The notes under the pieces: model-generated
What the model was told of the DNA's origin: nothing
The model's database searches: none
The model's input: only the letters and a program-made list of their open reading frames with translations
Source: a virus
Direction: 5' to 3' (one strand)
Virus record (IMG/VR): IMGVR_UViG_3300037485_001282
Coordinates: 79,702 to 143,701 of that record
Length of the DNA stretch: 64,000 bases
Shown: positions 1 to 64,000 of the stretch, one piece after another
Numbering within the stretch: the stretch's first letter is position 1
Layout: every line of letters begins with the position of its first letter
Program-made: the position numbers and the translations under genes

Positions 1-115
1 CATTAGCGAAAAAGGTATTTGGTGCGTCTTCCATACCTATGTCATAAACTTCTTGTTCGACTGTCCCGTCCGAAACAAGTTCGATTGATTCTATTTCATC
101 TATATAATAATTCAT
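1..115 (-). CDS. gp43: DNA polymerase B C-terminal gene fragment, beginning with split-intein C-half (IntC); runs off the window edge
   Basis: Not in ORF track. Manual translation from ATG at 115: MNYYIDEIESIELVSDGTVEQEVYDIGMEDAPNTFFAN..., containing intein block F (VYDI...FFAN). Starts 1 nt after the stop of the upstream endonuclease. Confidence 0.85.
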   Translation of the reverse strand, partial: MNYYIDEIESIELVSDGTVEQEVYDIGMEDAPNTFFAN

Positions 116-116
116 T

Positions 117-1766
117 TTATTCCTCATTCCAAATAAATTTTATGTGTCCGCAGTCCCATACTCTTCTATAGTTATTATTAATCATATTAGAAAATTCTGT
201 TAACGTTTCATCATAAATTGGTAATATTTTTTTTAAATTCTCTTTATAACATTTAAATCTACTTACATATATTTCTTCATCTTTAACATAAAAATAGTTT
301 GGAGAAGATAACCCACTATGTTTAAATCCAATATTTTCAAAATTTTTGCCATCAGATAATCTAAAATCGCACACAAATAGAACCTCTCTTGGGGTGAATT
401 TTTCTTTAAAATAATCAAACAATATTTTTTCGCTTTTGAAAATGCTTATGTTATTTAAATTACAATATCTTGTTATCTCCCACTGGTGTTTGGTGTTTGA
501 GCAAATACCCATTACTGATATTATCGCGTTGTTATAAAATAACCCAATTTTTATTTTTGATAATTTTACTCCATTTAAATTATTATGGGTACAAAAATTA
601 TTAAATTCTTTATCTGAAATTTCTTTAACTACACATTCGCTCGCGTCTATAATGTTGCTGATTTTATTTAATTTATTCTTTATTATCGATTTCCAAATCT
701 CCCTCTTCACAACATTTTTCCACTCAAATTCGAACATATGCAATAATTCTATATTTTTTTCTTTACATAATATTGTTTTATTTGCATGATAATTTTTCTC
801 TTTTTCAGTTTCTTCTTTATTGAACGAATGCCAATAATTACCATTGAATTCAATAGCCAGATTTTTATTTGGAACAAAAATATCAATTTCTTTCGGGGGT
901 ATAATATATCGCACATTTTCTACTATCGATTCATCGAGTTCCTTGATAAAATCACATACCTCTTTTTCTTGATGTGATCTAATTTGGCTGCAATATGGAC
1001 AACCATAGCCAGATTTATGATCATTTGGCGTTTGCCAAAATGACCCATGCTCTTTACATTTTATTTCTACTTTTTCTTTAGCTGATCGGTAAACGACAAA
1101 ACTATAATCATAAAGATCGCCATGTGATTTTTTAAAATCAACTATAGTTTCTTCTTGTGTTTTAAATGATCTTATGCTATTAAATTCGTTAGCGCATTTA
1201 GGGCAGCCATGTCCTAATAAGTGAATAGATGGTAATTGAAAGAATACACCGTGCTTTTTGCAGTGTATTTCTAATTTTTTGTCTTCCGTAAAGTTATTTA
1301 CGTAAGAATATAAGTTATTGTGTTTTTTATTAAGTAACTCATCCCATTTCTCGAACGAATAACTCAGCGCCTTACTAATGTTTTCTCTTTTGCATATTGG
1401 ACAACCTATTCCCCTAAAATGAGGAGCAGGGGCTTGCCAAAAAGAGCCATGCTTTTTACATATTATTTCTACTTTTTCCGAACAAGATACATATTTTACT
1501 TTTGAGTAGTCATATTTGTATTTGTGTTTTTCGTTAGATTTTTCTATAAACATTTCGTTGGTGAATGTTCTTTTAAGGGCATATGATTCTCTTCTACAAA
1601 TTGGGCACCCTAGGGTTCTACTAATATCTGCGTTTCTTTTTTTAAATTTTATACTGTGTTTATTACAAAACAGTTCTATTATTTTCTTGTCGTGGTCTAA
1701 AATTTTAATTACACTCACATGCGGCAAATGTTTTTCCACTCTAATTTTTATCTGATCAATGTTCAT
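117..1766 (-). CDS. Free-standing homing endonuclease: zinc-ribbon repeats + Vsr/PD-(D/E)XK-like nuclease + C-terminal Mom/GNAT-like domain
   Basis: Repeats of CxxHG.FxQ.P..H..G.GCPxC; nuclease motif EIDIFVP...AIEFNGNYWH; lies between the two halves of the polymerase gene; paralog of 30330..32123. Confidence 0.8.
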   Translation of the reverse strand: MNIDQIKIRVEKHLPHVSVIKILDHDKKIIELFCNKHSIKFKKRNADISRTLGCPICRRESYALKRTFTNEMFIEKSNEKHKYKYDYSKVKYVSCSEKVEIICKKHGSFWQAPAPHFRGIGCPICKRENISKALSYSFEKWDELLNKKHNNLYSYVNNFTEDKKLEIHCKKHGVFFQLPSIHLLGHGCPKCANEFNSIRSFKTQEETIVDFKKSHGDLYDYSFVVYRSAKEKVEIKCKEHGSFWQTPNDHKSGYGCPYCSQIRSHQEKEVCDFIKELDESIVENVRYIIPPKEIDIFVPNKNLAIEFNGNYWHSFNKEETEKEKNYHANKTILCKEKNIELLHMFEFEWKNVVKREIWKSIIKNKLNKISNIIDASECVVKEISDKEFNNFCTHNNLNGVKLSKIKIGLFYNNAIISVMGICSNTKHQWEITRYCNLNNISIFKSEKILFDYFKEKFTPREVLFVCDFRLSDGKNFENIGFKHSGLSSPNYFYVKDEEIYVSRFKCYKENLKKILPIYDETLTEFSNMINNNYRRVWDCGHIKFIWNEE

Positions 1767-1784
1767 AAGGTATATCCTTAATCA

Positions 1785-1792
1785 TATTTATA
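1785..1792 (-). promoter_or_regulatory. T4-type late promoter for the polymerase-embedded endonuclease
   Basis: TATAAATA on minus strand (tatttata at 1785-1792), followed by AAGGA RBS and ATG at 1766. Confidence 0.75.
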
Positions 1793-1805
1793 TAAATTTT
1801 AACAT

Positions 1806-3941
1806 TTATATGACTATAATTTTATCTCCAATTTTTAGGTTATGTGATTCTTTGTTTACCATGTTACTATTGGCGTCAATAGTAATTAACGGATGATCAG
1901 ATGTAACTGTAATTGTTTTTCCTGATTTCGTTTTTATCTTATATAATTTCTTTTTTGTCAGATGCTTTTCTATATATTTGACTTTGCCAGAAATTACATT
2001 TGATATGGTCGAATCAAACATAGGTAAAAGTAAGTTATTAGGGAAAACGAATTCTCTTCCATCATAATTTTTCTTGAAATTGATTGGTTCTTCTGTTTTT
2101 AATTCGGAAAAAATATCTTCTATTGCTATGTTTCTATTTTTACCTAAGTCATTGATAACCATGGACTTAGCCACGGAATCGGTATCTGCGTATATACAAA
2201 CATCATTAACGTTAATTGCGTTGTGTCTTTTCGCTAATTCCGTATCTTTAAATTTAGTTAAAAAATAGTTCTGAACCGTATCATTTACTGTTTTCGTTAT
2301 AGATTGTCCAGTTAAAGTCACCGCCATAGCATTATCTAGGTCATAAAATCTTGAATAAGGTGTCGATAAAAACCCATAAACAGAGTTCAAAAGCAGTTTG
2401 TAGTTGATTTGACGAGCATCGTGGGCGCTATATTCTGCTTTATTATTGTTTCTTTCTGCTTCTAACATTAACTCTTTATAATATTTTCTTTTATCAAACC
2501 ATTCAGAAATAAACGAAGGAACAATACCTTTAACATCTTGGCGATAGATAGCCCCATTGCCAGCCAAGCAGAAATTCTTTGCTTTAATTAACTTTGCTAG
2601 TTCCCTTATAGAAGTTTCTATGCCACTAAAAGTTACTAAATAGTCATCTATATCTTTACCAGCGATTAACTTACGTAAATCTGGAACATATTGACCATCG
2701 ACTCTTCCTATTTTAGTTTCTGGGCTAATGTTCCAACCCATCATAATAGAAGGATACAATGAAGTAGCATCGAAAGATACCGTCCATTCATGTAGTCCCT
2801 TTATAGGATCTTTAACGTAACCACCTGGAAACTTTTTAGGTTCTATGTCTCGTTTCACATCTGGAAGAACAATATTTTTCTTTGATAGTTCCGATAAGAA
2901 GGCACCATCAAGGACTCTAACAGTTTTCTGATAGAACTCGAAAGGAACTCGGCAACCATAGCAGAAACTGAAGAGAATATTTAGGAACTTCTTTTTTGCT
3001 TCTAGTTTCTTTAGGAGTCTAACGTCATGGACATTATACTCTACATATTTCTGCCAGTCGTTATTATAGAGATCAACTAGAGTTCCTGTGTATTCTAGTT
3101 TACGTTCCCCTAGTTCCTCTTCAGCAATAGAATCTAATTTCCAGCTTGGTCTAGCGGAAAAGGTATATGTTTTAAATACTTCTAACATATCAATACAAGA
3201 GATGCCAGCAATTGAATAAGTTTTCTTAATTTTTCCATTTTTCAAAGTAGTTTCTATTTCTTTAACTACTCCAATGGGACTTAAGTCACTTGCAGCGTCT
3301 TCGTGGAAGATTTTGTTAATTCTATTTACTATGTAGGGAATATCGAAAAAGTTACTATTCCAGCCACTAAGGAAATCTGGGTGACTGTTTCTAACAAAGG
3401 TCATGAATTGGTTTAGTAATTCATTTTCATTTGATATGATAGTTTTTTCGTATTTCTCGTTTGCTTCATCTAGGAAACTTGTATTAAAGTCTCTTTCAGC
3501 AAATATAAAGTATTTTTGCTGTTTAGTTGACCAAACAGTAATAATAGTTATTGGGAAGTTAGCATCTTCTGGTTTAGGGAATCCTTTTTCAGAATGCACC
3601 TCAATATCCAATAACCATATATCGAAGTCAGGAATGGTTAGTTCCTGACCTAGATAGTGGCTAACTATAAACTTAGTTTCTAGTGGAATGTCTGATTCAA
3701 ACAGTTCCATTCCACTTGCTTTAAGTCTTTCGATTTTCTTTTTATATGCGTAGATGGTATCTGTTTCTATTTTTCTTGCTGGATCACCGAAAATAGTTTT
3801 ATATTCTGGATTCTTTAAGAGTTTATCTTTCAAGAAAAAGAATAGAGGAGCGGGAAGACGCTTATGAACTTTATGTCCATCTTCATATTCCCACAGATTT
3901 ATTTCTGACTTTCGGTAATCAACAAAAATATTAGAATACAT
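1806..3941 (-). CDS. gp43: Family B DNA polymerase N-terminal fragment (588 aa) fused to split-intein N-half (123 aa)
   Basis: Exo motifs LDIEVH, GWNSNFFDIPY, YNVHDV; motif A SFDATSLYPS, motif B KLLLNSVYG, motif C YADTD followed by intein SVAK...TVTSDHPL and a stop. Confidence 0.95.
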   Translation of the reverse strand: MYSNIFVDYRKSEINLWEYEDGHKVHKRLPAPLFFFLKDKLLKNPEYKTIFGDPARKIETDTIYAYKKKIERLKASGMELFESDIPLETKFIVSHYLGQELTIPDFDIWLLDIEVHSEKGFPKPEDANFPITIITVWSTKQQKYFIFAERDFNTSFLDEANEKYEKTIISNENELLNQFMTFVRNSHPDFLSGWNSNFFDIPYIVNRINKIFHEDAASDLSPIGVVKEIETTLKNGKIKKTYSIAGISCIDMLEVFKTYTFSARPSWKLDSIAEEELGERKLEYTGTLVDLYNNDWQKYVEYNVHDVRLLKKLEAKKKFLNILFSFCYGCRVPFEFYQKTVRVLDGAFLSELSKKNIVLPDVKRDIEPKKFPGGYVKDPIKGLHEWTVSFDATSLYPSIMMGWNISPETKIGRVDGQYVPDLRKLIAGKDIDDYLVTFSGIETSIRELAKLIKAKNFCLAGNGAIYRQDVKGIVPSFISEWFDKRKYYKELMLEAERNNNKAEYSAHDARQINYKLLLNSVYGFLSTPYSRFYDLDNAMAVTLTGQSITKTVNDTVQNYFLTKFKDTELAKRHNAINVNDVCIYADTDSVAKSMVINDLGKNRNIAIEDIFSELKTEEPINFKKNYDGREFVFPNNLLLPMFDSTISNVISGKVKYIEKHLTKKKLYKIKTKSGKTITVTSDHPLITIDANSNMVNKESHNLKIGDKIIVI
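1809..2177 (-). mobile_element. Split intein N-half (Ser1) inserted at polymerase motif C (DTD|S)
   Basis: Starts at Ser after YADTD; block B TxxH (VTSDH); ends LKIGDKIIVI-stop; no Cys in the 123 aa. Confidence 0.9.
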
Positions 3942-4264
3942 CAGGCATCCTTATTTTCTACTATGTCGAAATTAGCTGCTGATGGATTAGCTTCCATCCA
4001 CTTAGCAAAATCTAATGGATCAACTCCAATTTGCAATAGAACATCTCTAGCAAATAAACGAGAGTCACCATATAAAGAAGCATTAAGATTCTTTAAGAAA
4101 GAATTGGCATGTTCAAAGTGAATATGCGTTCTCTTTTCGGTAACGTCATCTTGATAGAACTCGGTTCTATTAGTTGAGATCTTTCCATTATCCATGATTT
4201 CGATCTGGATACGGAATTGCACCTTGGGCTTGGGTGGCTTTTTTTCTTTAGGTTCTTTTGGCAT
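3941..4264 (-). CDS. Hypothetical protein (107 aa), translationally coupled to polymerase
   Basis: Start moved to 4264: AAGGAGG RBS precedes it, and the upstream ATG lies inside the promoter; TGATG stop/start overlap at 3941. Confidence 0.75.
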   Translation of the reverse strand: MPKEPKEKKPPKPKVQFRIQIEIMDNGKISTNRTEFYQDDVTEKRTHIHFEHANSFLKNLNASLYGDSRLFARDVLLQIGVDPLDFAKWMEANPSAANFDIVENKDA

Positions 4265-4287
4265 TATGTGCCTCCTTGTGGGGAGCA

Positions 4288-4315
4288 ATAATACCATAAC
4301 TTTTTCATTTGTAAA
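4288..4315 (-). promoter_or_regulatory. Sigma70-type promoter for the polymerase operon
   Basis: TTTACA-N16-TATTAT with TG extension on minus strand. Confidence 0.6.
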
Positions 4316-4331
4316 TAGGCAGTTTTTAAAT

Positions 4332-5420
4332 CTATTTTATTTTGAATGTTTTCTCGTATAATCCGTAGTTTTCTGGATTTTCCATCCAGCGTTTATTAAG
4401 TTCGGTTTTTCCTGCTTCGAGACTATTATTCTTAAAGTTCAAATCTTTTTCGAACTTTTTAAGAGCCTGATACCACTCATCTACTCTGTTTTCAACGGAA
4501 ACTACTCCGTTAATTAAATCATACGGCCCAATGCCCTTTCCTATTGATGAACATAGACAAGGGAGACCCATTGCAGAAAATTCTAATAGTTTTAAATCAG
4601 ACTTAGCGTAATTGAAAATATGGTCTTTAATGGGTATTATTCCAACATCAGCGTTTATTTCATCCATTTTTTGTGGATAGTCATAAAAATCTTCCCATTC
4701 ATGGAACTCAACCTTACCTAAAAGTTCTGGTGGCATTGTTCCCATAAATACCCATTCAAATTCGTTAATAGTTTTATAAATTAAAGGCAAAAGAAACTCC
4801 ATATCCCCGCCTTTTGCTATATGACTTGAGGATCCAGACCAAAATATACGCATTTTTTTACTTGTATTAAATTTATTTCGCTTTCCACAACCGTACCAAA
4901 GATGCTTTGGTAAAAAATTAGGAATAACTACTGAATTTTTTACATTATGCTTTTCTTCATAATAGTCTTTTAAAAACTGGGTACTAAAAGTAACTACATC
5001 CGACATATTAAATAAATCTATTAAGTTATTTTTTCTGGTTTGAGTGTAGTATCTATAAGCCTCTATGTTACAAGGCTCTATCTCATGAACCAAGTCATCT
5101 AGATCAAAAGTTATTCTAGTTTTAAAGTTGTTTTTAGTGATTAGTTTCTTGTATTCGTAGATATAGGATTTTTGGCGATGAGTTGTTTGTCGCTGAAATC
5201 TTAGCCAATCCATATTAGAAATATATGTTATATCAAAATTAAATCCGAATAAAAAGGGACTAACAAAGTTAGATTTAGAAATTAAATAAGAAAACGGAAT
5301 AAAGGTTCTATAAAAACCGCACCCAGCCGTATCGCTTGGGAAATTTAATACACAAGTATGTGGTGGTTTAGGTGATTTAAAAAGTTTTTGTAGATCTGTT
5401 TTAGCTTGGTCTGATGGCAT
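4332..5420 (-). CDS. GT-B fold (GT4-like) glycosyltransferase
   Basis: GCGFYR, FDLDDL, WSGSSSH, DVGIIP...FNYAKSDLKLLEFSAMGLP motifs. Confidence 0.8.
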   Translation of the reverse strand: MPSDQAKTDLQKLFKSPKPPHTCVLNFPSDTAGCGFYRTFIPFSYLISKSNFVSPFLFGFNFDITYISNMDWLRFQRQTTHRQKSYIYEYKKLITKNNFKTRITFDLDDLVHEIEPCNIEAYRYYTQTRKNNLIDLFNMSDVVTFSTQFLKDYYEEKHNVKNSVVIPNFLPKHLWYGCGKRNKFNTSKKMRIFWSGSSSHIAKGGDMEFLLPLIYKTINEFEWVFMGTMPPELLGKVEFHEWEDFYDYPQKMDEINADVGIIPIKDHIFNYAKSDLKLLEFSAMGLPCLCSSIGKGIGPYDLINGVVSVENRVDEWYQALKKFEKDLNFKNNSLEAGKTELNKRWMENPENYGLYEKTFKIK

Positions 5421-5477
5421 TTTGTTCCTTTAAAAGTTTTTGTAAAATGGGTATAATAATTATTAAGTGAGGAAAAT

Positions 5478-5948
5478 ATGAAAAAAGCAAAGTCTCCGAG
5501 AATTTTTAATTCGATTAGAAAAAGTCGATCTTCTTCAACCCCAGATAGATATTATATCGATAAAAATGAATATTTGAGGGAGTTACTTAAATTCAAGAAA
5601 ACTGGGAAATCTTCTGAACGATTGGGTGAATTATTTAAACTACATGTAGATAAGATGGGAACATCTTTTGCTTTTAAGAACTATACCTACTTAGATGAGA
5701 TGAAATCAGATGCTTTAATCTTTCTTTTAAAATATGCTAATAGATTCGATCCCGAGTTTATATCTGACAAAGTTCAAGGAACTACTTGCTTTTCATATTG
5801 TTCTACTATAATATACAGAGCTTTCATTCAGACGATAAACCGAGAACAAAAATACGCCAATTTAAAAAATGATATTATTCAGAATCAAGATCATTTAAAT
5901 GGTAGTGCGCCAAAGGCAAGTATTTTTGATGAGATGACATTAGATTAA
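5478..5948 (+). CDS. gp55: Late transcription sigma factor
   Basis: YYIDKNEYL...FKNYTYLDEMKSDA...RFDPE...FSYCSTIIYRAFIQTI; syntenic with gp47/gp46; TATAAATA promoters abundant. Confidence 0.88.
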   Translation: MKKAKSPRIFNSIRKSRSSSTPDRYYIDKNEYLRELLKFKKTGKSSERLGELFKLHVDKMGTSFAFKNYTYLDEMKSDALIFLLKYANRFDPEFISDKVQGTTCFSYCSTIIYRAFIQTINREQKYANLKNDIIQNQDHLNGSAPKASIFDEMTLD

Positions 5949-5959
5949 AGGATTTTATA

Positions 5960-7072
5960 ATGACATATAAGTTAGGAATCTTAAGTGACTTCCATTTAGG
6001 ATATAAAAATAACAGTGAAAACTACCTAACTATTATGGAAAATTATTTTCTGAAGACGCTTCCCTCGATACTTAAAGAAAATAAAATAAGTGATGTTCGA
6101 TTATTGGGGGATATATTTGATAATAGAAACACGATTAATGTAAGAACATTAAATATTGCTTTAAATATATTTAGATGGTATCAAACTAATTTACCACACG
6201 TTAAGTGGTCAATAGTTGTTGGAAATCACGATATTTACTATCATAATCGTTTAGATGTTAACTCTCTAGAGGTTTTTAGAGAGTTAAATAATATTAATAT
6301 AATTGATAAATTGACTATTGAAAAAATAGGAAATAAATCTATTGTTAGCGTTCCTTGGATTATAGATGGAGCAGAAGCGGATATTAAGTTTAAGGAGCTA
6401 ACAAACGGTACTAATATCTATGATCTGTGTTTAGGGCATTTCGATATTCAAGGATGTGAAATGCAAAGAGGACACGTATCTGAACATGGAATCCCCAAAG
6501 GAACATTTAAGAGTTTCAAAAAATTATTTTCTGGACATTTTCATATTAGAAACACAGGTAAAGATGATAAGATTACCTTTTGTGGTTGTCCCTATCAATT
6601 AACTTGGGGTGATTATGATAATACTAAAGGTTTCCATATTTACGATATAGATACTAATGAGACCACATTTATAGAAAATACAGATTCTCCTCAGTTTATT
6701 AAAATTACGGTCGAAGACTTTATTAGTAAAAACGTAGAGAAGATAAAAAAAGTAACTGGAAATTTTGTTAAGTTAATTATAGAAAAGCAAATAAAAGAAA
6801 GTGATACTATAAAGTTAATTCAGAGAATAGAGTCACTAAAGCCACTAAAATTAGATATAGAAAATAATACTTTAATATCTCTTGCTGAATCAGAAGAAGC
6901 AACTAAACTTGTAGAAAAATATAAAGATACTAATTTAATGTCTGGGGATTCTAATCTTTTCATGACTGATTACGTCGAAAATATTTTAGAAGTTAACGAT
7001 AAGGACATTAAGAAAGAATATTTAATTTCAATTCTTAATGATTTCTACCAAAAAGTAATAAAGGAAAAATAA
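5960..7072 (+). CDS. gp47: Recombination endonuclease subunit (Mre11/SbcD-like)
   Basis: Phosphoesterase motifs SDFHLG, LGDIFD, GNHD, GHF, SGHFH. Confidence 0.95.
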   Translation: MTYKLGILSDFHLGYKNNSENYLTIMENYFLKTLPSILKENKISDVRLLGDIFDNRNTINVRTLNIALNIFRWYQTNLPHVKWSIVVGNHDIYYHNRLDVNSLEVFRELNNINIIDKLTIEKIGNKSIVSVPWIIDGAEADIKFKELTNGTNIYDLCLGHFDIQGCEMQRGHVSEHGIPKGTFKSFKKLFSGHFHIRNTGKDDKITFCGCPYQLTWGDYDNTKGFHIYDIDTNETTFIENTDSPQFIKITVEDFISKNVEKIKKVTGNFVKLIIEKQIKESDTIKLIQRIESLKPLKLDIENNTLISLAESEEATKLVEKYKDTNLMSGDSNLFMTDYVENILEVNDKDIKKEYLISILNDFYQKVIKEK

Positions 7073-7312
7073 ATGGCTAATTTAGAATTTAAAGACATTA
7101 CCGTTAAGAACTTCATGAGTTTCGGTAATGTTGAGACTACTCTTGACTATAAGACTGGGCTTAATCTAGTTACTGGGAAAATAGAAGGCACTAATGCGGC
7201 AAATGGGGCAGGTAAATGTTTAAAAAAATCTACGGAAATTTTAGTAGATTTTGAAGATGATGCGACCAAAAAAGCATTTGAAAATTATATTCTAAGTTCC
7301 GAATATAAATAG
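7073..7312 (+). CDS. gp46: gp46 (Rad50/SbcC-like ATPase) N-terminal fragment (48 aa) + 31-aa split-intein N-half
   Basis: KNFMSFGN and Walker A NGAGK, followed by CLKKSTEI (intein block A) and a stop. Confidence 0.92.
   Translation: MANLEFKDITVKNFMSFGNVETTLDYKTGLNLVTGKIEGTNAANGAGKCLKKSTEILVDFEDDATKKAFENYILSSEYK
7217..7309 (+). mobile_element. Atypically short split-intein N-half (31 aa, Cys1)
   Basis: CLKKSTEILVDFEDDATKKAFENYILSSEYK directly after P-loop GAGK. Confidence 0.88.
7304..7311 (+). promoter_or_regulatory. Late promoter for the gp46-embedded endonuclease
   Basis: TATAAATA overlapping last IntN codons; AGGAG RBS before ATG 7331. Confidence 0.75.
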
Positions 7313-7330
7313 TGGTATAGGAGATTCCCG

Positions 7331-8344
7331 ATGCCATTATCGAAAAAACAACAAACGGTTAAAAAAGAAAATTCAAAACGAGGGCCAACTTTTAGTCCGT
7401 TTTCTAAAGAATTCTATATGCATTATAAAGGCATGACCTTGGAAGAGGCAACTAAAGAAGCCAAAACAAAAAGACCATGTAATGTTGAATATTGGATTAA
7501 AAAAGGATTCAGTGTTGATGCCTCAATATTAAAAGTAAAAGATCATCAGAAAAAAACATCTATTATAAGAGTTGAAAAAGTTAATAATGGTGAACTTATA
7601 TATTTTGGGCCAAATCAGACAGAATATTGGAAAAATAGAGGGTTTACCGACGAAGAAGCAATATTAAAAGTTTCAGAAAGACAATCTACTTTTTCTAAGG
7701 TAAAATTAATAGAAAAATTGGGAGAAGAAAGGGGATTGGCGAGATGGAAAGAGAGACAGATTAAGTGGCAAAAAACACTGGGGGAGAAATCTAAAGAAGA
7801 AATATCTGAAATTAATAGAAAGAAATTAGTTACGCTGTCTAATATGCAAGAAAAATATGGTGAAGTGTTGGGTGAAGAAAAATATAATATCTGGAAAAAC
7901 AGTCATAACATGTTTTCCTCAAAAGAAGCAACTGAGTTTTTCAAAAAAATAACTGATTATATAGTTGATAATTTTCAAGTAAATAGAAAACAAATATATT
8001 TTGAGGACAATGATAATAATGAAATGTTCCTAAAAGACAACGACGGAAAACATTTTTTATATGATTATTGCGTTCGAGATTTATTTTTAATAATAGAATA
8101 CCATGGAATAAAATTTCACCCAAATAAAGATAAACTATCCGAAGAAGAGTGGGCCGAGTGGAAATGTCTTTTTTCAGAAAATACAGCAGAATATGTTTAT
8201 TCAAGAGATCAATATAAGAAAAAATTGGCTATGGACTGTGGATTTTCTTTTTTCGAAGTTTTCTCAGACGATCCAGACAAATTTAACAGAGTAATAGAAT
8301 TTATAAGGAAACATCATGAAGACAACAATAGGCACGATAAATGA
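7331..8344 (+). CDS. Free-standing homing endonuclease, Vsr-like/EDxHD-type, with N-terminal helical repeats
   Basis: Repeats EYW.K.GF...EA..KV...Q and EK.GE..G...; C-terminal YDY...IIEYHG.KFH...RDQYKKKLA...GF; sits between the two gp46 halves. Confidence 0.8.
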   Translation: MPLSKKQQTVKKENSKRGPTFSPFSKEFYMHYKGMTLEEATKEAKTKRPCNVEYWIKKGFSVDASILKVKDHQKKTSIIRVEKVNNGELIYFGPNQTEYWKNRGFTDEEAILKVSERQSTFSKVKLIEKLGEERGLARWKERQIKWQKTLGEKSKEEISEINRKKLVTLSNMQEKYGEVLGEEKYNIWKNSHNMFSSKEATEFFKKITDYIVDNFQVNRKQIYFEDNDNNEMFLKDNDGKHFLYDYCVRDLFLIIEYHGIKFHPNKDKLSEEEWAEWKCLFSENTAEYVYSRDQYKKKLAMDCGFSFFEVFSDDPDKFNRVIEFIRKHHEDNNRHDK

Positions 8345-8684
8345 TTTCTACGAAAAATTTCCAGAATATAAAGGGAAAATTTCAGTAAAAACCCCATATG
8401 GATTTAAGAAAATCTTAGAAGCGAAGATTACTGATTACTCAGTTCCTATGGAATTAGTCACTGAATCAGGTAAGCAAATAGTAGGTTCTAAAAAGCATCT
8501 AGTAAAAAACGCAGATGACCAATGGGTTACTTTAAGCGACTATAAAATTGATGATTTAATTAAAACTGAAAGCGGAATTGAAAAAATTACGTCACTCAAG
8601 TCGCTCCAAGTTGCTGAGTATCTTTATGATATTCAAGTAGCTGAAGTTGAGCAATATTACTCAAATGGAATATTAAGTCACAAT
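8316..8684 (+). mobile_element. Large split-intein C-half carrying blocks B, F and G
   Basis: GSKKH (block B), LYDIQV (F), SHN then Ser+1 at 8685. Confidence 0.9.
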
Positions 8685-10340
8685 AGTTGCTTATTATCCG
8701 ATGCGACCTCGTTTGCTTTATATGGTAAAGTAATGCGAGGAGCTAAAGTTACTAAGGATCTTATAGTAAATAAGTTTAATAAAAAAGACTGCGTAGTTAA
8801 GTTAAATTTACTTATCGATGGGGAACCTTATAAAATTGTTCGTTCAATTAAACCAACGGAACTTAAAGTTTATTTTGGTGAATCGCAAGAAGAAATGAAA
8901 TTCGATTCAATGGCGCATACTCAAGAGTGGCTAGAAAAGAAACTTGGTATTTCTCATTTATGCTTTAATAATATAATCGTTCTTAACGTTGCTTCTTCAG
9001 TTCCTTTCTTAGATATGGACGCTGCTAAAAAGAGAGAAGTAATAGAAAATGTTCTTCAATTAAATTCTTATTCTAAAATGGCAAATATGGCTAAAGATTT
9101 TTACTTAGATCTAAAGACAAATATAAAAGTCTATGATACCGAATACAAATCATCTTTAAGAGACTTGGAAACTGCTAAAGGAACTCAGGAGAAACTATTA
9201 AAGGAACAAATGGAATTCGATAGTAGAAAAAAAGTTGCTACCGATAGAATTAAAAATCAAATCGAAGCTACTTCTAAGGAACTTGAAGAAACTAAGGTAA
9301 AGATAGTAAATAAAGATTACAATGAGAAAATAACGGAACTCCAAGGAACTAGAGATAAATTAATTTCGGAAATTAATAACTGCCAGAATAAAATAAACTT
9401 AAGTAAATCTGATTTAGATAATAGTAACGCTGCTATTAAGAGATTAGTCGAGAAACCATATTGTCCAACTTGTCATACTCCTACCGATAATCCACTTATA
9501 GTTGACTTTTTAAATTCTCTAAAAGACAAAGTATCTAAAAATACTTCAATTATAGAAGAACAGAATAACCTAAAGGAAACTAATAGAACTAAAGTTACTA
9601 AGATAGAAGAAACTATAAGTAAAGCGAAGACAATAATTAACGATCAGATACGTTTAAAGCAGCGAGTAGGAATATTAACTTCTCAACTTGAATCTTTTAA
9701 TAAGGAACTCACAACAGAAAATTCTAGAGAGTTTTCAGTTAATGTTATATCAAACGATGATATTAAGTTATTAGAAGAAAAGGTTAAGCAGAAAGAGAAA
9801 ATATTAGATACCGCTAATACTGATTTCAAGCACTATGAAGTTATTAGAAACATATTGGGAGAAGAGGGTCTTAGAAAATTCGTAGTTTCTAAAATTCTTC
9901 CATTATTTAATACCAAGTTAAATGAGTATTTAAAGATTCTTGGATCTGAATATACGGTTGCTTTTAATATGAACTTAGAAGAAAAGATAATGAACTGCAT
10001 TAAAGAAGAAAGACCATATTCTTCATTTTCTAGTGGAGAAAAGAAGCGAATAGATCTCAGTGTATTATTGTCACTAATGGATATTTCTAGATTGCAGAAC
10101 TCGGTAGATACTAATATTTTAGTTCTTGATGAAGTTCTAGATACTAGTATGTGTTCCGATGGTGTTGAAAATTTCTTAGAACATCTTAAAGAAGGATTTA
10201 AACAAGCTTATCCAGATAAGTGCGTTTATGTAATTTCTCATAGAAAAGAAATTTCGAACGATGTCTTTGATAGAAAAATTTCGTTAATTAAGAGAAAAGG
10301 ATTTACTGAAATCGAATCAATTACTGAATTTTCTCGCTAG
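8316..10340 (+). CDS. gp46: Split-intein C-half (123 aa) + gp46 C-terminal fragment
   Basis: LYDIQV...YYSNGILSHN|SCLLSDA..FALYGK; zinc hook CPTC; signature FSSGEKKR; Walker B LVLDEVLD; H-loop VISH. Confidence 0.95.
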   Translation: MKTTIGTINDFYEKFPEYKGKISVKTPYGFKKILEAKITDYSVPMELVTESGKQIVGSKKHLVKNADDQWVTLSDYKIDDLIKTESGIEKITSLKSLQVAEYLYDIQVAEVEQYYSNGILSHNSCLLSDATSFALYGKVMRGAKVTKDLIVNKFNKKDCVVKLNLLIDGEPYKIVRSIKPTELKVYFGESQEEMKFDSMAHTQEWLEKKLGISHLCFNNIIVLNVASSVPFLDMDAAKKREVIENVLQLNSYSKMANMAKDFYLDLKTNIKVYDTEYKSSLRDLETAKGTQEKLLKEQMEFDSRKKVATDRIKNQIEATSKELEETKVKIVNKDYNEKITELQGTRDKLISEINNCQNKINLSKSDLDNSNAAIKRLVEKPYCPTCHTPTDNPLIVDFLNSLKDKVSKNTSIIEEQNNLKETNRTKVTKIEETISKAKTIINDQIRLKQRVGILTSQLESFNKELTTENSREFSVNVISNDDIKLLEEKVKQKEKILDTANTDFKHYEVIRNILGEEGLRKFVVSKILPLFNTKLNEYLKILGSEYTVAFNMNLEEKIMNCIKEERPYSSFSSGEKKRIDLSVLLSLMDISRLQNSVDTNILVLDEVLDTSMCSDGVENFLEHLKEGFKQAYPDKCVYVISHRKEISNDVFDRKISLIKRKGFTEIESITEFSR

Positions 10341-12558
10341 ATTGAAGTTTCCTAAGAAGGCTTAATATTTTTTCTGAATTATAATAATGAGTAGTACCGT
10401 AGAATTGATTTAAAATTTCTTTATTTTCTATCGGTTTGTTGTTTATCATAAAATCTTTTATTACCAAATATGGTCCATCGTAATATTGCGAGAGGACCAT
10501 TTTTGTTCCTTCTCTGAATTTATTAATTAGATCATAGTCAATTTCAATATCATTTGAGTTGAAATCTAATTTCTTTGTATAGTAAATCATTAAACTTTTA
10601 AAACTATTTAAAACTTCAGCGTATTGGCGTAATAAACCAATCTTATCTGAATTTTTAGCAATTAATTTATCTAAAATTTGAACTCGTCTAAAAATTCTAT
10701 TGATACTCCAATACTTTCTTCTCGTTTCGTCCTTTAAGTTTTCTTTCAATAAACTAACCATTTGGTCCATTTCTTCGTCGATACTAACCGCATAAGAATC
10801 AGCCATTATAGATAATCGTTTGTTTGAACCACCTGCTTTTGTTTTTCTTTCTGATGGATCTTTTCTTCTCATTTCTTTTTGTTTGAATGAAATTATTCCA
10901 TAACTTTCATTATTTTCGTCTGTTAACTGAAGAATAAACTGATTTACTTTCTTCGGTCTTCCCATTACACTCTTGCCAGTTCTCTTGGCTTGTCTCTTTT
11001 TATAAATTTCATAATCAGAATCATCATTTATATCCAATACAGACGCTTTGATGTTACGTGAACGCATGTATTCGGATATTAAAGTACTAAAAACTCTAAT
11101 CTTACCCTTATCCTGCGCTATAGACACTAGAGTAGAATCTTCGTGTCCATGTGCGTACATGTCAATAATAGTAAAAATAAACTTTATTAACTTATCGTTG
11201 CTTGTAAATTCTATGGATTGAAAATATGATTTCATATTATCCATCAATAACGAGGAATCACAAATAATTGCTTCACCAGTTGGCGATGGTTTAAAAATTT
11301 CGTCCCATTTCAATGCCGAAAAATCTAAACCAGATTGCTCAAATATCCATTTTAAATTACTTCTATTTTCTTCATTGAAAACAAAAGTAGCTACATCGGT
11401 TCTATTGGATGCTTTTAGTGAAAAATTATAAACTTTCGAAGTTTTAACTCCGTTTCTTGAAAGTGCTTCAAATTCAATTAACTTAATTTCAGCATCTTTC
11501 TTAATTTTACCAGCCAATTCAGGATCGAAAGCACCTAAGTCACCTGTGGAAGAAATTTTCAAATCAATAATATCAATTTCGCCATTATTAGCTAAATGTT
11601 CTAAATATTCTCTGGATTCAATGATCTCTGGAATATTTACTAATTGTTCCAAGTATGTTTCAATCATAGAAAAAAGATCGCTAAACTCTGGTCTTGAGTG
11701 ATCGTTTAAAATAGTTCTAATATCATCTAGTAACTCTGGAGTGTGGCTTAACTTTAATGAAACTTTAATGTCATCTTTGCTATCTGTTACTTTAAAGGAT
11801 ACTTCGTTACTTTCATTTAACTTACTAGGGACTACAACGAAACTAAAAAGAGCAGAGATTCCACCTTGTCCCCTTAGTGATCCTTTAGTTTCAGTAACTA
11901 CTATTTCTGGATTATTTAGTGACTCTCTTTTACTAGCAGCGTTAACTCTAATATACTGTCTAGCAGAACCTTCGGTCTTTTCCTCTGTAGGTAAATGATG
12001 AGATGCTCTGAACATTTTAGCATAGTAATATACTTTGTTACCATTAATTTCATCTTCGCCTTCAGTAGTAAACTTCTGAGGATCCTCTGAATTTTTATTA
12101 ACATTGAAATCTTTTAAAACTTTATTCTTAATGTCATTTATTTTCTCCGTAATTCCCAATTTCTCATAGTACTTTTCTGATTGAGTTTCACTATAAAATA
12201 ATTTATGCTCAAATGTGTCACTCTTAGGTTTAATTTCCTTAGTGGAAGATGTTCTTTTTTGAAGGTCGATCTGTTTAGTTAGAAATATTGCATTTTGGTC
12301 ACTAATTTTACTATCGTAAACTACTATTTCCTTTGCTTCGTTATTACATACATAAGTTAATCCATTAAGAATATCATTAGATGATGTTTCCTCAGATACA
12401 AAGAAATCAGCTATACATATAGGAAACACTAGTTCACTAGCGCCACCCATAAAGTTCCTATGAGTTTTAAGTAATTCCTCATTTTCAAAAATTTTAGTTT
12501 TACTTAAATGGTAAATCTCGTTAATCTTAGTTAAGAAAGTATCTCTGTAATTTTTCAT
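10321..12558 (-). CDS. Hypothetical 745-aa protein, possible PD-(D/E)XK-like nuclease fold
   Basis: Long ORF with AAGGA RBS and GATAAATA late-like promoter; weak K.D....SLK motif. Confidence 0.55.
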   Translation of the reverse strand: MKNYRDTFLTKINEIYHLSKTKIFENEELLKTHRNFMGGASELVFPICIADFFVSEETSSNDILNGLTYVCNNEAKEIVVYDSKISDQNAIFLTKQIDLQKRTSSTKEIKPKSDTFEHKLFYSETQSEKYYEKLGITEKINDIKNKVLKDFNVNKNSEDPQKFTTEGEDEINGNKVYYYAKMFRASHHLPTEEKTEGSARQYIRVNAASKRESLNNPEIVVTETKGSLRGQGGISALFSFVVVPSKLNESNEVSFKVTDSKDDIKVSLKLSHTPELLDDIRTILNDHSRPEFSDLFSMIETYLEQLVNIPEIIESREYLEHLANNGEIDIIDLKISSTGDLGAFDPELAGKIKKDAEIKLIEFEALSRNGVKTSKVYNFSLKASNRTDVATFVFNEENRSNLKWIFEQSGLDFSALKWDEIFKPSPTGEAIICDSSLLMDNMKSYFQSIEFTSNDKLIKFIFTIIDMYAHGHEDSTLVSIAQDKGKIRVFSTLISEYMRSRNIKASVLDINDDSDYEIYKKRQAKRTGKSVMGRPKKVNQFILQLTDENNESYGIISFKQKEMRRKDPSERKTKAGGSNKRLSIMADSYAVSIDEEMDQMVSLLKENLKDETRRKYWSINRIFRRVQILDKLIAKNSDKIGLLRQYAEVLNSFKSLMIYYTKKLDFNSNDIEIDYDLINKFREGTKMVLSQYYDGPYLVIKDFMINNKPIENKEILNQFYGTTHYYNSEKILSLLRKLQSSEKIQ

Positions 12559-12590
12559 GAGCTATAGTTCCTTGTCTTATTTATCATTTT

Positions 12591-12773
12591 AGTAACTATG
12601 TATTTTACCCATTATCCATTCTCAACCACTCAGTTACTTTAGTTACTTTAGTTAATTTTAATTTCATAAACTTATGATTGTAAATATGTAGTTACTTTAG
12701 TTACTATTAGTTACTCTGTAGTATGTTTAATTTTGGTTTCTTCTAATAGTAACTGAGCTACTATTAAGTAACT
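12591..12773. repeat. Cluster of eight AGT(A/T)ACT heptamers in a 500-bp non-coding gap (iteron-like)
   Basis: Copies at 12591, 12632, 12641, 12690, 12699, 12709, 12748, 12767 plus near matches. Confidence 0.75.
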
Positions 12774-13061
12774 ATACACTTTTCCTAAGTTGCTTTGCGA
12801 AATTTCATTATATATTATCTTTATGTAGTTGACTTGTTCTGCGTCTTATAACCATTAAAGATATTAGGTTATAGTCTGAGCTTGGTTGTGCTTACATTAC
12901 TGTAAGACAATATAGGAGGTTATTAGCCTAACTCTTCAGTTCACTAGGAAAGTCGATCCCGTGCCTATACCTTTGAATCCTTTTCTCTAAAGGAACTCCC
13001 TTTTCTGGGCTTAAAAATATTCACTAAACTTTATACTCCCTAGTGACTAAGAGTTTTATTT

Positions 13062-14156
13062 TTAATCTACACCAATCTCAATAGGTAAATTTGAATTATA
13101 TTTTTTATTAACATCAGTAAAAATTAAGGCTAACCATTTCCTTTCAGGTCCATAGAAAGAAGCGGTTGTAGTTCTAAAATAAGGAAATCTATTTCTCCAC
13201 TTTTTGAATAATTTAGTTCCTTGAGTCAAATATGCTTTTTGGTTAACTTCATTTAATAAATTCTTTTGTCCGTCTGATAAATGGAAACAATCAGCATCTA
13301 TAGCAAAATTTTTATATCCTTGATTTATACAATTTAAGCAAATATCAGCACCATAGAAGTGATAATGATCGAAAGTTACTTCATCAAATAAAATATTTAA
13401 ATTAGAACTACAAGCCAATACACATTCATCTAGTGTCTGAACCTCTTTATATGCTCCATTATTTTGGCGCATTATCTGAGCATAAGAAATTTCTTTTCCA
13501 TTATATGTAGTAGCCGTATTAGACAAATAGATAGCACCAGATTCAGTAAATACACCCATGTTGCTTTTACTAGTTCCAGCTATCCCAAGAAATCCTATCT
13601 TCATTCCAGTAGTTTCAAATTTAATAAAGTGACTATAAATTTTCTGAAGCCAATTAGTAGGAACTATTAGATCCTGATGGCAAAATAATAGATACTCAGA
13701 GTTACTTAAGGATCTACCGAAGTTAAGCATCTCAGCGGAACTATTAAATTCATTATTAAAATTAAAAATACTGATTATCTCAAAAGTTACGTTAGTCTCT
13801 TGGTTTCTTAAAGAATTTAAAAAGCCAATATATTGTTCCTTATTGTTGATAGGAACTATAATTGAAAATTTGGTTCTATTAAGTTTCTTAAGATACTTAG
13901 ATTTGCTAAAAGGAACTGAAATATCGATAGCATTTAGTTCATCTAAAGCAACTTGAAGTATCTTAGAATTTTCTTCGTTATTATTCATTTTATTAATTTC
14001 ATTTATTATATTCTCGTTTTTTATAATTTCTTTTAAACCATTATAATATGCAAGTTCAAAATTTCCAGTTATTTTTTCCCCAGGTCGAATAAAGTGCTTT
14101 TTCCCCTGATGAATTACAGAGATTCCTCGTTTTGTGATGTTTTTAAATATTGGCAT
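13062..14156 (-). CDS. GT-A fold (GT2-like) glycosyltransferase with N-terminal extension
   Basis: FSIIVP, YLLFCHQDL, LDECVL, FDHYHFYGADICL. Confidence 0.8.
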   Translation of the reverse strand: MPIFKNITKRGISVIHQGKKHFIRPGEKITGNFELAYYNGLKEIIKNENIINEINKMNNNEENSKILQVALDELNAIDISVPFSKSKYLKKLNRTKFSIIVPINNKEQYIGFLNSLRNQETNVTFEIISIFNFNNEFNSSAEMLNFGRSLSNSEYLLFCHQDLIVPTNWLQKIYSHFIKFETTGMKIGFLGIAGTSKSNMGVFTESGAIYLSNTATTYNGKEISYAQIMRQNNGAYKEVQTLDECVLACSSNLNILFDEVTFDHYHFYGADICLNCINQGYKNFAIDADCFHLSDGQKNLLNEVNQKAYLTQGTKLFKKWRNRFPYFRTTTASFYGPERKWLALIFTDVNKKYNSNLPIEIGVD

Positions 14157-14176
14157 TTTATTTCTAGAAAAATAGT

Positions 14177-15616
14177 TTAGATCGGAATTTCAAAAATCTT
14201 AAAAGGAAATTCGTTCTTCTTATAGTAGCTTATTCGATGCCATAAATGCTTTTCGGATAGATTTAGGTTCTCAGTTATATCATATAATTGAAGTTTATTT
14301 TTAGTAATATGCATTCTTAAACCACGACCAACCGATTGAAGAGTCTGGATTTTTGATTTTCCAGCAGCCCCGAAGATTACCACATGAAGCCTATTAATAG
14401 AAATTCCAGTAGAGAAAACACCAGTAGTGGCTACAGTAATTATTCCGCTTTCTTCATTCATCTTATGTCGAATACCAGATCTTAGATCCTTTTCAGTATC
14501 TCCACATATAAAGTTGCATTTACACCCAGATTCTTCTAAGATTTTTAAAAGAGTTTTACCGTGATCTACTCTTCTCACTAAAATTAAAATATTTTCGTTT
14601 TTATTTGCGTGTTTCTTCGCTATGTTACAAATAGCCAAGTTTCTTTTCTTATCATCTATCAAAAATTGCTTCTGATCAGCATACTCTTTTACATTAATAG
14701 CATCTAGTATCTCGTTCTTATACAGGAATTTAACTATAGAAATGTTAATATCCGAGATTTGCTTTAATTTGATTAGATCCTTAGCAAATACTTGGTCAAC
14801 TACTGGACCCAAAGCACCCTCAACTGACCAATAGTTACATTTATGGTCTGGCATAGTTCCTGTAGTTCCTATTTTGTACTCAGCGTTAATTGAATACTCA
14901 GAAACTTTTTTAATTTCATCCGATTTAACTCCATGACACTCATCAACAAACAAAGCAAAGCACTGTTCAAGTAAATCTTTTTTATCGTATATTGATTGCC
15001 AAGTACTTATAGTTACTTGAGTCTTAAAGTTCTTCTCTTTCCCATAAAAATTACCTAATATTTCCTCTTTCATCCCATAAGAAACTAAATCTTCCCTCAT
15101 CTGGGAAATTAAGTCAATCGTAGGGACTATAAGAATTATTTTCTTTCCAGGATTCTTATGAACTAGGTAGTTTATCATAAGGAAAATAGAAAGTGACTTA
15201 CCAGATCCTGTACAATGTTCTAAAATGGCTCTCCTCTTATAAAGAGCCTTCAAAGAACCTCTGATTTGATACTCTCTCGGTATCATCTCTGGATTAATGT
15301 TACTCTCAGTTATATCATTAAATTCCTTTATAAAAGAAACTTGATCTACTTTAGGAGCTATTAATTTAGGATCTATTTTAGGTTTATCTTCTTCATCTTT
15401 AAAGTAATTGATGATCTTTTGAAGATGACCCAGTTCAAATAGACCATTCCGCTTAACAAAAAGAATATTACCATCCCATTGCCCAGCTTTGTACTTCGGC
15501 ATAAACTGATAATTTTCAGCCTTAATGGAAAATCTTCTAATAATGCCACTCATTATTAAAGCATCATCAGATAATATTCGACCGTGAGTATTATTAACTT
15601 TTAAAATTTCTATCAT
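14177..15616 (-). CDS. uvsW: SF2 DNA helicase UvsW
   Basis: PREYQ, CTGSGKS, VDECH, GTTGT, FSTGISI, QSVGRGLR; N-terminal FMPKYKAGQWDG. Confidence 0.93.
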   Translation of the reverse strand: MIEILKVNNTHGRILSDDALIMSGIIRRFSIKAENYQFMPKYKAGQWDGNILFVKRNGLFELGHLQKIINYFKDEEDKPKIDPKLIAPKVDQVSFIKEFNDITESNINPEMIPREYQIRGSLKALYKRRAILEHCTGSGKSLSIFLMINYLVHKNPGKKIILIVPTIDLISQMREDLVSYGMKEEILGNFYGKEKNFKTQVTISTWQSIYDKKDLLEQCFALFVDECHGVKSDEIKKVSEYSINAEYKIGTTGTMPDHKCNYWSVEGALGPVVDQVFAKDLIKLKQISDINISIVKFLYKNEILDAINVKEYADQKQFLIDDKKRNLAICNIAKKHANKNENILILVRRVDHGKTLLKILEESGCKCNFICGDTEKDLRSGIRHKMNEESGIITVATTGVFSTGISINRLHVVIFGAAGKSKIQTLQSVGRGLRMHITKNKLQLYDITENLNLSEKHLWHRISYYKKNEFPFKIFEIPI

Positions 15617-16068
15617 TTCATTCCCAGCGTAAGTTTATGGTATTCACGCAGTTCCTTTAAACTATATATAGTCTTATGCAACGAATCGTACTTTTTAGTT
15701 AATAAATTAACTACGTCTTCCTGATAGTCAAAAGCAGTTTTAATCTTTACCCAGTTTTCATTTTTATAAACATATTGCTCTAAATCTCCTTTTTTAAGCG
15801 CCATTCCATTTTTAAACTTTAGATCATGAGTTATGTTACCTTTAATTTCTTCTTTTTTTAACGTTAGCGCCTTTAAAAGTAACTTCTCGGTACTCAATAA
15901 ACATAGACACTCACCTATTTCCTTAAAGTTCCTTAGATACTCTGATTTTAGATCCATCTCGTTAATAGGATGGTCATACATAGCAATATACTCCTGAGAT
16001 TTTAACTCGAAGTATGCGTCAATTTCATCTAAAGTTGATTCAGTAACTTGTAATAGACTCATTTCCAA
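15613..16068 (-). CDS. uvsY: UvsY-like recombination mediator
   Basis: Helical, 151 aa, adjacent to uvsW; LKKGDLEQYV...YQEDVV.LL motif. Confidence 0.6.
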   Translation of the reverse strand: MEMSLLQVTESTLDEIDAYFELKSQEYIAMYDHPINEMDLKSEYLRNFKEIGECLCLLSTEKLLLKALTLKKEEIKGNITHDLKFKNGMALKKGDLEQYVYKNENWVKIKTAFDYQEDVVNLLTKKYDSLHKTIYSLKELREYHKLTLGMK

Positions 16069-16532
16069 ACCCGATCAAAGTTCTGTAAGTAACTAACTAC
16101 CTTCAGTTTACTAGCAAGAGAATCAAGTAACTTATCAAAGTATTCACAAATTATTTCTTGGTAATCTTTGAAAATTTTTATTTTCTGATAGTTTATGTTG
16201 GTGTAGATCCATTCCTTTATTTCATATTCGCTACTAAATGTTCTACTAACTTCTTTTCCGTCTGGTCTAGTAACTATTACTCTCCCTTCCTTTGCCTTCG
16301 TGTATAGCGAAGTATAAAGTTTCTGGGTTTCTCTGGTTATTTTAACTAAAGCAGTTTTCGCTTTCATCCACTCAGATCTAACTGAATGGAGTTTATATAT
16401 CGTAGCGACATATTCTCCGCTGATTTCATTTTGGTCGATTATGAATAGACTCTCATATTTACTATGAAGGGCTTCTATTTTTTCCTCGAAAAACTTTTGT
16501 ATTTCCTCAAATGATTTACTTGATAAATTCAT
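16059..16532 (-). CDS. Second UvsY-like protein
   Basis: C-terminal half aligns with the downstream uvsY-like ORF (KIK...DYQE.........DSL). Confidence 0.5.
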   Translation of the reverse strand: MNLSSKSFEEIQKFFEEKIEALHSKYESLFIIDQNEISGEYVATIYKLHSVRSEWMKAKTALVKITRETQKLYTSLYTKAKEGRVIVTRPDGKEVSRTFSSEYEIKEWIYTNINYQKIKIFKDYQEIICEYFDKLLDSLASKLKVVSYLQNFDRVWK

Positions 16533-16575
16533 TAAGATTTCCTATAATATGATTATATCAATTATGGGGGAATTT

Positions 16576-16935
16576 ATGTCAAATATAAACTTAAAGCTAG
16601 AAGAAGAGATTTTTAAAGTTGAGAAAGAAAAGGTTGACCCTTTAGAGAAGAATAAAATAATGGAGATACTTAATCTTTTAAAAAACATTGATCATGACCT
16701 TAAACCGATATTAAACATCATTCAAAGGTTTATAGATGAATCGGATGATCAGACACTGAACACTCTAATGATTATTAAATTATTAAAATTCTACGGGATT
16801 AATAATAAGGACATTCTGACTGTCAGACAAAAAATGCTTCTGGTTGACAGGGAATTAGTAAAGGTTCCATATTTGAAGAAGAATCAAGTCGAATGTATTA
16901 ATATTTTATTAAAATCCTTTAATTTTGACTTTTAA
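16576..16935 (+). CDS. Hypothetical protein
   Basis: TTGATA-N17-TATAAT promoter (16520-16548) and GGGG RBS favour ATG 16576. Confidence 0.65.
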   Translation: MSNINLKLEEEIFKVEKEKVDPLEKNKIMEILNLLKNIDHDLKPILNIIQRFIDESDDQTLNTLMIIKLLKFYGINNKDILTVRQKMLLVDRELVKVPYLKKNQVECINILLKSFNFDF

Positions 16936-16980
16936 GTACTAATTTTTATAAATATATAATTGAAAGTTAATGAGAGGTCT

Positions 16981-17820
16981 ATGGAAAAATTCAAAGATTT
17001 TTACGCCACCAATGATGATAAATCACTTTTTAAAAAAATTGATGTGGTGCTATTTTTGGGTGATTATGATCCTATTACTAAAGACGAATACAGTAGAATA
17101 AAACAATTCATATCTGAAGTAGTTAGAAGCCCAACACATATTTCAAAATTTTCCGAAAAAGTTGACGTTGGGTTGTTAATAAACTGTGAAAAGATAGACG
17201 CTAAACTAGAAACCAGAAACAATAATGATTTAAACTTTGAAGAAAAAAACTATATAACAACTAAAATATTCGGTTTAAAGTGTTATCCAGTCAATTTAGA
17301 CAAGTTGTTTATTTCTAGTCTTTTAGAAACAGATGATAGCGGGGATACCGAAAAGTATATTTCGGAAATTACAGATCAATTAAAAAAATATTTTCATAAA
17401 CAAAACATACTTATAGTATTAAGTCACACAGATAGAAACTTTGAAGAGGTATTGTTCAGAATAAAAGAAATAGTTTCTTCAGATAACATCAATATTGACT
17501 TTTTGATTTTTAACCATAAACCAGAGATTAATGAGCTAGGTCTTCCATTTGATGGAAAACTAATTAAGTCTGTGGTTTTGTTGGACTATGAAAAACCAAA
17601 TCCAGAAGACTTAAAGGCATTTTCAGCTAAAAATGGACTATTAGATTACGTTGACGAAATACGAAAAATACATTTTAAATCACTAGGTAATAATTATTCT
17701 TTAATTTTTGAGTTGCTTTTCCCTGACTTGCAGTTTTATGTAAACGAAAAAAGTGATACTAAAGAATCTAATTGTAAATTTTTAATGGATTTACTACGCA
17801 ATATGTATCTGAAAAAGTGA
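16981..17820 (+). CDS. Hypothetical late protein, degenerate nucleotidyltransferase-like N-terminus
   Basis: TATAAATA at 16947-16954, GAGG RBS; VVLFLGDYDPITKDEY resembles G.F.P.T.GH without the His. Confidence 0.55.
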   Translation: MEKFKDFYATNDDKSLFKKIDVVLFLGDYDPITKDEYSRIKQFISEVVRSPTHISKFSEKVDVGLLINCEKIDAKLETRNNNDLNFEEKNYITTKIFGLKCYPVNLDKLFISSLLETDDSGDTEKYISEITDQLKKYFHKQNILIVLSHTDRNFEEVLFRIKEIVSSDNINIDFLIFNHKPEINELGLPFDGKLIKSVVLLDYEKPNPEDLKAFSAKNGLLDYVDEIRKIHFKSLGNNYSLIFELLFPDLQFYVNEKSDTKESNCKFLMDLLRNMYLKK

Positions 17821-17851
17821 TTAACTTTATAAATAACTATTAATTCAGGAG

Positions 17852-19390
17852 ATGCCAATGAAATGCCCCTTTTGCGGTTCCAATAAATTAGAAGAGACTG
17901 CTAACTTTAATGAGTTTTCTTGTAAACTATGTAATTGTGAGTTTAGAGACGAGAAACCAGGATACACGACATTCGAGGAAGGGAAATACGAAAACTTCTG
18001 CGAAAATGTTGCTGACTGTGTACTACAAGAAGCATCTGGCGGCATAACTCACGTTATAAACGCTATAGCAAAAGAAGCATCTCAGGCTGGAATCGAATAT
18101 ATTGACATTCCTATTGAAAGACTTCAGGATCTTTATGAGTCGGTTAAAAATGAATCTAGTTTGGGCATCATAGATTCGTTCGACCTCAAGTATATTAAAG
18201 AAGGAATGGATAAGTTTATCGTATTGGGTGAGAATATCCTTAAGAGAACCGATTTAGAAATCAATATGGAAAGATTTTCTTACTTGAAGGAAAACCAATT
18301 ATCCACTATTTCAGTTAAGCCACTTGGTCCTGTGGGCGGCGGAAAAAGAAAAGAAGTTATTGCTGGTGCTGTTGAAGAAGAAATAACTCCTGAAGTTAAT
18401 ATAGTCGATGATGAAACAATAGAAGCAATAGCAGATGATAGTTTAGATGAATTAAAATCAATGTATAGCGATTCTCCAGAAGGAACCTTTGATTTCGAGA
18501 TACAATATATCATTGAAGTTGCCAAAAAATATTGGCCAGAGATCGAAACATATTCTCCCGAAACTTTAGACAAAATAAAGACAGTTTTAGACCAAAAAGC
18601 AAATGCTGGATCAAGTCAAGATTTCACAGAAAATGAAGGTGACATTGATACATCTAACATGCATAATTGGGTGTCTATAATTGGTGATGTTGCGATGGAA
18701 GTAGAAGACAAAATTAGAAATCCAGACCATCAAATGACAGCAGATGAAGCAAGAGGTTTAATAAGACAAGAAGCTATTAAGATGGGGGTCAGTGAGAATA
18801 AGGTTGACGAGCAGTTTATTGATAGAGTTATTAAGTACATTAAATCTAGATCATATGAAGAGTTTGGTCCTGGTGAACTTGACTGGTTAGATGACCGAAG
18901 TATAAAAGAAACCCCAAATTATTCTGGAGACACAGACTTATCTCATTTATCATCAGTTGGGTCAGACGAAGATCCTAATTCACCAGAAGCCCAAGGAATA
19001 GAAGACGATTCTGAGTTTTACGATGATAAGATTGGTGGAGTTAGTGATTTTGCTTCTGATATTAAAGAACCAAAGAATCCAATTGATATTGATTCGGCTA
19101 TTACTATTATCAAATCAGAGGGACTACAAGACGATTTGGAGATTTATAAGCGTCTATTGGAACTAGTAGGTAATATTAGTGGCGAAGAAGCAGATAAAGT
19201 ATTAGATACTGTTAGAGGTATTTCTGTTGGAGTTCGAGAAGATAGTCTAACTGGAACTGGAATTGGAGACGGAACCAACGATATTGGCGCTAATCCAGAT
19301 GAGTTAGATATAGATGAATCCAATTTAATGGAAGCAGTCGAACATATAGTTTCTAAAGCAACTAAGGTAGAAGAACTAAGGGATCTATGA
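17852..19390 (+). CDS. Acidic late protein with N-terminal zinc ribbon, probable internal head protein
   Basis: CPFC..CKLC; D/E-rich; TATAAATA 17828-17835 and AGGAG RBS. Confidence 0.6.
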   Translation: MPMKCPFCGSNKLEETANFNEFSCKLCNCEFRDEKPGYTTFEEGKYENFCENVADCVLQEASGGITHVINAIAKEASQAGIEYIDIPIERLQDLYESVKNESSLGIIDSFDLKYIKEGMDKFIVLGENILKRTDLEINMERFSYLKENQLSTISVKPLGPVGGGKRKEVIAGAVEEEITPEVNIVDDETIEAIADDSLDELKSMYSDSPEGTFDFEIQYIIEVAKKYWPEIETYSPETLDKIKTVLDQKANAGSSQDFTENEGDIDTSNMHNWVSIIGDVAMEVEDKIRNPDHQMTADEARGLIRQEAIKMGVSENKVDEQFIDRVIKYIKSRSYEEFGPGELDWLDDRSIKETPNYSGDTDLSHLSSVGSDEDPNSPEAQGIEDDSEFYDDKIGGVSDFASDIKEPKNPIDIDSAITIIKSEGLQDDLEIYKRLLELVGNISGEEADKVLDTVRGISVGVREDSLTGTGIGDGTNDIGANPDELDIDESNLMEAVEHIVSKATKVEELRDL

Positions 19391-20928
19391 AAAGAGTCGA
19401 TGAAGCGGATAAAAATGATAAAGAGACTATAGGCGGTCCCGCTGGTTCTGTAGTGGGACGAGGAGCATCTGCTGTTGGTGGTGCTTTAAAAACAGTTGGA
19501 ACAGCTTTTAAAAAAGATATATTTAAGAATGCTGGTGAAATAGAGAGCGTTGTTGATGCTGTATGGGATAGATTATCACAAGACCCAGAGTTTATGCGTA
19601 AGCATGGTAGAATTAAAGGTAAATTTGATAAAGCTAAAGATATTAAAGAAGTTATTTTGATAATTAAAAATGACCAACGTGGATCTGTTGATTTTTTGGT
19701 TTCAACAATACAGCATTCTTATGGAAAATTTACTAAAAATAAAATAGAAACAGCTAGAGGTTGGCTCCGAAGTTATTTAAAGGCCGATGGACCTGGATTT
19801 AATCAACTCAGTAAACAAGAACAAGATAATATAAACCAAACAATAGAAAATGTATTAAAAGCAGCATTTCCAGCGGAATATGTGCCACCAAAAAATACAA
19901 ACCAACCACAAAAAAAATCTAAAAAAGCTACACAGCCAAAACAAAATCAGCCAGCGCCAGTAATAAATAAGCCAGCAAAGCCAATACCAGAGGAACGCAA
20001 CATGACATTTAAATCATTTTTCGAATCAGAAAATATCAAGGAAGAAGAAGATATTCAGAAACTTGATGCTGAAGTAAATAAAGACAAAGAAAAACTAGCG
20101 GATACTCAGGTAAAGAAAGCCCAAGCGATTCAAAAAGTTACTAAGGATAATATCGCAAAGAGTACCAATAAAAAGGAAGAAAATCCTTTAGCTGAAGGTG
20201 TATATGCTGGAGCCGATGGTATCAATAAAAAGATTCCATTTACTCAAGACCCACTCCTAAAGAAAGCAGAAGACTCCAAAGAAAAAGAAGATCCTATTAA
20301 AGATGCTGGTGAAGAAAGACGTAAGAAACTCGAAAGAATAACGAAGGAATTACAAGAATTGGCAAATGAAGTTTCTTCAGATGTAAACTCAAATATTAAC
20401 GAAGAACCACCATTAAGTGTATTAGCCGCTAAAGAGAAATTTGCTTTAGATGAAGCGGCACATCAATGGGAACAAATGCAATGTGCAATGGGTGAATGCG
20501 GAGTCGAGAATCAACTTCCAGTAGAAATAACTGCCCAAAGTATGATTGATTCTGGTGAGTTTAATAATGCTGGGTTAGAACAAAGCGAAACTACAGCACA
20601 AGTAGCTGATAGAGCAAGTATTTACGGATTTATTAAGAGTAATAATCTAACAGGAATCCCAAGAGACCAATCATTGAATATCCTTTTAGGTCAATTCGGA
20701 AACTCATCCACAGAACTTTCACAAATTTTAAGTGACGCTATCTTATCTGATGGCGAACCTTCCGATATTGATAACTCTTATGGTTACACAGATTCACTCA
20801 GACAAATCAGTTCCCCAGAAGTACAACCTGCTCCAGTTGATTGGGATGACTCCGAAAGAAGCCACCTTAATAGACTCCAGGATACTTGGAAGGACATGGA
20901 AGCTAAATTTAACTTAAAAGATCTTTGA
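19387..20928 (+). CDS. Hypothetical late protein, probable internal head protein; possible in-frame internal start at 20002
   Basis: ATGA overlap with upstream gene; several I/L-x-E motifs; GAGGA + MTFKSFFESE internally. Confidence 0.6.
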   Translation: MKRVDEADKNDKETIGGPAGSVVGRGASAVGGALKTVGTAFKKDIFKNAGEIESVVDAVWDRLSQDPEFMRKHGRIKGKFDKAKDIKEVILIIKNDQRGSVDFLVSTIQHSYGKFTKNKIETARGWLRSYLKADGPGFNQLSKQEQDNINQTIENVLKAAFPAEYVPPKNTNQPQKKSKKATQPKQNQPAPVINKPAKPIPEERNMTFKSFFESENIKEEEDIQKLDAEVNKDKEKLADTQVKKAQAIQKVTKDNIAKSTNKKEENPLAEGVYAGADGINKKIPFTQDPLLKKAEDSKEKEDPIKDAGEERRKKLERITKELQELANEVSSDVNSNINEEPPLSVLAAKEKFALDEAAHQWEQMQCAMGECGVENQLPVEITAQSMIDSGEFNNAGLEQSETTAQVADRASIYGFIKSNNLTGIPRDQSLNILLGQFGNSSTELSQILSDAILSDGEPSDIDNSYGYTDSLRQISSPEVQPAPVDWDDSERSHLNRLQDTWKDMEAKFNLKDL

Positions 20929-20962
20929 GTTCCCGATATAATAGGGACTCAAAGGAACTAAA

Positions 20963-21565
20963 ATGGATCTAGATTTAGAAGAAGCACCTGAAAGTCCCTA
21001 TAATAAGGAACCTAAGCCAAGAGTAAATTCTAAGAAAAAAGGCAATAGATGGGAACTTCAGTTAACGAAGATCCTTGGAGAAATCTTTGGAGATGAGTTC
21101 CGAAGAGTTCCTATGTCTGGTGCCTTTTGTGGTGGAATAAATAGATTTAGAAACCAATCAGTAAATCAAGATGCTAAAAATGCTCTAACAGGTGACTTAA
21201 TAGTTCCTACTTGGTTCCCTTTCTCAGTCGAAGCAAAGAACTATGAAGATTCTCCTAAGATGCATAATCTGTTATCTATAGGAGATAAAGATTTAGATAA
21301 GTGGATCGAACAGGCAAAAGAAGAATCTAAAATGTCCAAAAGAGACTGGATAGTTATTTTTAATATAACATCTAAACGAAGAAGCTTTGTCGCTGTAGAT
21401 TATAAAAAGTTCCTAGAAGTTACTAAAAGTTCCTTGAGTTCCTCTATAGTTTATAAAGATACTATAATATTTGATATGGAAGATTTTCTAAATAAAATGG
21501 CTATATATTACTTTCCAGAAAATTGGCGCGAAATAAGAGACTCCAATAAAATTAAAAATATTTAA
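20963..21565 (+). CDS. Hjc-type Holliday junction resolvase
   Basis: NSKKKGNRWE, RRVPMSGA, GDLIVP, VEAKNY. Confidence 0.8.
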   Translation: MDLDLEEAPESPYNKEPKPRVNSKKKGNRWELQLTKILGEIFGDEFRRVPMSGAFCGGINRFRNQSVNQDAKNALTGDLIVPTWFPFSVEAKNYEDSPKMHNLLSIGDKDLDKWIEQAKEESKMSKRDWIVIFNITSKRRSFVAVDYKKFLEVTKSSLSSSIVYKDTIIFDMEDFLNKMAIYYFPENWREIRDSNKIKNI

Positions 21566-21599
21566 CTCTATTATAAATAATAGTCACTAGGAGCAAAAA

Positions 21600-22241
21600 A
21601 TGATTATAAATGATGTTGATTTAAATAAAGCATATGCGCTAATTGAAGCTGCTGAATACGGCACTAAAAAGGTTGAAGTTAAGAAAGACGAAGGAGCTAA
21701 AGATGCTCCTAAGAAATTCGAAGCAGATGCAACTGTTAAGGCTGAGAAAAATAAGAGAGACGAAAAAGCATCTAAAGCTCCTCAGAAGTTCGAAGGAAAT
21801 AAAGATACTGCTGGTGACAAGAAGAACGAAAAAGATAAAGAAGGCGCAAAAGATGCTCCTAAGAAATACGAAACAGTTAAAGAATTTCAACAAAGACTCA
21901 AGGAATCCCTTGGGCTTTTAGATAATCTAAAAAAAACAAGTGAAATAACTGAGACTGCTTTAGTTCCACCAGATAATGGTTCACAAGCTGGACCATATAA
22001 ATTTAGAGGAACTTCAGCAAAACCATTTATTAATGCTGTTTTGAGTTATTCATATGAAGGAGCCGAGCCATGTATGGTAGTTGCTAACGTTGCTACTAAA
22101 GAAGGAATGGCTACTTATAAATATAGAGTGTCTTTAAATGAGTTTGTAGAGTATATAAATGGAATTGATTCTGGTGCATTAAATATTGGAAAAGTAATGG
22201 CTGACATCAAAGATAAATTAATTTCCAAAGATTTAGTATAA
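21600..22241 (+). CDS. Late protein with KDAPKKFE-type charged repeats
   Basis: TATAAATA 21572-21579; three imperfect K.EGAKDAPKK(F/Y)E repeats. Confidence 0.65.
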   Translation: MIINDVDLNKAYALIEAAEYGTKKVEVKKDEGAKDAPKKFEADATVKAEKNKRDEKASKAPQKFEGNKDTAGDKKNEKDKEGAKDAPKKYETVKEFQQRLKESLGLLDNLKKTSEITETALVPPDNGSQAGPYKFRGTSAKPFINAVLSYSYEGAEPCMVVANVATKEGMATYKYRVSLNEFVEYINGIDSGALNIGKVMADIKDKLISKDLV

Positions 22242-22266
22242 ATAAATAACGAAGAAGGAATAACCC

Positions 22267-22725
22267 ATGGAAAAAGCAAAAACCCTCGTTGATATTATCA
22301 AAGAACGCCAAGCCCTTAAAGAATCCGAAACGATTAAAGGCGCTACAAATTCTGGTAAATCAACCCTCAAAGACGAAGAAGGTGGTTCCAAGCCAGCAGA
22401 AGGCGCAACTGTTAAACCAGTTACCGCTGGAGATGGCGTAAAGGACGCACCAAAAGATTTCACCCCAAAGAATGGTGACATCGGCAACACCAAATCAGTT
22501 GCCCGTGAAGAAGGCGCTAAAGCAGGCGTAAAGGAAACTGGAGAAGGCGATAAGAACATCGGCAATAAAGCCGCTGTCGAAGGAGCCAAGCCAGTTGATC
22601 GTAAAGAAGGCGCTGGGGGTGCCCCAAAGGAATTCTTAGCTGATTTCCGTAAGCAAGTCCGTTCAGCCCTCGGTCTCCCTTTAGATTCCGAAAAGAACCA
22701 AGGCAACAAGGGTCTCAACAAGTAA
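22267..22725 (+). CDS. Highly expressed low-complexity late protein (K/E/G/A-rich), probable head core protein
   Basis: TATAAATA 22237-22244, AAGGA RBS, capsid-gene-like codon usage, followed by terminator. Confidence 0.65.
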   Translation: MEKAKTLVDIIKERQALKESETIKGATNSGKSTLKDEEGGSKPAEGATVKPVTAGDGVKDAPKDFTPKNGDIGNTKSVAREEGAKAGVKETGEGDKNIGNKAAVEGAKPVDRKEGAGGAPKEFLADFRKQVRSALGLPLDSEKNQGNKGLNK

Positions 22726-22755
22726 TTTTATAAAAATTGATTTAAAGATTTTTTC

Positions 22756-22791
22756 ACCAACGTCAGTTATTTTAATTGACGTTGGTTTTTT
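22756..22791 (+). terminator. Intrinsic terminator overlapping the -35 of the rnh promoter
   Basis: ACCAACGTCAGTTA-ttt-TAATTGACGTTGGT + T run. Confidence 0.85.
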
Positions 22792-22803
22792 GTTTGTTAT
22801 AAT
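22776..22803 (+). promoter_or_regulatory. Sigma70-type promoter for RNase H
   Basis: TTGACG-N16-TATAAT with TG extension. Confidence 0.75.
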
Positions 22804-22824
22804 GGTCCTCTTCAGGAGACCATT

Positions 22825-23712
22825 ATGAAGAATCTTTTAATAGATATTAGTCCACTTGCTTACAGAACTCTTTTCGCAAATAAAGAAGATTTTAAGATGC
22901 TTGGGGAAAATATTTTAAGACATAATTTACTAGGATCAATTTTTTACTATATTGATAGATTTAAGCCTAATAAAGTTTTTGTTTGCTTCGAATGTGACGG
23001 AAAGAATTGGCGTAAAGAAAAATTCGACTTCTATAAAGCACAACGAAAAGAAGCAAGAGAAAAACAAGATGTTAACTGGGATGAGTTCTATTCGTTCACT
23101 TCTAGTTTCTATAATGAACTAAAAGAAAATTTTCCTTTCTACGTCCTCAAACACAATAAACTAGAAGCAGATGATATTGTTTCTATTCTAGTAAAGAAGT
23201 TTCTAGGTAACGATAATATAATGATTACCAACGACGGTGACTATAAGCAACTATTAAAGTACCCTGGAGTTAAATTTTTCGATTCTATGAAAGGGGTATT
23301 TAATGAATGCGACTCACCTAATAAATTCCTAGAAACTAAAATAATAATGGGCGATAGATCAGATAATATCCCACCAATTAGACCAAGATTCGGTGAGAAA
23401 ACCGCTGAGAAACTTATAGAATCTGAAGAAATTTATAAGATGCTTAAAGAAGTAGATCCAGATGGAAGCCCATGTGAACTAAAAAGAAACTATGATCGTA
23501 ATAAGTTACTAATTGATCTAGAAAATACCCCAAGAGACTTAGTTGAAAGCCTAGAAAATATGGTAGATGAATACCAGCCACCATCAAGTAAATATATGGT
23601 TACTTATTTTAGAACTAAGCGACTCGTAGAACATCTTGGAAATATTTCGAAAATAAGACAAAACTTAGAATCTTTGGTCAGCGAAGAAGCTCAGTTAGAT
23701 TTTGCTTTTTAG
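22825..23712 (+). CDS. rnh: T4 RNase H-like 5'-3' exonuclease
   Basis: LLIDIS, NWRK..F..YKAQR, LEADDIV, DGDYKQL, MGDRSDNIP. Confidence 0.93.
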   Translation: MKNLLIDISPLAYRTLFANKEDFKMLGENILRHNLLGSIFYYIDRFKPNKVFVCFECDGKNWRKEKFDFYKAQRKEAREKQDVNWDEFYSFTSSFYNELKENFPFYVLKHNKLEADDIVSILVKKFLGNDNIMITNDGDYKQLLKYPGVKFFDSMKGVFNECDSPNKFLETKIIMGDRSDNIPPIRPRFGEKTAEKLIESEEIYKMLKEVDPDGSPCELKRNYDRNKLLIDLENTPRDLVESLENMVDEYQPPSSKYMVTYFRTKRLVEHLGNISKIRQNLESLVSEEAQLDFAF

Positions 23713-24184
23713 CTTCTTTAAAAGATGATCCCTCTAAGTAAATAATCTTAAAATTCCATTTATGTGCCTTACAATAAGCCCTTGCGGCTTCCCATTTGGC
23801 GCTATTGAGAATCCATCGCTCCTGTTGCTCCCTAAGAGTCTTCCGTCGTTTCTTCTCAGTTACGATGGGTGGCTCCGTTTCGTGCTTTGGCTTAATCTCT
23901 ATTAACTCAATCCTAGTCCCCGAAGAATCCCTTATCTTACATAGGAAATCTGGATGATATTTCCAGATAGTTCCTGTTAAGGGATTTAAATAGGGAATCT
24001 CTGGTTTCTCCGAAATCCACTCAAGAACATTGGGGGAATTATCAAGGAACTGGGCCATTTTAAATTCCCAATTGCTACGCAGGAAAGGAAGCGTCTTTCC
24101 TTTATATTTCTCTTTGTTTTTAGGAGAGTAGAATCCCTGGTGTAATTTTGATTTTTTATTTGGAGAAAATCTTAGGTTTGACAT
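23678..24184 (-). CDS. gp4: Head completion nuclease (TnsA-like)
   Basis: PKNKEKYKG, RSNWE, YHPDF, IEIKP, NSAKWEAARAYC. Confidence 0.9.
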   Translation of the reverse strand: MSNLRFSPNKKSKLHQGFYSPKNKEKYKGKTLPFLRSNWEFKMAQFLDNSPNVLEWISEKPEIPYLNPLTGTIWKYHPDFLCKIRDSSGTRIELIEIKPKHETEPPIVTEKKRRKTLREQQERWILNSAKWEAARAYCKAHKWNFKIIYLEGSSFKEAKKQNLTELLR

Positions 24185-24189
24185 ATATT

Positions 24190-24208
24190 TATTTATAAAT
24201 TATAAATA
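24190..24208. promoter_or_regulatory. Back-to-back divergent late promoters
   Basis: TATAAATA on minus (24190-24197) and plus (24201-24208) within a 30-bp gap. Confidence 0.8.
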
Positions 24209-24214
24209 GAAGAC

Positions 24215-24913
24215 ATGCGTTCTATCGGAGCAAATGTCTCTTTTAACTTACGTGACCCTAGTGTTCTTACGAACATTAGGGTTTCTTCGTTTATAAATTC
24301 AGCCAACAATGCCAAGGTTGAATTAGATAATAAAAAATATACTAATAATATCTCAGAGGAAATAAGGTCTGGGGAGTTTATTTCTTTTAAACTGAACTCA
24401 CCATTAAAGGAAATTGACCCAACTATAGTAAATACGAGTAGCAAGCAAAATAACTATAACGAAAAGAAACTTATTAATAGATTTGGCATATTTGTTAAAA
24501 GCGAACCTAGAAATAAACAAATTCACTACATTGAACTTAAATTTTACTTAATGAATCAGAAAGACGAAAATAAAAAACTAATAACTCAATCCGAGGGACT
24601 TAACTTCATAGTTAATCAATATATTCCATTTATGTTCAAAACTATAGATGGACTTCAATATGTACTAGATTTCGAAAAATGGGATATTTTAGGGGAAGGT
24701 ATATTAGAACTTAAAAACAACTTCCAATCGTATATGGATATTAATAAGTTACTTCAATCAAAGAACCCAATTCATAAGCACGTTCAAGGATTTTATAGAA
24801 AATTTAATATAAACGACATAAAGCAACTTAAAAAGGTAACTACTATTGACGAGATAAAAGATGAGATGAAAAATATATATGTTTATAATATAGCAGGACA
24901 TAAAGGAAACTAA
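24215..24913 (+). CDS. Hypothetical late protein (possibly remote gp2-like)
   Basis: 232-aa ORF between gp4 and portal; no diagnostic motif. Confidence 0.5.
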   Translation: MRSIGANVSFNLRDPSVLTNIRVSSFINSANNAKVELDNKKYTNNISEEIRSGEFISFKLNSPLKEIDPTIVNTSSKQNNYNEKKLINRFGIFVKSEPRNKQIHYIELKFYLMNQKDENKKLITQSEGLNFIVNQYIPFMFKTIDGLQYVLDFEKWDILGEGILELKNNFQSYMDINKLLQSKNPIHKHVQGFYRKFNINDIKQLKKVTTIDEIKDEMKNIYVYNIAGHKGN

Positions 24914-24916
24914 AAA

Positions 24917-26491
24917 ATGGCTTTAAGAAACTTTTTTAATTTTGGAAGAAACACCAGAGGTAAGCAGGTCAGTGACGCTTTCTCCCCCAAAGAAAAGGAA
25001 AATCTTTTCAAGGTCCGTCAAGGAATATTTAATGCACTAGAAAATAATAATGATAACGCAAAAGGGAAAACTGAAAAAGTTGGAATCTCGGATATTCAAG
25101 ATTTTTCTGGTATAGGCGATTTTGGCGGAATGATGAATGTTTACTCAAAGTACATTTATCAATCAGAAGCAAATAAACAGCAACGAGTAGAAATTTATAG
25201 AGAAATGTCTAAGTTCCCAGAAATTGCCTTTGCTATAGACGAATATGTAGATGAAGCAGTTAATTTCGATAGTGAAGGTTGTAAATTCTGTACTCTTAAA
25301 ATCAATAACGAATATATCAAAAAAGACGAAGAAATGGCAAAAACCATTCAATCAGAGTGGGACCATCTTGTATATGAAATTATGAAAGCAGATGAACAAG
25401 TAGCTAATTGGTTCCGAGAATATCTTATTGATGGCGAAATTGCTTTCGAGAAAATCTTCGATAACGATGAACCAGAAAAGGGAATCACAAAAGTTAAAAA
25501 ATTATTAACAACTAGAATCCATCCAATTTGGGAAGATATAGAAACAGACGAAATTCAGTTTTTTGCCTATAAAGGACAATCAGAGTTACTATCATTAAAT
25601 AGACAACAAATAGCCTACGCAAACTCTGGCTTATATAACTTCAACTCAACTGAAGATGATAAAATGGTTCTTAGTATCTTAGAAGCGTCTAAAATATCTT
25701 ATAGACGCTTAAAGTTACTAGAAGATGCTTTAGTCATTTATAGAATCGTTAGAGCACCTGAACGTAGAGTATTTAATATAGCTTCTGGTAATCTCCCAAC
25801 ACACAAAGCAGAATCATATCTAAAAAATCTAATGACAAAGTATCGTCAGAGAAAATATTATGATCCTAAAACTGGAGACGTTGGTGAAGGCTTAGATCCA
25901 ATGGCTATGACGGAAGACTATTGGTTCCTTAAGTATCAAGACGGTAAAGGATCTACAGTAGAAACTTTAGCTGGTGGTGAATCTTTAGGAAAAATAGAAG
26001 ACGTTGAATATTTCCTCAAGAAACTCTATAGGGGCTTGAAGATTCCTAAGAGTAGATGGGGTGAAGACGATAAGTTTCAAATTGGTGGTGGTGACGGTGA
26101 AATTACTAGAGAAGAAGGAAAATTTGCTAAAGAAGTAAAACGTTACTGCAAACGATTTATGAATGTTTTTAAAGATACATTTATTACTCACTTGGAACTA
26201 AAAGGAATTTGGGCACAGTTTGGTTTAGAGCGAAAAGATATTCAAGTAAATATGACCAATAATAATTTATTTGATAAATACTTTGAAGCAAAAATAGAAG
26301 AAATTAAATTTAAGAACTTTAGAAACTTCGATGGTCTAATAGACGACGAAGAAGCTATTTTCTCAACGGAAATGATAGTTAAGAAGTATCTTAATGTATC
26401 TGATGAAGAATGGGATGAGCATATTCAGAAGAGAATGGCTGAGAAAATGGCTAAGGATATATTGAAGAAAGACGAAGAAACCGATAAATAA
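24917..26491 (+). CDS. gp20: Portal vertex protein
   Basis: YREMSKFPEI..AIDE, LEDALVIYRIVRAPERRVF, MTEDYW, YFLKKLYRGLKIP.SR. Confidence 0.97.
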   Translation: MALRNFFNFGRNTRGKQVSDAFSPKEKENLFKVRQGIFNALENNNDNAKGKTEKVGISDIQDFSGIGDFGGMMNVYSKYIYQSEANKQQRVEIYREMSKFPEIAFAIDEYVDEAVNFDSEGCKFCTLKINNEYIKKDEEMAKTIQSEWDHLVYEIMKADEQVANWFREYLIDGEIAFEKIFDNDEPEKGITKVKKLLTTRIHPIWEDIETDEIQFFAYKGQSELLSLNRQQIAYANSGLYNFNSTEDDKMVLSILEASKISYRRLKLLEDALVIYRIVRAPERRVFNIASGNLPTHKAESYLKNLMTKYRQRKYYDPKTGDVGEGLDPMAMTEDYWFLKYQDGKGSTVETLAGGESLGKIEDVEYFLKKLYRGLKIPKSRWGEDDKFQIGGGDGEITREEGKFAKEVKRYCKRFMNVFKDTFITHLELKGIWAQFGLERKDIQVNMTNNNLFDKYFEAKIEEIKFKNFRNFDGLIDDEEAIFSTEMIVKKYLNVSDEEWDEHIQKRMAEKMAKDILKKDEETDK

Positions 26492-26505
26492 GAAAGAGGC
26501 AATAC

Positions 26506-26925
26506 ATGAAAAATAAGTATAAAGAAAAGTTTAATGAAAGTAATGCTCTCATAAAAACCATTTCTGTTAAAACAGGAATACCAACAAATCAATTGGAAGG
26601 ATTTTGGGATTTATCTGTTCAGAAAAACGAAAGTGGAAATAGAGACGAATTTTTTTGGAACAAGGTTATGGAAGACTTTCAGCGTTTAGTAGATCAAGTA
26701 GATATTCAGGAGGCAAAATATACCATGGACAATATTTCACAATACCAAGAACACGCTCACTCGTTTATCAATCATTTAATTGATGATAATCAAGTCGAGG
26801 CACAGAAAGCATTTGAACAAGTAGTTCAGGCTAAACTTTCTGGTATCATAGATGAAAAGAAAGAAAAGTTCTGTAAAGAAATTCTTTCTAAACAAGCAGA
26901 AAAAATTCAACGGGATTCCTTCTAA
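26506..26925 (+). CDS. Prohead core protein (gp67-like C-terminal half)
   Basis: Between gp20 and gp21; FINHLIDDNQVEAQKAFEQVVQAKL. Confidence 0.6.
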   Translation: MKNKYKEKFNESNALIKTISVKTGIPTNQLEGFWDLSVQKNESGNRDEFFWNKVMEDFQRLVDQVDIQEAKYTMDNISQYQEHAHSFINHLIDDNQVEAQKAFEQVVQAKLSGIIDEKKEKFCKEILSKQAEKIQRDSF

Positions 26926-26954
26926 AGTTTATAAATAGATTTTAAAGGATTTTT

Positions 26955-27632
26955 ATGTTAAAACTTATAACAGAAGCATCGTCCCCTAATTACTTTGGTA
27001 TAAAAGATGTAATGATAGTTGAAAATACTACCATGGGCACTAAGGACATGTATATAACTGGTCCTTTTATGCAGAGTAAAGTAAAGAATCGAAATGGTAG
27101 AATCTACGATAAGAGAGTTTTAGAAGAAGCAGTTAAGAGATATGTTGCCGATAGAATGTCAGGCCCGAAACTAAGATCATATGGTGAACTTGGACACCCA
27201 GAAGGAGTAGAAATTAACCCAGAGCGGATTAGTCATATAACTACTGAGTTGACTTGGAATGGCGATGATGTAATTGGAAAGGCTAAATTAGTAGAAACTA
27301 CATATGGGAAAATTGCAATTTCTTTGTTAAGAGCAGATGGTCAGTTGGGTGTGTCTTCTAGAGGATTGGGTGAATTAGTAAAAGAAGTAGTTAACGCCTT
27401 TGAGTTAATCGCTGTAGATATTGTTATAGATCCTTCTGCTCCTGATGGGTTCGTCCAAGGTATTTTAGAGGGTAAAGAATACATAATCGAAGGTGGAAGC
27501 TATACGGAACATTCTATCAATAAAAGCGTTAGAGCGTTTGGAAAATTTGAAAAATCATTAACTACGTTACCTAAAAAAGACGTAAATTCCTATTATTTAA
27601 AGCAAATTGAGAATTTCCTTAAAGAAATTTGA
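26955..27632 (+). CDS. gp21: Prohead protease
   Basis: KNRNGRIY, GELGHP, GVSSRGLG, DIVIDPSAP; late promoter 26930-26937. Confidence 0.96.
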   Translation: MLKLITEASSPNYFGIKDVMIVENTTMGTKDMYITGPFMQSKVKNRNGRIYDKRVLEEAVKRYVADRMSGPKLRSYGELGHPEGVEINPERISHITTELTWNGDDVIGKAKLVETTYGKIAISLLRADGQLGVSSRGLGELVKEVVNAFELIAVDIVIDPSAPDGFVQGILEGKEYIIEGGSYTEHSINKSVRAFGKFEKSLTTLPKKDVNSYYLKQIENFLKEI

Positions 27633-27672
27633 TCAACTCATTATAAATAATATTCAATCAAAAGGATTAACC

Positions 27673-28731
27673 ATGAGCGACAAAAATATTGCAGATAAAT
27701 TACTCGAATCCACTGACGCTGAATTGCTCTCTCCAGAAACCAAAGAGAAAGTTAATAGCATGATTGAGGCGAAAGTAGAGGCTAGATTAGCCGAAGCAAC
27801 AAAACAGTTAAAAGACAAAGAAAAGAACCTCAAGGCTTGGTTAGAAGAACAAAATAGACAATTGAAAGAAAAAGAAGCTGCATTAGAAGAAGTCGCTGAA
27901 TCATTCGCAAAACAATGTGCAGATGAAATGATCCAAAAAGAAGCGATCATGTTTGAGTCTTTACAGGAACTAAAGCAAAGATCCGAAGAAATTGTCGCTG
28001 AATCTTGTGCTGAATTTAAAAAGAATATTTTAGAAACCACTCTTCAAGAATGCGGAGAATACAAATCAGCAATCGAAGAAGAAACAATAACACATATCTC
28101 GGAATACAAAAAATTGCAAGAGGCGGCTCTTGCTAAAGAAGTTGATAATGCTAAGGCAACTATAGTTGACCGTATGAGTAAGTATTTAGATACTAAAGTA
28201 CAAGACGCTATTCCAGCCAAAGTAATGGAAGCCGCTGTAGAAGTTGCTGCATATAGACCCTTGGTTGAAAGTATGATCAAGACTTTCGCACAAGGTTATG
28301 TCAAATTTGATTCGACTGGTTATACAGCGATCAAAGAGGCAAAAGCAGAGGCATTAAAACTTTCGGAAAGCGTAACAGCTAAATCGAAAGATAACGTGAG
28401 GTTAGCAGCTAAGGTTAAAGAACTAGAAAGATCGCAGAAAATTCTTTCATTGTGTGAAAGTCTAACTGCAAAACAACGAGTCCAGGCCAAGATACTCTTA
28501 GAGAAAGTCGAAACTGATAATCTCGATGAAGCCTTCAATAAAATGAAGAAAAATCTAATCGAAGAGTCAGTGAGAGTTCAGCCCCAGGCTCAAAAAATTA
28601 CTGAATCTGCTAAAAAGCAATTGGAAAAAATCCAAGAATCAGTAATCGCTCCAGACGCACCAGAAGCTTCAGATGTGTCATCTGAAATCTCTTCATGGGC
28701 AAAAGATCTTAATAGAAATTACGAAAAATAA
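27673..28731 (+). CDS. gp22: Prohead core scaffold protein
   Basis: Coiled-coil, E/K-rich, upstream of gp23; TATAAATA 27642-27649 and AAAGGA RBS give ATG 27673. Confidence 0.85.
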   Translation: MSDKNIADKLLESTDAELLSPETKEKVNSMIEAKVEARLAEATKQLKDKEKNLKAWLEEQNRQLKEKEAALEEVAESFAKQCADEMIQKEAIMFESLQELKQRSEEIVAESCAEFKKNILETTLQECGEYKSAIEEETITHISEYKKLQEAALAKEVDNAKATIVDRMSKYLDTKVQDAIPAKVMEAAVEVAAYRPLVESMIKTFAQGYVKFDSTGYTAIKEAKAEALKLSESVTAKSKDNVRLAAKVKELERSQKILSLCESLTAKQRVQAKILLEKVETDNLDEAFNKMKKNLIEESVRVQPQAQKITESAKKQLEKIQESVIAPDAPEASDVSSEISSWAKDLNRNYEK

Positions 28732-28780
28732 AATTTCTATTATAAATAGTATTTAACCTTAAAAGGAAAAAGGAAAAATC

Positions 28781-30193
28781 ATGAATCACAAGTTAGCAGA
28801 ATCTTTAATCAAAAAGTGGAAACCCATGTTGGGCCACATTCGTTCTAGTCAGAAGCAAGCACACACTGCTGCTCTTCTCGAACAAGAACATCGTTATTTC
28901 AACAACAAGCTCAGCGAAGCTTATGGTGGAGCAACTGTATCTGGTCCTGGTGGGGCTGGTACTCTTGATTCAACCGCAAGTTGCGACGGCACCGCTGGTA
29001 TCGCTCGTTTCAAGCAAATCGCTATGCCTTTAGTTGCTCGCGTGTTCCCAGAACTCGTTACCAACGACTTGGTTGGCGTTCAACCAATGTTTACCCCAGT
29101 TGGTCTTGCTTATGCTCTTCGTTATCGTTATCAAACCACTGCTGGCGGCGCTACTGCTGGTCAGGAAGCTGGTTATAACACCGTTAACGCTCTCTTCTCA
29201 GGTTCAAGTCCTGCTTCAGCAACTGCTCTCCCCACCTCTGGTGATTTAGCAAGTGTAGCTGAATGGGCAACCCGTGTTGATAGTGGTAACATCCAAGGTG
29301 GCGATCAAGCACTTGGCAAGCGCGGTGGATATGATACATTCGTTGGTGAAAAACTTGGCGAATCTTATATTTGTAATGACAGCCCAGATGGCATTCGCTA
29401 CATGGGTCTCTCAGTTGAAGCTCAGGAAATCGTTGCTAAGACCCGTAAATTAGCAGCACGTTGGACTCATGAAGCCCAACAAGATCTCCAGAACATGCAT
29501 CAGATCGACGTTGCACAAGAACTCAGCGACTTGCTTGCTTATGAAGTTGCTGCTGAAATTGATGCCGAAGTCAAGAACAACATCATCGAACTCTCGAAGC
29601 TCGGTGGCGTATTTACTTGGAACTACGGCACCGCTGGTGCAGCTAATGGTTCCGCTGATGGTCGTTGGGAACAAGAAAAATTCCGTACCCTCTACACTGT
29701 ATTGTTAAAAGCATCAAATGAAATTGCCGTTGCTACTCGTCGTGGCGCTGGTAACTTCGTCCTCGCATCCCCAGCCGTTGTTGCTGCTCTCGAAGCTCTC
29801 GAAGCTTTCGCCGCATCTTCAGTTGCTACACAGTTGACCACAGAAGTCTCTGGTGTTGCTAAGGTTGGTCAGATTGGTCGTTTCACTGTTTATCGTGACC
29901 AATTCGCTCGCGTTGACTACGCTGTTGTTGGTTATAAAGGCCCAAGAGACAATGACGCTGGTTTAGTCTATTGTCCTTACGTCCCACTCATGTTCGTTAA
30001 TGCAGTTGGACAAGATAGTTTCAACCCCCGAATTGGCGTTTTGACCCGTTATGGCATCGCTAACAACCTTTTCGGTTCTGAGAATTACTATCGTTATATT
30101 TTGATTCGTAACTTGGCAAATAGTTCACTCGCACCAAGTGTTCCTTCTTCAACTGGTTTTAGAACTGTAACAGATGGCACCAGCCCATTCTGA
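28781..30193 (+). CDS. gp23: Major capsid protein
   Basis: GVQPM..P.GL.YALR, AKTRKLAARW..E..QDL, EIDAE, YCPYVPL, FNPRIGVLTRYG; promoter 28741-28748. Confidence 0.98.
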   Translation: MNHKLAESLIKKWKPMLGHIRSSQKQAHTAALLEQEHRYFNNKLSEAYGGATVSGPGGAGTLDSTASCDGTAGIARFKQIAMPLVARVFPELVTNDLVGVQPMFTPVGLAYALRYRYQTTAGGATAGQEAGYNTVNALFSGSSPASATALPTSGDLASVAEWATRVDSGNIQGGDQALGKRGGYDTFVGEKLGESYICNDSPDGIRYMGLSVEAQEIVAKTRKLAARWTHEAQQDLQNMHQIDVAQELSDLLAYEVAAEIDAEVKNNIIELSKLGGVFTWNYGTAGAANGSADGRWEQEKFRTLYTVLLKASNEIAVATRRGAGNFVLASPAVVAALEALEAFAASSVATQLTTEVSGVAKVGQIGRFTVYRDQFARVDYAVVGYKGPRDNDAGLVYCPYVPLMFVNAVGQDSFNPRIGVLTRYGIANNLFGSENYYRYILIRNLANSSLAPSVPSSTGFRTVTDGTSPF

Positions 30194-30215
30194 TTAGTTT
30201 AATATTGTAGTGTTC

Positions 30216-30247
30216 AAAATAAGCCACCGCAAGGTGGCTTATTTTTT
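30216..30247 (+). terminator. Intrinsic terminator after gp23
   Basis: AAAATAAGCCACC-GCAA-GGTGGCTTATTTT + T. Confidence 0.92.
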
Positions 30248-30282
30248 GTCTATTTTTATTTTAATCGTTAAAAATAAATCCA

Positions 30283-30310
30283 TTGACTTTCGTCTTTTTA
30301 GGTTTATAAT
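30283..30310 (+). promoter_or_regulatory. Sigma70-type promoter
   Basis: TTGACT-N16-TATAAT. Confidence 0.75.
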
Positions 30311-30329
30311 TTGGCTTAAGGAAAATTTT

Positions 30330-32123
30330 ATGCCAAGACCAAGATCTTCTTTTGATGACTTTAAATACCTTTATGAAGGAACTAAATACGAGGTAGATAC
30401 TTCAAAGCATTTTACCGTAAACACGTCAATCACAATAACTTGTGATAAAGGACATAAGTTCCGTTCAAGCGTGACTAAGGTAAAATCTTTGGGGAAAGAT
30501 CCAAAAATATGCCCCCATTGCATAAATGAATCTAAAAACAATGAAGTAAGAATATCTTTCACCGATATTAGTGATTTTTTTAAAGAAACTAACTGGGAAG
30601 TAGTCTATGAAAACGATTTTTATAGTAAATGGGAAGGACGAATTACTCTAAAATGCAAAAACGATGGGAACATTCAGTATATAAAATCTATAAAATATTG
30701 GAACGATAATCGCACAATACCATTATGCGATAGATGCAAGGAAATAAACACCGAAAAGAAGTTAGGTGTTTTCTTAGAGAAACTAGAAGAAAAAGTAAAT
30801 ATCACTCATGAAAAAACAGAACTAAAGCCAGAATACACTGGGATTGATACTCTACCACCACAATTAAAGGAAAGATACTTAGCACAAACTCAGTGGAGAT
30901 TAATAGAATATATTAATACTAAAACTTTTGCTATTTTTCAATGCATCAAATGTGGCTTTATTAAAAAAGCACTACCATATAACTGTTTATTGGCGGTTAG
31001 AGATAGATGCGAGAATTGTATGAGAATTGAAATGAGAGATAATGTTTACAATAAAATGTATGAGCAGTGTAAAGAATCATTAATTTTACCAATAGAAAAC
31101 ACACCATATGTTGCACCGAGAGACTATATTCGTTTTAAATGTGAAAAATGCAATCACGAATTCGAACAGAAATGGTATAACATAAACAGCGAATGTGGTA
31201 GAAACAAATTAAGTTGTCCTAACTGTTTTAAGAACATAAAGCGAAAAGAGGAAACTGAATTTGCTGATTATATTAGAGAATTGGTAGGGGCAGATAAAGT
31301 AACCCAAGATACTAAAAAAATAATTGCTCCATATGAACTAGATGTATATATCGAAGAACTTAAATTAGCATTTGAATACTGTGGAAACATATGGCACTCA
31401 GAATTGTATAGAGATGATCCAGATGTTCATAAAAAGAAACATGAACTTTGTGAAACGAATGGAATTAGATTAATAACTTTATTTGCCGATGAATGGAAAG
31501 ATTCTAGGAACATCTGTGAGTCCAGAATTAAAAATCTGCTAGGTCTTCTAACAAATAAAATCCCAGCAAGAAAATGTGAAGTTAAAGAGGTAGATACTTC
31601 AGTAGCTTTAAGTTTCTGTGATGAAAATCACCTCCAAGGAAAAGGTCAGTGCCGAGAAGCATATGGTCTTTACTTTGAAGGTTCTTTAGTTTCTATAATG
31701 ACCTTTTCAGTTCCTTCTATTTCCAAATCTGGTTCAACTAGGAACTATGATTGGGAACTTAATAGGTTCTGTTCGAAACTAGATACCGTAGTTATTGGTG
31801 GTGCTAATAGGTTAATAGAAGCCTTTAAGGAAAAACACCAAGGACAGACTATAGTAACTTTTTGTGACTTAAGATGGGGAAACGGGAAAGTCTATGAGAA
31901 CATGGGATTTACTTTTGATTACAAGACAGATCCTAATTATTACTACGTAGGCGCTATAACTAACTGGAAGAGGAAGCACCGATTTAACTTTACTAGAGAG
32001 CGCCTTAGAGAGATCTTTAAAGTAACTGACGAGACTAAGACCGAGCGAATGATAGCAGAGGAAAATGAACTTTTTAGGATCTACGATTGTGGACATAATA
32101 GATACTCGTTGAAAATAAGTTAA
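30330..32123 (+). CDS. Free-standing homing endonuclease (zinc ribbons + Vsr/PD-(D/E)XK-like + Mom/GNAT-like domain)
   Basis: Multiple CxxC motifs; ELDVYI...AFEYCGNIWH; WELNRFC...TFCDLRWGNGKVYENMGF...IYDCG; start reassigned to 30330 (AAGGA RBS downstream of promoter). Confidence 0.8.
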   Translation: MPRPRSSFDDFKYLYEGTKYEVDTSKHFTVNTSITITCDKGHKFRSSVTKVKSLGKDPKICPHCINESKNNEVRISFTDISDFFKETNWEVVYENDFYSKWEGRITLKCKNDGNIQYIKSIKYWNDNRTIPLCDRCKEINTEKKLGVFLEKLEEKVNITHEKTELKPEYTGIDTLPPQLKERYLAQTQWRLIEYINTKTFAIFQCIKCGFIKKALPYNCLLAVRDRCENCMRIEMRDNVYNKMYEQCKESLILPIENTPYVAPRDYIRFKCEKCNHEFEQKWYNINSECGRNKLSCPNCFKNIKRKEETEFADYIRELVGADKVTQDTKKIIAPYELDVYIEELKLAFEYCGNIWHSELYRDDPDVHKKKHELCETNGIRLITLFADEWKDSRNICESRIKNLLGLLTNKIPARKCEVKEVDTSVALSFCDENHLQGKGQCREAYGLYFEGSLVSIMTFSVPSISKSGSTRNYDWELNRFCSKLDTVVIGGANRLIEAFKEKHQGQTIVTFCDLRWGNGKVYENMGFTFDYKTDPNYYYVGAITNWKRKHRFNFTRERLREIFKVTDETKTERMIAEENELFRIYDCGHNRYSLKIS

Positions 32124-32136
32124 AAGAAGGTATAAT
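32109..32136 (+). promoter_or_regulatory. Sigma70-type promoter
   Basis: TTGAAA-N16-TATAAT. Confidence 0.65.
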
Positions 32137-32156
32137 AGTTTTTTGAAAGGAACTCT

Positions 32157-32447
32157 ATGTCAGTTTTAATTAATAAAGTCAAATCGGAGAAGATAGCGAA
32201 GGGTCAGTTACTTTTTGAGCATCCAGCTACAAAGGTAAAGGAAAAGTCGCCTCAAGGAACTAAAAAGCCAGTTAAGAAGATACTGGAGCCAGAGACCGAG
32301 AAGGAACTTGAGCAGCTTTACGATACTATTTTGGGATTAGTAACTAATAGCGAATATTGGGCAACTGTATCTGACGTTGATTTAAAAGTCGCTTCTGAGT
32401 TAATTTTGGCTGAATATGAGAAGAGAGCAACTAAGGCTAAGGGGTGA
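32157..32447 (+). CDS. Hypothetical protein
   Basis: AAAGGA RBS, promoter upstream. Confidence 0.65.
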   Translation: MSVLINKVKSEKIAKGQLLFEHPATKVKEKSPQGTKKPVKKILEPETEKELEQLYDTILGLVTNSEYWATVSDVDLKVASELILAEYEKRATKAKG

Positions 32448-32450
32448 TCC

Positions 32451-32726
32451 ATGGAATTAAATCCAGTACAGAAGATGGACTTTGTTAATCCTAATAATGA
32501 ACGTGAGTTGCTAAATGCGTCTATAGCCAATGTAGAGGAAATGTTGGATGAATTGGCTACTGGATTACATTTAGCTGAGGATCGTCAATTAACTCTCATT
32601 AAAACTGGAGATATTAAGTCTTCTATTTATGATGATACCAAAGAAGCTATTGAGGATCTTAAAAGAGAAATCCACGACAATAAGATTGAATTGAAGCGAC
32701 TAAGGGATCTTAGAGCTAAAATTTAA
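32451..32726 (+). CDS. Hypothetical coiled-coil protein
   Basis: Tight packing with neighbours, GGGG RBS. Confidence 0.65.
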   Translation: MELNPVQKMDFVNPNNERELLNASIANVEEMLDELATGLHLAEDRQLTLIKTGDIKSSIYDDTKEAIEDLKREIHDNKIELKRLRDLRAKI

Positions 32727-32754
32727 ATTTCTATAAATAACAACTGGAGCAAAT

Positions 32755-33309
32755 ATGGCACTGGCAGTTTACAAACGAATTCGCCCAGACGCTTACCCAT
32801 TAAATATTGGTGGGCGTAGGGTTTATATTAAGGGTGGAGAAACGGTAGTAGTCGAACAGGCTCAGATGATGGGTGTGTCGGGCTTTGCTTTCGTTAGATT
32901 ATACAACGATGATAGACACTATGGGAAGCCAGAATCCTCCGTAACTGCTAATGTAAGAGTAAATAACTTAGAAAACCCACAAAATAGAAACTTTTCTTTT
33001 GAAATTCAGGAACTTAGGAACTTTAATACACAAGAAGTTCCTATTGAGTCTCTTAATAAAGCAACTTATGGTGTTCAAGAAGTTCCAGAAGTACCAAGAG
33101 TTGAGATAATTGAAGAGACTAATAAGGAACTAGGATTTTCTAAGGAAATAGTAGCACATTTGAAATCATTTGATAATAAGAAGTGGCTATCATTAAAGAA
33201 AGATGAAGTTATTAAGTTCTTTAAAGATGCTGGAGTTACTTTTGATCATATACCAAACGAAAAATGGGAACTTGTTAAATATTTGAAGACACTAATTAAG
33301 GAACTATAA
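32755..33309 (+). CDS. Hypothetical late protein
   Basis: TATAAATA 32732-32739, GGAG RBS. Confidence 0.65.
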   Translation: MALAVYKRIRPDAYPLNIGGRRVYIKGGETVVVEQAQMMGVSGFAFVRLYNDDRHYGKPESSVTANVRVNNLENPQNRNFSFEIQELRNFNTQEVPIESLNKATYGVQEVPEVPRVEIIEETNKELGFSKEIVAHLKSFDNKKWLSLKKDEVIKFFKDAGVTFDHIPNEKWELVKYLKTLIKEL

Positions 33310-34266
33310 ATGAAAGTCAGGACGAAGGAAGATTTAGCAATTTGGATTAGGCGATCATTAGGTGAGCCAACAGTGAATCTTCCCATTGCTCCTGAGCAAC
33401 TTGATGATTGCATAGATGAGGCTATAGAGTTCTTTACAGAGAGATGTACTGGTCATGGGTCCGAGGAAAGCTATATTGCTATATTGCCAGTGGTTAGGGC
33501 TATAGAGGCTGCTGGACTACCTTCTACAAACGCTAGAGTTAGTGGAAGTGCTCATGGGGTTGCTGAGATACTTTATCAAGCAGAATATCAACTACCAAGG
33601 AATGTTTTGGCTATTGGTGAGCCTTTAGATAATACTGCTACTACTCCAGCAATTAATGGACAATGGGTGACTGCTGGCGGTGGATATGCTTCTAATGATC
33701 CAATGTTAAATTTTGCATTTGCTTCGGCAGAAACATTCAATTCCCCAACTCTTGGTGGAATTGCTGGATCCGCTATGGCTGCTGGGTTGTTTTTCCCTGG
33801 AACCGTCTGGGCTGATTTCTCTGGATTTAACTCATATGGTTCAAGAGGTGGTTCCCGTGGTCAAGGTGGTGGAGTTGATTTAGTTACATATGAACTTGGC
33901 TTAGAATATATGGAAATGATGAAGCAACGTTATACCATTCATATGTCCTGTCAGTTTATGGAAGCGCAGAGAAAAGTTAGAATTTCTCCTAGACCAAATT
34001 GCTTTGGTATGTTAGTTATTCCTGTTTGGGTTCGTGTTGCTGATGCGGATCTTTATGATCATATTTGGATTCGTCGTTATGCAAGAGCATTAACTATGAG
34101 AAATATTGGTATGAATACTGGGTTCTTTACTGGCGCTAAATTTCCTGGTGGTGTTGAAATTAATTCTAAGAAATTCGAAGAAGAAGGCGAAAAAGAAATC
34201 GAAAAATTAGAACAACAGATAAAAGACTTCGATTATGGAGAACCTGGATCTTTCAGAATAGGCTGA
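33310..34266 (+). CDS. gp13: Neck protein
   Basis: RSLGEPTVNL...EQLDDCIDEAIEFF; WIRRYARAL...PGGVEIN. Confidence 0.92.
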   Translation: MKVRTKEDLAIWIRRSLGEPTVNLPIAPEQLDDCIDEAIEFFTERCTGHGSEESYIAILPVVRAIEAAGLPSTNARVSGSAHGVAEILYQAEYQLPRNVLAIGEPLDNTATTPAINGQWVTAGGGYASNDPMLNFAFASAETFNSPTLGGIAGSAMAAGLFFPGTVWADFSGFNSYGSRGGSRGQGGGVDLVTYELGLEYMEMMKQRYTIHMSCQFMEAQRKVRISPRPNCFGMLVIPVWVRVADADLYDHIWIRRYARALTMRNIGMNTGFFTGAKFPGGVEINSKKFEEEGEKEIEKLEQQIKDFDYGEPGSFRIG

Positions 34267-34284
34267 TTTTAGTTAGGGGAAATA

Positions 34285-35052
34285 ATGGCGGGACTAGATA
34301 ATCCACTTCAGTATAAGCAGTATTATAATCAGTTCTCTGGTCCTTGGAAGCAGAAGAATACTATAGAAATGTATGATAATGCATTGGCTCAGTATTTTGG
34401 TGTTTATGGTATTCCTATTGATTATTACCCAGTTGAAGTAAATTACAACAAAGATAGAATATTTGGCGAAGATACCGCTAAAAGATATATTCACAAGAGA
34501 CAGTTAACTTGTGTAGTTAAAGACGGTGCTTTTGAGGAAAATTTAGTTTATAATGGGTTCGGTGAAATAACTCAAGTAGAGTTTCAAATTTATATTCATT
34601 TACCTACGTTTAGAAAATTAGTAAATAGAGATCCTCTTGCTAGTGATAACTTTTATTTACCTAATAGTAGCAATATAGGCTATGAAGTAGTACATGTTGA
34701 CTGGATGACGTTGGGGCTTGATGGAAATATTTTCGGGCAAAAAAGTACTTATATTTTAACCTGTAAATCCAGAGAATATTCTGAAGAACAATATGGTCTT
34801 CTTGACCAAAGTGGTAATTTAATTTCTAATGCTCCAGCAGATGCATATGTTCCAGATGGATCCTTAAGAATACAAGATAAATATAATGTTCCAATTCCAA
34901 AGACAACTCAAGCAACTAATTCTAATGATAAGAATGCGTCAGATAACAACGAAATAGCAAATATTACTGAAGGAATAGAAAATCAAACAACTGGTGTTAG
35001 AGAGGGTGGGTTAACATTTAAGAAAAATAAGATTTACTGGGGCGATTGGTGA
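34285..35052 (+). CDS. gp14: Neck protein
   Basis: YGIPIDYYP...IFGED, YEVVHVD, YILTC; follows gp13. Confidence 0.85.
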   Translation: MAGLDNPLQYKQYYNQFSGPWKQKNTIEMYDNALAQYFGVYGIPIDYYPVEVNYNKDRIFGEDTAKRYIHKRQLTCVVKDGAFEENLVYNGFGEITQVEFQIYIHLPTFRKLVNRDPLASDNFYLPNSSNIGYEVVHVDWMTLGLDGNIFGQKSTYILTCKSREYSEEQYGLLDQSGNLISNAPADAYVPDGSLRIQDKYNVPIPKTTQATNSNDKNASDNNEIANITEGIENQTTGVREGGLTFKKNKIYWGDW

Positions 35053-35067
35053 ACTAAAGGAACTAAC

Positions 35068-35745
35068 ATGAAATCAGAGCTACTTATGCAAAAGAGAATA
35101 CTAAGTCTATTTAAAGAATCTAACGCTCTTAAAGGCGGACTAGCTGATGGGAAAACAGTAAACGATATTGCCAAGAAGCATAATGTTCCTATCGAAGTTA
35201 TTTTGCATCAGGAGCAACTAGGTCTTAGTGTAGAGAAGGAACACGCTGATGATATATATCTTCGTGGAGAGATAGTAAGAGATCACCTATGGGAAGATCC
35301 TTATTATTATGATAAACTCAGTAAAGCAAAATTAGAAAGTACTTCTGTTTTAGATGAAATGCCTTATTTTCACGATGTTCCTAGTGAAAACCACGTATCC
35401 TTAGATTTACAAATAGAAAAATTTGATATAAAGGAACTAAAATTAGCTTTAACTCAGTTATTCATGGGAGAAAAGCCATTTGGTGATAACATTAAACAAC
35501 CAGAAGTTATAATAGATGACCCCGATAAGTTCAAAGAAATGTTACTTAACTTCACCGATGATATAACCGAACCAGCAAATCAGTTCTTAGTCCAATTTAT
35601 AAGAAAATATAACCCATTTAATATATCATCTAAGTTTAGACCAAATGTAACATTAAAGAATATAACAAAGTACGAAAAGCAATATGTAGTAAATTACGTT
35701 AACCAAGCTTATTCAGATGCTATGGAAAATAAACATGTTAGATAA
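35068..35745 (+). CDS. Conserved phage protein (DUF5661-like N-terminal domain)
   Basis: GGLADGK...GLSVEKEH...DHLWEDPYYYDKL. Confidence 0.65.
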   Translation: MKSELLMQKRILSLFKESNALKGGLADGKTVNDIAKKHNVPIEVILHQEQLGLSVEKEHADDIYLRGEIVRDHLWEDPYYYDKLSKAKLESTSVLDEMPYFHDVPSENHVSLDLQIEKFDIKELKLALTQLFMGEKPFGDNIKQPEVIIDDPDKFKEMLLNFTDDITEPANQFLVQFIRKYNPFNISSKFRPNVTLKNITKYEKQYVVNYVNQAYSDAMENKHVR

Positions 35746-35953
35746 TATCAATAAGATTATAGCTAGTTACGATGAAGAGATAAAGATCTGCAAAAGCGCC
35801 TTAAAGGAACTAAAAGAAACTGATTTTGCTGAAATGATTCTCTATAAGACGCAACTAAGTGAAAAAAGAATGATACTCCAGACGCTAAAGAATTTAGTTC
35901 ACATCGATAGTTCCAGAGTAATTGATACCGAAAGAATATATAAGAAACCATGA
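35735..35953 (+). CDS. Hypothetical small protein
   Basis: Overlaps both neighbours by a few nt; start uncertain (35717 or 35735). Confidence 0.55.
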   Translation: MLDNINKIIASYDEEIKICKSALKELKETDFAEMILYKTQLSEKRMILQTLKNLVHIDSSRVIDTERIYKKP

Positions 35954-37347
35954 AGAATTTCTACTTTTCAAATATACTTTATAACGGAATTTCCAGCTTT
36001 GCCGATATATTCAATGATATGTCAGTTTGGGTCTATGATGCTGACGGAAGAGCAACTAGATCCAAGAAAGTTCCTGTAATTATCGCGCCAAAGGAAAAAG
36101 TAGTTTCTGCGTTAATGAAAGGAAATTTCGGAACTGATTCGAGTAACCAAGGAGTTACTATTGAAAACTATCTCCCACAGATTTCGATTTTCTGGAATAA
36201 CCTTTCTTTAGATACTGAAAGAATGGCTGGTCAGAGAAACCAAAGAAGATTATATACAGAAGTATCAGATAGAAACGAAGATGGTTGCGACGAAAGTTAC
36301 GTTCATACAGATATTAAAACGGTTCCCTATAAAATGGGATTTGAAGTTACTTTATGGACTAAGTACGAATCAGATATGGCGCAGTTACTAGAAAATATTC
36401 TTCCATTTTTCCACCCAGAAGCTTATGTAAGTATATATGAAAAAGGAGTAGGACTAGAAAGGCAATGTAAAGTAACTAAGGAAAGTGAAAGTTTAAACTT
36501 CACCTATGATCTAAACCAACCAGATAGAAGAGTTCTCCAATCAACGCTAACTTTCTCAATGGAAATAAACTTCTATAAACCAGAAAACCCAATAGCTAAA
36601 CCAATCCAAAAAATGTACATGAATATCGCAGAACCTAAAGAAAATGGTAAAGCCCACGGTGAGAAACTAGTAGTAGAAGCAGCTTCAGAACCTGGAATGT
36701 GCTTCCATGACTTAGATTCAAAAACAAGATCATTCATTAAAGAATTTAACCTAGAAGATCAAATATATACCTCACAATTTTACCCAGACGTAAATGGCAT
36801 AGTTCCTCAACCAAAAGAGATTCTACCAACTCACCTTCCTAAAGAATTCATAGATACTCTCCTTAGAAGAGATCCTAATTACGGTTCCCAAGATATTACC
36901 AACATAGTCACTACAGACAACGTTACTACCGATGAACTTCTAGTAACTAATATGAACGTAAAGAAATCTTCGATAATAAGTTCCTATGTAGTTACTCCTA
37001 ATGGTTTCCCTATATTAACTTCAAGTATCTCAAGAGTTGATACTGGGAAATTTACTATAAAATTATCAGAAGTTCCTACAAGCAACTTGTATAAGATAGT
37101 TTATAGAATAGAACCTATAGGCGACTTAATAGTTAATATTCCAATAGGCTCTAATACAGTCACTATAGTTAATGAGAGAATTAAAGCTACTTCAATCCCC
37201 GTTGTGCAAATATATAATACTACAGAAGCCCCTAATATTGCTATTGAGGGGATCTTAAGTATCTCTGATGGGAGTTTTTCAATTAGATTATCAAGTACCC
37301 CAGCAGTTGATGGTTATAAAGTTACTTGGTCAGTGGAGGAACCTTGA
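35950..37347 (+). CDS. gp15: Tail sheath terminator with C-terminal extension
   Basis: FADIFNDM, KVPVIIAPKEK, LPQIS, QLLENILPFFHP. Confidence 0.9.
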   Translation: MKNFYFSNILYNGISSFADIFNDMSVWVYDADGRATRSKKVPVIIAPKEKVVSALMKGNFGTDSSNQGVTIENYLPQISIFWNNLSLDTERMAGQRNQRRLYTEVSDRNEDGCDESYVHTDIKTVPYKMGFEVTLWTKYESDMAQLLENILPFFHPEAYVSIYEKGVGLERQCKVTKESESLNFTYDLNQPDRRVLQSTLTFSMEINFYKPENPIAKPIQKMYMNIAEPKENGKAHGEKLVVEAASEPGMCFHDLDSKTRSFIKEFNLEDQIYTSQFYPDVNGIVPQPKEILPTHLPKEFIDTLLRRDPNYGSQDITNIVTTDNVTTDELLVTNMNVKKSSIISSYVVTPNGFPILTSSISRVDTGKFTIKLSEVPTSNLYKIVYRIEPIGDLIVNIPIGSNTVTIVNERIKATSIPVVQIYNTTEAPNIAIEGILSISDGSFSIRLSSTPAVDGYKVTWSVEEP

Positions 37348-37871
37348 GTCAATTAGATGCTAGTATAAACGATATTCTTGACATTAAAGATACTATAGGA
37401 GACTTAGTTTCTGATAGCGAAACTGATACTAAAGTATCCGATGAAGAGAAACAGTTTAAAGAGAGAATGAAGAAAATAGAGCAACTTAAAGAAGAACTTA
37501 AGACAAAAAACTCTGTAGATGATGAAGAGTTTATTAAATCGTCACTTAAGAAAATAGTTAATCTTGGAGTTGTAGCTGCTGAGTCACTTGGAATGGAACT
37601 CGAAGCACATCCTGATGGTAGAGGAACTGAATGTTTAGCTACTGTGCTTAATGCAGCAACTACGGCTGTTAAGGAACTCAATAATGTAAACACTGATAAA
37701 GAGAAGATTAAAATATCTAGAGAAACTTTGGATATGAAAAAGATTAGTAACCCAGGTAATCAAAAAATAACTCAAAACAATAACTTCTTTGGTAACCCAT
37801 CAGATTTACTAGATATGATGAAAAAAGGCGCTATGAAAACGGTAGATGCTCAAGTAGAAAAGATTAGTTAG
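37344..37871 (+). CDS. gp16: Terminase small subunit
   Basis: Between gp15 and gp17; helical, HPDGR.TECLAT and ITQNNNFFG tail; TTG start at 37344 after GGAGGA. Confidence 0.75.
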   Translation: MSQLDASINDILDIKDTIGDLVSDSETDTKVSDEEKQFKERMKKIEQLKEELKTKNSVDDEEFIKSSLKKIVNLGVVAAESLGMELEAHPDGRGTECLATVLNAATTAVKELNNVNTDKEKIKISRETLDMKKISNPGNQKITQNNNFFGNPSDLLDMMKKGAMKTVDAQVEKIS

Positions 37872-37898
37872 ATTTAATAGTCAATAAAAGTAACTTAT

Positions 37899-37931
37899 AG
37901 GAACTACCAGTAACTTGGTAGTTCCTTTTTT
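37899..37931 (+). terminator. Hairpin/terminator between gp16 and gp17
   Basis: AGGAACTACCA-gtaact-TGGTAGTTCCT + T run. Confidence 0.75.
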
Positions 37932-38000
37932 ATTTGGAACTTAAAGTTAATTATAGTTCCTATAGTAACTTATATTATAAATAAGAATAGGGAACCTGAA

Positions 38001-39635
38001 ATGCCAATTAGTTACAATGTTAAGGGAATGAAAAGACCAAACGAGGTGACTGAATATACTCCAGAAATGCTTCAGGAGTATGTTAAATGCGCCACCGATA
38101 TTATTTATTTTGCGGAGAATTATTACTATATAACATCTACACATAACAATAAAGGAAAACAGTTAGTTGAATTATATGATTTCCAGAAGGATATTTTACA
38201 TGGATTAGTTAACAACGATCATGTTATTCTTAATGCAGCTAGACAGGTTGGTAAATCTACGTGTTCTTGTATTTTTTTATTGTGGTATGCTTTATTTAAT
38301 AAAGATATTGAAATTGCGATATTGGCTAATAAACAAAGAACAGCAACCGAATTAATGGGTGACGTAAAAAATGCTTATTTGGAGTTACCTAATTGGCTAA
38401 AACCAGCGCCATTGAAATATGATGAACTAAACATTGAATTTGATAGTGGAACTAAAATTATTGCGGCAGCAACATCAAAAGACGCTATACGTGGTAGGTC
38501 CATATCAGCCCTACTAATTGATGAGTTCGCACATTTACCAACCAACATAGCCGAAGAGTTCTGGACTGCTGTTTTGCCAACAATTTCCAACGGTGGTAAG
38601 TGTATAGTTGTATCAACCCCCAACGGCGCTGGTGGATTATTCTACGATCTATGGAGAAAAGCAACACTTAAGATAGAAGATTGTGATTTTATTCCGTTTA
38701 AGGCGCGATGGGATGTAGTTCCTGGTAGAGACGAATCATGGAAGAAGAAAATGATGTCTTCTATGAACTCTATCGTTAAGTTTAATCAGGAATTTGAATG
38801 TAACTTCTCAGGATCTTCCAATACACTTATAGAAGGAAATACGTTGGAACGTTTAGTTTCTCAAGTTCCTTTATTAGTGCCTGAAGAGGGATACAGTATT
38901 TGGAAGGCACCTCAGAGGAATCGAATTTACTTAGCGTCTTGTGACGTTGCTAAAGGTGTTAATAGTGACTTCTCGGTAGTTGACATTTATGATGTTACTA
39001 CTTGGCATGTTAATGGAAGATATGATCAAGTTGCTCAGCTACGAACTAATTCACTTGCGTTACTTCCAGAGTTTAAACCCAAAGTAGTTCAGATTTGTCG
39101 TCAGTGGAATAATTGTGCTCTAATAATCGAGAATAATAACTTAGGCGATGTATTAGCTAAAGCGATTCATGAAGAAGATGAATACGAGAATCTTTATTAT
39201 GACTATGACCGAAAGGAAATAGGAGTAAATGCTAATGTTAAAACGAAACCATTAGCTTGTAGGCACTATAAAGAAGATTTAGAGACTAGCGTATTAACTA
39301 TAAGATCTACTGATACTATAAAGGAACTGGCAACATTCGAAGAAGTAATGAGTGGGGTATTTAAGGCGCGTAAAGGAAACGCTTTTCATGATGATACAGT
39401 AACTGTAGGATATTGGGCTGCTTATTGTTTGAGATCGAAGTGGTGGGAAGATCATTTGCATGATATTAGAAAAAATAGCAAAGTAGCTTTATTAGGAAGT
39501 GGATCTAAGAGTTCTCTGATAAATACTCAAGTTAAGGATCCTGACGAAGAAAGTATGAGTAGATTCATGAATATGTTTGACGACAACTTTGAAGACGAAT
39601 TAAAAGGATTTACTGCTGGTCTTGGGAAATTCTGA
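38001..39635 (+). CDS. gp17: Terminase large subunit (uninterrupted)
   Basis: LYDFQ, AARQVGKS, LIDEFAH, VSTPNG, FNQEFEC, DVAKG, IENN, HDDTV; promoter 37976-37983. Confidence 0.97.
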   Translation: MPISYNVKGMKRPNEVTEYTPEMLQEYVKCATDIIYFAENYYYITSTHNNKGKQLVELYDFQKDILHGLVNNDHVILNAARQVGKSTCSCIFLLWYALFNKDIEIAILANKQRTATELMGDVKNAYLELPNWLKPAPLKYDELNIEFDSGTKIIAAATSKDAIRGRSISALLIDEFAHLPTNIAEEFWTAVLPTISNGGKCIVVSTPNGAGGLFYDLWRKATLKIEDCDFIPFKARWDVVPGRDESWKKKMMSSMNSIVKFNQEFECNFSGSSNTLIEGNTLERLVSQVPLLVPEEGYSIWKAPQRNRIYLASCDVAKGVNSDFSVVDIYDVTTWHVNGRYDQVAQLRTNSLALLPEFKPKVVQICRQWNNCALIIENNNLGDVLAKAIHEEDEYENLYYDYDRKEIGVNANVKTKPLACRHYKEDLETSVLTIRSTDTIKELATFEEVMSGVFKARKGNAFHDDTVTVGYWAAYCLRSKWWEDHLHDIRKNSKVALLGSGSKSSLINTQVKDPDEESMSRFMNMFDDNFEDELKGFTAGLGKF

Positions 39636-39645
39636 TTTTTAAAAT

Positions 39646-39712
39646 TATAAATAAGATGAAAACCACACATTATAGCATAAAAATAAAAATATTTACTGCT
39701 CGCTTATAAATA
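39646..39712 (+). promoter_or_regulatory. Tandem late promoters for the sheath/tube operon
   Basis: TATAAATA at 39646-39653 and 39705-39712. Confidence 0.8.
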
Positions 39713-39741
39713 AACATAAGAGAAACTATAAGGAGCTTGGT

Positions 39742-41745
39742 ATGGCACTTTCACCTGGAATCGAATCGATTGAACGCGATATAACAGTAAGAATTCCAAC
39801 AGTAACATCAAGTGTTGGTGCGATTGTTATTGCTGCTGAGAAGGGTGCTATAAACAAGCCCCTTTTAATTAACGACGAAAAACAATATAGAGAAACTTTT
39901 GGTGAGCCTGATGATGTCAATTATCGTCACTGGTTTACTGGAGCAGCTTTCCTAAAATCGTCTGATCAACTTTGGGTTGTTCGTACTGAAGATAAGACAA
40001 AAATGGTTGCTGGTTTAACTATCGGAACTTCTGGTGGTCTTACTTCTTGTGGAACTCCTCTAATCAGTTCTTACCCAACACCAAAAGCATCCGAATACTT
40101 CCCATTAAGTTACGATAATGTCAGTGACGAGGAAGCAAAAGTTGGATCTGTTCCAGTATTCAATACTGGAAACGGCAAAGAAATTTTCCACATTTATGCT
40201 GTTGGTGCTGGTCCATATTACGAAGGAGTTGAAGTTGTTACAATCAACTCTCTCGACTATAAGACACTTTTAGAACTTAAAGAAGAATATGTTCAAGCCA
40301 CAACTACTCAACAAAAACAAGCAGTTGCTAAGAAATACTACACTGGAACTCCAGCAACTTCTGCTGATGCAATTTGGGCTGGTTCTACTGCCCCAGCATC
40401 TGGCGATGCTTACTACGTTGACAGCGGCAACTATCTTGCTTGCTCATTAATTAAAGACGATGTTATTTCTTCCGAAGTTGTTGATAATCAAGTAGTTTGG
40501 TCAGTTGATACTGGTCTTTTGAATACTTATACTTCATTCTCATTCGGCCCACAAGCAAATTACGACTCAAACACCAGAGTATATAGTAATAGTGATGAGT
40601 TCGCAGTCATGGTATTTGATCCAAACGGCAATCTCGCTGAACAATATATTGTATCAAATGAAATCGATAAGTTAAATGACGCTGGTCAGAAAATGTTCGC
40701 TCCAGATGTAATCAATGAAAGCAGTAACTTCATTTATTTCTTCATCGGTGGGGATCCTTCTGAGGCTGGTGGAATTGAGCCAGTAACAACTGGTAAAGTT
40801 AACTTGGCTGGCGCTGACGCATTAACCACAGACTTGTCACAATTAAGTGGCGAGATCGAAGAACAATGGAGAGAATGGTTTGCTAATAAAGAAACCTATC
40901 AAATCGACTTAACTTTCGATCCCGACTATCCAACTGTTCTCAAACAAGCATTGGACGATATTAGCAAAAATATTCGTAAAGACTGTTTTACCCTTTTGAA
41001 TGTTCCTGAAAGCGTAATGGTAAATACTTCTACTCATCGCCCAATCGCACAATATATTACTTCAATGAAGAACTATGTTGCAAATACTCTTAATATTGAT
41101 TCATCTTACTCAGCAATTTATGGACAATATTTCAAGATTTATGATAGATTCAATGAAAAGAACCGTTGGGTTCCTGTTACTGGATATGTCGCTGCTAATA
41201 TAGCAACTTCGGATTTCAGTACTGCACAATGGAATGCTCCTGCTGGTTTTGCTAGAGGCGTAATTGACGGAATAGTTGATGTTGCAATTACTCCATCCCA
41301 AGCACAGCGCGATGTTATGTACTCAAATAAGATCAATGCTATTGTTAACTTTAATGGTCAAGGCATCGTTATTTGGGGACAAAAGACTATGCAAGGTCGC
41401 CCAAGTGCATTCGATAGAATCAATGTTCGTAGATTGTTCCTACACCTCGAAAGAAGTATCGAAAAGTTAGCTAGATATTTCATCTTCGAAATTAACGACG
41501 AAACCACAAGATCAAGATTCCGTGGAATTGTTAATGGTTTCTTGGCAGAAATCAAATCTCGTAGAGGCGTAACTGATTTCTTAGTAGTTTGTGACTCAAC
41601 TAATAACGGTCCAGATGTTATTGATCGAAATGAATTTGTTGCTGAAATTTTAGTTAAGCCAAGCAGAGCAATCGAATTCGTTAGACTCGTATTTACTGCT
41701 GTTAGTACTGGGGTTAGTTTCTCAGAAGTAGTTGGTAGAGGTTGA
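39742..41745 (+). CDS. gp18: Tail sheath protein
   Basis: LSPGI, WNAPAGFARG, WGQKT, FDRINVRRLF, FEINDETTR, VKPSRAIEFV. Confidence 0.97.
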   Translation: MALSPGIESIERDITVRIPTVTSSVGAIVIAAEKGAINKPLLINDEKQYRETFGEPDDVNYRHWFTGAAFLKSSDQLWVVRTEDKTKMVAGLTIGTSGGLTSCGTPLISSYPTPKASEYFPLSYDNVSDEEAKVGSVPVFNTGNGKEIFHIYAVGAGPYYEGVEVVTINSLDYKTLLELKEEYVQATTTQQKQAVAKKYYTGTPATSADAIWAGSTAPASGDAYYVDSGNYLACSLIKDDVISSEVVDNQVVWSVDTGLLNTYTSFSFGPQANYDSNTRVYSNSDEFAVMVFDPNGNLAEQYIVSNEIDKLNDAGQKMFAPDVINESSNFIYFFIGGDPSEAGGIEPVTTGKVNLAGADALTTDLSQLSGEIEEQWREWFANKETYQIDLTFDPDYPTVLKQALDDISKNIRKDCFTLLNVPESVMVNTSTHRPIAQYITSMKNYVANTLNIDSSYSAIYGQYFKIYDRFNEKNRWVPVTGYVAANIATSDFSTAQWNAPAGFARGVIDGIVDVAITPSQAQRDVMYSNKINAIVNFNGQGIVIWGQKTMQGRPSAFDRINVRRLFLHLERSIEKLARYFIFEINDETTRSRFRGIVNGFLAEIKSRRGVTDFLVVCDSTNNGPDVIDRNEFVAEILVKPSRAIEFVRLVFTAVSTGVSFSEVVGRG

Positions 41746-41788
41746 ATTAGGTAGGTCAGATTAGATTAAATAAACACAGGAGAAAACC

Positions 41789-42451
41789 ATGCCATTCCCA
41801 TCAGACGTAGAATCAATGAATCTTTATAGTTTCCGTCAAACTATTAGAGATGTTAGTCGTCCTTATCTGTTTATGGTCGAGATGCCAAATATTGATACTA
41901 GTGCCGCTAAGTTAACCGCTTTTGCGAGAACTACATCATTACCAAAGTATTCTCTTTCTACAATTGATATTCCGTTTCAATCACAGAAACTTAAATTGGC
42001 TGGTCCAGCTAACATTGAAGGAACTTGGCAGGTTGAGTTTCTCTGTGACGAACTACATACTTTACGAAATAAATTCCTTAGTTGGGCTCAGATTGGGTTC
42101 GATATTCAAAGACTTCAAGCTGGTGCTCCGTCTTCTTATAAGTATGATTTAGCTAAAGTTGTTCAATTAGCTCGTAATGGCGCTAGAATTGCACAATATC
42201 AGTTCGTTGGCCTATTCCCAACTTCAGTTGGTGAAATTCAATTATCACACGAAGAACAAGGTTACGCTAAGTTCCCAGTAGAATTCGCGTATGATTACTA
42301 TACTATCGATCAAGCAAATTCATTTGACGTTAACTCAAGTGCATTCCAAATTGGCGCTACTGGTATTGGTGCTACTACTGACTTGGCTGCATTGGCTGGC
42401 GCAACTAATATCAATGAAGTAACTGGTACTATTGGTAACAACGGGGGCTGA
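41789..42451 (+). CDS. gp19: Tail tube protein 1
   Basis: SRPYLFMVEMP, WQVEFLCD, YQFVGLFPTSVGEIQLSH, FAYDY. Confidence 0.9.
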   Translation: MPFPSDVESMNLYSFRQTIRDVSRPYLFMVEMPNIDTSAAKLTAFARTTSLPKYSLSTIDIPFQSQKLKLAGPANIEGTWQVEFLCDELHTLRNKFLSWAQIGFDIQRLQAGAPSSYKYDLAKVVQLARNGARIAQYQFVGLFPTSVGEIQLSHEEQGYAKFPVEFAYDYYTIDQANSFDVNSSAFQIGATGIGATTDLAALAGATNINEVTGTIGNNGG

Positions 42452-42473
42452 GATTAATTTTTAAGATCGATTT

Positions 42474-42514
42474 ATTAGCCCTAGATCGAATTAAACGATC
42501 TGGGGCTAATTTTT
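42474..42514 (+). terminator. Hairpin/terminator between the two tail tube genes
   Basis: ATTAGCCCTAGATCG-7 nt-CGATCTGGGGCTAAT + TTTT. Confidence 0.75.
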
Positions 42515-42523
42515 AAGGAAAAA

Positions 42524-43234
42524 ATGCCATTCCCATCTAATAATCTTTACAATAAAGATAACGACATGAATCTTCTTGATTTCAGGAAGATAATTAATGA
42601 CGTTTCTAGATCTTATTTGTTTATGTTGGAGATGCCGAACATCGATACCGATGCGAGAAAATTAACATCATTCGCTAGATCAACGACAATGCCTGGATAT
42701 AATATCGAAGAAACTTCTTTTAAATTTCAAACAGCTACAATAAAACTAGGCTATGGGGCTACTTTTAATGATTGGACCGTTGAATTTTTAAACGATCAAG
42801 TTTATTCTTTAAGAAGTAAATTTTTGGCTTGGATGTCGCAAATATATGATCCAGTTAGAGTTATGTCAATGTCAGCCAATTCCTATAAGTATGATGGTGT
42901 TAAAATTCATCAATTATCTAGAACTGGGAAAAAAGTTCAAACATGTCAATTTGTTGGGCTATTTCCTAAATCAATATCAGATATTAACTTAAAACACGAT
43001 GCGACTGAATTGCAGACATTTACGGTTAATTTCGCTTATGATTATTTTACTATTGATTCTGGAAACCCTCTGGAAGCGACAATAGACCTCGCTACAGGAA
43101 ATACGGACGGAAATGGTATAGGATTGAGTGGGATCGTGGGAAGAGCGCCAGCAGCGGGAACTCCGCAAAATAACGTAGCTGGAGTATTTGATGTATATGG
43201 TGGAATGAAGAAAGCAAAATCCGCATTAATATAA
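42524..43234 (+). CDS. gp19: Tail tube protein 2 (paralog)
   Basis: Aligns end to end with 41789..42451 (MPFPS, SR.YLFM.EMPNIDT, QFVGLFP, FAYDY). Confidence 0.88.
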   Translation: MPFPSNNLYNKDNDMNLLDFRKIINDVSRSYLFMLEMPNIDTDARKLTSFARSTTMPGYNIEETSFKFQTATIKLGYGATFNDWTVEFLNDQVYSLRSKFLAWMSQIYDPVRVMSMSANSYKYDGVKIHQLSRTGKKVQTCQFVGLFPKSISDINLKHDATELQTFTVNFAYDYFTIDSGNPLEATIDLATGNTDGNGIGLSGIVGRAPAAGTPQNNVAGVFDVYGGMKKAKSALI

Positions 43235-43285
43235 AAAATATCTTTTATATTGTCAATAAAATTTAGTTTATGATATAATATTACC

Positions 43286-44416
43286 ATGAACCTGACCATT
43301 AAATGTAAACTATTAGCTAACCAAGAACAACATCAGCAATTGCGGGACGTAATGATAGCATTTAATAATGCTTGTAACTGGGTTAGTGAAGTTTGTTTTA
43401 ATAAAAAGATTTTTAATAAGTTCGGACTACATAAAGAAGTTTATTACGAAACAAGACAGCGTTTTAATCTTTCTAGTCAGATGGTTATTCGAGTAATAGG
43501 CAAAGTAGCGGATAGTTATAAAGATTTTAAAAAGCGAGAAACCCAGCACGAATTTAAAGATTTAGGGGCAATCGATTACGACGAAAGAAATTTCGGAGTC
43601 AAAAAAGATGGAATTTCTATTTCTATCTTAGGTGGAAGAACAATAATGGATTATCGTTCAAGAAAACCTCTCTCAGAATACAAAATTTGTAGCCAGTGCA
43701 AACTATCCTATGATAAGCCAAAGAACAAGTTTTATGTTTTGTTGTCGGTTGAAGAGATGGAACCAGTTCCAGATAAAGTTGAAAATTTTATTGGTGTTGA
43801 TATGGGAATTGTTAAGTTGGCAACTTGTTCTGATGGAGAAATTTTTACTGGTGAAGCAGTTGAGAATCATAGAGTTAAACTAACATTATTAAAGACGAAA
43901 TTGCAGAGTAAGGGAAGTAAGTCAGCGAAACGGCATTTAAAAAAGATTTCGAGAAAAGAAGGAAGGTTTAAGAGAGATGTAAATCATTGTATTAGCAAGA
44001 AGATAGTAAAGAAAGCAAAGGCACTTGGCGTCGGGGTAAAGATCGAAGATCTTTCTTTTGACAACAAAGAACCAGTTATGAAGTTTAACCAGAAACAGCG
44101 TGATAATAACGCTAAGATGGGTAAATGGGCTTTCGGTCAATTGACCAACTATCTTGGGTATAAGGGGAAAAGAGCAGGAGTTCCTGTTTTGTTTGTTAAT
44201 CCCGCTTATACTTCGCAAAAATGCAGCAAGTGTGGACATACTGAAGAAGATAACCGTCTGTCCCAATCTGAATTCTGTTGTATATCCTGTGGATACAAAG
44301 AAAACGCAGATATTAATGCTGCAATTAATATTTCTCGGGCTGCCGTCAACCAGCCTATTGTAGCCACTAGAAAAAGTGCGTTACAAGCCCCGCTATTAAT
44401 TGGTGTGGGTAGTTGA
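43286..44416 (+). CDS. tnpB: RNA-guided endonuclease TnpB (IS200/IS605 family), no tnpA
   Basis: RuvC I GVDMG, RuvC II IEDL, zinc finger YTSQKCSKCG...CISCG, RuvC III NADINAAINI; TG-TATAAT promoter at 43271-43279. Confidence 0.95.
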   Translation: MNLTIKCKLLANQEQHQQLRDVMIAFNNACNWVSEVCFNKKIFNKFGLHKEVYYETRQRFNLSSQMVIRVIGKVADSYKDFKKRETQHEFKDLGAIDYDERNFGVKKDGISISILGGRTIMDYRSRKPLSEYKICSQCKLSYDKPKNKFYVLLSVEEMEPVPDKVENFIGVDMGIVKLATCSDGEIFTGEAVENHRVKLTLLKTKLQSKGSKSAKRHLKKISRKEGRFKRDVNHCISKKIVKKAKALGVGVKIEDLSFDNKEPVMKFNQKQRDNNAKMGKWAFGQLTNYLGYKGKRAGVPVLFVNPAYTSQKCSKCGHTEEDNRLSQSEFCCISCGYKENADINAAINISRAAVNQPIVATRKSALQAPLLIGVGS

Positions 44417-44433
44417 CGATCGAGATGCCAAAA
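44290..44433 (+). ncRNA. Predicted omega/reRNA: right-end scaffold plus guide at 44418-44432 (5' boundary uncertain)
   Basis: IS605-type right end AAGCCCCGCTATTAATTGGTGTGGGTAGTTGAC ending 44417; GTCAAC (44345-44350) complementary to GTTGAC (44412-44417). Confidence 0.7.
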
Positions 44434-44467
44434 GATTAAAGACAAAAACCAACAAGGAGACATTCAA

Positions 44468-45265
44468 ATGTCAGATCGACCAACTTTTTCAGCTAGTGAC
44501 TTAAAGAAACTATTAGCTACTAAATCTTCCCCAGAGAATGTAGTAAAACTATGCTACAGTCAAAGAGAAGTTTATATTAAGCCAATTAAGATTAAGGATA
44601 AGAAAGAAATCTTAAAGTCCATTGAAACTAAGAATGAAGTAGTTATCAATAAAGCCTTTGATGATATTTTGGAAAAATTCGTAGAAGCCGTAGATGGTCA
44701 AGAGTTTACTATTGGTGAACTTACGACTCAGGAACGTCAGCAACTTTTAGTTCATATTAAAGTCGCCGCTTCGGGAACTAACGCTAATATTATGCACGAA
44801 TGTCCAGCATGTGGCGACGTTAATCAGAATATTAAATATGATTTATCAAAAATGTACGTGAAGAACTACGTGAAGCCAGAAACTGGAGAAGAGATAATTA
44901 TTTCCACTCTCTCAGGAACCATTAAGGTTAAATTAGGTCCAGTTACAAGAAATAAAGAAATTGAGATTGAAAACTATATTAAGCGAAACAAGATAACGCA
45001 AACAACCGAAAAGAACTTCGTCATGATGGCTGCTGCTATTAAATCAATTTCTATTGTTCAGGATGATATAGAGAATGAAGTTAGCATGAGTATGGCGGAA
45101 TTAATTGATATTTTCGATAGTTTACCAGAGAATGAACTTGAGAAAATAATGAATTATTTCAAGTCTTCTGACTTCGGAGCAAAAATGCCGTTTGATTTTA
45201 AGTGTCAAAAATGTGGACACGAATCAGAACAAGAGGTCAACGTTATAGCTTTTTTTATCAATTGA
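44468..45265 (+). CDS. gp26: Baseplate hub assembly protein
   Basis: YIKPIKIKDKKEIL, CPACG, CQKCG; ends ...FFIN. Confidence 0.78.
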   Translation: MSDRPTFSASDLKKLLATKSSPENVVKLCYSQREVYIKPIKIKDKKEILKSIETKNEVVINKAFDDILEKFVEAVDGQEFTIGELTTQERQQLLVHIKVAASGTNANIMHECPACGDVNQNIKYDLSKMYVKNYVKPETGEEIIISTLSGTIKVKLGPVTRNKEIEIENYIKRNKITQTTEKNFVMMAAAIKSISIVQDDIENEVSMSMAELIDIFDSLPENELEKIMNYFKSSDFGAKMPFDFKCQKCGHESEQEVNVIAFFIN

Positions 45266-45543
45266 TGCTAATGAACTCCTGTTACCAGCAGGAGCTTAAT
45301 TATGAAATAGAGTTACTCTGTTGGGGTGATAAGTTATTTACTTACTCCGAAGTAGAAAATCTAGATACTCATGAGTTTGAAGTGTTTAGGACTATCTTTA
45401 AGGAAAAAGCAGAGTCAGAAGCTAAAGCCAAGCAAGAGTTCATTAAAAATACTTTTGAATTTGCTAGAAAATGCGTAGAAGTCATTTGTAAAACTATTTC
45501 AGGTGCGTTCGGAACAAAAACGACTTCTAATAAAGTTAATTGA
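45265..45543 (+). CDS. Baseplate hub assembly protein (gp51-like)
   Basis: TGATG coupling with gp26; FTYSEVENL..HEFEVF. Confidence 0.6.
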   Translation: MLMNSCYQQELNYEIELLCWGDKLFTYSEVENLDTHEFEVFRTIFKEKAESEAKAKQEFIKNTFEFARKCVEVICKTISGAFGTKTTSNKVN

Positions 45544-45571
45544 TTTTTAATTTTTATAAATAAAGATAATT

Positions 45572-48500
45572 ATGGCTTCAAATTTCACCACAGATCAACT
45601 TAAAAAGATGCTTCAAGAGAACCAAGCGAAATTGGATTCTCTTGACTCATCTGATATAGTTGCTTCTAAGGAACTAAAAAAGTCTATTGATAAGATCTCT
45701 AAGTTACTTTTAAGGACCGAGAAAGGTATCTTAAAGGAACTTAAAGAATCTAATAAAAAGAATCAAAAGAAAAAAGATGACTCAGTAGATATTAAACGTT
45801 TAGCCGAAGAAAATAAAAAGGATCTTAAGAATAGGTTTTCTGAGTTTTATCAGAGAAATCAATTAAATAGAAAAGCTATCAACGATTCATATATTAGAAA
45901 AATCGACGATATAAATCATAGATATAAAAAGGATCTTAGAAAAGCGTTTTCTACTTTAAATGAAAATTTGCACGCAGATATTTTAGTAAATCAGAAAGTT
46001 ATTGAAAAATATCTTAATAGATTTGCTGACTATATGACCGAAAAAATAACGAAAGTATTTAATGTTGCTTTTAGTTATTTAAAAAACGCTACATTAAACG
46101 CTTTTAGTAAAATTAAAGGATTAGTCACATCATTAGGAGATAAGTTAGGTTCTGTTATTAAAGGTACTTGGGAGAAACTTAAAGGAGCTATATTTCATCC
46201 AATTGATTCAGTTAAGACTATAATTAGTAACTCTTTAAGTTATGTTTGGCAAGGTATAAAGAAAATAGGATCATTAATAAAAGATGCTTTCGTGTTTGTG
46301 ATAAAGAAAATTTGGGAAGGACTTAAATGGGTAGCTGGGGTTATTTGGGGAGTTATTAAAATTGGATTTAAATTAATGTGGACTATATTATCTGGTATTG
46401 GAAAATTCGTATTCTCCATGTTTAAGTGGATAAGCACATTTTTACTAAAGGTTATATGGGGAACTTTGGTTAAGATAACATCCTTTTTATTGTCTGCTAT
46501 TTGGGAAGGAATTAAAACAGTAGGTTCTTTTTTAATGTCTGTTATGTGGGCGACTATAAAAGGAATCGCTAAAACCGTTTTCCAAATAGCTTTTACAATA
46601 GTTAAAACAATTGCCAATATGGTAGTGACGTTAATTACATCGGCATTAGCTCCTTGGTTGGGGCTAATAGCTCTTGTAGGTGCTGGTGTTTACCTTTTAG
46701 GTTACTGGATGGGTTGGTGGGGTAGCAAGGGAAACAGTGAAACATCGAAAGCAGGAATTAATGTTGGTGGAAAAGAAATAAAACAAGGTGGAATATTTGA
46801 AACTATTGGAAATTGGGTTAAGAAAGCACTGGGGATAGGTGAGTCTTTTGCTGTTTGGTTATGTGATCAAATAGTATGGGCTTGGGATAAACTGTGGGTG
46901 GTTATTAAGAAGACGTGGGGGATTACCACTGACTTTGGTGGTTGGATTCTTGATCAGCTTAAGATTTTTTGGAACTGGGCAACATCAAAAGAAAAAAGAG
47001 ACGATTATAGACTTTTTGAAAAAAATATTGAGTTTTATGAAAAACAATTAGAAAACTTAATGATGCTAGATCCAGACAAGATAAAGGAATATACAGAAAA
47101 CCTAAAAGCTGATAAAGTTTCATTAGAAAAACTATCAGACACAATGCCTTTATTATCTAAGCTCATTATAAAAATAGAAGATATGTGGACGAAGTATATT
47201 AAACCAATAATCAATGATGTAATTAAAAAGATAGAATCGGCGTGGGAGTGGATAAGTAGTTTAGTAAAAGGAAAAGGTAGTTGGTCTTCGCCCGATGAAA
47301 ATAGTATATTGGGGTCTATATATAAATCATTATTTGGAACAAATTCAATTAACTGGGCGTCTCCGTCATATGATAGTTTATTGGGTCAAATTTATAACAT
47401 AATATTTGGTAAAAACACTATTGATTTTAAATCAAGTCTGGGATTAGTTGGGTTTATATATAGCACAATATATGATATTAATTTCTTTATTATAGATTCG
47501 ATAGAAAAATACATACTTCCTGTTTTTAATTCGATAATGGATTTTCTTTCTAATATCATAGAAATCATTAGTCCAGATTATGCTGAAAAAGTTAGTCAAA
47601 TTTCTGGTTCGGTTAAATTAAATATATCTAATAGAGTTTCTGAAGCTAAAGGATTTCAATTAACAAACACCAAAGAAAAAATATCCGAGTTATCCGAATC
47701 CATAAAATCGCCAAGTAACGGTGAGTCAAAAGAACATTTTGAAAAAAGAAAAGAAGAAACAGAAAAACTAATAAAGGCATTGGAATCTAAAGTTGGCGGA
47801 AGGGAAAAATCAGATAACGAAAAGAAGCGAGCGGAGAAATCATTTGCTATTGCGTTAAGAAACACCACAAAAGTACTATCTGGATTACAAGTTTCGGTAA
47901 GTTCTTTATTAGGATCTACGTTAGACGAAAATCAAATTAAGGCGTTATCGAATAGACCAAGAAATTTTTGGAAAAGTAGGGGATTTGATACTGATTTTGT
48001 AAATACTCCATTAGATGCTTATTCAGAGTTGAGAGATTTATATTTAGCTAAGGATAAAAGTTACTATGGTAAAAACCTAAAAAACCTTCAAGCGGATTTT
48101 AATAAAAACAATCCAGATTGGAAAAAGTATATAGACAAAGATTTAATTGGAAAATTAAATACTATGCGGTCTAGTATAGACGAAAACAGATTACAAATTC
48201 AAGAATCACTAGATAATATGTATGAACAGAAGGCATCTAGTTTGGCTACTGGGTGGAGTTTTGGAAAAAAAGAATTAAATTGGTATAAAAAAGACGCCGA
48301 AAAATATATGGATGAAAATTTATATAAAATATTTACTGGTGACGCATTTAATTCTTATTTAAATCCGATGTCAAGATTTTTTACTAAGATACGAGAAATC
48401 GATCCTCAGTACGGATTAGCTAGAGGCGGTATAGTTAAACCACAACCACATGGAGTTAACATTATAGCTGCTGAGGCAGGTTCTCCAGAGGTAATATTGC

Positions 48501-48748
48501 CGCTTAATCGCCAGGGTCTATCTTTTATTGACGAGATTTCAAAGCGACTTGATTATACTTCAGAGCATAAAGAAGATATGGTAAAAGATATAGTAAATCA
48601 AATAACTAAAGTTATTAAAGATAACGTTAAAGCCGATAAAAAAGAAACTTATGCTACTTCTTCTAAGCAACCTATTTTCCTTGAAGATAATTCCGATGGT
48701 TCCCAATTAACTAAATTATTAGCTATGGGTATGTTAAATGGAAGGTAA
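45572..48748 (+). CDS. Tape-measure-like protein
   Basis: 1058 aa, ~11-residue W/F-anchored amphipathic repeats, hydrophobic segment, C-terminal LARGGIV...AEAG.PEVILPL; promoter 45555-45562. Confidence 0.7.
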   Translation: MASNFTTDQLKKMLQENQAKLDSLDSSDIVASKELKKSIDKISKLLLRTEKGILKELKESNKKNQKKKDDSVDIKRLAEENKKDLKNRFSEFYQRNQLNRKAINDSYIRKIDDINHRYKKDLRKAFSTLNENLHADILVNQKVIEKYLNRFADYMTEKITKVFNVAFSYLKNATLNAFSKIKGLVTSLGDKLGSVIKGTWEKLKGAIFHPIDSVKTIISNSLSYVWQGIKKIGSLIKDAFVFVIKKIWEGLKWVAGVIWGVIKIGFKLMWTILSGIGKFVFSMFKWISTFLLKVIWGTLVKITSFLLSAIWEGIKTVGSFLMSVMWATIKGIAKTVFQIAFTIVKTIANMVVTLITSALAPWLGLIALVGAGVYLLGYWMGWWGSKGNSETSKAGINVGGKEIKQGGIFETIGNWVKKALGIGESFAVWLCDQIVWAWDKLWVVIKKTWGITTDFGGWILDQLKIFWNWATSKEKRDDYRLFEKNIEFYEKQLENLMMLDPDKIKEYTENLKADKVSLEKLSDTMPLLSKLIIKIEDMWTKYIKPIINDVIKKIESAWEWISSLVKGKGSWSSPDENSILGSIYKSLFGTNSINWASPSYDSLLGQIYNIIFGKNTIDFKSSLGLVGFIYSTIYDINFFIIDSIEKYILPVFNSIMDFLSNIIEIISPDYAEKVSQISGSVKLNISNRVSEAKGFQLTNTKEKISELSESIKSPSNGESKEHFEKRKEETEKLIKALESKVGGREKSDNEKKRAEKSFAIALRNTTKVLSGLQVSVSSLLGSTLDENQIKALSNRPRNFWKSRGFDTDFVNTPLDAYSELRDLYLAKDKSYYGKNLKNLQADFNKNNPDWKKYIDKDLIGKLNTMRSSIDENRLQIQESLDNMYEQKASSLATGWSFGKKELNWYKKDAEKYMDENLYKIFTGDAFNSYLNPMSRFFTKIREIDPQYGLARGGIVKPQPHGVNIIAAEAGSPEVILPLNRQGLSFIDEISKRLDYTSEHKEDMVKDIVNQITKVIKDNVKADKKETYATSSKQPIFLEDNSDGSQLTKLLAMGMLNGR

Positions 48749-48755
48749 TTAAAAT

Positions 48756-50171
48756 ATGAGCGACCCGAGTTTTGATAATAAATCGGGATATTCCCCGAAA
48801 TCAATTTTTTTCCCAACAACAGAATCATGTTGGGAGTTTGGAATTCAGCGACATCCTAGATCAATGATTCCCATATTAGATTCGTTGACTCCATATAAGT
48901 TTCTTAGAGGAGTTCAGTTTGATACTAAGGTATTTCAATTATCCGAACTATTATCTTTACTTAATATTTTCAATAAACCACCATCATCTGAAATAGTACT
49001 AAAAGTAACTACTGATCTTGAAGACGTAAAGAAAGCATTAATGGCGGTTGCGCCGTTTCCAAAAGCAACGAAGATAGGCAGTAAAACATCATTCTCCACA
49101 GATATAAAGACTATTTTTACTCAAGCTCAAGTTGATGCTATTTACACTATAGCAAAAACTACATATCAGAGCTTATATCAATATCAAATAAGCATATTAC
49201 CAAATTGGCAGGATTCGATGCCAGCTATAACTATATCACATGACTGGGGCGCTGGTGACGATATTTTAACTAACGTAATGAATTCGGTTAACACTATGTA
49301 CAAGAACATCAATGAAATAGGAAGGTCTATTGGTGGAGTTAGATCAAGTATTCCATATATAAAAGATAGATATAAATCAACTAAACTAACCGAGTTTACT
49401 ATACCAATATTGTTATTTACAAAAGATAATTTTGTTAGAGATATTTTTAACCCATTAATGGCTTTAATATATTTTTCATCTGCTAGAAGCAACGATGATT
49501 CTGTTAGTCAATTTCAATCAATTTTAGATCAGGCTGCTGTGTGGTTAGAGAAAAAAATATCAGAGGAAGTTGATGCTAGACTCAAGCAAGGAGCAGTTGA
49601 TGCTTTGGAGTGGATCAAGGGCGGCATTGATGCGGCAAACGCCATAGTTGGAACCAAATCTATGACTGTATTGCCGCCACCAACATGGTCGGTTTCTTCC
49701 GATGATAAAACCATCAATATGGCTAGAGCAGCTATAGTGTCAGTTAGTTATCAATTTAAGGGTCCATATATAAAGGCTGGATATAAGGGTTTATTTGGGC
49801 AACTTTTTGGCTCGCTTGGTCCGATGGGAGACATTGGCGCATCTTTGGATAGATTATTAAGAGACGAATATGTTAAAATATTTAAGTTTAAAGATAATGC
49901 TTTTCCAAGTATCTGTGAGATTAATATAACGCTTAAAGAAACTGCTTTTATAGATGGGGACGAATATTATAAAAAAGCACTTAATATGGATGTTGGGACT
50001 ATTTCTATTTCTTCCGCAGCAGAAACATCAACGAGTGTAATGATTGCGTCTGGAATAGCTCAGAATATTGGAGTTGTTCTTCCAGAAACAAGAGGAACTG
50101 GTGATTTACTCGGTGGGGGTAAATGGGTTCCTCCAGGGGAATCTTTAACAGGAATTCCTGGTTTTTTATGA
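48756..50171 (+). CDS. Probable baseplate/tail-tube cap protein (gp48-like)
   Basis: Position; PPPTW..., FPSICEINITLKET. Confidence 0.5.
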   Translation: MSDPSFDNKSGYSPKSIFFPTTESCWEFGIQRHPRSMIPILDSLTPYKFLRGVQFDTKVFQLSELLSLLNIFNKPPSSEIVLKVTTDLEDVKKALMAVAPFPKATKIGSKTSFSTDIKTIFTQAQVDAIYTIAKTTYQSLYQYQISILPNWQDSMPAITISHDWGAGDDILTNVMNSVNTMYKNINEIGRSIGGVRSSIPYIKDRYKSTKLTEFTIPILLFTKDNFVRDIFNPLMALIYFSSARSNDDSVSQFQSILDQAAVWLEKKISEEVDARLKQGAVDALEWIKGGIDAANAIVGTKSMTVLPPPTWSVSSDDKTINMARAAIVSVSYQFKGPYIKAGYKGLFGQLFGSLGPMGDIGASLDRLLRDEYVKIFKFKDNAFPSICEINITLKETAFIDGDEYYKKALNMDVGTISISSAAETSTSVMIASGIAQNIGVVLPETRGTGDLLGGGKWVPPGESLTGIPGFL

Positions 50172-50180
50172 AAGGCGTTT

Positions 50181-50606
50181 ATGAATAACTTTTTAAATTC
50201 AATGATGGGATCCAATAATTTTTCGTCTATATTTTCAAAATGGATATACGATAAGAACCAAATATCTGGTGTTACTCTTGATATTTGGAAACCACTAGTT
50301 CTAAAAATTTCACAAGAAGAAAAATATAATACTCAAATATTTACTGATTACAGAGTATTATCTACTGATTATAATCTCGAAACCATATCTAATAATTTAT
50401 ATAAAAAAGCTTCTTTATGGTGGACTATACTTTTAGCAAATCAAGAGGACGATCCTTTTGATTTTTTACAAAACGTCAGAGATAACGAGGAAGGTAAATA
50501 TATAAATTCTGAAATAAAAGTTTTCACCTCAACTGGTCTCACTAAACTATTAAATATTTCTTATAATCTGGATAATATTAATAACATACTTAAAGAAAGA
50601 CAATAA
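50181..50606 (+). CDS. gp53: Baseplate wedge protein
   Basis: LETISNNLY....LWWTILLAN...DPF (LysM-like). Confidence 0.75.
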   Translation: MNNFLNSMMGSNNFSSIFSKWIYDKNQISGVTLDIWKPLVLKISQEEKYNTQIFTDYRVLSTDYNLETISNNLYKKASLWWTILLANQEDDPFDFLQNVRDNEEGKYINSEIKVFTSTGLTKLLNISYNLDNINNILKERQ

Positions 50607-51973
50607 TGTCAGAATCTTCCCAATTATTTCAGACAGAATTAGCACACTGTGGATATGAAGTTAGATATTTTTCATCAAAATATCCAATATTTAACCCAGA
50701 CGCAGAATTAGGAGCATACACGATAACATCGTGGGTGAGGGGGTTTGAAATAGAGGATTCGATGGATTATAGTTTTAGAATAGGAAAACTATACGTGAAT
50801 TTTGCACTAGGGATGCAAAAAATAGTCCAGTTTACAGGCAATGATTTTATTATAATAAAATATGCATCAAATTTCGAATTTTCGAAAGCAAACGTATCAT
50901 CAAAAAACATTATTTTTAGAGTTTTGAATATAACTGAAGAAGTACCAGCTTCATTGGAAAATAATAATGAAAAATATAAAGTACAGACTTTGTGTTTTAG
51001 TTTAGCAGAAGCTCCTTACTATGATATATTATTAAAAAAATCTTATTTCAAAACATTTCCGTGGAATGATGATTCGCTGTTATCTAGTGGTTATTCTGGG
51101 ATTTCATCTATCGTAAGAGAAACAATTCAAGATGTTCTTAATAAAGAAGGTCTAGATATAGAATTAAATATAGAGGAAACTGATGATACACTAACTCCAG
51201 AAAAGAACATAAATTTTTATAATCCAAGTTGGCCACTTTTAAAGTCAATTAATTATCTTAAACGGTTTGCTTCGTCGTTAGTTGGTGGAAATTCTTATTA
51301 TAATTTTTCATGTAAAGACGGAAGAATCGATTTCATATCAATTGATTCCCTATATAATTCAAAGATAAACGATTTAGCAAAAACAGTTTATATATCAAGA
51401 GACTATGATGAGAAATATGATAGTAAAGTGAAATTAGTAAATAGCACAAACCAAATTCTTCATCATAAATATGATTGGTATAATGGAACTGACTTGGCTT
51501 TCAATGGGTTAGGTGGACAAACCGTATTTTCTAAAGACTACAAATCATCGCATAATTTTGTCTCACATGATTTTAAACTTTTTAAGAAACAAGAGACACC
51601 CAAAGACGCATATTGGTTACATAGTCAAGATCACGGAGATCAGTGGTCTGATATATCATATTCTCCTTTACATTTACCACATTTAATTCAAAATTTAAAA
51701 AGATATGAATTTTCTAAAAAAGCATTTAATTCGGTTAAAGTTGATATTATTTGTTACGTTAGTTCTCAAAGAAACGTGGGAGATATTTCAACTTTATGTA
51801 TTCCGTCTGAGAAGGGAATAATTGACCCTAATTTTGGTAATAACTTACTTCTTTGGAAAATAGTAGATAAGGTTGGGTTAGGGGATAGTTCGTATTCGAT
51901 ATTAACATTTAAAAAGAATTCATTTACTGGAGCGAACGGTGGTAATTTTGGTGAATTGATAAATATATTGTGA
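50606..51973 (+). CDS. Probable baseplate hub protein (gp27-like)
   Basis: Position after gp53, size, FEIEDSMD..F..GKL and P.W..LK.INYL patterns. Confidence 0.5.
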   Translation: MSESSQLFQTELAHCGYEVRYFSSKYPIFNPDAELGAYTITSWVRGFEIEDSMDYSFRIGKLYVNFALGMQKIVQFTGNDFIIIKYASNFEFSKANVSSKNIIFRVLNITEEVPASLENNNEKYKVQTLCFSLAEAPYYDILLKKSYFKTFPWNDDSLLSSGYSGISSIVRETIQDVLNKEGLDIELNIEETDDTLTPEKNINFYNPSWPLLKSINYLKRFASSLVGGNSYYNFSCKDGRIDFISIDSLYNSKINDLAKTVYISRDYDEKYDSKVKLVNSTNQILHHKYDWYNGTDLAFNGLGGQTVFSKDYKSSHNFVSHDFKLFKKQETPKDAYWLHSQDHGDQWSDISYSPLHLPHLIQNLKRYEFSKKAFNSVKVDIICYVSSQRNVGDISTLCIPSEKGIIDPNFGNNLLLWKIVDKVGLGDSSYSILTFKKNSFTGANGGNFGELINIL

Positions 51974-52000
51974 ATAGGGTTAATAACAAAAGAGGATAGA

Positions 52001-52303
52001 ATGCCTAAATATAATTGGTCTGCGTGGGATTTTCATGTACCAGGAGAGATACGAGATAACTTTGATGATTATCGAGCAGATGATACGTGTCCAGACGCAA
52101 ATAACACAGAAACGCCAGCGCCTATTAATTCGCTTTCAGTAGAAGATGAACAGATTAGAACCAGATATAGACCAGTTTATTTTCCACCAGGATCCACAGA
52201 AGATATATCACAAGAAAAAGCGCCACCAAGAATAGATTCGTTTAATATTTACTCTACAATCCAGACAGAAGTTTTTATTTTCGGAAACCAACAAGGAATG
52301 TGA
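52001..52303 (+). CDS. Hypothetical protein
   Basis: GAGGA RBS; GATAAATA upstream. Confidence 0.6.
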   Translation: MPKYNWSAWDFHVPGEIRDNFDDYRADDTCPDANNTETPAPINSLSVEDEQIRTRYRPVYFPPGSTEDISQEKAPPRIDSFNIYSTIQTEVFIFGNQQGM

Positions 52304-52304
52304 A

Positions 52305-52805
52305 ATGCTATCATCAGATTCAAATTTTAGGCAGGGTGAGAATATTACCATAGAGGTTTCCAACAAGCCATATGTGGATTTTTCTATTCCCCCAATGTCA
52401 AATAACTATCGTTGGGTAGATTTCTCTAACATTAAGATTTACGCTCCACCAGACAATATTTTATATCAAGAAACTAATTTAATAGAGTTACCAAATAATG
52501 AGTTAATGGTAGATGCTCCTTTAAAGATTAATCCAAGGAAAGTTGGTTGGTATTTCTATCGTTACCAGTTACCTTGTGATGCTGCTATTGGAGTATGGAG
52601 AGTAATTATTTCTTTATCATCTTTTGTCCCAACAGGAACCCCAACAGACTCAACATCCATATGTACCACTGGAGCGCCTATTACGGGCACACCAATCACA
52701 GGTGCCCCACTTTCAGGCGATCAATTTCAAGTTCCTGAAGGTTACGAATTAGCAACTACAGTTTCTACTCAGTATTTTAGGGTACTACAAAGGACAATAC
52801 TATAA
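52305..52805 (+). CDS. Hypothetical beta-rich structural protein
   Basis: Tight operon packing; G(A/T)PIT repeats. Confidence 0.6.
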   Translation: MLSSDSNFRQGENITIEVSNKPYVDFSIPPMSNNYRWVDFSNIKIYAPPDNILYQETNLIELPNNELMVDAPLKINPRKVGWYFYRYQLPCDAAIGVWRVIISLSSFVPTGTPTDSTSICTTGAPITGTPITGAPLSGDQFQVPEGYELATTVSTQYFRVLQRTIL

Positions 52806-53014
52806 TGGAAAAGTTACAAGAGATGAATCAGAATTTACCATGTGATAAAAGGGTTGGCTACGGTACTACTGGGTGCTCATGTGATGGATCGTTAAAAGAG
52901 AATAGAGACAAAGTAAAGTGTGGTTACTATAATCAGGATGTTAGATGGGATAGATGTATTAACTGTAAACATCAGTTCCTATATGTTAAAATGTTAGAAG
53001 CTAGAAGGAACTAA
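52805..53014 (+). CDS. Small Cys-rich hypothetical protein
   Basis: TAATG coupling; six Cys in 69 aa. Confidence 0.55.
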   Translation: MEKLQEMNQNLPCDKRVGYGTTGCSCDGSLKENRDKVKCGYYNQDVRWDRCINCKHQFLYVKMLEARRN

Positions 53015-53015
53015 A

Positions 53016-53651
53016 ATGACCTGTAAAGTCATATACAACAATGAGTTAATACTGAACAACTCACACACTAATAACTATATTTTTGTGTTAGACAGAGTTC
53101 CTACTAGTTTCTTAATATCCAAGTTTTCTAAAGATGCTTTAATTAAGGTAGATGCTACATTAGGATCTTTGAGTAACTCGGATGTAATTAGAGAAGCTAA
53201 TCAGGATGTTCAAAATTTAGCTTTATTTACTCAGACAGTTAATTTACCTGAGATGGACTTAGGTTTCTCTGATATTCCTACTCAATTTGCTACTATTCAT
53301 GAAGCGACTGGATTGATTGACTTTGGGGAACTATCAACTACTTTTTTAAATGATGAAAATTGGTTTATCTATAAAATGTTAACTTATTGGTTACTAGCGG
53401 GGCATAATCCTGAGAGATACAATAAACGTAACTCGGTTCAGCATTGGAAGGACTTTTACGTAAATGCCTACCTAATAATCTTAAATAATAACCGTGAGAA
53501 AATAATGGAATTTAAATTTACCGATGTGCATCCTAAGACTATGGGATCTATTGAGTTAAAGGATTCCGAGGCATCTAGAATTATGCTTCCAGTAACGTGG
53601 AAATATACTGATTACGTTATTTCCGATGATCTAGTAATTACTCGGGTTTGA
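53016..53651 (+). CDS. gp3: Tail tube terminator / tail completion protein
   Basis: TQTVNLP...FGELSTTFLNDENW..Y....YW...LIILNNN...FTDVHP. Confidence 0.7.
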   Translation: MTCKVIYNNELILNNSHTNNYIFVLDRVPTSFLISKFSKDALIKVDATLGSLSNSDVIREANQDVQNLALFTQTVNLPEMDLGFSDIPTQFATIHEATGLIDFGELSTTFLNDENWFIYKMLTYWLLAGHNPERYNKRNSVQHWKDFYVNAYLIILNNNREKIMEFKFTDVHPKTMGSIELKDSEASRIMLPVTWKYTDYVISDDLVITRV

Positions 53652-53675
53652 CTTTTTAATTTTAGTCACTATAAT
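53648..53675 (+). promoter_or_regulatory. Sigma70-type promoter for dut operon
   Basis: TTGACT-N16-TATAAT. Confidence 0.75.
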
Positions 53676-53697
53676 GGTTGCCATAAAGGAAACGATT

Positions 53698-54147
53698 ATG
53701 GACGAAAATCATGTTTACAATTTTGGCGTATTCTTGGATCATCCAGAAGCCAAAGTTCCCACTAAAGCAAACCCTTCCGACGCTGGATTTGATCTTTATA
53801 GTGTAGAAGATGCTATTATTGACCCAGGAGCTAGGAAACTAGTAGATACTGGAATTATCTTAGAGATGCCCAATGGTTGGGAAGCTCAGATTAGACCACG
53901 ATCAGGTCACGCAGGTAAATTAGGATTATCTATAGTAAATACACCAGGAACGTGTGATGCTTCTTACAGGGGTCTTATTAAAGTAATCCTATACAATACC
54001 TCAAAAGAAACCATTAATCTCCCTAAAGGCTCTAAAATCGCTCAGATGGTATTTCAAAAGGTTCCTTTAGTTTCTCTTAATTTACTTAAAGAGAAGCCAA
54101 CAAATGACTCTAGAGGAACTAAGGGTTTCGGTAGTAGCGGAATTTGA
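53698..54147 (+). CDS. dut: Trimeric dUTPase
   Basis: DAGFDL, RPRSG, PGTCDASYRG, IAQMV, RGTKGFGSSG; start after AAAGGA. Confidence 0.96.
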   Translation: MDENHVYNFGVFLDHPEAKVPTKANPSDAGFDLYSVEDAIIDPGARKLVDTGIILEMPNGWEAQIRPRSGHAGKLGLSIVNTPGTCDASYRGLIKVILYNTSKETINLPKGSKIAQMVFQKVPLVSLNLLKEKPTNDSRGTKGFGSSGI

Positions 54148-54157
54148 AGGAACTAAC

Positions 54158-54541
54158 ATGTCAGTAGCTTTTAAAGAAATAATTGAATTATCTAAAAAGG
54201 AACCAATAAGGGAATTTAATTATACTAATTCAGATACAAGAGAGTTATATACGGTTCTTTTGAGAACATCCAACGAAATGGTGAATTGGTTTAAATTTGA
54301 TGTGGGGGATTTTCTTTTAGCATCTAGTCAGGTTATTGGTTTACTAAGAACAATAGGTGCCTTTAATAATAAACCCAAAGAACTTCACTATGATTATTCT
54401 CGCAGATATAATCAGAGTTACTTCAGGGGTTGTCTTGGTAGATTCTCTGTTTTTGAGTTTGATGTAGAAGAAGGTGACTATGCTGTAATTGGTAACCAAA
54501 GTAAATATTTGTATATTAAAGTTAATAATTTAAAAAAGTAA
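54158..54541 (+). CDS. Stand-alone fragment paralog of the major capsid protein (127 aa)
   Basis: Colinear blocks shared with gp23 aa ~265-384: IIELSK, LYTVLL..SNE, G.F.LAS, G..GRF.V, DYAV.G; start after AAGGA. Confidence 0.8.
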   Translation: MSVAFKEIIELSKKEPIREFNYTNSDTRELYTVLLRTSNEMVNWFKFDVGDFLLASSQVIGLLRTIGAFNNKPKELHYDYSRRYNQSYFRGCLGRFSVFEFDVEEGDYAVIGNQSKYLYIKVNNLKK

Positions 54542-54565
54542 CTTTAAAGTTCCTTTTAGTTCCTT

Positions 54566-54600
54566 AAAGATCCCCTGAGAGCAACTCTTAGGGGATTTTT
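54566..54600 (+). terminator. Intrinsic terminator closing the dut operon
   Basis: ATCCCCTGAGAG-caa-CTCTTAGGGGAT + T run. Confidence 0.85.
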
Positions 54601-54634
54601 GTTTTCTATAAATAAGGGCTTAGAGGAACTTAAA

Positions 54635-55510
54635 ATGAACTTGAAGGAACAGAAGCGACTAGAAGATACTTGGAAGGCACTTGAAGTTACATTATTGGAG
54701 AGACAGTCTTTAGAGACCAGAAGTAAGTTTGCCGATGATCAAATTGAATTACTGTCTGCGGAAATAATAGACGGTAACGTAACACTTTGTAATGGTCTTA
54801 ATGTAAACTTTGGTGGGTTCAAGAGTTTTACATTTACGGGAGTTAGAGTAAATATTGATATTGGGGAATATAAATTAAATTATTATATTGGAAATCTTTT
54901 TAAAGAATCTGGTGCTATTTTTGACAGGTATCCAGCATTTAAGCATGATATTGGAAACGATATAATAGTATTTTTAAGAATTGACGAGATTTCAAATACA
55001 GTGTTAGATTTGATGGAAAATCTATCTAATAGAAAAGTATTGAACTATAAATCAAATAGAAAGTTATTATCTGATACGGAATTTTCTCCTAGAGACTTTT
55101 TATTAGACATTAATGCTAATCAATGGAGATATATTGGTCATGAATTAGACCATGTATATCAGCATATAATTCAATCTGACGGAGACCCTAAAGATTCACT
55201 TAAGCAACAAGATTTACCGTGGAACGAGAGACACGAAGAACTTACAGCGGAATTAACATCTAGATTCTCGTATTTTAAAAAATTATTAAAGGTTGGACAT
55301 GATATTGATGAATTTTGGCCTAATACTAATAGTGGATATGAAGATATAATTATTAAATATTTTCCCAACTATTATGACACTAAAGGAGAAAATAGGAAAA
55401 AACTATTGAAAAGATTGTATCAATTAAGAGAACAACTAGTAAAAGTACAAAAGGTAATAAAAGATAGGAAAAATAAAGTTATTATAAATAAAGCAGGGAA
55501 AACTAAATGA
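54635..55510 (+). CDS. Late protein with zincin-like HExxH motif
   Basis: IGHELDHVYQ ... HEELTAE; TATAAATA 54607-54614, GAGGA RBS. Confidence 0.6.
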   Translation: MNLKEQKRLEDTWKALEVTLLERQSLETRSKFADDQIELLSAEIIDGNVTLCNGLNVNFGGFKSFTFTGVRVNIDIGEYKLNYYIGNLFKESGAIFDRYPAFKHDIGNDIIVFLRIDEISNTVLDLMENLSNRKVLNYKSNRKLLSDTEFSPRDFLLDINANQWRYIGHELDHVYQHIIQSDGDPKDSLKQQDLPWNERHEELTAELTSRFSYFKKLLKVGHDIDEFWPNTNSGYEDIIIKYFPNYYDTKGENRKKLLKRLYQLREQLVKVQKVIKDRKNKVIINKAGKTK

Positions 55511-56769
55511 CTGACCTAAATGAGTTTAGAGAAAAAATTAGAAAAATTTTTGATAGAACCCCCAAGAAAATTGAGGACAATATCGGAAGTAGTGGAAATG
55601 GTCAAATATTGTTTAATGAAGAGGAACCAGAAGAAGCTGCTCCAGAAATTCCACCACCTGATGAATCCGAAGATCAAGCGACCGATGCTGGATCTACAGA
55701 ACAACCAGAAAAACCAGAGCAACCAGAGCAGCCAGAAGAAGCGCCCCCAACAGACGCAACACAAAATCCTGCTCCAGCACCAGTTCCAACAATAAATCAG
55801 AATCAAAATGATGCTCAGAAACTTAAGCAAATGTTTTCTGACTCAGGTGATTTAGTATATGATTATAGTTTAACTAATGAATTTAATCAAAGACTGTTTA
55901 AATTTAAATTTACTTATTCTGGAATAGATATTAATCAACTAATGACATCTAATGATGAGAGAACTGTTGGAGCATTAAAATCAGAATTAGAAAATCGTCT
56001 TTCACCAGAACAAAGATTCTACTATATTAATAAATGGAAATCTTTACGAAAGAAGTATCCAGATATTGAAAAAAGGGAAAAAAATATCATCATTCACAAT
56101 ACAAATATAATGATGATGGTTAATGATGATTTTGGTGAAGAAATACCCTTACCTGAAGAGAAGAAAAAAGAAGCGTATGAAAAAATAGATAAACTATTAA
56201 TTCAAAAATTTGGTGATGAATGGTTAGACAATCAAGAAGCTTTGGATTTTTTAAAGAATATTAAGATTAACTTTTCTAACGATAAGCCAGTTAGAACCAA
56301 TCTATTATCTATTAGCATAATGGATCAGAAGGATAAAGTTACTAATTCAGATTTAGTTCCTTTTAATAAAATCTATATAGACATTCCAGTTTCTATAAGG
56401 AACTTTTTAAAATCTAACGAAACTAATGAGTTTTATAATAGTAGTTCAATATTTCAGAATCTAATATCCGACTTTAGAAACTATTCGAAAATATCTGGGA
56501 GTATGGATTCGGTTATTAAAGGAACACCAACTCAGGAACCAACGGAACAAGACCCTAACGCAACTGGAGATACTTCGGCTGATGGGGCTTCTGCTGGCAT
56601 GGGTGGAGGTATGAGTGGTGGGGGTGATGTTGGTGGATCAACTGATATTGGCGGGGATATGACTAATCCAGATGAAACTGATGTAGGAGACGAAACAGCG
56701 CCAACGGATACGGAAGAAGCCCCAGTCGATGACACCGAAGCAGCCCCAGAAACTTCAGAAGAAACCTGA
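55507..56769 (+). CDS. Late protein with acidic Pro-rich disordered termini
   Basis: TATAAATA 55483-55490; PEQPEQPEE repeats; G/D/T-rich tail. Confidence 0.65.
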   Translation: MTDLNEFREKIRKIFDRTPKKIEDNIGSSGNGQILFNEEEPEEAAPEIPPPDESEDQATDAGSTEQPEKPEQPEQPEEAPPTDATQNPAPAPVPTINQNQNDAQKLKQMFSDSGDLVYDYSLTNEFNQRLFKFKFTYSGIDINQLMTSNDERTVGALKSELENRLSPEQRFYYINKWKSLRKKYPDIEKREKNIIIHNTNIMMMVNDDFGEEIPLPEEKKKEAYEKIDKLLIQKFGDEWLDNQEALDFLKNIKINFSNDKPVRTNLLSISIMDQKDKVTNSDLVPFNKIYIDIPVSIRNFLKSNETNEFYNSSSIFQNLISDFRNYSKISGSMDSVIKGTPTQEPTEQDPNATGDTSADGASAGMGGGMSGGGDVGGSTDIGGDMTNPDETDVGDETAPTDTEEAPVDDTEAAPETSEET

Positions 56770-56796
56770 TATAATTGGATTTAGAAAGGCGATAAT

Positions 56797-57075
56797 ATGA
56801 CCAATAAATTAAATCCAGTTACACAGAAAATAGTAGAAAACTGTATAAACGAGGCTCTCCAAGAATATGTAAACGAAACTAAGTTGTTTACGGCAGACAC
56901 TTTACATTATATTAGAACAAAGATAACAACGCTCGTTCACGAAAGACTAGGTAAAGAAGAAATTAACAACATTGATGTTGGATTAGATCTATCAAAAGTA
57001 GAAGATATTAAATTTTTCTTTCAAGTAAATGTACCATCTGACAAAGCCGAAGAACACATTTTAAATAAAGATTGA
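56797..57075 (+). CDS. Hypothetical protein
   Basis: AAAGG RBS, operon position. Confidence 0.6.
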   Translation: MTNKLNPVTQKIVENCINEALQEYVNETKLFTADTLHYIRTKITTLVHERLGKEEINNIDVGLDLSKVEDIKFFFQVNVPSDKAEEHILNKD

Positions 57076-57082
57076 ATTAACG

Positions 57083-59062
57083 ATGCCCTTATATCGAAAA
57101 CAAAAGCCAAAAGTATTTAAAGAAGAAGGAGAGATTGTAGGAAATAACAATGCTCCACTGGGGTATCGTAATCCAGTTTCTGAACGGTCAATCGCTTTTG
57201 TTAACGGCACCCCTTCACCAGATGATAATGTTTTTTTGTTATCGGCATTAGAATCAGTAATGGGTTCTACTAATATAGACGGAACGAATCTACCAGTTTT
57301 GAACACAGAAACAACAGTAGAGAATTACATAAAACCGATATTTTTAGGAAGTAATGGACAGCCCTCTGAAGAGTTTCTTTATACCAACCCAACCGCTAAT
57401 CTGAATTTGACAAAAAACGCAGATTGTGTTACTACTTTTATGTTTGCCAATATTCAAGCAAAAAAGTCAGAGAGAGGATTTAAAGAACAATTACAAAAAA
57501 CCGATCCGAATATACCAAACTCTGTTACTAATAAAACACCTTCAGCTACATCAGAACAAAAATATCAACTAATGTTTATAGAACAAGGAGATGAGTTTAA
57601 TTCTAGGATAAGAATAAATTCATTCGATATTATTATTGATAATTTAGGTAAAGGGATTAATACAATTTTATCTTCTCCGTTGCAGTTAGATAATTGGTAT
57701 GATGGAAGATGGGTAGATTATAATATAGGAAATAATGTAACTATTGGCGCTACTAATGATCCAGTAAAGGAAAGAAAAGTTGGAGATAGATTAAATTGGT
57801 CATTTGGAAGTGTGTTTTTAGCAAAAACCTTTGGATCTATAACAAGAAACACAGAAGAAACCTTTAGGGAATTAAAATATACATTTGATAATGGAAAAAT
57901 AACATTAAGCGATTGGGATTTTTCAGTTGAAATTTCGCCTACTGAATTTTCAAGTAGATATGGTGAAAAAGTAAGTATAGTATATGGCAAAAAAGAAGAG
58001 ACGGAAATATTATCCAAAGACCAAATTTCAAGAGGAGTAGTTGGTCGTAAAATTTTTACGTTCCTAATGAATTCTCTTGAAGAAGGGGAGAATATTAGAA
58101 TAGAGGAAGCACATGGTGGAATTAAAATCGGCGTTGATTTTAATTATAATAAGATAACAAACTGGTATTCCCCATCTTCATCTAGTTCAGCAGATAATAT
58201 AATAAATCTTTCCCCAGGAAATACGTTGCATTATGATTTTGGAGATGGATTAGCGAATATTAGATTTAATGGAAGAAACGGTCAAGTTTCGTATGTTTCT
58301 ATTGGTGGAGACACAATACCAGTATCAACTGTAAACGGATTTTTTGTTTGGAACTACGGTACAATTAACGCATATACTTTTAAAATATTTAGAGAATGCC
58401 ATAACTTTAAATCATCATTGGGATATACATATCAGATATGTTTCGTTGGTTATCCTAGAATTATATTTTCGTTAGATATTTTATCTAGAAGTTCAAGTTC
58501 ATCATCATCGGAATCTTATTCTTCTAGTAGTTCGTTGTCTTCGGATTCGTCTGTAGCCGATGAATCATCGTCATCGTCCTTTGATAAAAATCATTCTTCA
58601 ACATCAAGTTCATCTTTGAGCTTATTGAGCTTATTAAGTGTATCATCTTTGTCTTCAAAATCATCACAATCAAGATCAAGTGATTCTTCGTCTTCATCTA
58701 ATTCTTCAAGTAGTTCATCATCGAAATCCTCCGTGTCTCTGTCATCTAATTCTTCAAGCAGCACGTCTTCTGTATCTGATGTATCTTCTAGTTCAAGATC
58801 CAACAATGACACTTCTTCACAGAGTGAGTCTTCGCTTTCAGATAATTCTAGTTCTTCTAGTAGCTCTAGTTCTTCAAATTCATCTTCGTCATCTTCCGAA
58901 TCGAATAGTTCAAATAGTTCTAGTTCATCTAGTTCCTCCAGTTCTTCTAATTCTTCTAGTTCAAGCTCTTCGAGTAGCAATTCTTCGAGTAGTTCAAGCT
59001 CCACGTCTTCTAATTCATCTAGTTCATCTCATTCTATTTCGTCTTCCTCCCAATCACCATAA
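57083..59062 (+). CDS. Putative virion surface/fibre protein with ~190-aa serine-rich C-terminus
   Basis: Poly-Ser tract ~58490-59050 using mixed TCN/AGY codons. Confidence 0.7.
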   Translation: MPLYRKQKPKVFKEEGEIVGNNNAPLGYRNPVSERSIAFVNGTPSPDDNVFLLSALESVMGSTNIDGTNLPVLNTETTVENYIKPIFLGSNGQPSEEFLYTNPTANLNLTKNADCVTTFMFANIQAKKSERGFKEQLQKTDPNIPNSVTNKTPSATSEQKYQLMFIEQGDEFNSRIRINSFDIIIDNLGKGINTILSSPLQLDNWYDGRWVDYNIGNNVTIGATNDPVKERKVGDRLNWSFGSVFLAKTFGSITRNTEETFRELKYTFDNGKITLSDWDFSVEISPTEFSSRYGEKVSIVYGKKEETEILSKDQISRGVVGRKIFTFLMNSLEEGENIRIEEAHGGIKIGVDFNYNKITNWYSPSSSSSADNIINLSPGNTLHYDFGDGLANIRFNGRNGQVSYVSIGGDTIPVSTVNGFFVWNYGTINAYTFKIFRECHNFKSSLGYTYQICFVGYPRIIFSLDILSRSSSSSSSESYSSSSSLSSDSSVADESSSSSFDKNHSSTSSSSLSLLSLLSVSSLSSKSSQSRSSDSSSSSNSSSSSSSKSSVSLSSNSSSSTSSVSDVSSSSRSNNDTSSQSESSLSDNSSSSSSSSSSNSSSSSSESNSSNSSSSSSSSSSSNSSSSSSSSSNSSSSSSSTSSNSSSSSHSISSSSQSP

Positions 59063-59065
59063 TTT

Positions 59066-61654
59066 ATGCCAAATAATGTAGTAAAAACATATGAAGTTGG
59101 AAACTTAGGCTCAACCCCCACAAATTTTTTTGTGGGGAAGACGCATCTTTCGTCTAACGAAAAACTACCAACTAATAACAACCAATCAGTGTTTTTATTT
59201 GCGTCATTAACTGCTGGAAAAAACGTAAGAATAGACCAAGCAACAGAAAAAGAACCACAAATATTCATAGACGCAAAATTCTATGACTTTAAACCGTATG
59301 GTTATTTAGTTAATTACTCAGCTAATAAGAATCTAGAACAACTACAAGAAAATTTTTCAAATCCAAATGTTAATTTAAAAACAATTTTAGACTCAGTAAG
59401 TTTTTTTAACTCAGACTTAGATATTAAGTTTAAAACACTATCAGCGAACAATGGAATTACCGTTGAAGATATTAACGATGAGTTAGTTTTAAAAGCAACA
59501 GAATATAAGATTCAAAATAAAACCGACGCAAAATCAATAAAATTATATACAAATACTTCAAAAGATACAGATGGAAACTTTAACTTTAATGTAAATAAAT
59601 TAATTGAAGGTAATTGTATTAAGTTTAGACAAATCCTAGAATTCGCTTGGAGCGATATAGTGTCATCGTCTAGTTCCTCAAGTTACTTTTTAACATCTAG
59701 TTCGAGTTCATCTAGTTCATCGGAATCGTCTAACTCAGAATCAACTAGTTCAGCTTCTGATACTTCTTCGTCATCAGATAGTTCACAGTCTTTAGATTGT
59801 TGTGGAACTAGTAAAATTAGCGCATATTTACTGACATTGGAATCTAGTTTTAATAATCCAAGTAATGTTTTTAACTTTACATATACGGATAATTGCTTTT
59901 ATTCGGAAATAAACCCAAGATCGTTCGTAGAGAAAAACTTCAGTGGAAACAGTACAGTTGAATCAAAAGAAATCAACTTTCCATTAAATATTTACTCACC
60001 AAGTAATGATACTTTTTTGTGGGTTTATGATAATTTCGTTGCGTTGGATGCTAAAAGAATAAATATTAAGTACTCACTAATTAAAGATAATAGTTACTTG
60101 GATGGCGTCTGCTTAACTTCTATTAAATATAAAAAATCAGACAATAGTTTATATAGTCACGAATTGAGAACACCAAGTGACCATGTTTATACCGCATATA
60201 ATAATATTACAATAGAGATCCCCATACATAATTTTAGCCAAGACGGGTATCCAGTCTCTTATAGTGACTTAGATACAATAGAAAATGTAGTTACTTCTAA
60301 TGTTAATCTTATAATAGATACTGAGTTCAATAATAACTTTAACTCATATAATCTGAACTCATCTGCTTTTAGCTTACAGTCAATATCTACTCTAAGTAAC
60401 TCTTATAAACTGATTTATTCGTTTGATGAAGGATCCAATACAGGAAATAGTGGAATCGTTGAAATTATAGTTACTAAATGTCCAGCGTTAAGTAACTCCC
60501 AGGAACTAGTAGGAACTTTAATCATATCTACTCAAAGTTGCTGTAATGAACAAACAGGCGAAAATCCTCTCATTAGACAATTTAGTTCCGAAAGCTCAAA
60601 TTCTTCTAGTAGCTCAAATAGTTCCTCAAGTTCCTCTAGTAACTCTAGCTCCTCAAGTTCATCTAATTCTAGTTCATCTAGTTCATCAAGTAACTCAAGT
60701 TCATCCAATAGTTCATCTAGTAGCTCATCAAGAGACTCATGGCCTCCTATAGCTGATGTGTGGACCTATATGACATCTTCATCATATGCGGCGATTGGTA
60801 ACGGAAATGGTAATAGATCATACGCTTATGCTGGTGAATTATATTCTGCGACATCAAAAGAAATTATTAAATATGATCCGATTTCAAATTTGGTGTCTAA
60901 AGTATCTGACTATCCGTTAAGGGCAACAAGATCTATAGGATACACAGTATTTTTAGATAATAAAATTTATTGCGGTTCATATACGTATGGATGTTCTCAA
61001 CCATATTATAGTGAGTTCTATTCATATGATCTTCTTTCTGGTGTTTGGACTAGATTAGCAGATAGACCAGGAGCATCTTATTGTCAAGCAGTAGCTACTA
61101 CCGATAATAATATAATAATGGTTATCGGTGAAGATTGGGCTTATCAGTGTTTTGGTGATGGCTGTTCTGATATGTGTCCTTATTTAACAAAAACGATTCA
61201 TTATTATAATCCAAATACTGGTGTTTGGTATGATGGTAATGAGTTTCCAGATTTATATGATTGGTATTATTTACATACATTAACAATAGATAATACTATA
61301 TATGGATTAGCTTCACATAGAAGATGTGGAAGAAGTTACTGTACTAATAATCCCGCTAAATTATATAAATTTCAAAACGGTAATTGGTCTTATTTTACTG
61401 ACGCTCCCCTATTTTGGGATTACTATAATTTAACGTGGGTAAATTATTACGGAACAATTTATATGGGCGCACAAACAGGAGGCGCTGTAGTTGGTAGAAA
61501 CTATGAGCGATGGTATATTTTTAATCCAATAGATATAACGTGGACCGAAAAACAGTATATTCCTGGTGGAGCTTGGCAATCTGCAAGTGGAGCAGATACT
61601 TTAGGGAGATACATATATGGATTCTGGGGTTGGGATGTTTGGCGGTACGGTTAA
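59066..61654 (+). CDS. Putative fibre/receptor-binding protein with poly-Ser linkers and C-terminal Kelch-like beta-propeller
   Basis: Ser tracts ~59663-59790 and ~60583-60730; repeats Y.YD...GVWT, YYNPNTGVWY, IFNPIDITWT. Confidence 0.7.
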   Translation: MPNNVVKTYEVGNLGSTPTNFFVGKTHLSSNEKLPTNNNQSVFLFASLTAGKNVRIDQATEKEPQIFIDAKFYDFKPYGYLVNYSANKNLEQLQENFSNPNVNLKTILDSVSFFNSDLDIKFKTLSANNGITVEDINDELVLKATEYKIQNKTDAKSIKLYTNTSKDTDGNFNFNVNKLIEGNCIKFRQILEFAWSDIVSSSSSSSYFLTSSSSSSSSSESSNSESTSSASDTSSSSDSSQSLDCCGTSKISAYLLTLESSFNNPSNVFNFTYTDNCFYSEINPRSFVEKNFSGNSTVESKEINFPLNIYSPSNDTFLWVYDNFVALDAKRINIKYSLIKDNSYLDGVCLTSIKYKKSDNSLYSHELRTPSDHVYTAYNNITIEIPIHNFSQDGYPVSYSDLDTIENVVTSNVNLIIDTEFNNNFNSYNLNSSAFSLQSISTLSNSYKLIYSFDEGSNTGNSGIVEIIVTKCPALSNSQELVGTLIISTQSCCNEQTGENPLIRQFSSESSNSSSSSNSSSSSSSNSSSSSSSNSSSSSSSSNSSSSNSSSSSSSRDSWPPIADVWTYMTSSSYAAIGNGNGNRSYAYAGELYSATSKEIIKYDPISNLVSKVSDYPLRATRSIGYTVFLDNKIYCGSYTYGCSQPYYSEFYSYDLLSGVWTRLADRPGASYCQAVATTDNNIIMVIGEDWAYQCFGDGCSDMCPYLTKTIHYYNPNTGVWYDGNEFPDLYDWYYLHTLTIDNTIYGLASHRRCGRSYCTNNPAKLYKFQNGNWSYFTDAPLFWDYYNLTWVNYYGTIYMGAQTGGAVVGRNYERWYIFNPIDITWTEKQYIPGGAWQSASGADTLGRYIYGFWGWDVWRYG

Positions 61655-61666
61655 TAAAGGAACTTT

Positions 61667-62575
61667 ATGGAACTATCAGATGATGATATAAGAAACTTAG
61701 TTACTAATAGCAACTTGAATTCAAATGAAGTTACTATTGATTTTATTAATAAGAGAATCTACGTTGATTCTATTAGAGATAATATTGAAGAGACTAAGCA
61801 GTTTATGATAGATAATAATTTTAGATATGTTGGAGAAACTATTCAGATTAAATACGACCACGAACATTGTGGTTGCTTAGAGAACAATGAAGTAACTTCA
61901 GTAGCTCAAGATCCAGAACCATGTTATATTCTTCAGTCTTCAAGTTCCCAATCATCAAATAATGTAGAATATTGCACAGACGTAGTATCTTTTAAGACTT
62001 ATTATGCTAATGAATTTACTAAGACAACAGGAGCAATAGAAACATTAACTTTAGATTCTACTTGTGAGGAGGGAAACTGTTCTTGGAAAAATGAACCAGA
62101 TCCTATTTTCGTTCAAGTATTTGACGCAACCAATCAAAGAATTTACTTTAAGCAAATAAATGAACTATCTCAGTTAAAAGTAGAGAAAGTAAATAACCAA
62201 GATAAGTATATTTTTAGAAAATTTAAAGAAATTTCATTTTTCAATACAACTACCGCTTCTCCTTCTGGTAACTATGAGGTTATCCTATCTGATTGTGCCT
62301 TATTGAGCCAAACAGAACCAGAGAGAAAAGATATTGAAATTATAGTACTTGAGAACTTTAAAGAAGACTTAAATAACTTAATATATAATTTCCCCAGAGT
62401 AAATGATTCAGACTTTAATACATATGCTCACATAGACCATGCCGCAAATAATTGCAATATGGGATCCACAGGAGACGCTGAAGGTAACTATACAGAAAAT
62501 CTGACCCTTTACAATGACTGGAGAAATATTTTATTAAGAAATGCAAACTGGACAGTCACCAAATTTACTTTTTAA
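61667..62575 (+). CDS. Hypothetical structural protein related to upstream fibre-like ORFs
   Basis: Short Ser tract, FKT/FKQ/FRK beta repeats, AAAGGA RBS. Confidence 0.55.
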   Translation: MELSDDDIRNLVTNSNLNSNEVTIDFINKRIYVDSIRDNIEETKQFMIDNNFRYVGETIQIKYDHEHCGCLENNEVTSVAQDPEPCYILQSSSSQSSNNVEYCTDVVSFKTYYANEFTKTTGAIETLTLDSTCEEGNCSWKNEPDPIFVQVFDATNQRIYFKQINELSQLKVEKVNNQDKYIFRKFKEISFFNTTTASPSGNYEVILSDCALLSQTEPERKDIEIIVLENFKEDLNNLIYNFPRVNDSDFNTYAHIDHAANNCNMGSTGDAEGNYTENLTLYNDWRNILLRNANWTVTKFTF

Positions 62576-62592
62576 TTTGCTATAATAAAGGG

Positions 62593-63195
62593 ATGAACGG
62601 TTTTTTTAGTAAATTTAAGTATCCAGAAGTTCCTAAAGTTCCTAAGAGCGACCATGGATGGTTCCCTAAGTGGAATGAGGAACTTTTAGTTCCTTTAGTG
62701 GCTAATAAGTTACTTATAGTCGAACTAGGTTCTTGGTTAGGAAAATCTACTAGGTACTGGTTAAATAACTCAAGAGCAAGAGTGATCTGTATAGATACTT
62801 GGTTAGGATCTATAGAACATCAAGGTAGAGAAGATGTTAAGGATAAATTACCTACTCTTTATGAGACTTTTTTAGTAAATCAAAGTGACTTTAAGGAACG
62901 AGTTTATCCACTAAGAGCATCTACGATTAAAGGGATGCTTGAAGTGGCTAAAAGTTCCTTGGAGCCTGATTTCATTTATATAGACGCTGATCATTCATAT
63001 GAAGCGGTTTTTAGTGACTTAACAGTTGCTTATAGTTTATTTCCAGATGCTTTGATTTGTGGTGACGATTGGAACTGGAAGAATAGGAACCAAAATAAAC
63101 GAAAGACTGTCCAGGAAGCAGTTAAAGAATTTTGTAGAGTAAATAAAAAGGAATATGTAAATAACCATTGGGCTTGGTGCCTTAAAGGAAATTAA
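62593..63195 (+). CDS. Class I SAM-dependent methyltransferase (Methyltransf_24-like)
   Basis: VELGSWLGKS, CIDTW.GS, DFIYIDADHSYE.V..DL, ICGDDW. Confidence 0.9.
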   Translation: MNGFFSKFKYPEVPKVPKSDHGWFPKWNEELLVPLVANKLLIVELGSWLGKSTRYWLNNSRARVICIDTWLGSIEHQGREDVKDKLPTLYETFLVNQSDFKERVYPLRASTIKGMLEVAKSSLEPDFIYIDADHSYEAVFSDLTVAYSLFPDALICGDDWNWKNRNQNKRKTVQEAVKEFCRVNKKEYVNNHWAWCLKGN

Positions 63196-63384
63196 ATGAA
63201 TAAACTAGATGAAAACATGCTTAATAAAATCTTAGTTGCTTTAGAGAAAAGTTTAATCCGAGAGGGTCATAAGGTTTCTAAGCAGCAACTTGAAGTTTTT
63301 AGGAATAGTATTAAAAATCAACTTGAAAGTTTATCCGATGAGCAAAGAAACCAGTTTATTGGTATGTTGTCAAGTAGATTATAA
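63196..63384 (+). CDS. Hypothetical small protein
   Basis: AAAGGA RBS, adjacent to previous stop. Confidence 0.6.
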   Translation: MNKLDENMLNKILVALEKSLIREGHKVSKQQLEVFRNSIKNQLESLSDEQRNQFIGMLSSRL

Positions 63385-63414
63385 TTTTTTTATAAATAGA
63401 ATTGAGGATTACTA

Positions 63415-64000
63415 ATGGATATTTATGGTAACTTAAAAATAAATGGTATATTAGAAATAGCATCAACACCAGCATCTGGGTCAATAGTATTTCCTACTAA
63501 GATAGGAAATGTACAAGATGTTTTAATGGTTACTATAGATCCTCTTGGGTCAAAGCATTTACAATTTAAATCGTTTGCGGCTATTCTTGGTGAATCGCCT
63601 AGTACGAGTGGATTATATAATCTACAAAGTCAAATTAATGATCATGTTAATACAAATCACGTCAATACAGTAAATTCTATAGTCGGTGATGTTACAATAT
63701 ATCCAGGTACAAATATTAATATAACACGGGATGGACAGCACGTAGTTATAGATTCAACTATATCTGGCGGGGATATTCCACATAATACATTATTGAGTAT
63801 TCAAGGCGGAAGCACCAATAGTTATTACCATTTAACACAACAACAATATTCTGAATATATTGGTAAAACAGAAGTAAGTAGTGTGTCTGGAAACCTCCAA
63901 ACACAAATTAATACCAAGGCAAACTCTTCTGATTTAACGAATTACACATTATTGAGTACAACCTCAAGTGTGTCTGGAAACCTCCAAACACAAATTAATA
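63415..64000 (+). CDS. Partial tail-fibre-like protein (runs off window)
   Basis: Not in ORF track; open from ATG 63415 (MDIYGNLKINGILEIAS...) to edge; TATAAATA 63391-63398, GAGGA RBS; SGNLQTQIN repeats. Confidence 0.8.
   Translation, partial: MDIYGNLKINGILEIASTPASGSIVFPTKIGNVQDVLMVTIDPLGSKHLQFKSFAAILGESPSTSGLYNLQSQINDHVNTNHVNTVNSIVGDVTIYPGTNINITRDGQHVVIDSTISGGDIPHNTLLSIQGGSTNSYYHLTQQQYSEYIGKTEVSSVSGNLQTQINTKANSSDLTNYTLLSTTSSVSGNLQTQIN
63880..64000 (+). repeat. 34-bp exact direct repeat, 87-bp period, in fibre gene
   Basis: AGTGTGTCTGGAAACCTCCAAACACAAATTAATA at 63880-63913 and 63967-64000. Confidence 0.9.

Follow-up and report, generated by a model that had tools for sequence, protein, structure and literature searches.

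Short DNA boxes repeated once per helical turn are known from several systems with cooperative protein binding, including P2 Cox, 186 Apl, lambda Xis and the pho boxes of OmpR/PhoB, which are 7-bp repeats with an A/T spacer and a period of 10–11 bp. Each of these systems has a recognisable winged-helix protein and only a few sites, which lie at att sites or promoters. Ribbon-helix-helix repressors also bind arrays of boxes: MetJ binds metboxes (AGACGTCT, 8-bp period) and the omega repressor binds heptads. Protein p6 of phi29 coats the genome by periodic binding and takes part in its organisation and replication and in the switching of transcription. Genome-wide over-represented words include uptake sequences (USS/DUS), Chi and KOPS, which are exact 8–12-mers and/or strand-polar. 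T-even phages distinguish their own DNA by cytosine modification.

T4-type phages carry promoter-early stem-loop (PeSL) cassettes, intergenic elements of about 50–100 bp found in hyperplastic regions. They consist of a lineage-specific promoter and a terminator stem, are associated with indels and have been proposed to act as recombination joints (Arbiol et al., 2010, PMC2839356; Comeau et al., 2014, PMC4122927). PeSLs are the nearest described counterpart of the signal reported here, for which no T4-like equivalent was found within the literature searched, as the original prediction had stated. The source is an uncultured T4-like phage (G000), represented by a 144-kb record that is about 79% complete; coordinates refer to the window, a 64-kb stretch of this record.

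The AG-N3-CT word and its enrichment

The original prediction described the heptamer AGTTMCT as a genome-wide word in helically phased arrays, and every one of its coordinates is an exact match. The window contains 161 copies of the heptamer (22.9 ± 4.3 expected from dinucleotide shuffles of the window) and the whole record 329, all of which are counted among AG-N3-CT sites. It is, thus, over-represented as predicted, but it is only the tip of a broader unit, the degenerate palindrome AG-N3-CT, which is the top-ranked gapped dinucleotide pair of the genome (1325 sites versus 490 expected, z = 38). These sites are dispersed throughout the window (1..64000) in both orientations, at about 9 per kb and in all three frames. 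The excess in coding sequences survives synonymous-codon shuffling (1219 versus 617 ± 22; ratio 1.99, z = 32), with enrichment in each reading frame. The preferred words are AGGAACT/AGTTCCT (92 and 58 copies within coding sequences, versus 21 and 13 after the same shuffle) and AGTAACT/AGTTACT (64 and 69, versus 20 and 26). The null was calibrated on 15 control loci, T4 among them, which gave ratios of 0.80–1.45 and at most two pairs 10 bp apart each; the corresponding values for this genome are 1.99 and 62.

Chance, codon usage or peptide repeats could be invoked, given that many T4-like phages have a mild 1.2-fold baseline and that in many other viral contigs collagen-like (NNA-GGW-ACT)n coding repeats place the heptamer every 9 nt. 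Three clusters in the window are indeed explained by protein sequence, because they are in-frame coding repeats with a 9-bp spacing on the + strand, encoding poly-serine (59672..59687, units at 59672/59681; 60620–60644, units at 60620/60629/60638) or VPKVPK (62628–62643, units at 62628/62637); they are not part of the phenomenon. Only these clusters combine a constant frame with spacings that are multiples of three. The bulk excess occurs in all frames and at 10, 11, 20, 31 and 32 bp, and the z of 32 was obtained under a null that preserves codons and stays flat across the control loci, so this explanation is refuted for the bulk of the sites and has almost no likelihood overall. The claim that protein sequence cannot explain the pattern, thus, stands for the bulk excess and falls for these three clusters.

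On the sense strand, centres and their reverse complements are enriched to similar degrees (GAA 4.1/TTC 4.6, TAA 3.2/TTA 2.6, ATA 2.45/TAT 2.42; r = 0.53, above the 99.9th permutation percentile), which places the signal on double-stranded DNA. The two strands carry 269 and 304 copies of the word, with no switch along the genome and no strand polarity of the Chi/KOPS type along the chromosome; the slight sense-strand excess is due to use of the word in ribosome-binding sites. Centres that make restriction-type palindromes (GGNCC, AGCT, GTAC) are avoided. The excess is not accounted for by protein sequence or codon usage and acts at the DNA level.

Helical phasing and arrays

The predicted spacing peak of about 10 bp is present. 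Distances between AGTTMCT copies peak at 9–10, 19–20 and 30–31 bp, and those between neighbouring AG-N3-CT sites favour 10–11, 20–21, 31–32 and 40–43 bp, with a best period of 10.4–10.9 bp, or about one helical turn, and a decay after three to four turns. In coding sequences, 63 pairs are 10 bp apart (versus 4.2 expected), 33 are 11 bp apart (versus 2.6) and 29 are 20 bp apart (versus 2.3); chains of at least three units number 29, versus 7.5 in codon-shuffled genomes. Such spacing is as expected for reading on one face of the duplex. Neighbours at 10 or 11 bp have the same orientation in 15 cases and the opposite one in six (p = 0.08).

Several arrays lie within genes; those given here with both end coordinates are on the + strand. 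A four-unit array with spacings of 10, 10 and 9 bp (21408..21443) is out of frame in a PDDEXK_15 endonuclease gene (20963–21565), where it encodes KFLEVTKSSLSS. Three units at exact 10-bp spacing (60491..60517) are likewise out of frame (SNSQELVGT), in a gene for an 862-aa Ser-rich/Kelch fibre-like protein, and four units (AGGAACT, AGTTCCT, AGTGGCT, AGTTACT) follow one another at 10-bp spacing (62678..62714) in a Methyltransf_24-domain gene. In the gene for a gp15-like tail sheath stabiliser, substitutions in place created a pair 11 bp apart (36979..36996), as comparison with L001, a related phage, shows (SSY/VVT versus YGY/IVT). A Rad50-like gene contains a chain of at least three units (9266..9293), and further gene-body chains of this length start at 13690, 25703, 31592, 35795, 44495, 46162 and 54654. 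The arrays are not duplications, because phased neighbours have only AG and CT in common (seven pairs with a common centre, versus 4.6 expected) and originated by substitution in place.

Frequent target sites for a symmetric enzyme acting on both strands of the duplex are a further possibility; the candidates are a primase (the sites forming a map of starts), a type II topoisomerase, a junction resolvase, the terminase nuclease or a methyl- or glycosyltransferase. An interrupted palindrome of the 2+3+2 form is what restriction/modification-type enzymes or dimeric nucleases typically recognise, the avoidance of true restriction palindromes and the strongest enrichment being in replication and recombination genes are consistent with this idea, and the phage encodes a glycosyltransferase and the Methyltransf_24 protein (domain matches). 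However, the sites are clustered (gap CV 1.31–1.53, versus 1.0 under random placement) rather than regularly spaced on each strand, which speaks against a priming map, and one-turn phasing is not expected of catalytic sites. No DNA methyltransferase family (PF01555, PF02086, PF00145) was matched in the 79%-complete record, and CCGG and GATATC are avoided to an extreme degree, which suggests unmodified DNA. An enzyme target of this kind is, on balance, improbable.

Distribution over genes and among relatives

About 90% of the AG-N3-CT sites lie in gene bodies, at a uniform density along genes, as do 72 of the 86 phased pairs. The signal is genome-wide, as predicted, in that it is dispersed throughout gene bodies, but it is uneven: replication and recombination genes are the most enriched and the conserved core genes for ligase, UvsW and polymerase carry sites, whereas no enrichment is seen in the genes for capsid, sheath, tube and TnpB. 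Enrichment also differs among genes of equal age, consistent with selection.

In a relative from another metagenome (L201), AG-N3-CT is generally enriched, ranking 1 of 2040, but arrays are missing; closer relatives of the structural module have little enrichment. No positional conservation of sites was found with the relatives. The sites are gains in number that are specific to the lineage, not positions preserved between phages, and the signature is heritable, as its rank in L201 shows.

A mutational drive might produce such gains, if Vsr-like very-short-patch (VSP) repair, gene conversion or a similar sequence-specific activity kept turning near-matches into the word and only strong codon selection, in virion genes with high expression, held it back. 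Several features would fit: the pattern shows strand symmetry, does not depend on the reading frame and varies by degrees within the clade, the gains show no conservation of position, and enrichment is missing from the most highly expressed genes and from the mobile TnpB gene. Nevertheless, several structural genes that are just as old, but only moderately expressed, also lack enrichment, a process acting on single sites gives no helical phasing of neighbours, and the two- to fourfold magnitude is far above VSP effects in E. coli. Neither Vsr nor a DNA methyltransferase was found in the 79%-complete record. We consider this drive unlikely.

Ribosome-binding sites and intergenic cassettes

The ribosome-binding site of this phage reads AAAGGAACT-N3-ATG and uses 25 of the 182 AGGAACT copies (about 14%). 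This heptamer peaks at −10, as found for about 25 genes, and several start codons have an array immediately in front of them. In RNA terms, the consensus is AAAGGAACU-N3-AUG, and AGGAACU might serve as an extended Shine-Dalgarno sequence or translational enhancer, its complement building regulatory hairpins in mRNAs; some terminator stems are built from the word and its complement. This RNA-level explanation fails as a general one and is very unlikely, given the 86% or so of AGGAACT copies located elsewhere, the almost complete lack of AGTAACT at ribosome-binding positions, the equal sense and antisense enrichment, the uniform density along genes and the 10.5-bp period, a property of the duplex. 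L201, moreover, has AGGAG-type ribosome-binding sites, yet retains the general enrichment.

Two intergenic clusters are lineage-specific terminator/promoter cassettes. The first (12598..12766, − strand) is noncoding, specific to G000 and bounded by the direct repeat TAGTTACT. On the − strand, two AGTTACT units and three AGTAACT units (12715–12690) precede a promoter-like match of the sigma70 type, TTTACA-18-TAAAAT (12684–12655), with no adjacent stem-loop; ATTAACT and two AGTAACT units (12660–12632) and an AGTTACT (12597–12591) follow. The arrays around this promoter look like an operator. The homologous gap in L201 lacks the segment, and a late promoter comes directly after TAGTTACT. The second cluster lies, as predicted, between gp16 and gp17, the upstream ORF being a TerS candidate by synteny only, but it proved to be a G000-specific insert of a terminator hairpin and a late promoter. 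Units 2–4 of a four-unit array (37889..37926, + strand) form a predicted terminator hairpin, GGAACUACCA-GUAACU-UGGUAGUUCC, followed by a U-run (−19.1 kcal/mol, z = −3.0), and an AGTTCCT-at-AGTAACT pair (37955..37983, + strand) is directly upstream of the late promoter TATAAATA (37976–37983) of the large terminase gene. About 125 bp of this gap are missing in L001 and L002. Three further units (54537..54564, + strand) lie at the end of an ORF (54104–54541), ahead of a GC hairpin, a T-run and a TATAAATA promoter.

Unrelated early ORFs have in common a 25–40-nt junction composed of a heptamer array, a ribosome-binding site and ATGA, and, therefore, end in the C-terminal peptides VTESILKELE or RNSKELK. 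The words might, then, be building blocks of lineage-specific gene-boundary cassettes (ribosome-binding site, terminator, promoter), acting as short homologies for modular shuffling, with the intragenic copies as a by-product. The G000-specific array blocks, one of them flanked by a direct repeat, and the common junctions favour this explanation, as does the precedent of PeSLs as lineage-specific, indel-associated promoter/stem-loop motifs (PMC4122927). It has little likelihood, however, given that most sites are spread evenly within gene bodies, including those of conserved core genes, and that the longest recurring words are 12–16 nt (20 nt in two adjacent junctions), no repeat exceeding 16–20 nt. 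It also leaves unexplained the 10.5-bp phasing of units with unrelated centres and the general enrichment in L201, which lacks the cassettes.

A putative reader of the double helix

What the words indicate is a protein reading duplex DNA, and not a property of the phage proteins or mRNAs. We tentatively favour the explanation that AG-N3-CT sites are double-stranded recognition sites for a putative DNA-binding protein bound side by side on one helix face, to which we attach somewhat less than an even chance. The reader would be a sequence-specific protein of the phage lineage or of the host, the units of which, probably dimers, would sit on the twofold-symmetric AG...CT frame and cooperate along one face of the helix. 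Cooperative binding of this kind would select for many weak sites and local arrays, the density of which may mark or organise the phage chromosome. These abundant words may later have found further uses in ribosome-binding sites, in the stems of terminators and in operator-like arrays that flank promoters within junction cassettes specific to the lineage. Some observations count against a binding protein: about 1300 sites with four specified bases are unusually many and degenerate for a specific binder, promoters are mostly free of the motif, site positions are not conserved with the relatives, and neighbours show a weak preference of orientation.

No reader protein was found with Pfam and PHROGs among about 60 proteins of the 79%-complete record, nor were HU-, H-NS- or p6-like proteins or an OmpR-type Trans_reg_C domain found in it. 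The proposal of a DNA-level code read on one helix face, thus, holds for the DNA level, the strand symmetry and the spacing of about one turn, but lacks a reader protein, and no link to the small terminase, segregation or replication emerged.

A bolder version, which we regard as doubtful, is that a dense, phased AG-N3-CT code labels the unmodified chromosome of the lineage as 'self' and that a dedicated protein reads it, so as to coat or organise phage DNA specifically. If this is true, the code would let phage DNA be told apart from that of the host, be it for protection, for switching transcription or for packaging, sequence density would do what cytosine modification does in T-even phages, and a genome-scale protein–DNA recognition code would be written through coding sequence.

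Comparison with described systems

The two intergenic array blocks and the common ORF junctions behave like PeSLs, and share their association with indels, both blocks being missing in relatives (L201; L001/L002). The unit differs, being a 7-bp word with four specified bases that is mostly intragenic and helically phased, and G000 has no long repeat family comparable to the multi-copy intergenic repeats of tens of bp. As to the PeSL composite of an early promoter of the sigma70 type with a stem-loop next to it, the 12.6-kb cassette has a promoter-like match and no stem-loop beside it, and the TerS–TerL cassette combines a stem-loop with a late, not an early, promoter.

The short boxes, the W-rich 3–4-bp spacer and the 10–11-bp period, which would line up bound proteins on one helix face, recall the Cox/Apl/Xis and OmpR/PhoB systems, and the arrays flanking the 12.6-kb promoter resemble such an operator; the sites of G000 are, however, located mostly in gene bodies instead of being confined to promoters or att sites, and no winged-helix domain of the OmpR type was found in the 79%-complete record. 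MetJ and omega also use short palindromic or orientation-tolerant boxes at which dimers cooperate, and the metbox begins with AG and ends with CT, but their boxes are contiguous, with a 7–8-bp period (10.5 bp in G000), and limited to operators. The function of phi29 p6 is one that dense, weak, phased sites would serve, although p6 recognises bendable DNA at a period of 24 bp, not a defined word. A restriction-modification or methyltransferase target would call for a cognate DNA methyltransferase, of which no match to the three families above was found in the 79%-complete record. Like USS/DUS, Chi and KOPS, the word is far above expectation and lies inside genes regardless of frame, and inverted pairs are reused as terminators, as for DUS; unlike them, it is a degenerate, helically phased palindrome without polarity, in a lytic phage. 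Overall, the genes of this phage contain about two times as many copies of the word as its protein sequences and codon usage would permit, and neighbouring copies are often separated by one helical turn.

Enrichment of a degenerate palindrome

The original prediction concerned a heptamer, AGTTMCT (M = A or C), repeated at helical spacing throughout the genome; all the coordinates listed for it are exact matches. The window contains 161 copies of this word, against 22.9 ± 4.3 in dinucleotide shuffles, and the whole contig contains 329. Relative to a codon null, in which every protein and the codon usage of each gene are held fixed, the four strand/word combinations are enriched 2.6- to 4.5-fold inside genes (observed/null 92/21, 58/13, 64/20 and 69/26). 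AGTTMCT is only the most conspicuous part of a larger family, AG-N3-CT. Among 3,072 gapped dinucleotide pairs, this word stands far above all others (1325 vs 490, z = 38), and AG/CT at the neighbouring spacings N0–N2 and N4 stands at about 0.5. Nearly all of its 64 possible centres are enriched, with GAA/TTC at the top (about 4.3x against the codon null and 8x against a Markov model); the depleted centres are those creating restriction-type palindromes, namely GGNCC (0 copies), AGCT and GTAC. Coding sequences hold 1219 sites, against 617 ± 22 under the codon null, with frames 0, 1 and 2 at 2.9x, 2.8x and 1.6x. The null is sound, because 15 control loci, including T4, give ratios of 0.80–1.45, with at most two 10-bp pairs each; on this calibrated null, the phage under study (G000) has a ratio of 1.99 (z = 32) and 62 pairs at 10 bp.

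Several simple origins were rejected. The word has no strand polarity along the genome, which rules out a Chi/KOPS-type polar word, and an evenly spaced priming map is rejected, since the sites cluster (gap CV 1.3–1.5). No long dispersed repeat or MITE-like element was found, the longest common words being of 12–16 nt.

The phage and its record

The 64-kb window lies at the right-hand end of one 143,701-bp IMG/VR virus contig (32.8% GC; about 79% complete by CheckV). The whole analysis covers this single incomplete metagenomic contig, without known host or close relatives, and the gene calls are crude longest-ORF calls. G000 is a distant T4-like myovirus, with a large terminase 33–37% identical to cyanophage and Pseudomonas phage homologues and a T4-like gene set (tail sheath, gp15, UvsW, UvsY, RNase H and a Rad50-like protein). 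Its late promoters are of the T4 type (TATAAATA), and its early promoters are of the canonical sigma70 form (TTGACA-17-TATAAT). No near-identical record was found in the phage collection, and the closest relatives in metagenome and IMG/VR scans had only 50–61% TerL or 51% UvsW identity. Restriction-type palindromes are extremely avoided throughout the contig (observed vs expected: CCGG 1 vs about 95; GATATC 0 vs 50; GGCGCC 0 vs 17; AGCGCT 0 vs 11; AGGNCCT 0 vs 14; AGCT at a ratio of 0.57), which suggests that the DNA of this phage is unmodified and pressed by several host restriction systems.

Other features of the record include a 168-aa protein with a TnsA-like endonuclease N-terminal domain, encoded between RNase H and the late genes (window 23678–24184, minus strand), and an early-region nucleotide-metabolism cluster (genome 2952–8761 of the whole record, locus L440) encoding ATP-grasp R2K, nucleoside 2-deoxyribosyltransferase-like and IMPDH/GMP-reductase-like proteins. 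At the extreme end of the contig (window 63880–63999, genome 143581–143701), a sequence of at least 32 nt, TGTGTCTGGAAACCTCCAAACACAAATTAATA, is directly repeated with copies 87 bp apart, perhaps as a tandem repeat or as a feature of the assembly end.

Helical phasing and the duplex-DNA signal

The expected peak at about 10 bp is present: coding sequences hold 63 AG-N3-CT pairs at 10 bp, against 4.2 under the null, followed by 33 (2.6) at 11 bp, 29 (2.3) at 20 bp, 20 (1.7) at 31 bp and 18 (1.2) at 32 bp. A density-corrected periodogram peaks at 10.4–10.9 bp, and the signal weakens beyond three to four turns. Chains of at least three phased units number 29, against 7.5 in codon-shuffled genomes, the latter being essentially the intergenic chains, which were left unshuffled; the longest two, at genome 10671–10730 and 1236–1290, consist of six and five units respectively. 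Gene bodies contain 72 of the 86 phased pairs. The claim that protein sequence cannot explain the spacing survives for the bulk of the signal, which exceeds the codon null, but not for three 9-bp clusters that are in-frame coding repeats and do not belong to the phenomenon: poly-Ser at window 59672/59681 and 60620–60638, and EVPKVPK at window 62628/62637.

Phased neighbours rarely share a centre (7 identical, 4.6 expected), and the array in gp15 aligns, without gaps, opposite different codons of the orthologue in L001, a structural-module relative. The arrays are, therefore, not the product of local duplication or insertion, and the phased feature is the AG...CT frame. Since no periodic A/T envelope surrounds the sites, a general bending or wrapping (curvature) code is also ruled out. 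On the sense strand only, centres are enriched in step with their reverse complements (r = 0.53, p = 0.002, beyond the 99.9th percentile of permutations). Combined with the period of 10.5 bp, this assigns the signal to duplex DNA, not mRNA; an mRNA signal would give no reason for reverse-complement centres to match on the sense strand. An enzyme target (a modification, topoisomerase, resolvase or terminase site) would account for the palindrome and for the requirement for both strands, but it leaves the phasing unexplained and is considered unlikely. No DNA methyltransferase or Vsr family was found in the approximately 79%-complete record, which counts against a methyltransferase target or a Vsr drive.

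Variation among genes and relatives

The word was described as genome-wide, but its enrichment differs greatly from gene to gene. High ratios are found for ligase (2.8), UvsW (2.8), the Rad50-like gene (2.5), gp15 (3.3), TerL (2.4) and a glycosyltransferase (4.0), and low ones for capsid (1.27), sheath (1.01), tube (1.2/0.44) and TnpB (0.83); early genes as a class reach 2.17 and late genes 1.64. The non-enriched virion genes are not recent imports, because their synonymous divergence from relatives equals that of enriched genes (identical-codon fraction 0.5–0.6 everywhere). Either the selection does not act on them or, at high expression, selection on codons overrides it. The gene densest in the word (48 sites, 25 per kb; genome 39105–41048, loci L441/L442) encodes a product that reads as a LigA-type NAD-dependent DNA ligase, unlike the ATP-dependent ligase of T4, its translation having a KLDG adenylation motif, a Cys4 zinc finger and a C-terminal BRCT-like end.

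When orthologous coding sequences are aligned, 67 sites in G000 compare with 31 in L001, and 87 with 56 in L002, a second structural-module relative. Many of the G000 sites lie over identical amino acids (e.g. GGA-GCA-ACT in G000 vs GGT-GCA-ACC). The original prediction looked to conservation in relatives, which was low: only 12.8% of G000 sites are common to L001/L002 (median for other XY-N3-ZW words, 22.5%). Because G000 sites are so rarely shared, while the sites of L001 and L002 are retained in G000 at the usual rate, G000 has gained sites, with their number favoured and not their position.

The enrichment ratio follows a clade gradient, from 1.23 in L001 and 1.31 in L002 to 1.67 in L201 (a replication-module relative from another metagenome) and about 2.0 in G000; more distant T4-likes are flat (L202 0.76, L008 0.80). 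In L201, AG-N3-CT ranks top among 2040 gapped pairs, but ribosome-binding sites are of the AGGAG type, AGGAACT is not preferred and phased pairs are few. There are thus two layers, a clade-level enrichment of AG-N3-CT and a G000-specific layer of preferred words, arrays and recruitment to regulatory uses. A repair or conversion drive would account for both this gradient and the strand symmetry; it is nevertheless a doubtful explanation, as the phasing is left unexplained and genes for such a drive were not found in the record.

Pattern scans of public collections with four-unit and three-unit arrays did not reveal the same phased arrays among the matches listed. The strongest viral matches listed in the three-unit scan have a strict 9/18/27-nt spacing in patches of collagen-like (NNA-GGW-ACT)n repeats, and the listed bacterial matches are plain tandem repeats. 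In L275, L261, L303, L288, L272 and at least about 20 other IMG/VR loci, collagen-like (NNA-GGA/GGT-ACT)n repeats fill patches of kilobase size; they yield AGGAACT/AGGTACT at this strict spacing and are a trap for motif scans. At least four Thermoanaerobaculia MAGs (Acidobacteriota; L322, L327, L330 and L349), which are high-GC and unrelated to the phage, have multiple tandem arrays of a 10-bp unit, AGTTCCTCGG.

Local uses of the word

The ribosome-binding site consensus of G000 is AAAGGAACT-N3-ATG, with AGGAACT peaking at -10; this use accounts for only 25 of the 182 AGGAACT copies and none of the AGTAACT copies. In the early region, unrelated ORFs have a common 25–40-nt junction of phased units, ribosome-binding site and overlapping ATGA. 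This 3' cassette, with its overlapping stop/start, is the reason why otherwise unrelated small early ORFs (genome 5644–7788, L440) end in identical peptides, VTESILKELE or RNSKELK. Between the TerS-like gene and TerL, G000 has about 125 bp more than L001 and L002, in which the upstream gene runs into the TerL ribosome-binding site; the extra block contains a hairpin (-19 kcal/mol, z = -3) in which the word pairs with its complement, along with a U-run and a TATAAATA promoter. The ORF upstream (window 37326–37871), which had been labelled gp16, is a putative small terminase by synteny and by 45–47% identity to its L001/L002 counterparts only, with no Pfam or PHROGs match.

At window 12598–12766, the homologous gap of L201 aligns over about 330 columns to TAGTTACTTAA and then passes directly to the late promoter, whereas G000 has an extra block of about 170–185 bp with TAGTTACT on both sides. 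The block contains a sigma70-like promoter (TTTACA-18-TAAAAT) flanked by AGTAACT units, three immediately upstream and another three running downstream from the -10 box, and looks like both an operator and an inserted regulatory cassette. G000 and L201 also have in common a noncoding stretch of about 280 nt (window 12790–13061, minus strand; L201:7650–7960), which separates the glycosyltransferase gene from a 745-aa gene. It has conserved blocks including TCTTAGTCA, TTTTAAGCC and a hairpin TCCTTT...AAAGGA, had no Rfam match (nor was any family found in the window), and is a candidate regulatory RNA or origin.

All four local uses resemble the promoter-early stem-loop (PeSL) cassettes of T4-type phages, lineage-specific promoter/stem-loop units tied to indels and modular shuffling (PMC4122927). 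The bulk of the sites requires another explanation, because about 90% lie inside genes, the excess hardly changes from one end of a gene to the other (1.93x in the first 60 nt, 1.99x in the body and 1.86x in the last 60 nt) and promoter regions mostly lack the word. A promoter -35 or ECF-like box (GGAAC) is ruled out by the same scarcity and by the absence of a positional link to TATAAT or TATAAATA. A vocabulary of recombination joints would fit the cassettes well but gene-body sites poorly, and seems improbable.

A putative reader protein

The excess over the codon null, the strand symmetry and the 10.5-bp period bear out the idea of a DNA-level code; its basis also includes phasing of the AG/CT frame between units whose centres are unrelated, the clustering of sites and the heritability of the trait. 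The best-backed reading, tentative and at somewhat short of an even chance, takes AG-N3-CT as a duplex-DNA recognition element for a putative protein that would bind adjacent units on one helix face. A protein reading the word would probably be a dimer, because the AG...CT frame is 2-fold, and would bind adjacent units cooperatively; its function may be chromosome-wide marking or organization, plus local operator roles. Pfam and PHROGs searches of about 60 proteins yielded no DNA-binding candidate, and a separate search for HU/IHF, H-NS and OmpR-type (winged-helix) families found no known nucleoid or winged-helix reader in the approximately 79%-complete record. The recombination, drive and enzyme-target explanations retain substantial weight.

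If a protein does read this code, a virus can write a further message, genome-wide and at the level of DNA, over almost all of its genes, paying measurably for it in the choice of synonymous codons and even of amino acids, and the word would provide a handle on the discrimination of self from host DNA in those T4-like phages that lack base modification. Both the word and the 10.5-bp rule for its spacing are precise enough for direct testing with synthetic DNA and cell-free phage proteins, with no cultured host. Such a private signal distorts k-mer-based host prediction and codon-based analyses of these phages, and one lineage-specific vocabulary can build ribosome-binding sites, terminators and promoter cassettes.

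Comparison with known systems

The literature yielded no account of the word or of phased genome-wide motifs in phages, and nothing relevant beyond PeSLs, which are the nearest feature; the view that T4-like phages have no described equivalent thus stands within the reach of these literature searches.

One-per-turn cooperative arrays are formed by the boxes of Cox/Apl/Xis and by pho boxes, MetJ metboxes are boxes set in arrays, and phi29 p6 is a coating protein. The 7-bp box of G000, with its W-rich 3-bp spacer and 10–11-bp period, resembles the first group, and its palindromic AG...CT boxes set in arrays resemble metboxes; its genome-wide density recalls coating proteins such as p6, and also uptake-type words. 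G000 nevertheless lacks some defining features of each of these systems, and likewise of PeSLs, and the feature is therefore set apart as apparently new: a degenerate palindrome, helically phased and spread through the genes of a whole T4-like phage genome.

Follow-up and report, generated by a model that had tools for sequence, protein, structure and literature searches.

A TnpB element in a T4-like phage whose guide probably stems from a lost third tail-tube paralog

In the 64,000-nt stretch of phage DNA analysed here (hereafter the window), a tnpB gene lies between two tail-tube genes and a baseplate gene, and the DNA directly 3' of its right end, from which a guide would be drawn, resembles both tube genes. 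The host is a T4-like phage of lytic type, with a genome of 143.7 kb that is 79% complete. We consider it probable that the gene belongs to a transposase-less IS200/IS605-type TnpB/omega-RNA element that landed in a dispensable third tube paralog (paralog 3), its guide being ordinary flanking DNA; the guide would then owe its match to tube genes 1 and 2 to the motif common to the three paralogs. The first-pass annotation of this DNA had instead proposed a TnpB re-aimed at the neighbouring tube gene (gp19), an interpretation that our analysis supports in part: the anatomy it described mostly stands, whereas the guide is better explained by the flank of an insertion site in paralog 3. The features are collected in Table 1.

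Table 1. Features at and around tnpB; positions are those of the window.
Feature	Positions	Strand	Remarks
Tail-tube gene 1, 220 aa	41789..42451	+	Weak PF06841 match
Tail-tube gene 2, 236 aa	42524..43234	+	
Remnant of the native intergenic/promoter region preceding paralog 3 in relatives	43235..43265	+	blastn alignment with L169 reaches 43265
Sigma-70-like promoter (TTGTCA, 18 nt, TG-TATAAT; 11/12)	43250..43279	+	Stops 6 nt ahead of the tnpB ATG
tnpB, 376 aa	43286..44416	+	RuvC D172/E254/D342 and zinc finger C313/C316/C332/C335 intact
omega RNA scaffold, 3' part, inside the end of tnpB	44354..44417	+	RNAalifold, three covariation-supported helices
Subterminal right-end hairpin	44387..44410	+	9-bp stem
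Guide, ~16 nt	44418..44433	+	Probably what is left of the conserved motif in the lost paralog 3
Stretch between right end and baseplate gene, including the baseplate ribosome site	44418..44467	+	Aligns colinearly with the final ~50 nt of paralog 3 (L195, L169, L172)
Baseplate gene (PF12322)	44468..45265	+	Conserved neighbour on the right of tnpB

The class of the protein was defined by OrfB_IS605 and Cas12f1-like TNB Pfam domains, a RuvC D-E-D triad and a C-terminal zinc finger, and the 376-aa product shows the nuclease domains of an IS200/IS605 TnpB (OMEGA nuclease), with PF07282 at 3.5e-24 and PF01385 at 2e-12. The three RuvC acidic residues, already said to be intact, are indeed present, as are the four zinc-finger cysteines, and all of them are invariant in 42 homologues. 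Compared with sister copies, the window's tnpB has a dN/dS of 0.05-0.07, the full range of the TnpB values being 0.05-0.10; among phages, tblastn with TnpB gave best matches of at most 43% identity. As the first-pass annotation had noticed, neither a transposase nor a left-end hairpin accompanies the gene: TnpA (PF01797) has no match anywhere in the genome (79% complete), and the left-end subterminal hairpin seen in relatives (GGCAAGG...CCC/GGG...) is absent from the flank of the window's tnpB. The locus thus lacks both marks of an autonomous or mobilisable IS200/IS605 element, the left-end hairpin and the Y1 TnpA, and since its left end is deleted the element cannot be excised or re-inserted. 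A TnpB 95% identical to that of the window was also recorded (P0001).

At the right end, the family has a hairpin and a TAGTTGA[C/T] terminus in common at more than 100 loci, which diverge completely beyond it; the boundary proposed earlier (...TAGTTGAC, then the guide, starting at 44418) is therefore correct. A structured scaffold overlaps the 3' end of the gene and stops at this right end: for 35 family members RNAalifold gave 20 pairs, with compensatory changes in 16 of them, the input being the last 150 nt only and the extent in Table 1 being that of the 3' part. Rfam, searched at a permissive E-value over 42900-44700, returned only noise and matched no family. Between the right-end hairpin of the window and those of the sister copies, 8 of the 12 central bases differ, yet a 9-bp stem of the same shape is formed; the dot-bracket structure is the same in the window and in L188, L169 and L186. 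The hairpin is maintained by compensatory changes.

The resemblance between the guide and the tube genes was confirmed on recount. Positions 44418-44432 agree at 14/15 with 41875-41889 in tube gene 1, the one mismatch being at position 2, and at 12/15 (3 mismatches) with 42625-42639 in tube gene 2; TTTAT precedes both, so that the guide-like sites span 41870-41889 and 42620-42639. Besides the guide itself, no position of the whole 143.7-kb genome except the tube-1 site matches with at most two mismatches. By chance, 0.0036 matches with at most one mismatch are expected in a window and 0.0078 in a genome, and the number falls to ~1e-4 once a TAM-like 5-mer is also demanded. Certainly, when very many windows are scanned, an event of 0.004 is expected somewhere, and an arbitrary flank might thus resemble a tube gene by pure coincidence. 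We nevertheless find this scarcely credible, given the TAM-like flank, the 57 other guides of the family, none of which (0/57) has a match with at most one mismatch within ±5 kb, and the tube paralog with the same motif that occupies exactly this site in relatives.

This paralog is a 160-aa ORF, which in L169-L174 lies precisely here, with tube gene 2 on one side and the baseplate gene on the other; it has 31% identity to the product of tube gene 2 (E 5e-24). These relatives share with the window a baseplate protein 94% identical and DNA ~84-90% identical over aligned blocks, and their tube gene 1 orthologues match PF23849 (Phage_TTP_2). No intact paralog 3 is found in the window's genome, where tnpB occupies its place. 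As the more distant relatives L175 and L187 have neither paralog 3 nor tnpB, paralog 3 is dispensable. In searches of wider collections, megablast of 41000-46000 against GenBank phages and a single-sequence scan of IMG/VR with the baseplate protein gave no match.

The gene of the relatives carries TTTAT followed by the homologous YLFMxEMP motif, and TT[T/C]AT stands ahead of the motif in 12/12 paralog alleles examined, as TTCAT in one (L171 tube gene 1). The first-pass annotation had held that an empty site with TAM and guide in relatives would indicate ordinary insertion-sequence behaviour. Such a site exists in homologous form, TTTAT with up to 12/15 of the guide; the exact ancestral allele is absent among the sampled ones. 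Paralog-3 alleles indeed reach only 11-12/15, below the window's own tube gene 1 (14/15), and the ancestor would have needed an Ile/ATC allele, which relatives show in tube genes but not in their paralog 3. On the other hand guide base 16 (A) agrees with a Lys codon in the paralog 3 of L169 and L172, whereas tube genes 1 and 2 have an Asn codon there, which it does not fit.

Both flanks of tnpB also point to the place of paralog 3: in blastn, 43235-43265 and 44442 onward align to the sequences of relatives on either side of the paralog-3 ORF. The final 15 nt ahead of the tnpB ATG are common to the window and the L169 sister copy. The left breakpoint can be placed only within 43259-43271, because the TGATATAAT box occurs in both the native phage promoter and the element; a MAFFT alignment of a TnpB-less composite with the relatives did not sharpen this junction. 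A TTTAT at 43243-43247 was considered as a remnant of the TAM and dropped, the stretch aligning with the native intergenic region of relatives.

Sister copies of this TnpB (~90% nucleotide identity) reside at four other sites, 5 loci in all, with unrelated guides. There is thus no conserved tube-directed guide, contrary to the earlier expectation that homologous tnpB loci would keep guides matching gp19. The TAM was taken from the sister insertions where it is readable: comparison of the L169 insertion with the window's empty site gives TTCAT, and so do L190/L191, which have an intact left-end hairpin; the window's genome contains nothing that corresponds to the flank of the L186 copy. Of the 5' motif previously proposed, the T-rich character is upheld, but not TTTAT as the TAM.

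These data bear directly on the idea that TnpB became, by domestication, a free-standing nuclease guided by RNA against the gp19 of competitors for homing or exclusion, seed mismatches shielding the self alleles. The left end is gone while nuclease and RNA scaffold are retained, the guide falls in the most conserved tube motif, and tube gene 1 comes close to a target in some relatives (TTCAT plus 11 of the first 12 guide bases in L171/L172, which are devoid of tnpB; 14/15 in L175). However, the origin of the guide is accounted for in situ with no need for re-aiming, its base 16 argues for paralog 3 rather than gp19, and purifying selection would be shown equally by a recently mobile element. 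The tnpB-less relatives supposed to bear the target allele did not appear either: IMG/VR was scanned for exact occurrences of the first 12 guide bases behind TTTAT or TTCAT, and of the 12 matches 0 lay in tube genes; a scan for the junction of right end and guide gave none. The best candidate targets in relatives have at least one mismatch within the first 12 nt and/or TTTAT replacing TTCAT. Besides, where an exapted, TldR-like TnpB would be recognised by vertical descent at a single locus, one fixed target gene and a guide conserved among homologues, we find 5 loci and unrelated guides. Domestication against gp19 therefore seems to us quite improbable.

For insertion into paralog 3, the most plausible order is entry followed by deletions. 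The element would most likely have entered at TT[C/T]AT| within the conserved YLFM|xEMP motif, its TTCAT TAM being supplied by a Phe codon TTC. A later deletion would have removed the left end of the element with the 5' part of paralog 3, and a second one the interior of paralog 3, probably by way of two imperfect repeats, one being the motif and the other a similar 9-mer close to where the gene ends. Downstream of the right end this would have left 15-16 motif nucleotides joined to the last ~35 nt of paralog 3.

A simpler course would take the element into paralog 3 at its 3' end, so that the flank is an unbroken piece, the gene's final ~50 nt, and the 14/15 match is largely luck. A single left-hand deletion then suffices, and the whole 53-nt flank 44418-44470 (through the baseplate ATG) is colinear with the paralog-3 3' end of L195, its first 9 nt being a 9-mer that recurs unchanged and colinearly in L195, with a distance to the ribosome site of 33 versus 36 nt. 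Yet this end of L195 matches the tube-1 motif at 11/15 only, so that three extra matches (GCC, where L195 has TT) are left to chance, ~1/64. Moreover the 5 nt ahead of the 9-mer are TATTT in L195 and CGTGG in L169, unlike the TTCAT TAM of sister copies, while at the motif site a TAM-like flank is found in every allele counted above. We thus regard entry at the 3' end as unlikely, and prefer entry at the motif.

From its guide and TAM, the TnpB-RNA complex, if expressed, would be predicted to cut only an unbroken allele of paralog-3 type with TTCAT and matching 12-16 nt; the own tube genes would be spared via their TTTAT flank and the position-2 mismatch. Among three sampled paralog-3 alleles none is sensitive. 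Cutting in a co-infecting relative would amount to transposon non-restorative homing, and a homing-type role of TnpB between co-infecting phages is possible. That the stranded complex is still active as an RNA-guided gene drive between such phages seems to us unlikely. Its targets might be an unbroken paralog 3, or an Ile-allele tube gene behind TTCAT as in L171 tube gene 1, and repair of the break from the tnpB genome would spread the tnpB cassette and the linked tail genes. If this were true, a single guide could serve against three paralogs of rival phages, since TAM and seed sit in the most conserved tube motif.

The paradigm for such elements is ISDra2, an IS200/IS605 element whose TnpB works with an omega/reRNA (Karvelis 2021, PMC8612924; Meers 2023, PMC10055086). 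The window's TnpB shares with ISDra2-type proteins the RuvC and zinc-finger nuclease, the scaffold within the 3' end of the gene, a guide drawn from the DNA directly 3' of the right end, and probably also the logic by which the 5' TAM is the transposon target motif and the guide corresponds to the uninterrupted insertion site. It departs from them by its residence in a lytic-type T4-like phage, without TnpA and with a deleted left end, and by an insertion target that was probably a paralog of the neighbouring genes, hence the near-targets in cis. Solo or transposase-less tnpB genes (IS1341-type, PATE-like) were proposed to undergo 'transposon non-restorative homing', with co-infected phages listed as possible targets (review PMC13565253). 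Like them the present element is TnpA-independent, and its nuclease could copy it into homologous DNA devoid of it; that proposal is however theoretical for phages, and here no sensitive allele was encountered.

A parallel can also be drawn with the free-standing homing endonucleases SegF, SegG and MobE of T-even phages and their intronless homing (PMC155333): here too a nuclease gene has conserved structural genes on either side, and the conserved neighbouring sequence of relatives may hold its target. By contrast, self and non-self would be distinguished by presence or absence of the insertion (and by the TAM), not by substitutions, and an RNA would do the recognition. TldRs, which are domesticated nuclease-dead TnpB repressors in prophages (PMC10705468), are likewise phage-borne TnpB relatives with a fixed guide matching a gene. 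They have lost the RuvC residues and conserve the guide across homologues, unlike the window's TnpB, with its intact RuvC and unrelated sister guides.

A guide can thus come to resemble a neighbouring gene strikingly with no re-aiming at all, when a mobile element destroys one paralog and the leftover flank resembles the survivors; this case is a useful control for searches after domesticated or retargeted TnpB. This phage lineage besides offers a good natural system for TnpB, with one clade (~90% nucleotide identity) at five or more sites. Closely related lytic-type phages carry copies of this clade, some with intact ends and some stranded, and the empty sites are comparable; this variety of copies and empty sites allows the hypothesis that TnpB drives homing between co-infecting phages to be tested directly.

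The tail and packaging genes of this region lie in T4-like order, in an IMG/VR virus record of 143.7 kb (estimated 79% complete) whose bases 79702-143701 form the window. The 15 nt directly 3' of the TnpB right end, i.e. the guide (44418-44432), match tube gene 1 at 41875-41889 with one mismatch and tube gene 2 at 42625-42639 with three, TTTAT standing directly 5' of both sites. From composition, 0.0036 matches with one mismatch or fewer are expected per window; the tube gene 1 site is the only other match with two or fewer mismatches genome-wide, and among 57 further guides from this TnpB family, not one has a match with at most one mismatch in the 5 kb on either side of its locus. The guide-tube gene match reported by the first-pass annotation is thus real. 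The right-end boundary assumed there is also secure, since more than 100 related loci share the terminus ...CAAG-CCC(n)CTTTAG(n)GGG-TAGTTGA[C/T], at which their similarity ends.

Genes of the tail and packaging region (window positions)
Feature	Position	Remarks
large terminase	38001-39635	
sheath	39742-41745	
tail-tube gene 1	41789-42451	paralog of tube gene 2
tail-tube gene 2	42524-43234	paralog of tube gene 1
tnpB	43286-44416	376 aa; PF07282 and PF01385 matches
baseplate gene	44468-45265	PF12322

The description of the element itself was confirmed. The RuvC acidic residues D172/E254/D342 are intact and, like the CxxC...CxxC zinc finger, invariant in 42 homologues; no Y1 transposase was found in the genome (79% complete record), and the left-end hairpin known from relatives is absent at this tnpB, the single copy of its kind in the whole genome. 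The element belongs to a known kind, the phage-borne TnpB elements without a transposase, and cannot be moved by TnpA. Compared with the sister copies (same-clade TnpBs at other sites in related phages), tnpB is under strong purifying selection (dN/dS 0.05-0.10). Three helices form in the last 150 nt of the element, and 16 of their 20 base pairs show compensatory changes; in the subterminal right-end hairpin 8 of the 12 central bases differ from the sisters, yet the replacement of C-G pairs by A-U and G-U leaves the fold identical. The kept nuclease and hairpin are compatible with a working TnpB-RNA complex, and equally with a recently stranded one. A promoter, TTGTCA-18-TG-TATAAT, ends 6 nt before the tnpB ATG. 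Promoters vary among sisters: those at L188:2600-2644 and L190:2532-2576 have a T4-late-type TATAAATA box, while window 43266-43285 and L169 1702-1716 (minus strand) share TG-TATAAT at a distance of only 6 nt from the ATG and lack a ribosome site, so that these two mRNAs are possibly leaderless.

Close relatives (loci L169-L174) were reached via homologues of the baseplate protein, which is 94% identical to that of the window, with DNA about 84-90% identical across aligned blocks. All carry a 160-aa ORF in the gap that separates tube gene 2 from the baseplate gene. This ORF has no match in a Pfam search; it aligns with tube 2 at 31% identity over 160 aa (E 5e-24) and is clearly, by homology, a third tube paralog. 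Its N-terminal motif, YLFMV(E/D)MPK as in the tube genes, is encoded by TTTAT followed by an 11-12/15 match to the guide. This genome has no intact paralog 3; both paralog 3 and tnpB are missing from the site in L175 and L187, which are more distantly related, and this indicates that paralog 3 is dispensable. The intergenic sequence that precedes paralog 3 in the relatives aligns with window 43235-43265, and their last paralog-3 codons and baseplate ribosome site align with 44442 onward. Moreover the 53 nt that begin at the right end and run through the baseplate ATG are colinear with the paralog-3 3' end of L195, a second allele with almost the same baseplate start as the window. From these alignments, TnpB sits where a third tube gene has been destroyed, and the sequence beyond its right end is the remnant of paralog 3. 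In L169 the starts of paralog 3 and of the baseplate gene (5505-5535 and 5985-6015; same in L172-L174) share about 25 nearly identical nucleotides (AAGGAGACA...ATGTCTGATC), a direct repeat that could delete paralog 3 cleanly, and the baseplate ribosome site of the window resembles the paralog-type copy.

TT[T/C]AT immediately precedes the motif in 12/12 alleles examined of the three paralogs. The proposal that TTTAT is the TAM did not stand, as the sister copies read TTCAT: in L169/L170 a 93%-identical TnpB between terminase and sheath genes has its left end directly after TTCAT (compared with the window, empty at that site), and the L190/L191 copy (about 90% DNA identity), whose left-end hairpin is intact, also lies behind TTCAT. 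More distant family members have TTCAT, TCAA or TTCAC. A TTC codon for Phe in YLFM yields TTCAT, as in L171 tube gene 1.

We propose that the element inserted at TTCAT| within the paralog-3 motif, that its left end would then have been lost along with the 5' part of paralog 3, and that a deletion inside paralog 3 would have followed. Near its 3' end the L195 paralog 3 carries an exact copy of the first 9 guide bases, then TT-AAAA versus GCC-AAAA in the motif; an internal deletion between these imperfect repeats would yield the observed flank, and would explain, with no need of selection, why resemblance to the tube genes does not reach beyond roughly one guide length. Base 16 is an A, as expected for Lys, the residue encoded there by the L169 and L172 paralog-3 alleles, and not for the Asn of tube genes 1 and 2; at this codon the L195 allele encodes Asn too. 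Entry at the paralog-3 3' site itself would be simpler, a single deletion being sufficient, but GCC and a TAM-like context must then arise by chance, and that site has no TAM in L195 or L169. Whether entry was at the motif or at the 3' site, the guide is an in-situ flank rather than an acquired spacer. The idea of a TnpB re-aimed at the neighbouring tube gene is hence replaced by paralogy between that gene and the destroyed insertion target.

The TAM-proximal ~12 nt are critical for TnpB cutting. The phage's own tube genes, with TTTAT and a mismatch at position 2, should be spared by the complex. TnpB complexes cut DNA where a TAM is followed by a guide match (PMC8612924, PMC10055086). For this complex the cognate target would be paralog 3 in unbroken form in a co-infecting relative, bearing TTCAT followed by the guide sequence. 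If such a target were cut and this genome served as the repair template, the tnpB cassette would be copied; such copying has been termed 'non-restorative homing' in a review that lists co-infected phages among theoretical targets (PMC13565253). The three sampled paralog-3 alleles have TTTAT and 3-4 mismatches to the guide, and no tube gene in IMG/VR has the TAM and a perfect 12-mer, so that a competitive role between phages is possible but unsupported; L171/L172 tube gene 1 (TTCAT, 11/12 first guide bases) is the closest actual candidate.

The sister TnpB at L169:300-1870 (also in L170; empty counterpart window 39544-39572) has minus-strand orientation and lies within a remnant of the terminase 3' end; 24 nt that the window has after the TAM are absent beside its right end. 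From ...HDIR on, the C-terminus of the L169 terminase is a strongly diverged replacement, and the original 3' end persists as two untranslated pieces flanking TnpB, a layout resembling a gene-restoring homing cassette. At the spot of this insertion, window 39565-39572 is a palindrome, TTCATGAA, offering the TnpB TAM on both strands. The same clade (about 90% nt identity) occupies three further sites, L186:684-720, L188:3769-3800 and L190:3701-3730, each with an unrelated guide; its mobility in this phage population is, judging from these copies, very recent. A complete IS200/IS605 unit (Y1 TnpA and a different, HTH-bearing TnpB) lies at L190:210-1690 and L191:2634-4114, some 0.9 kb away from the sister TnpB of these relatives, and is a possible transposase source in trans. 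In a further relative an IS607-type pair (serine resolvase and another TnpB) lies at L009:6248-8072, ~4 kb from a 67%-identical TnpB.
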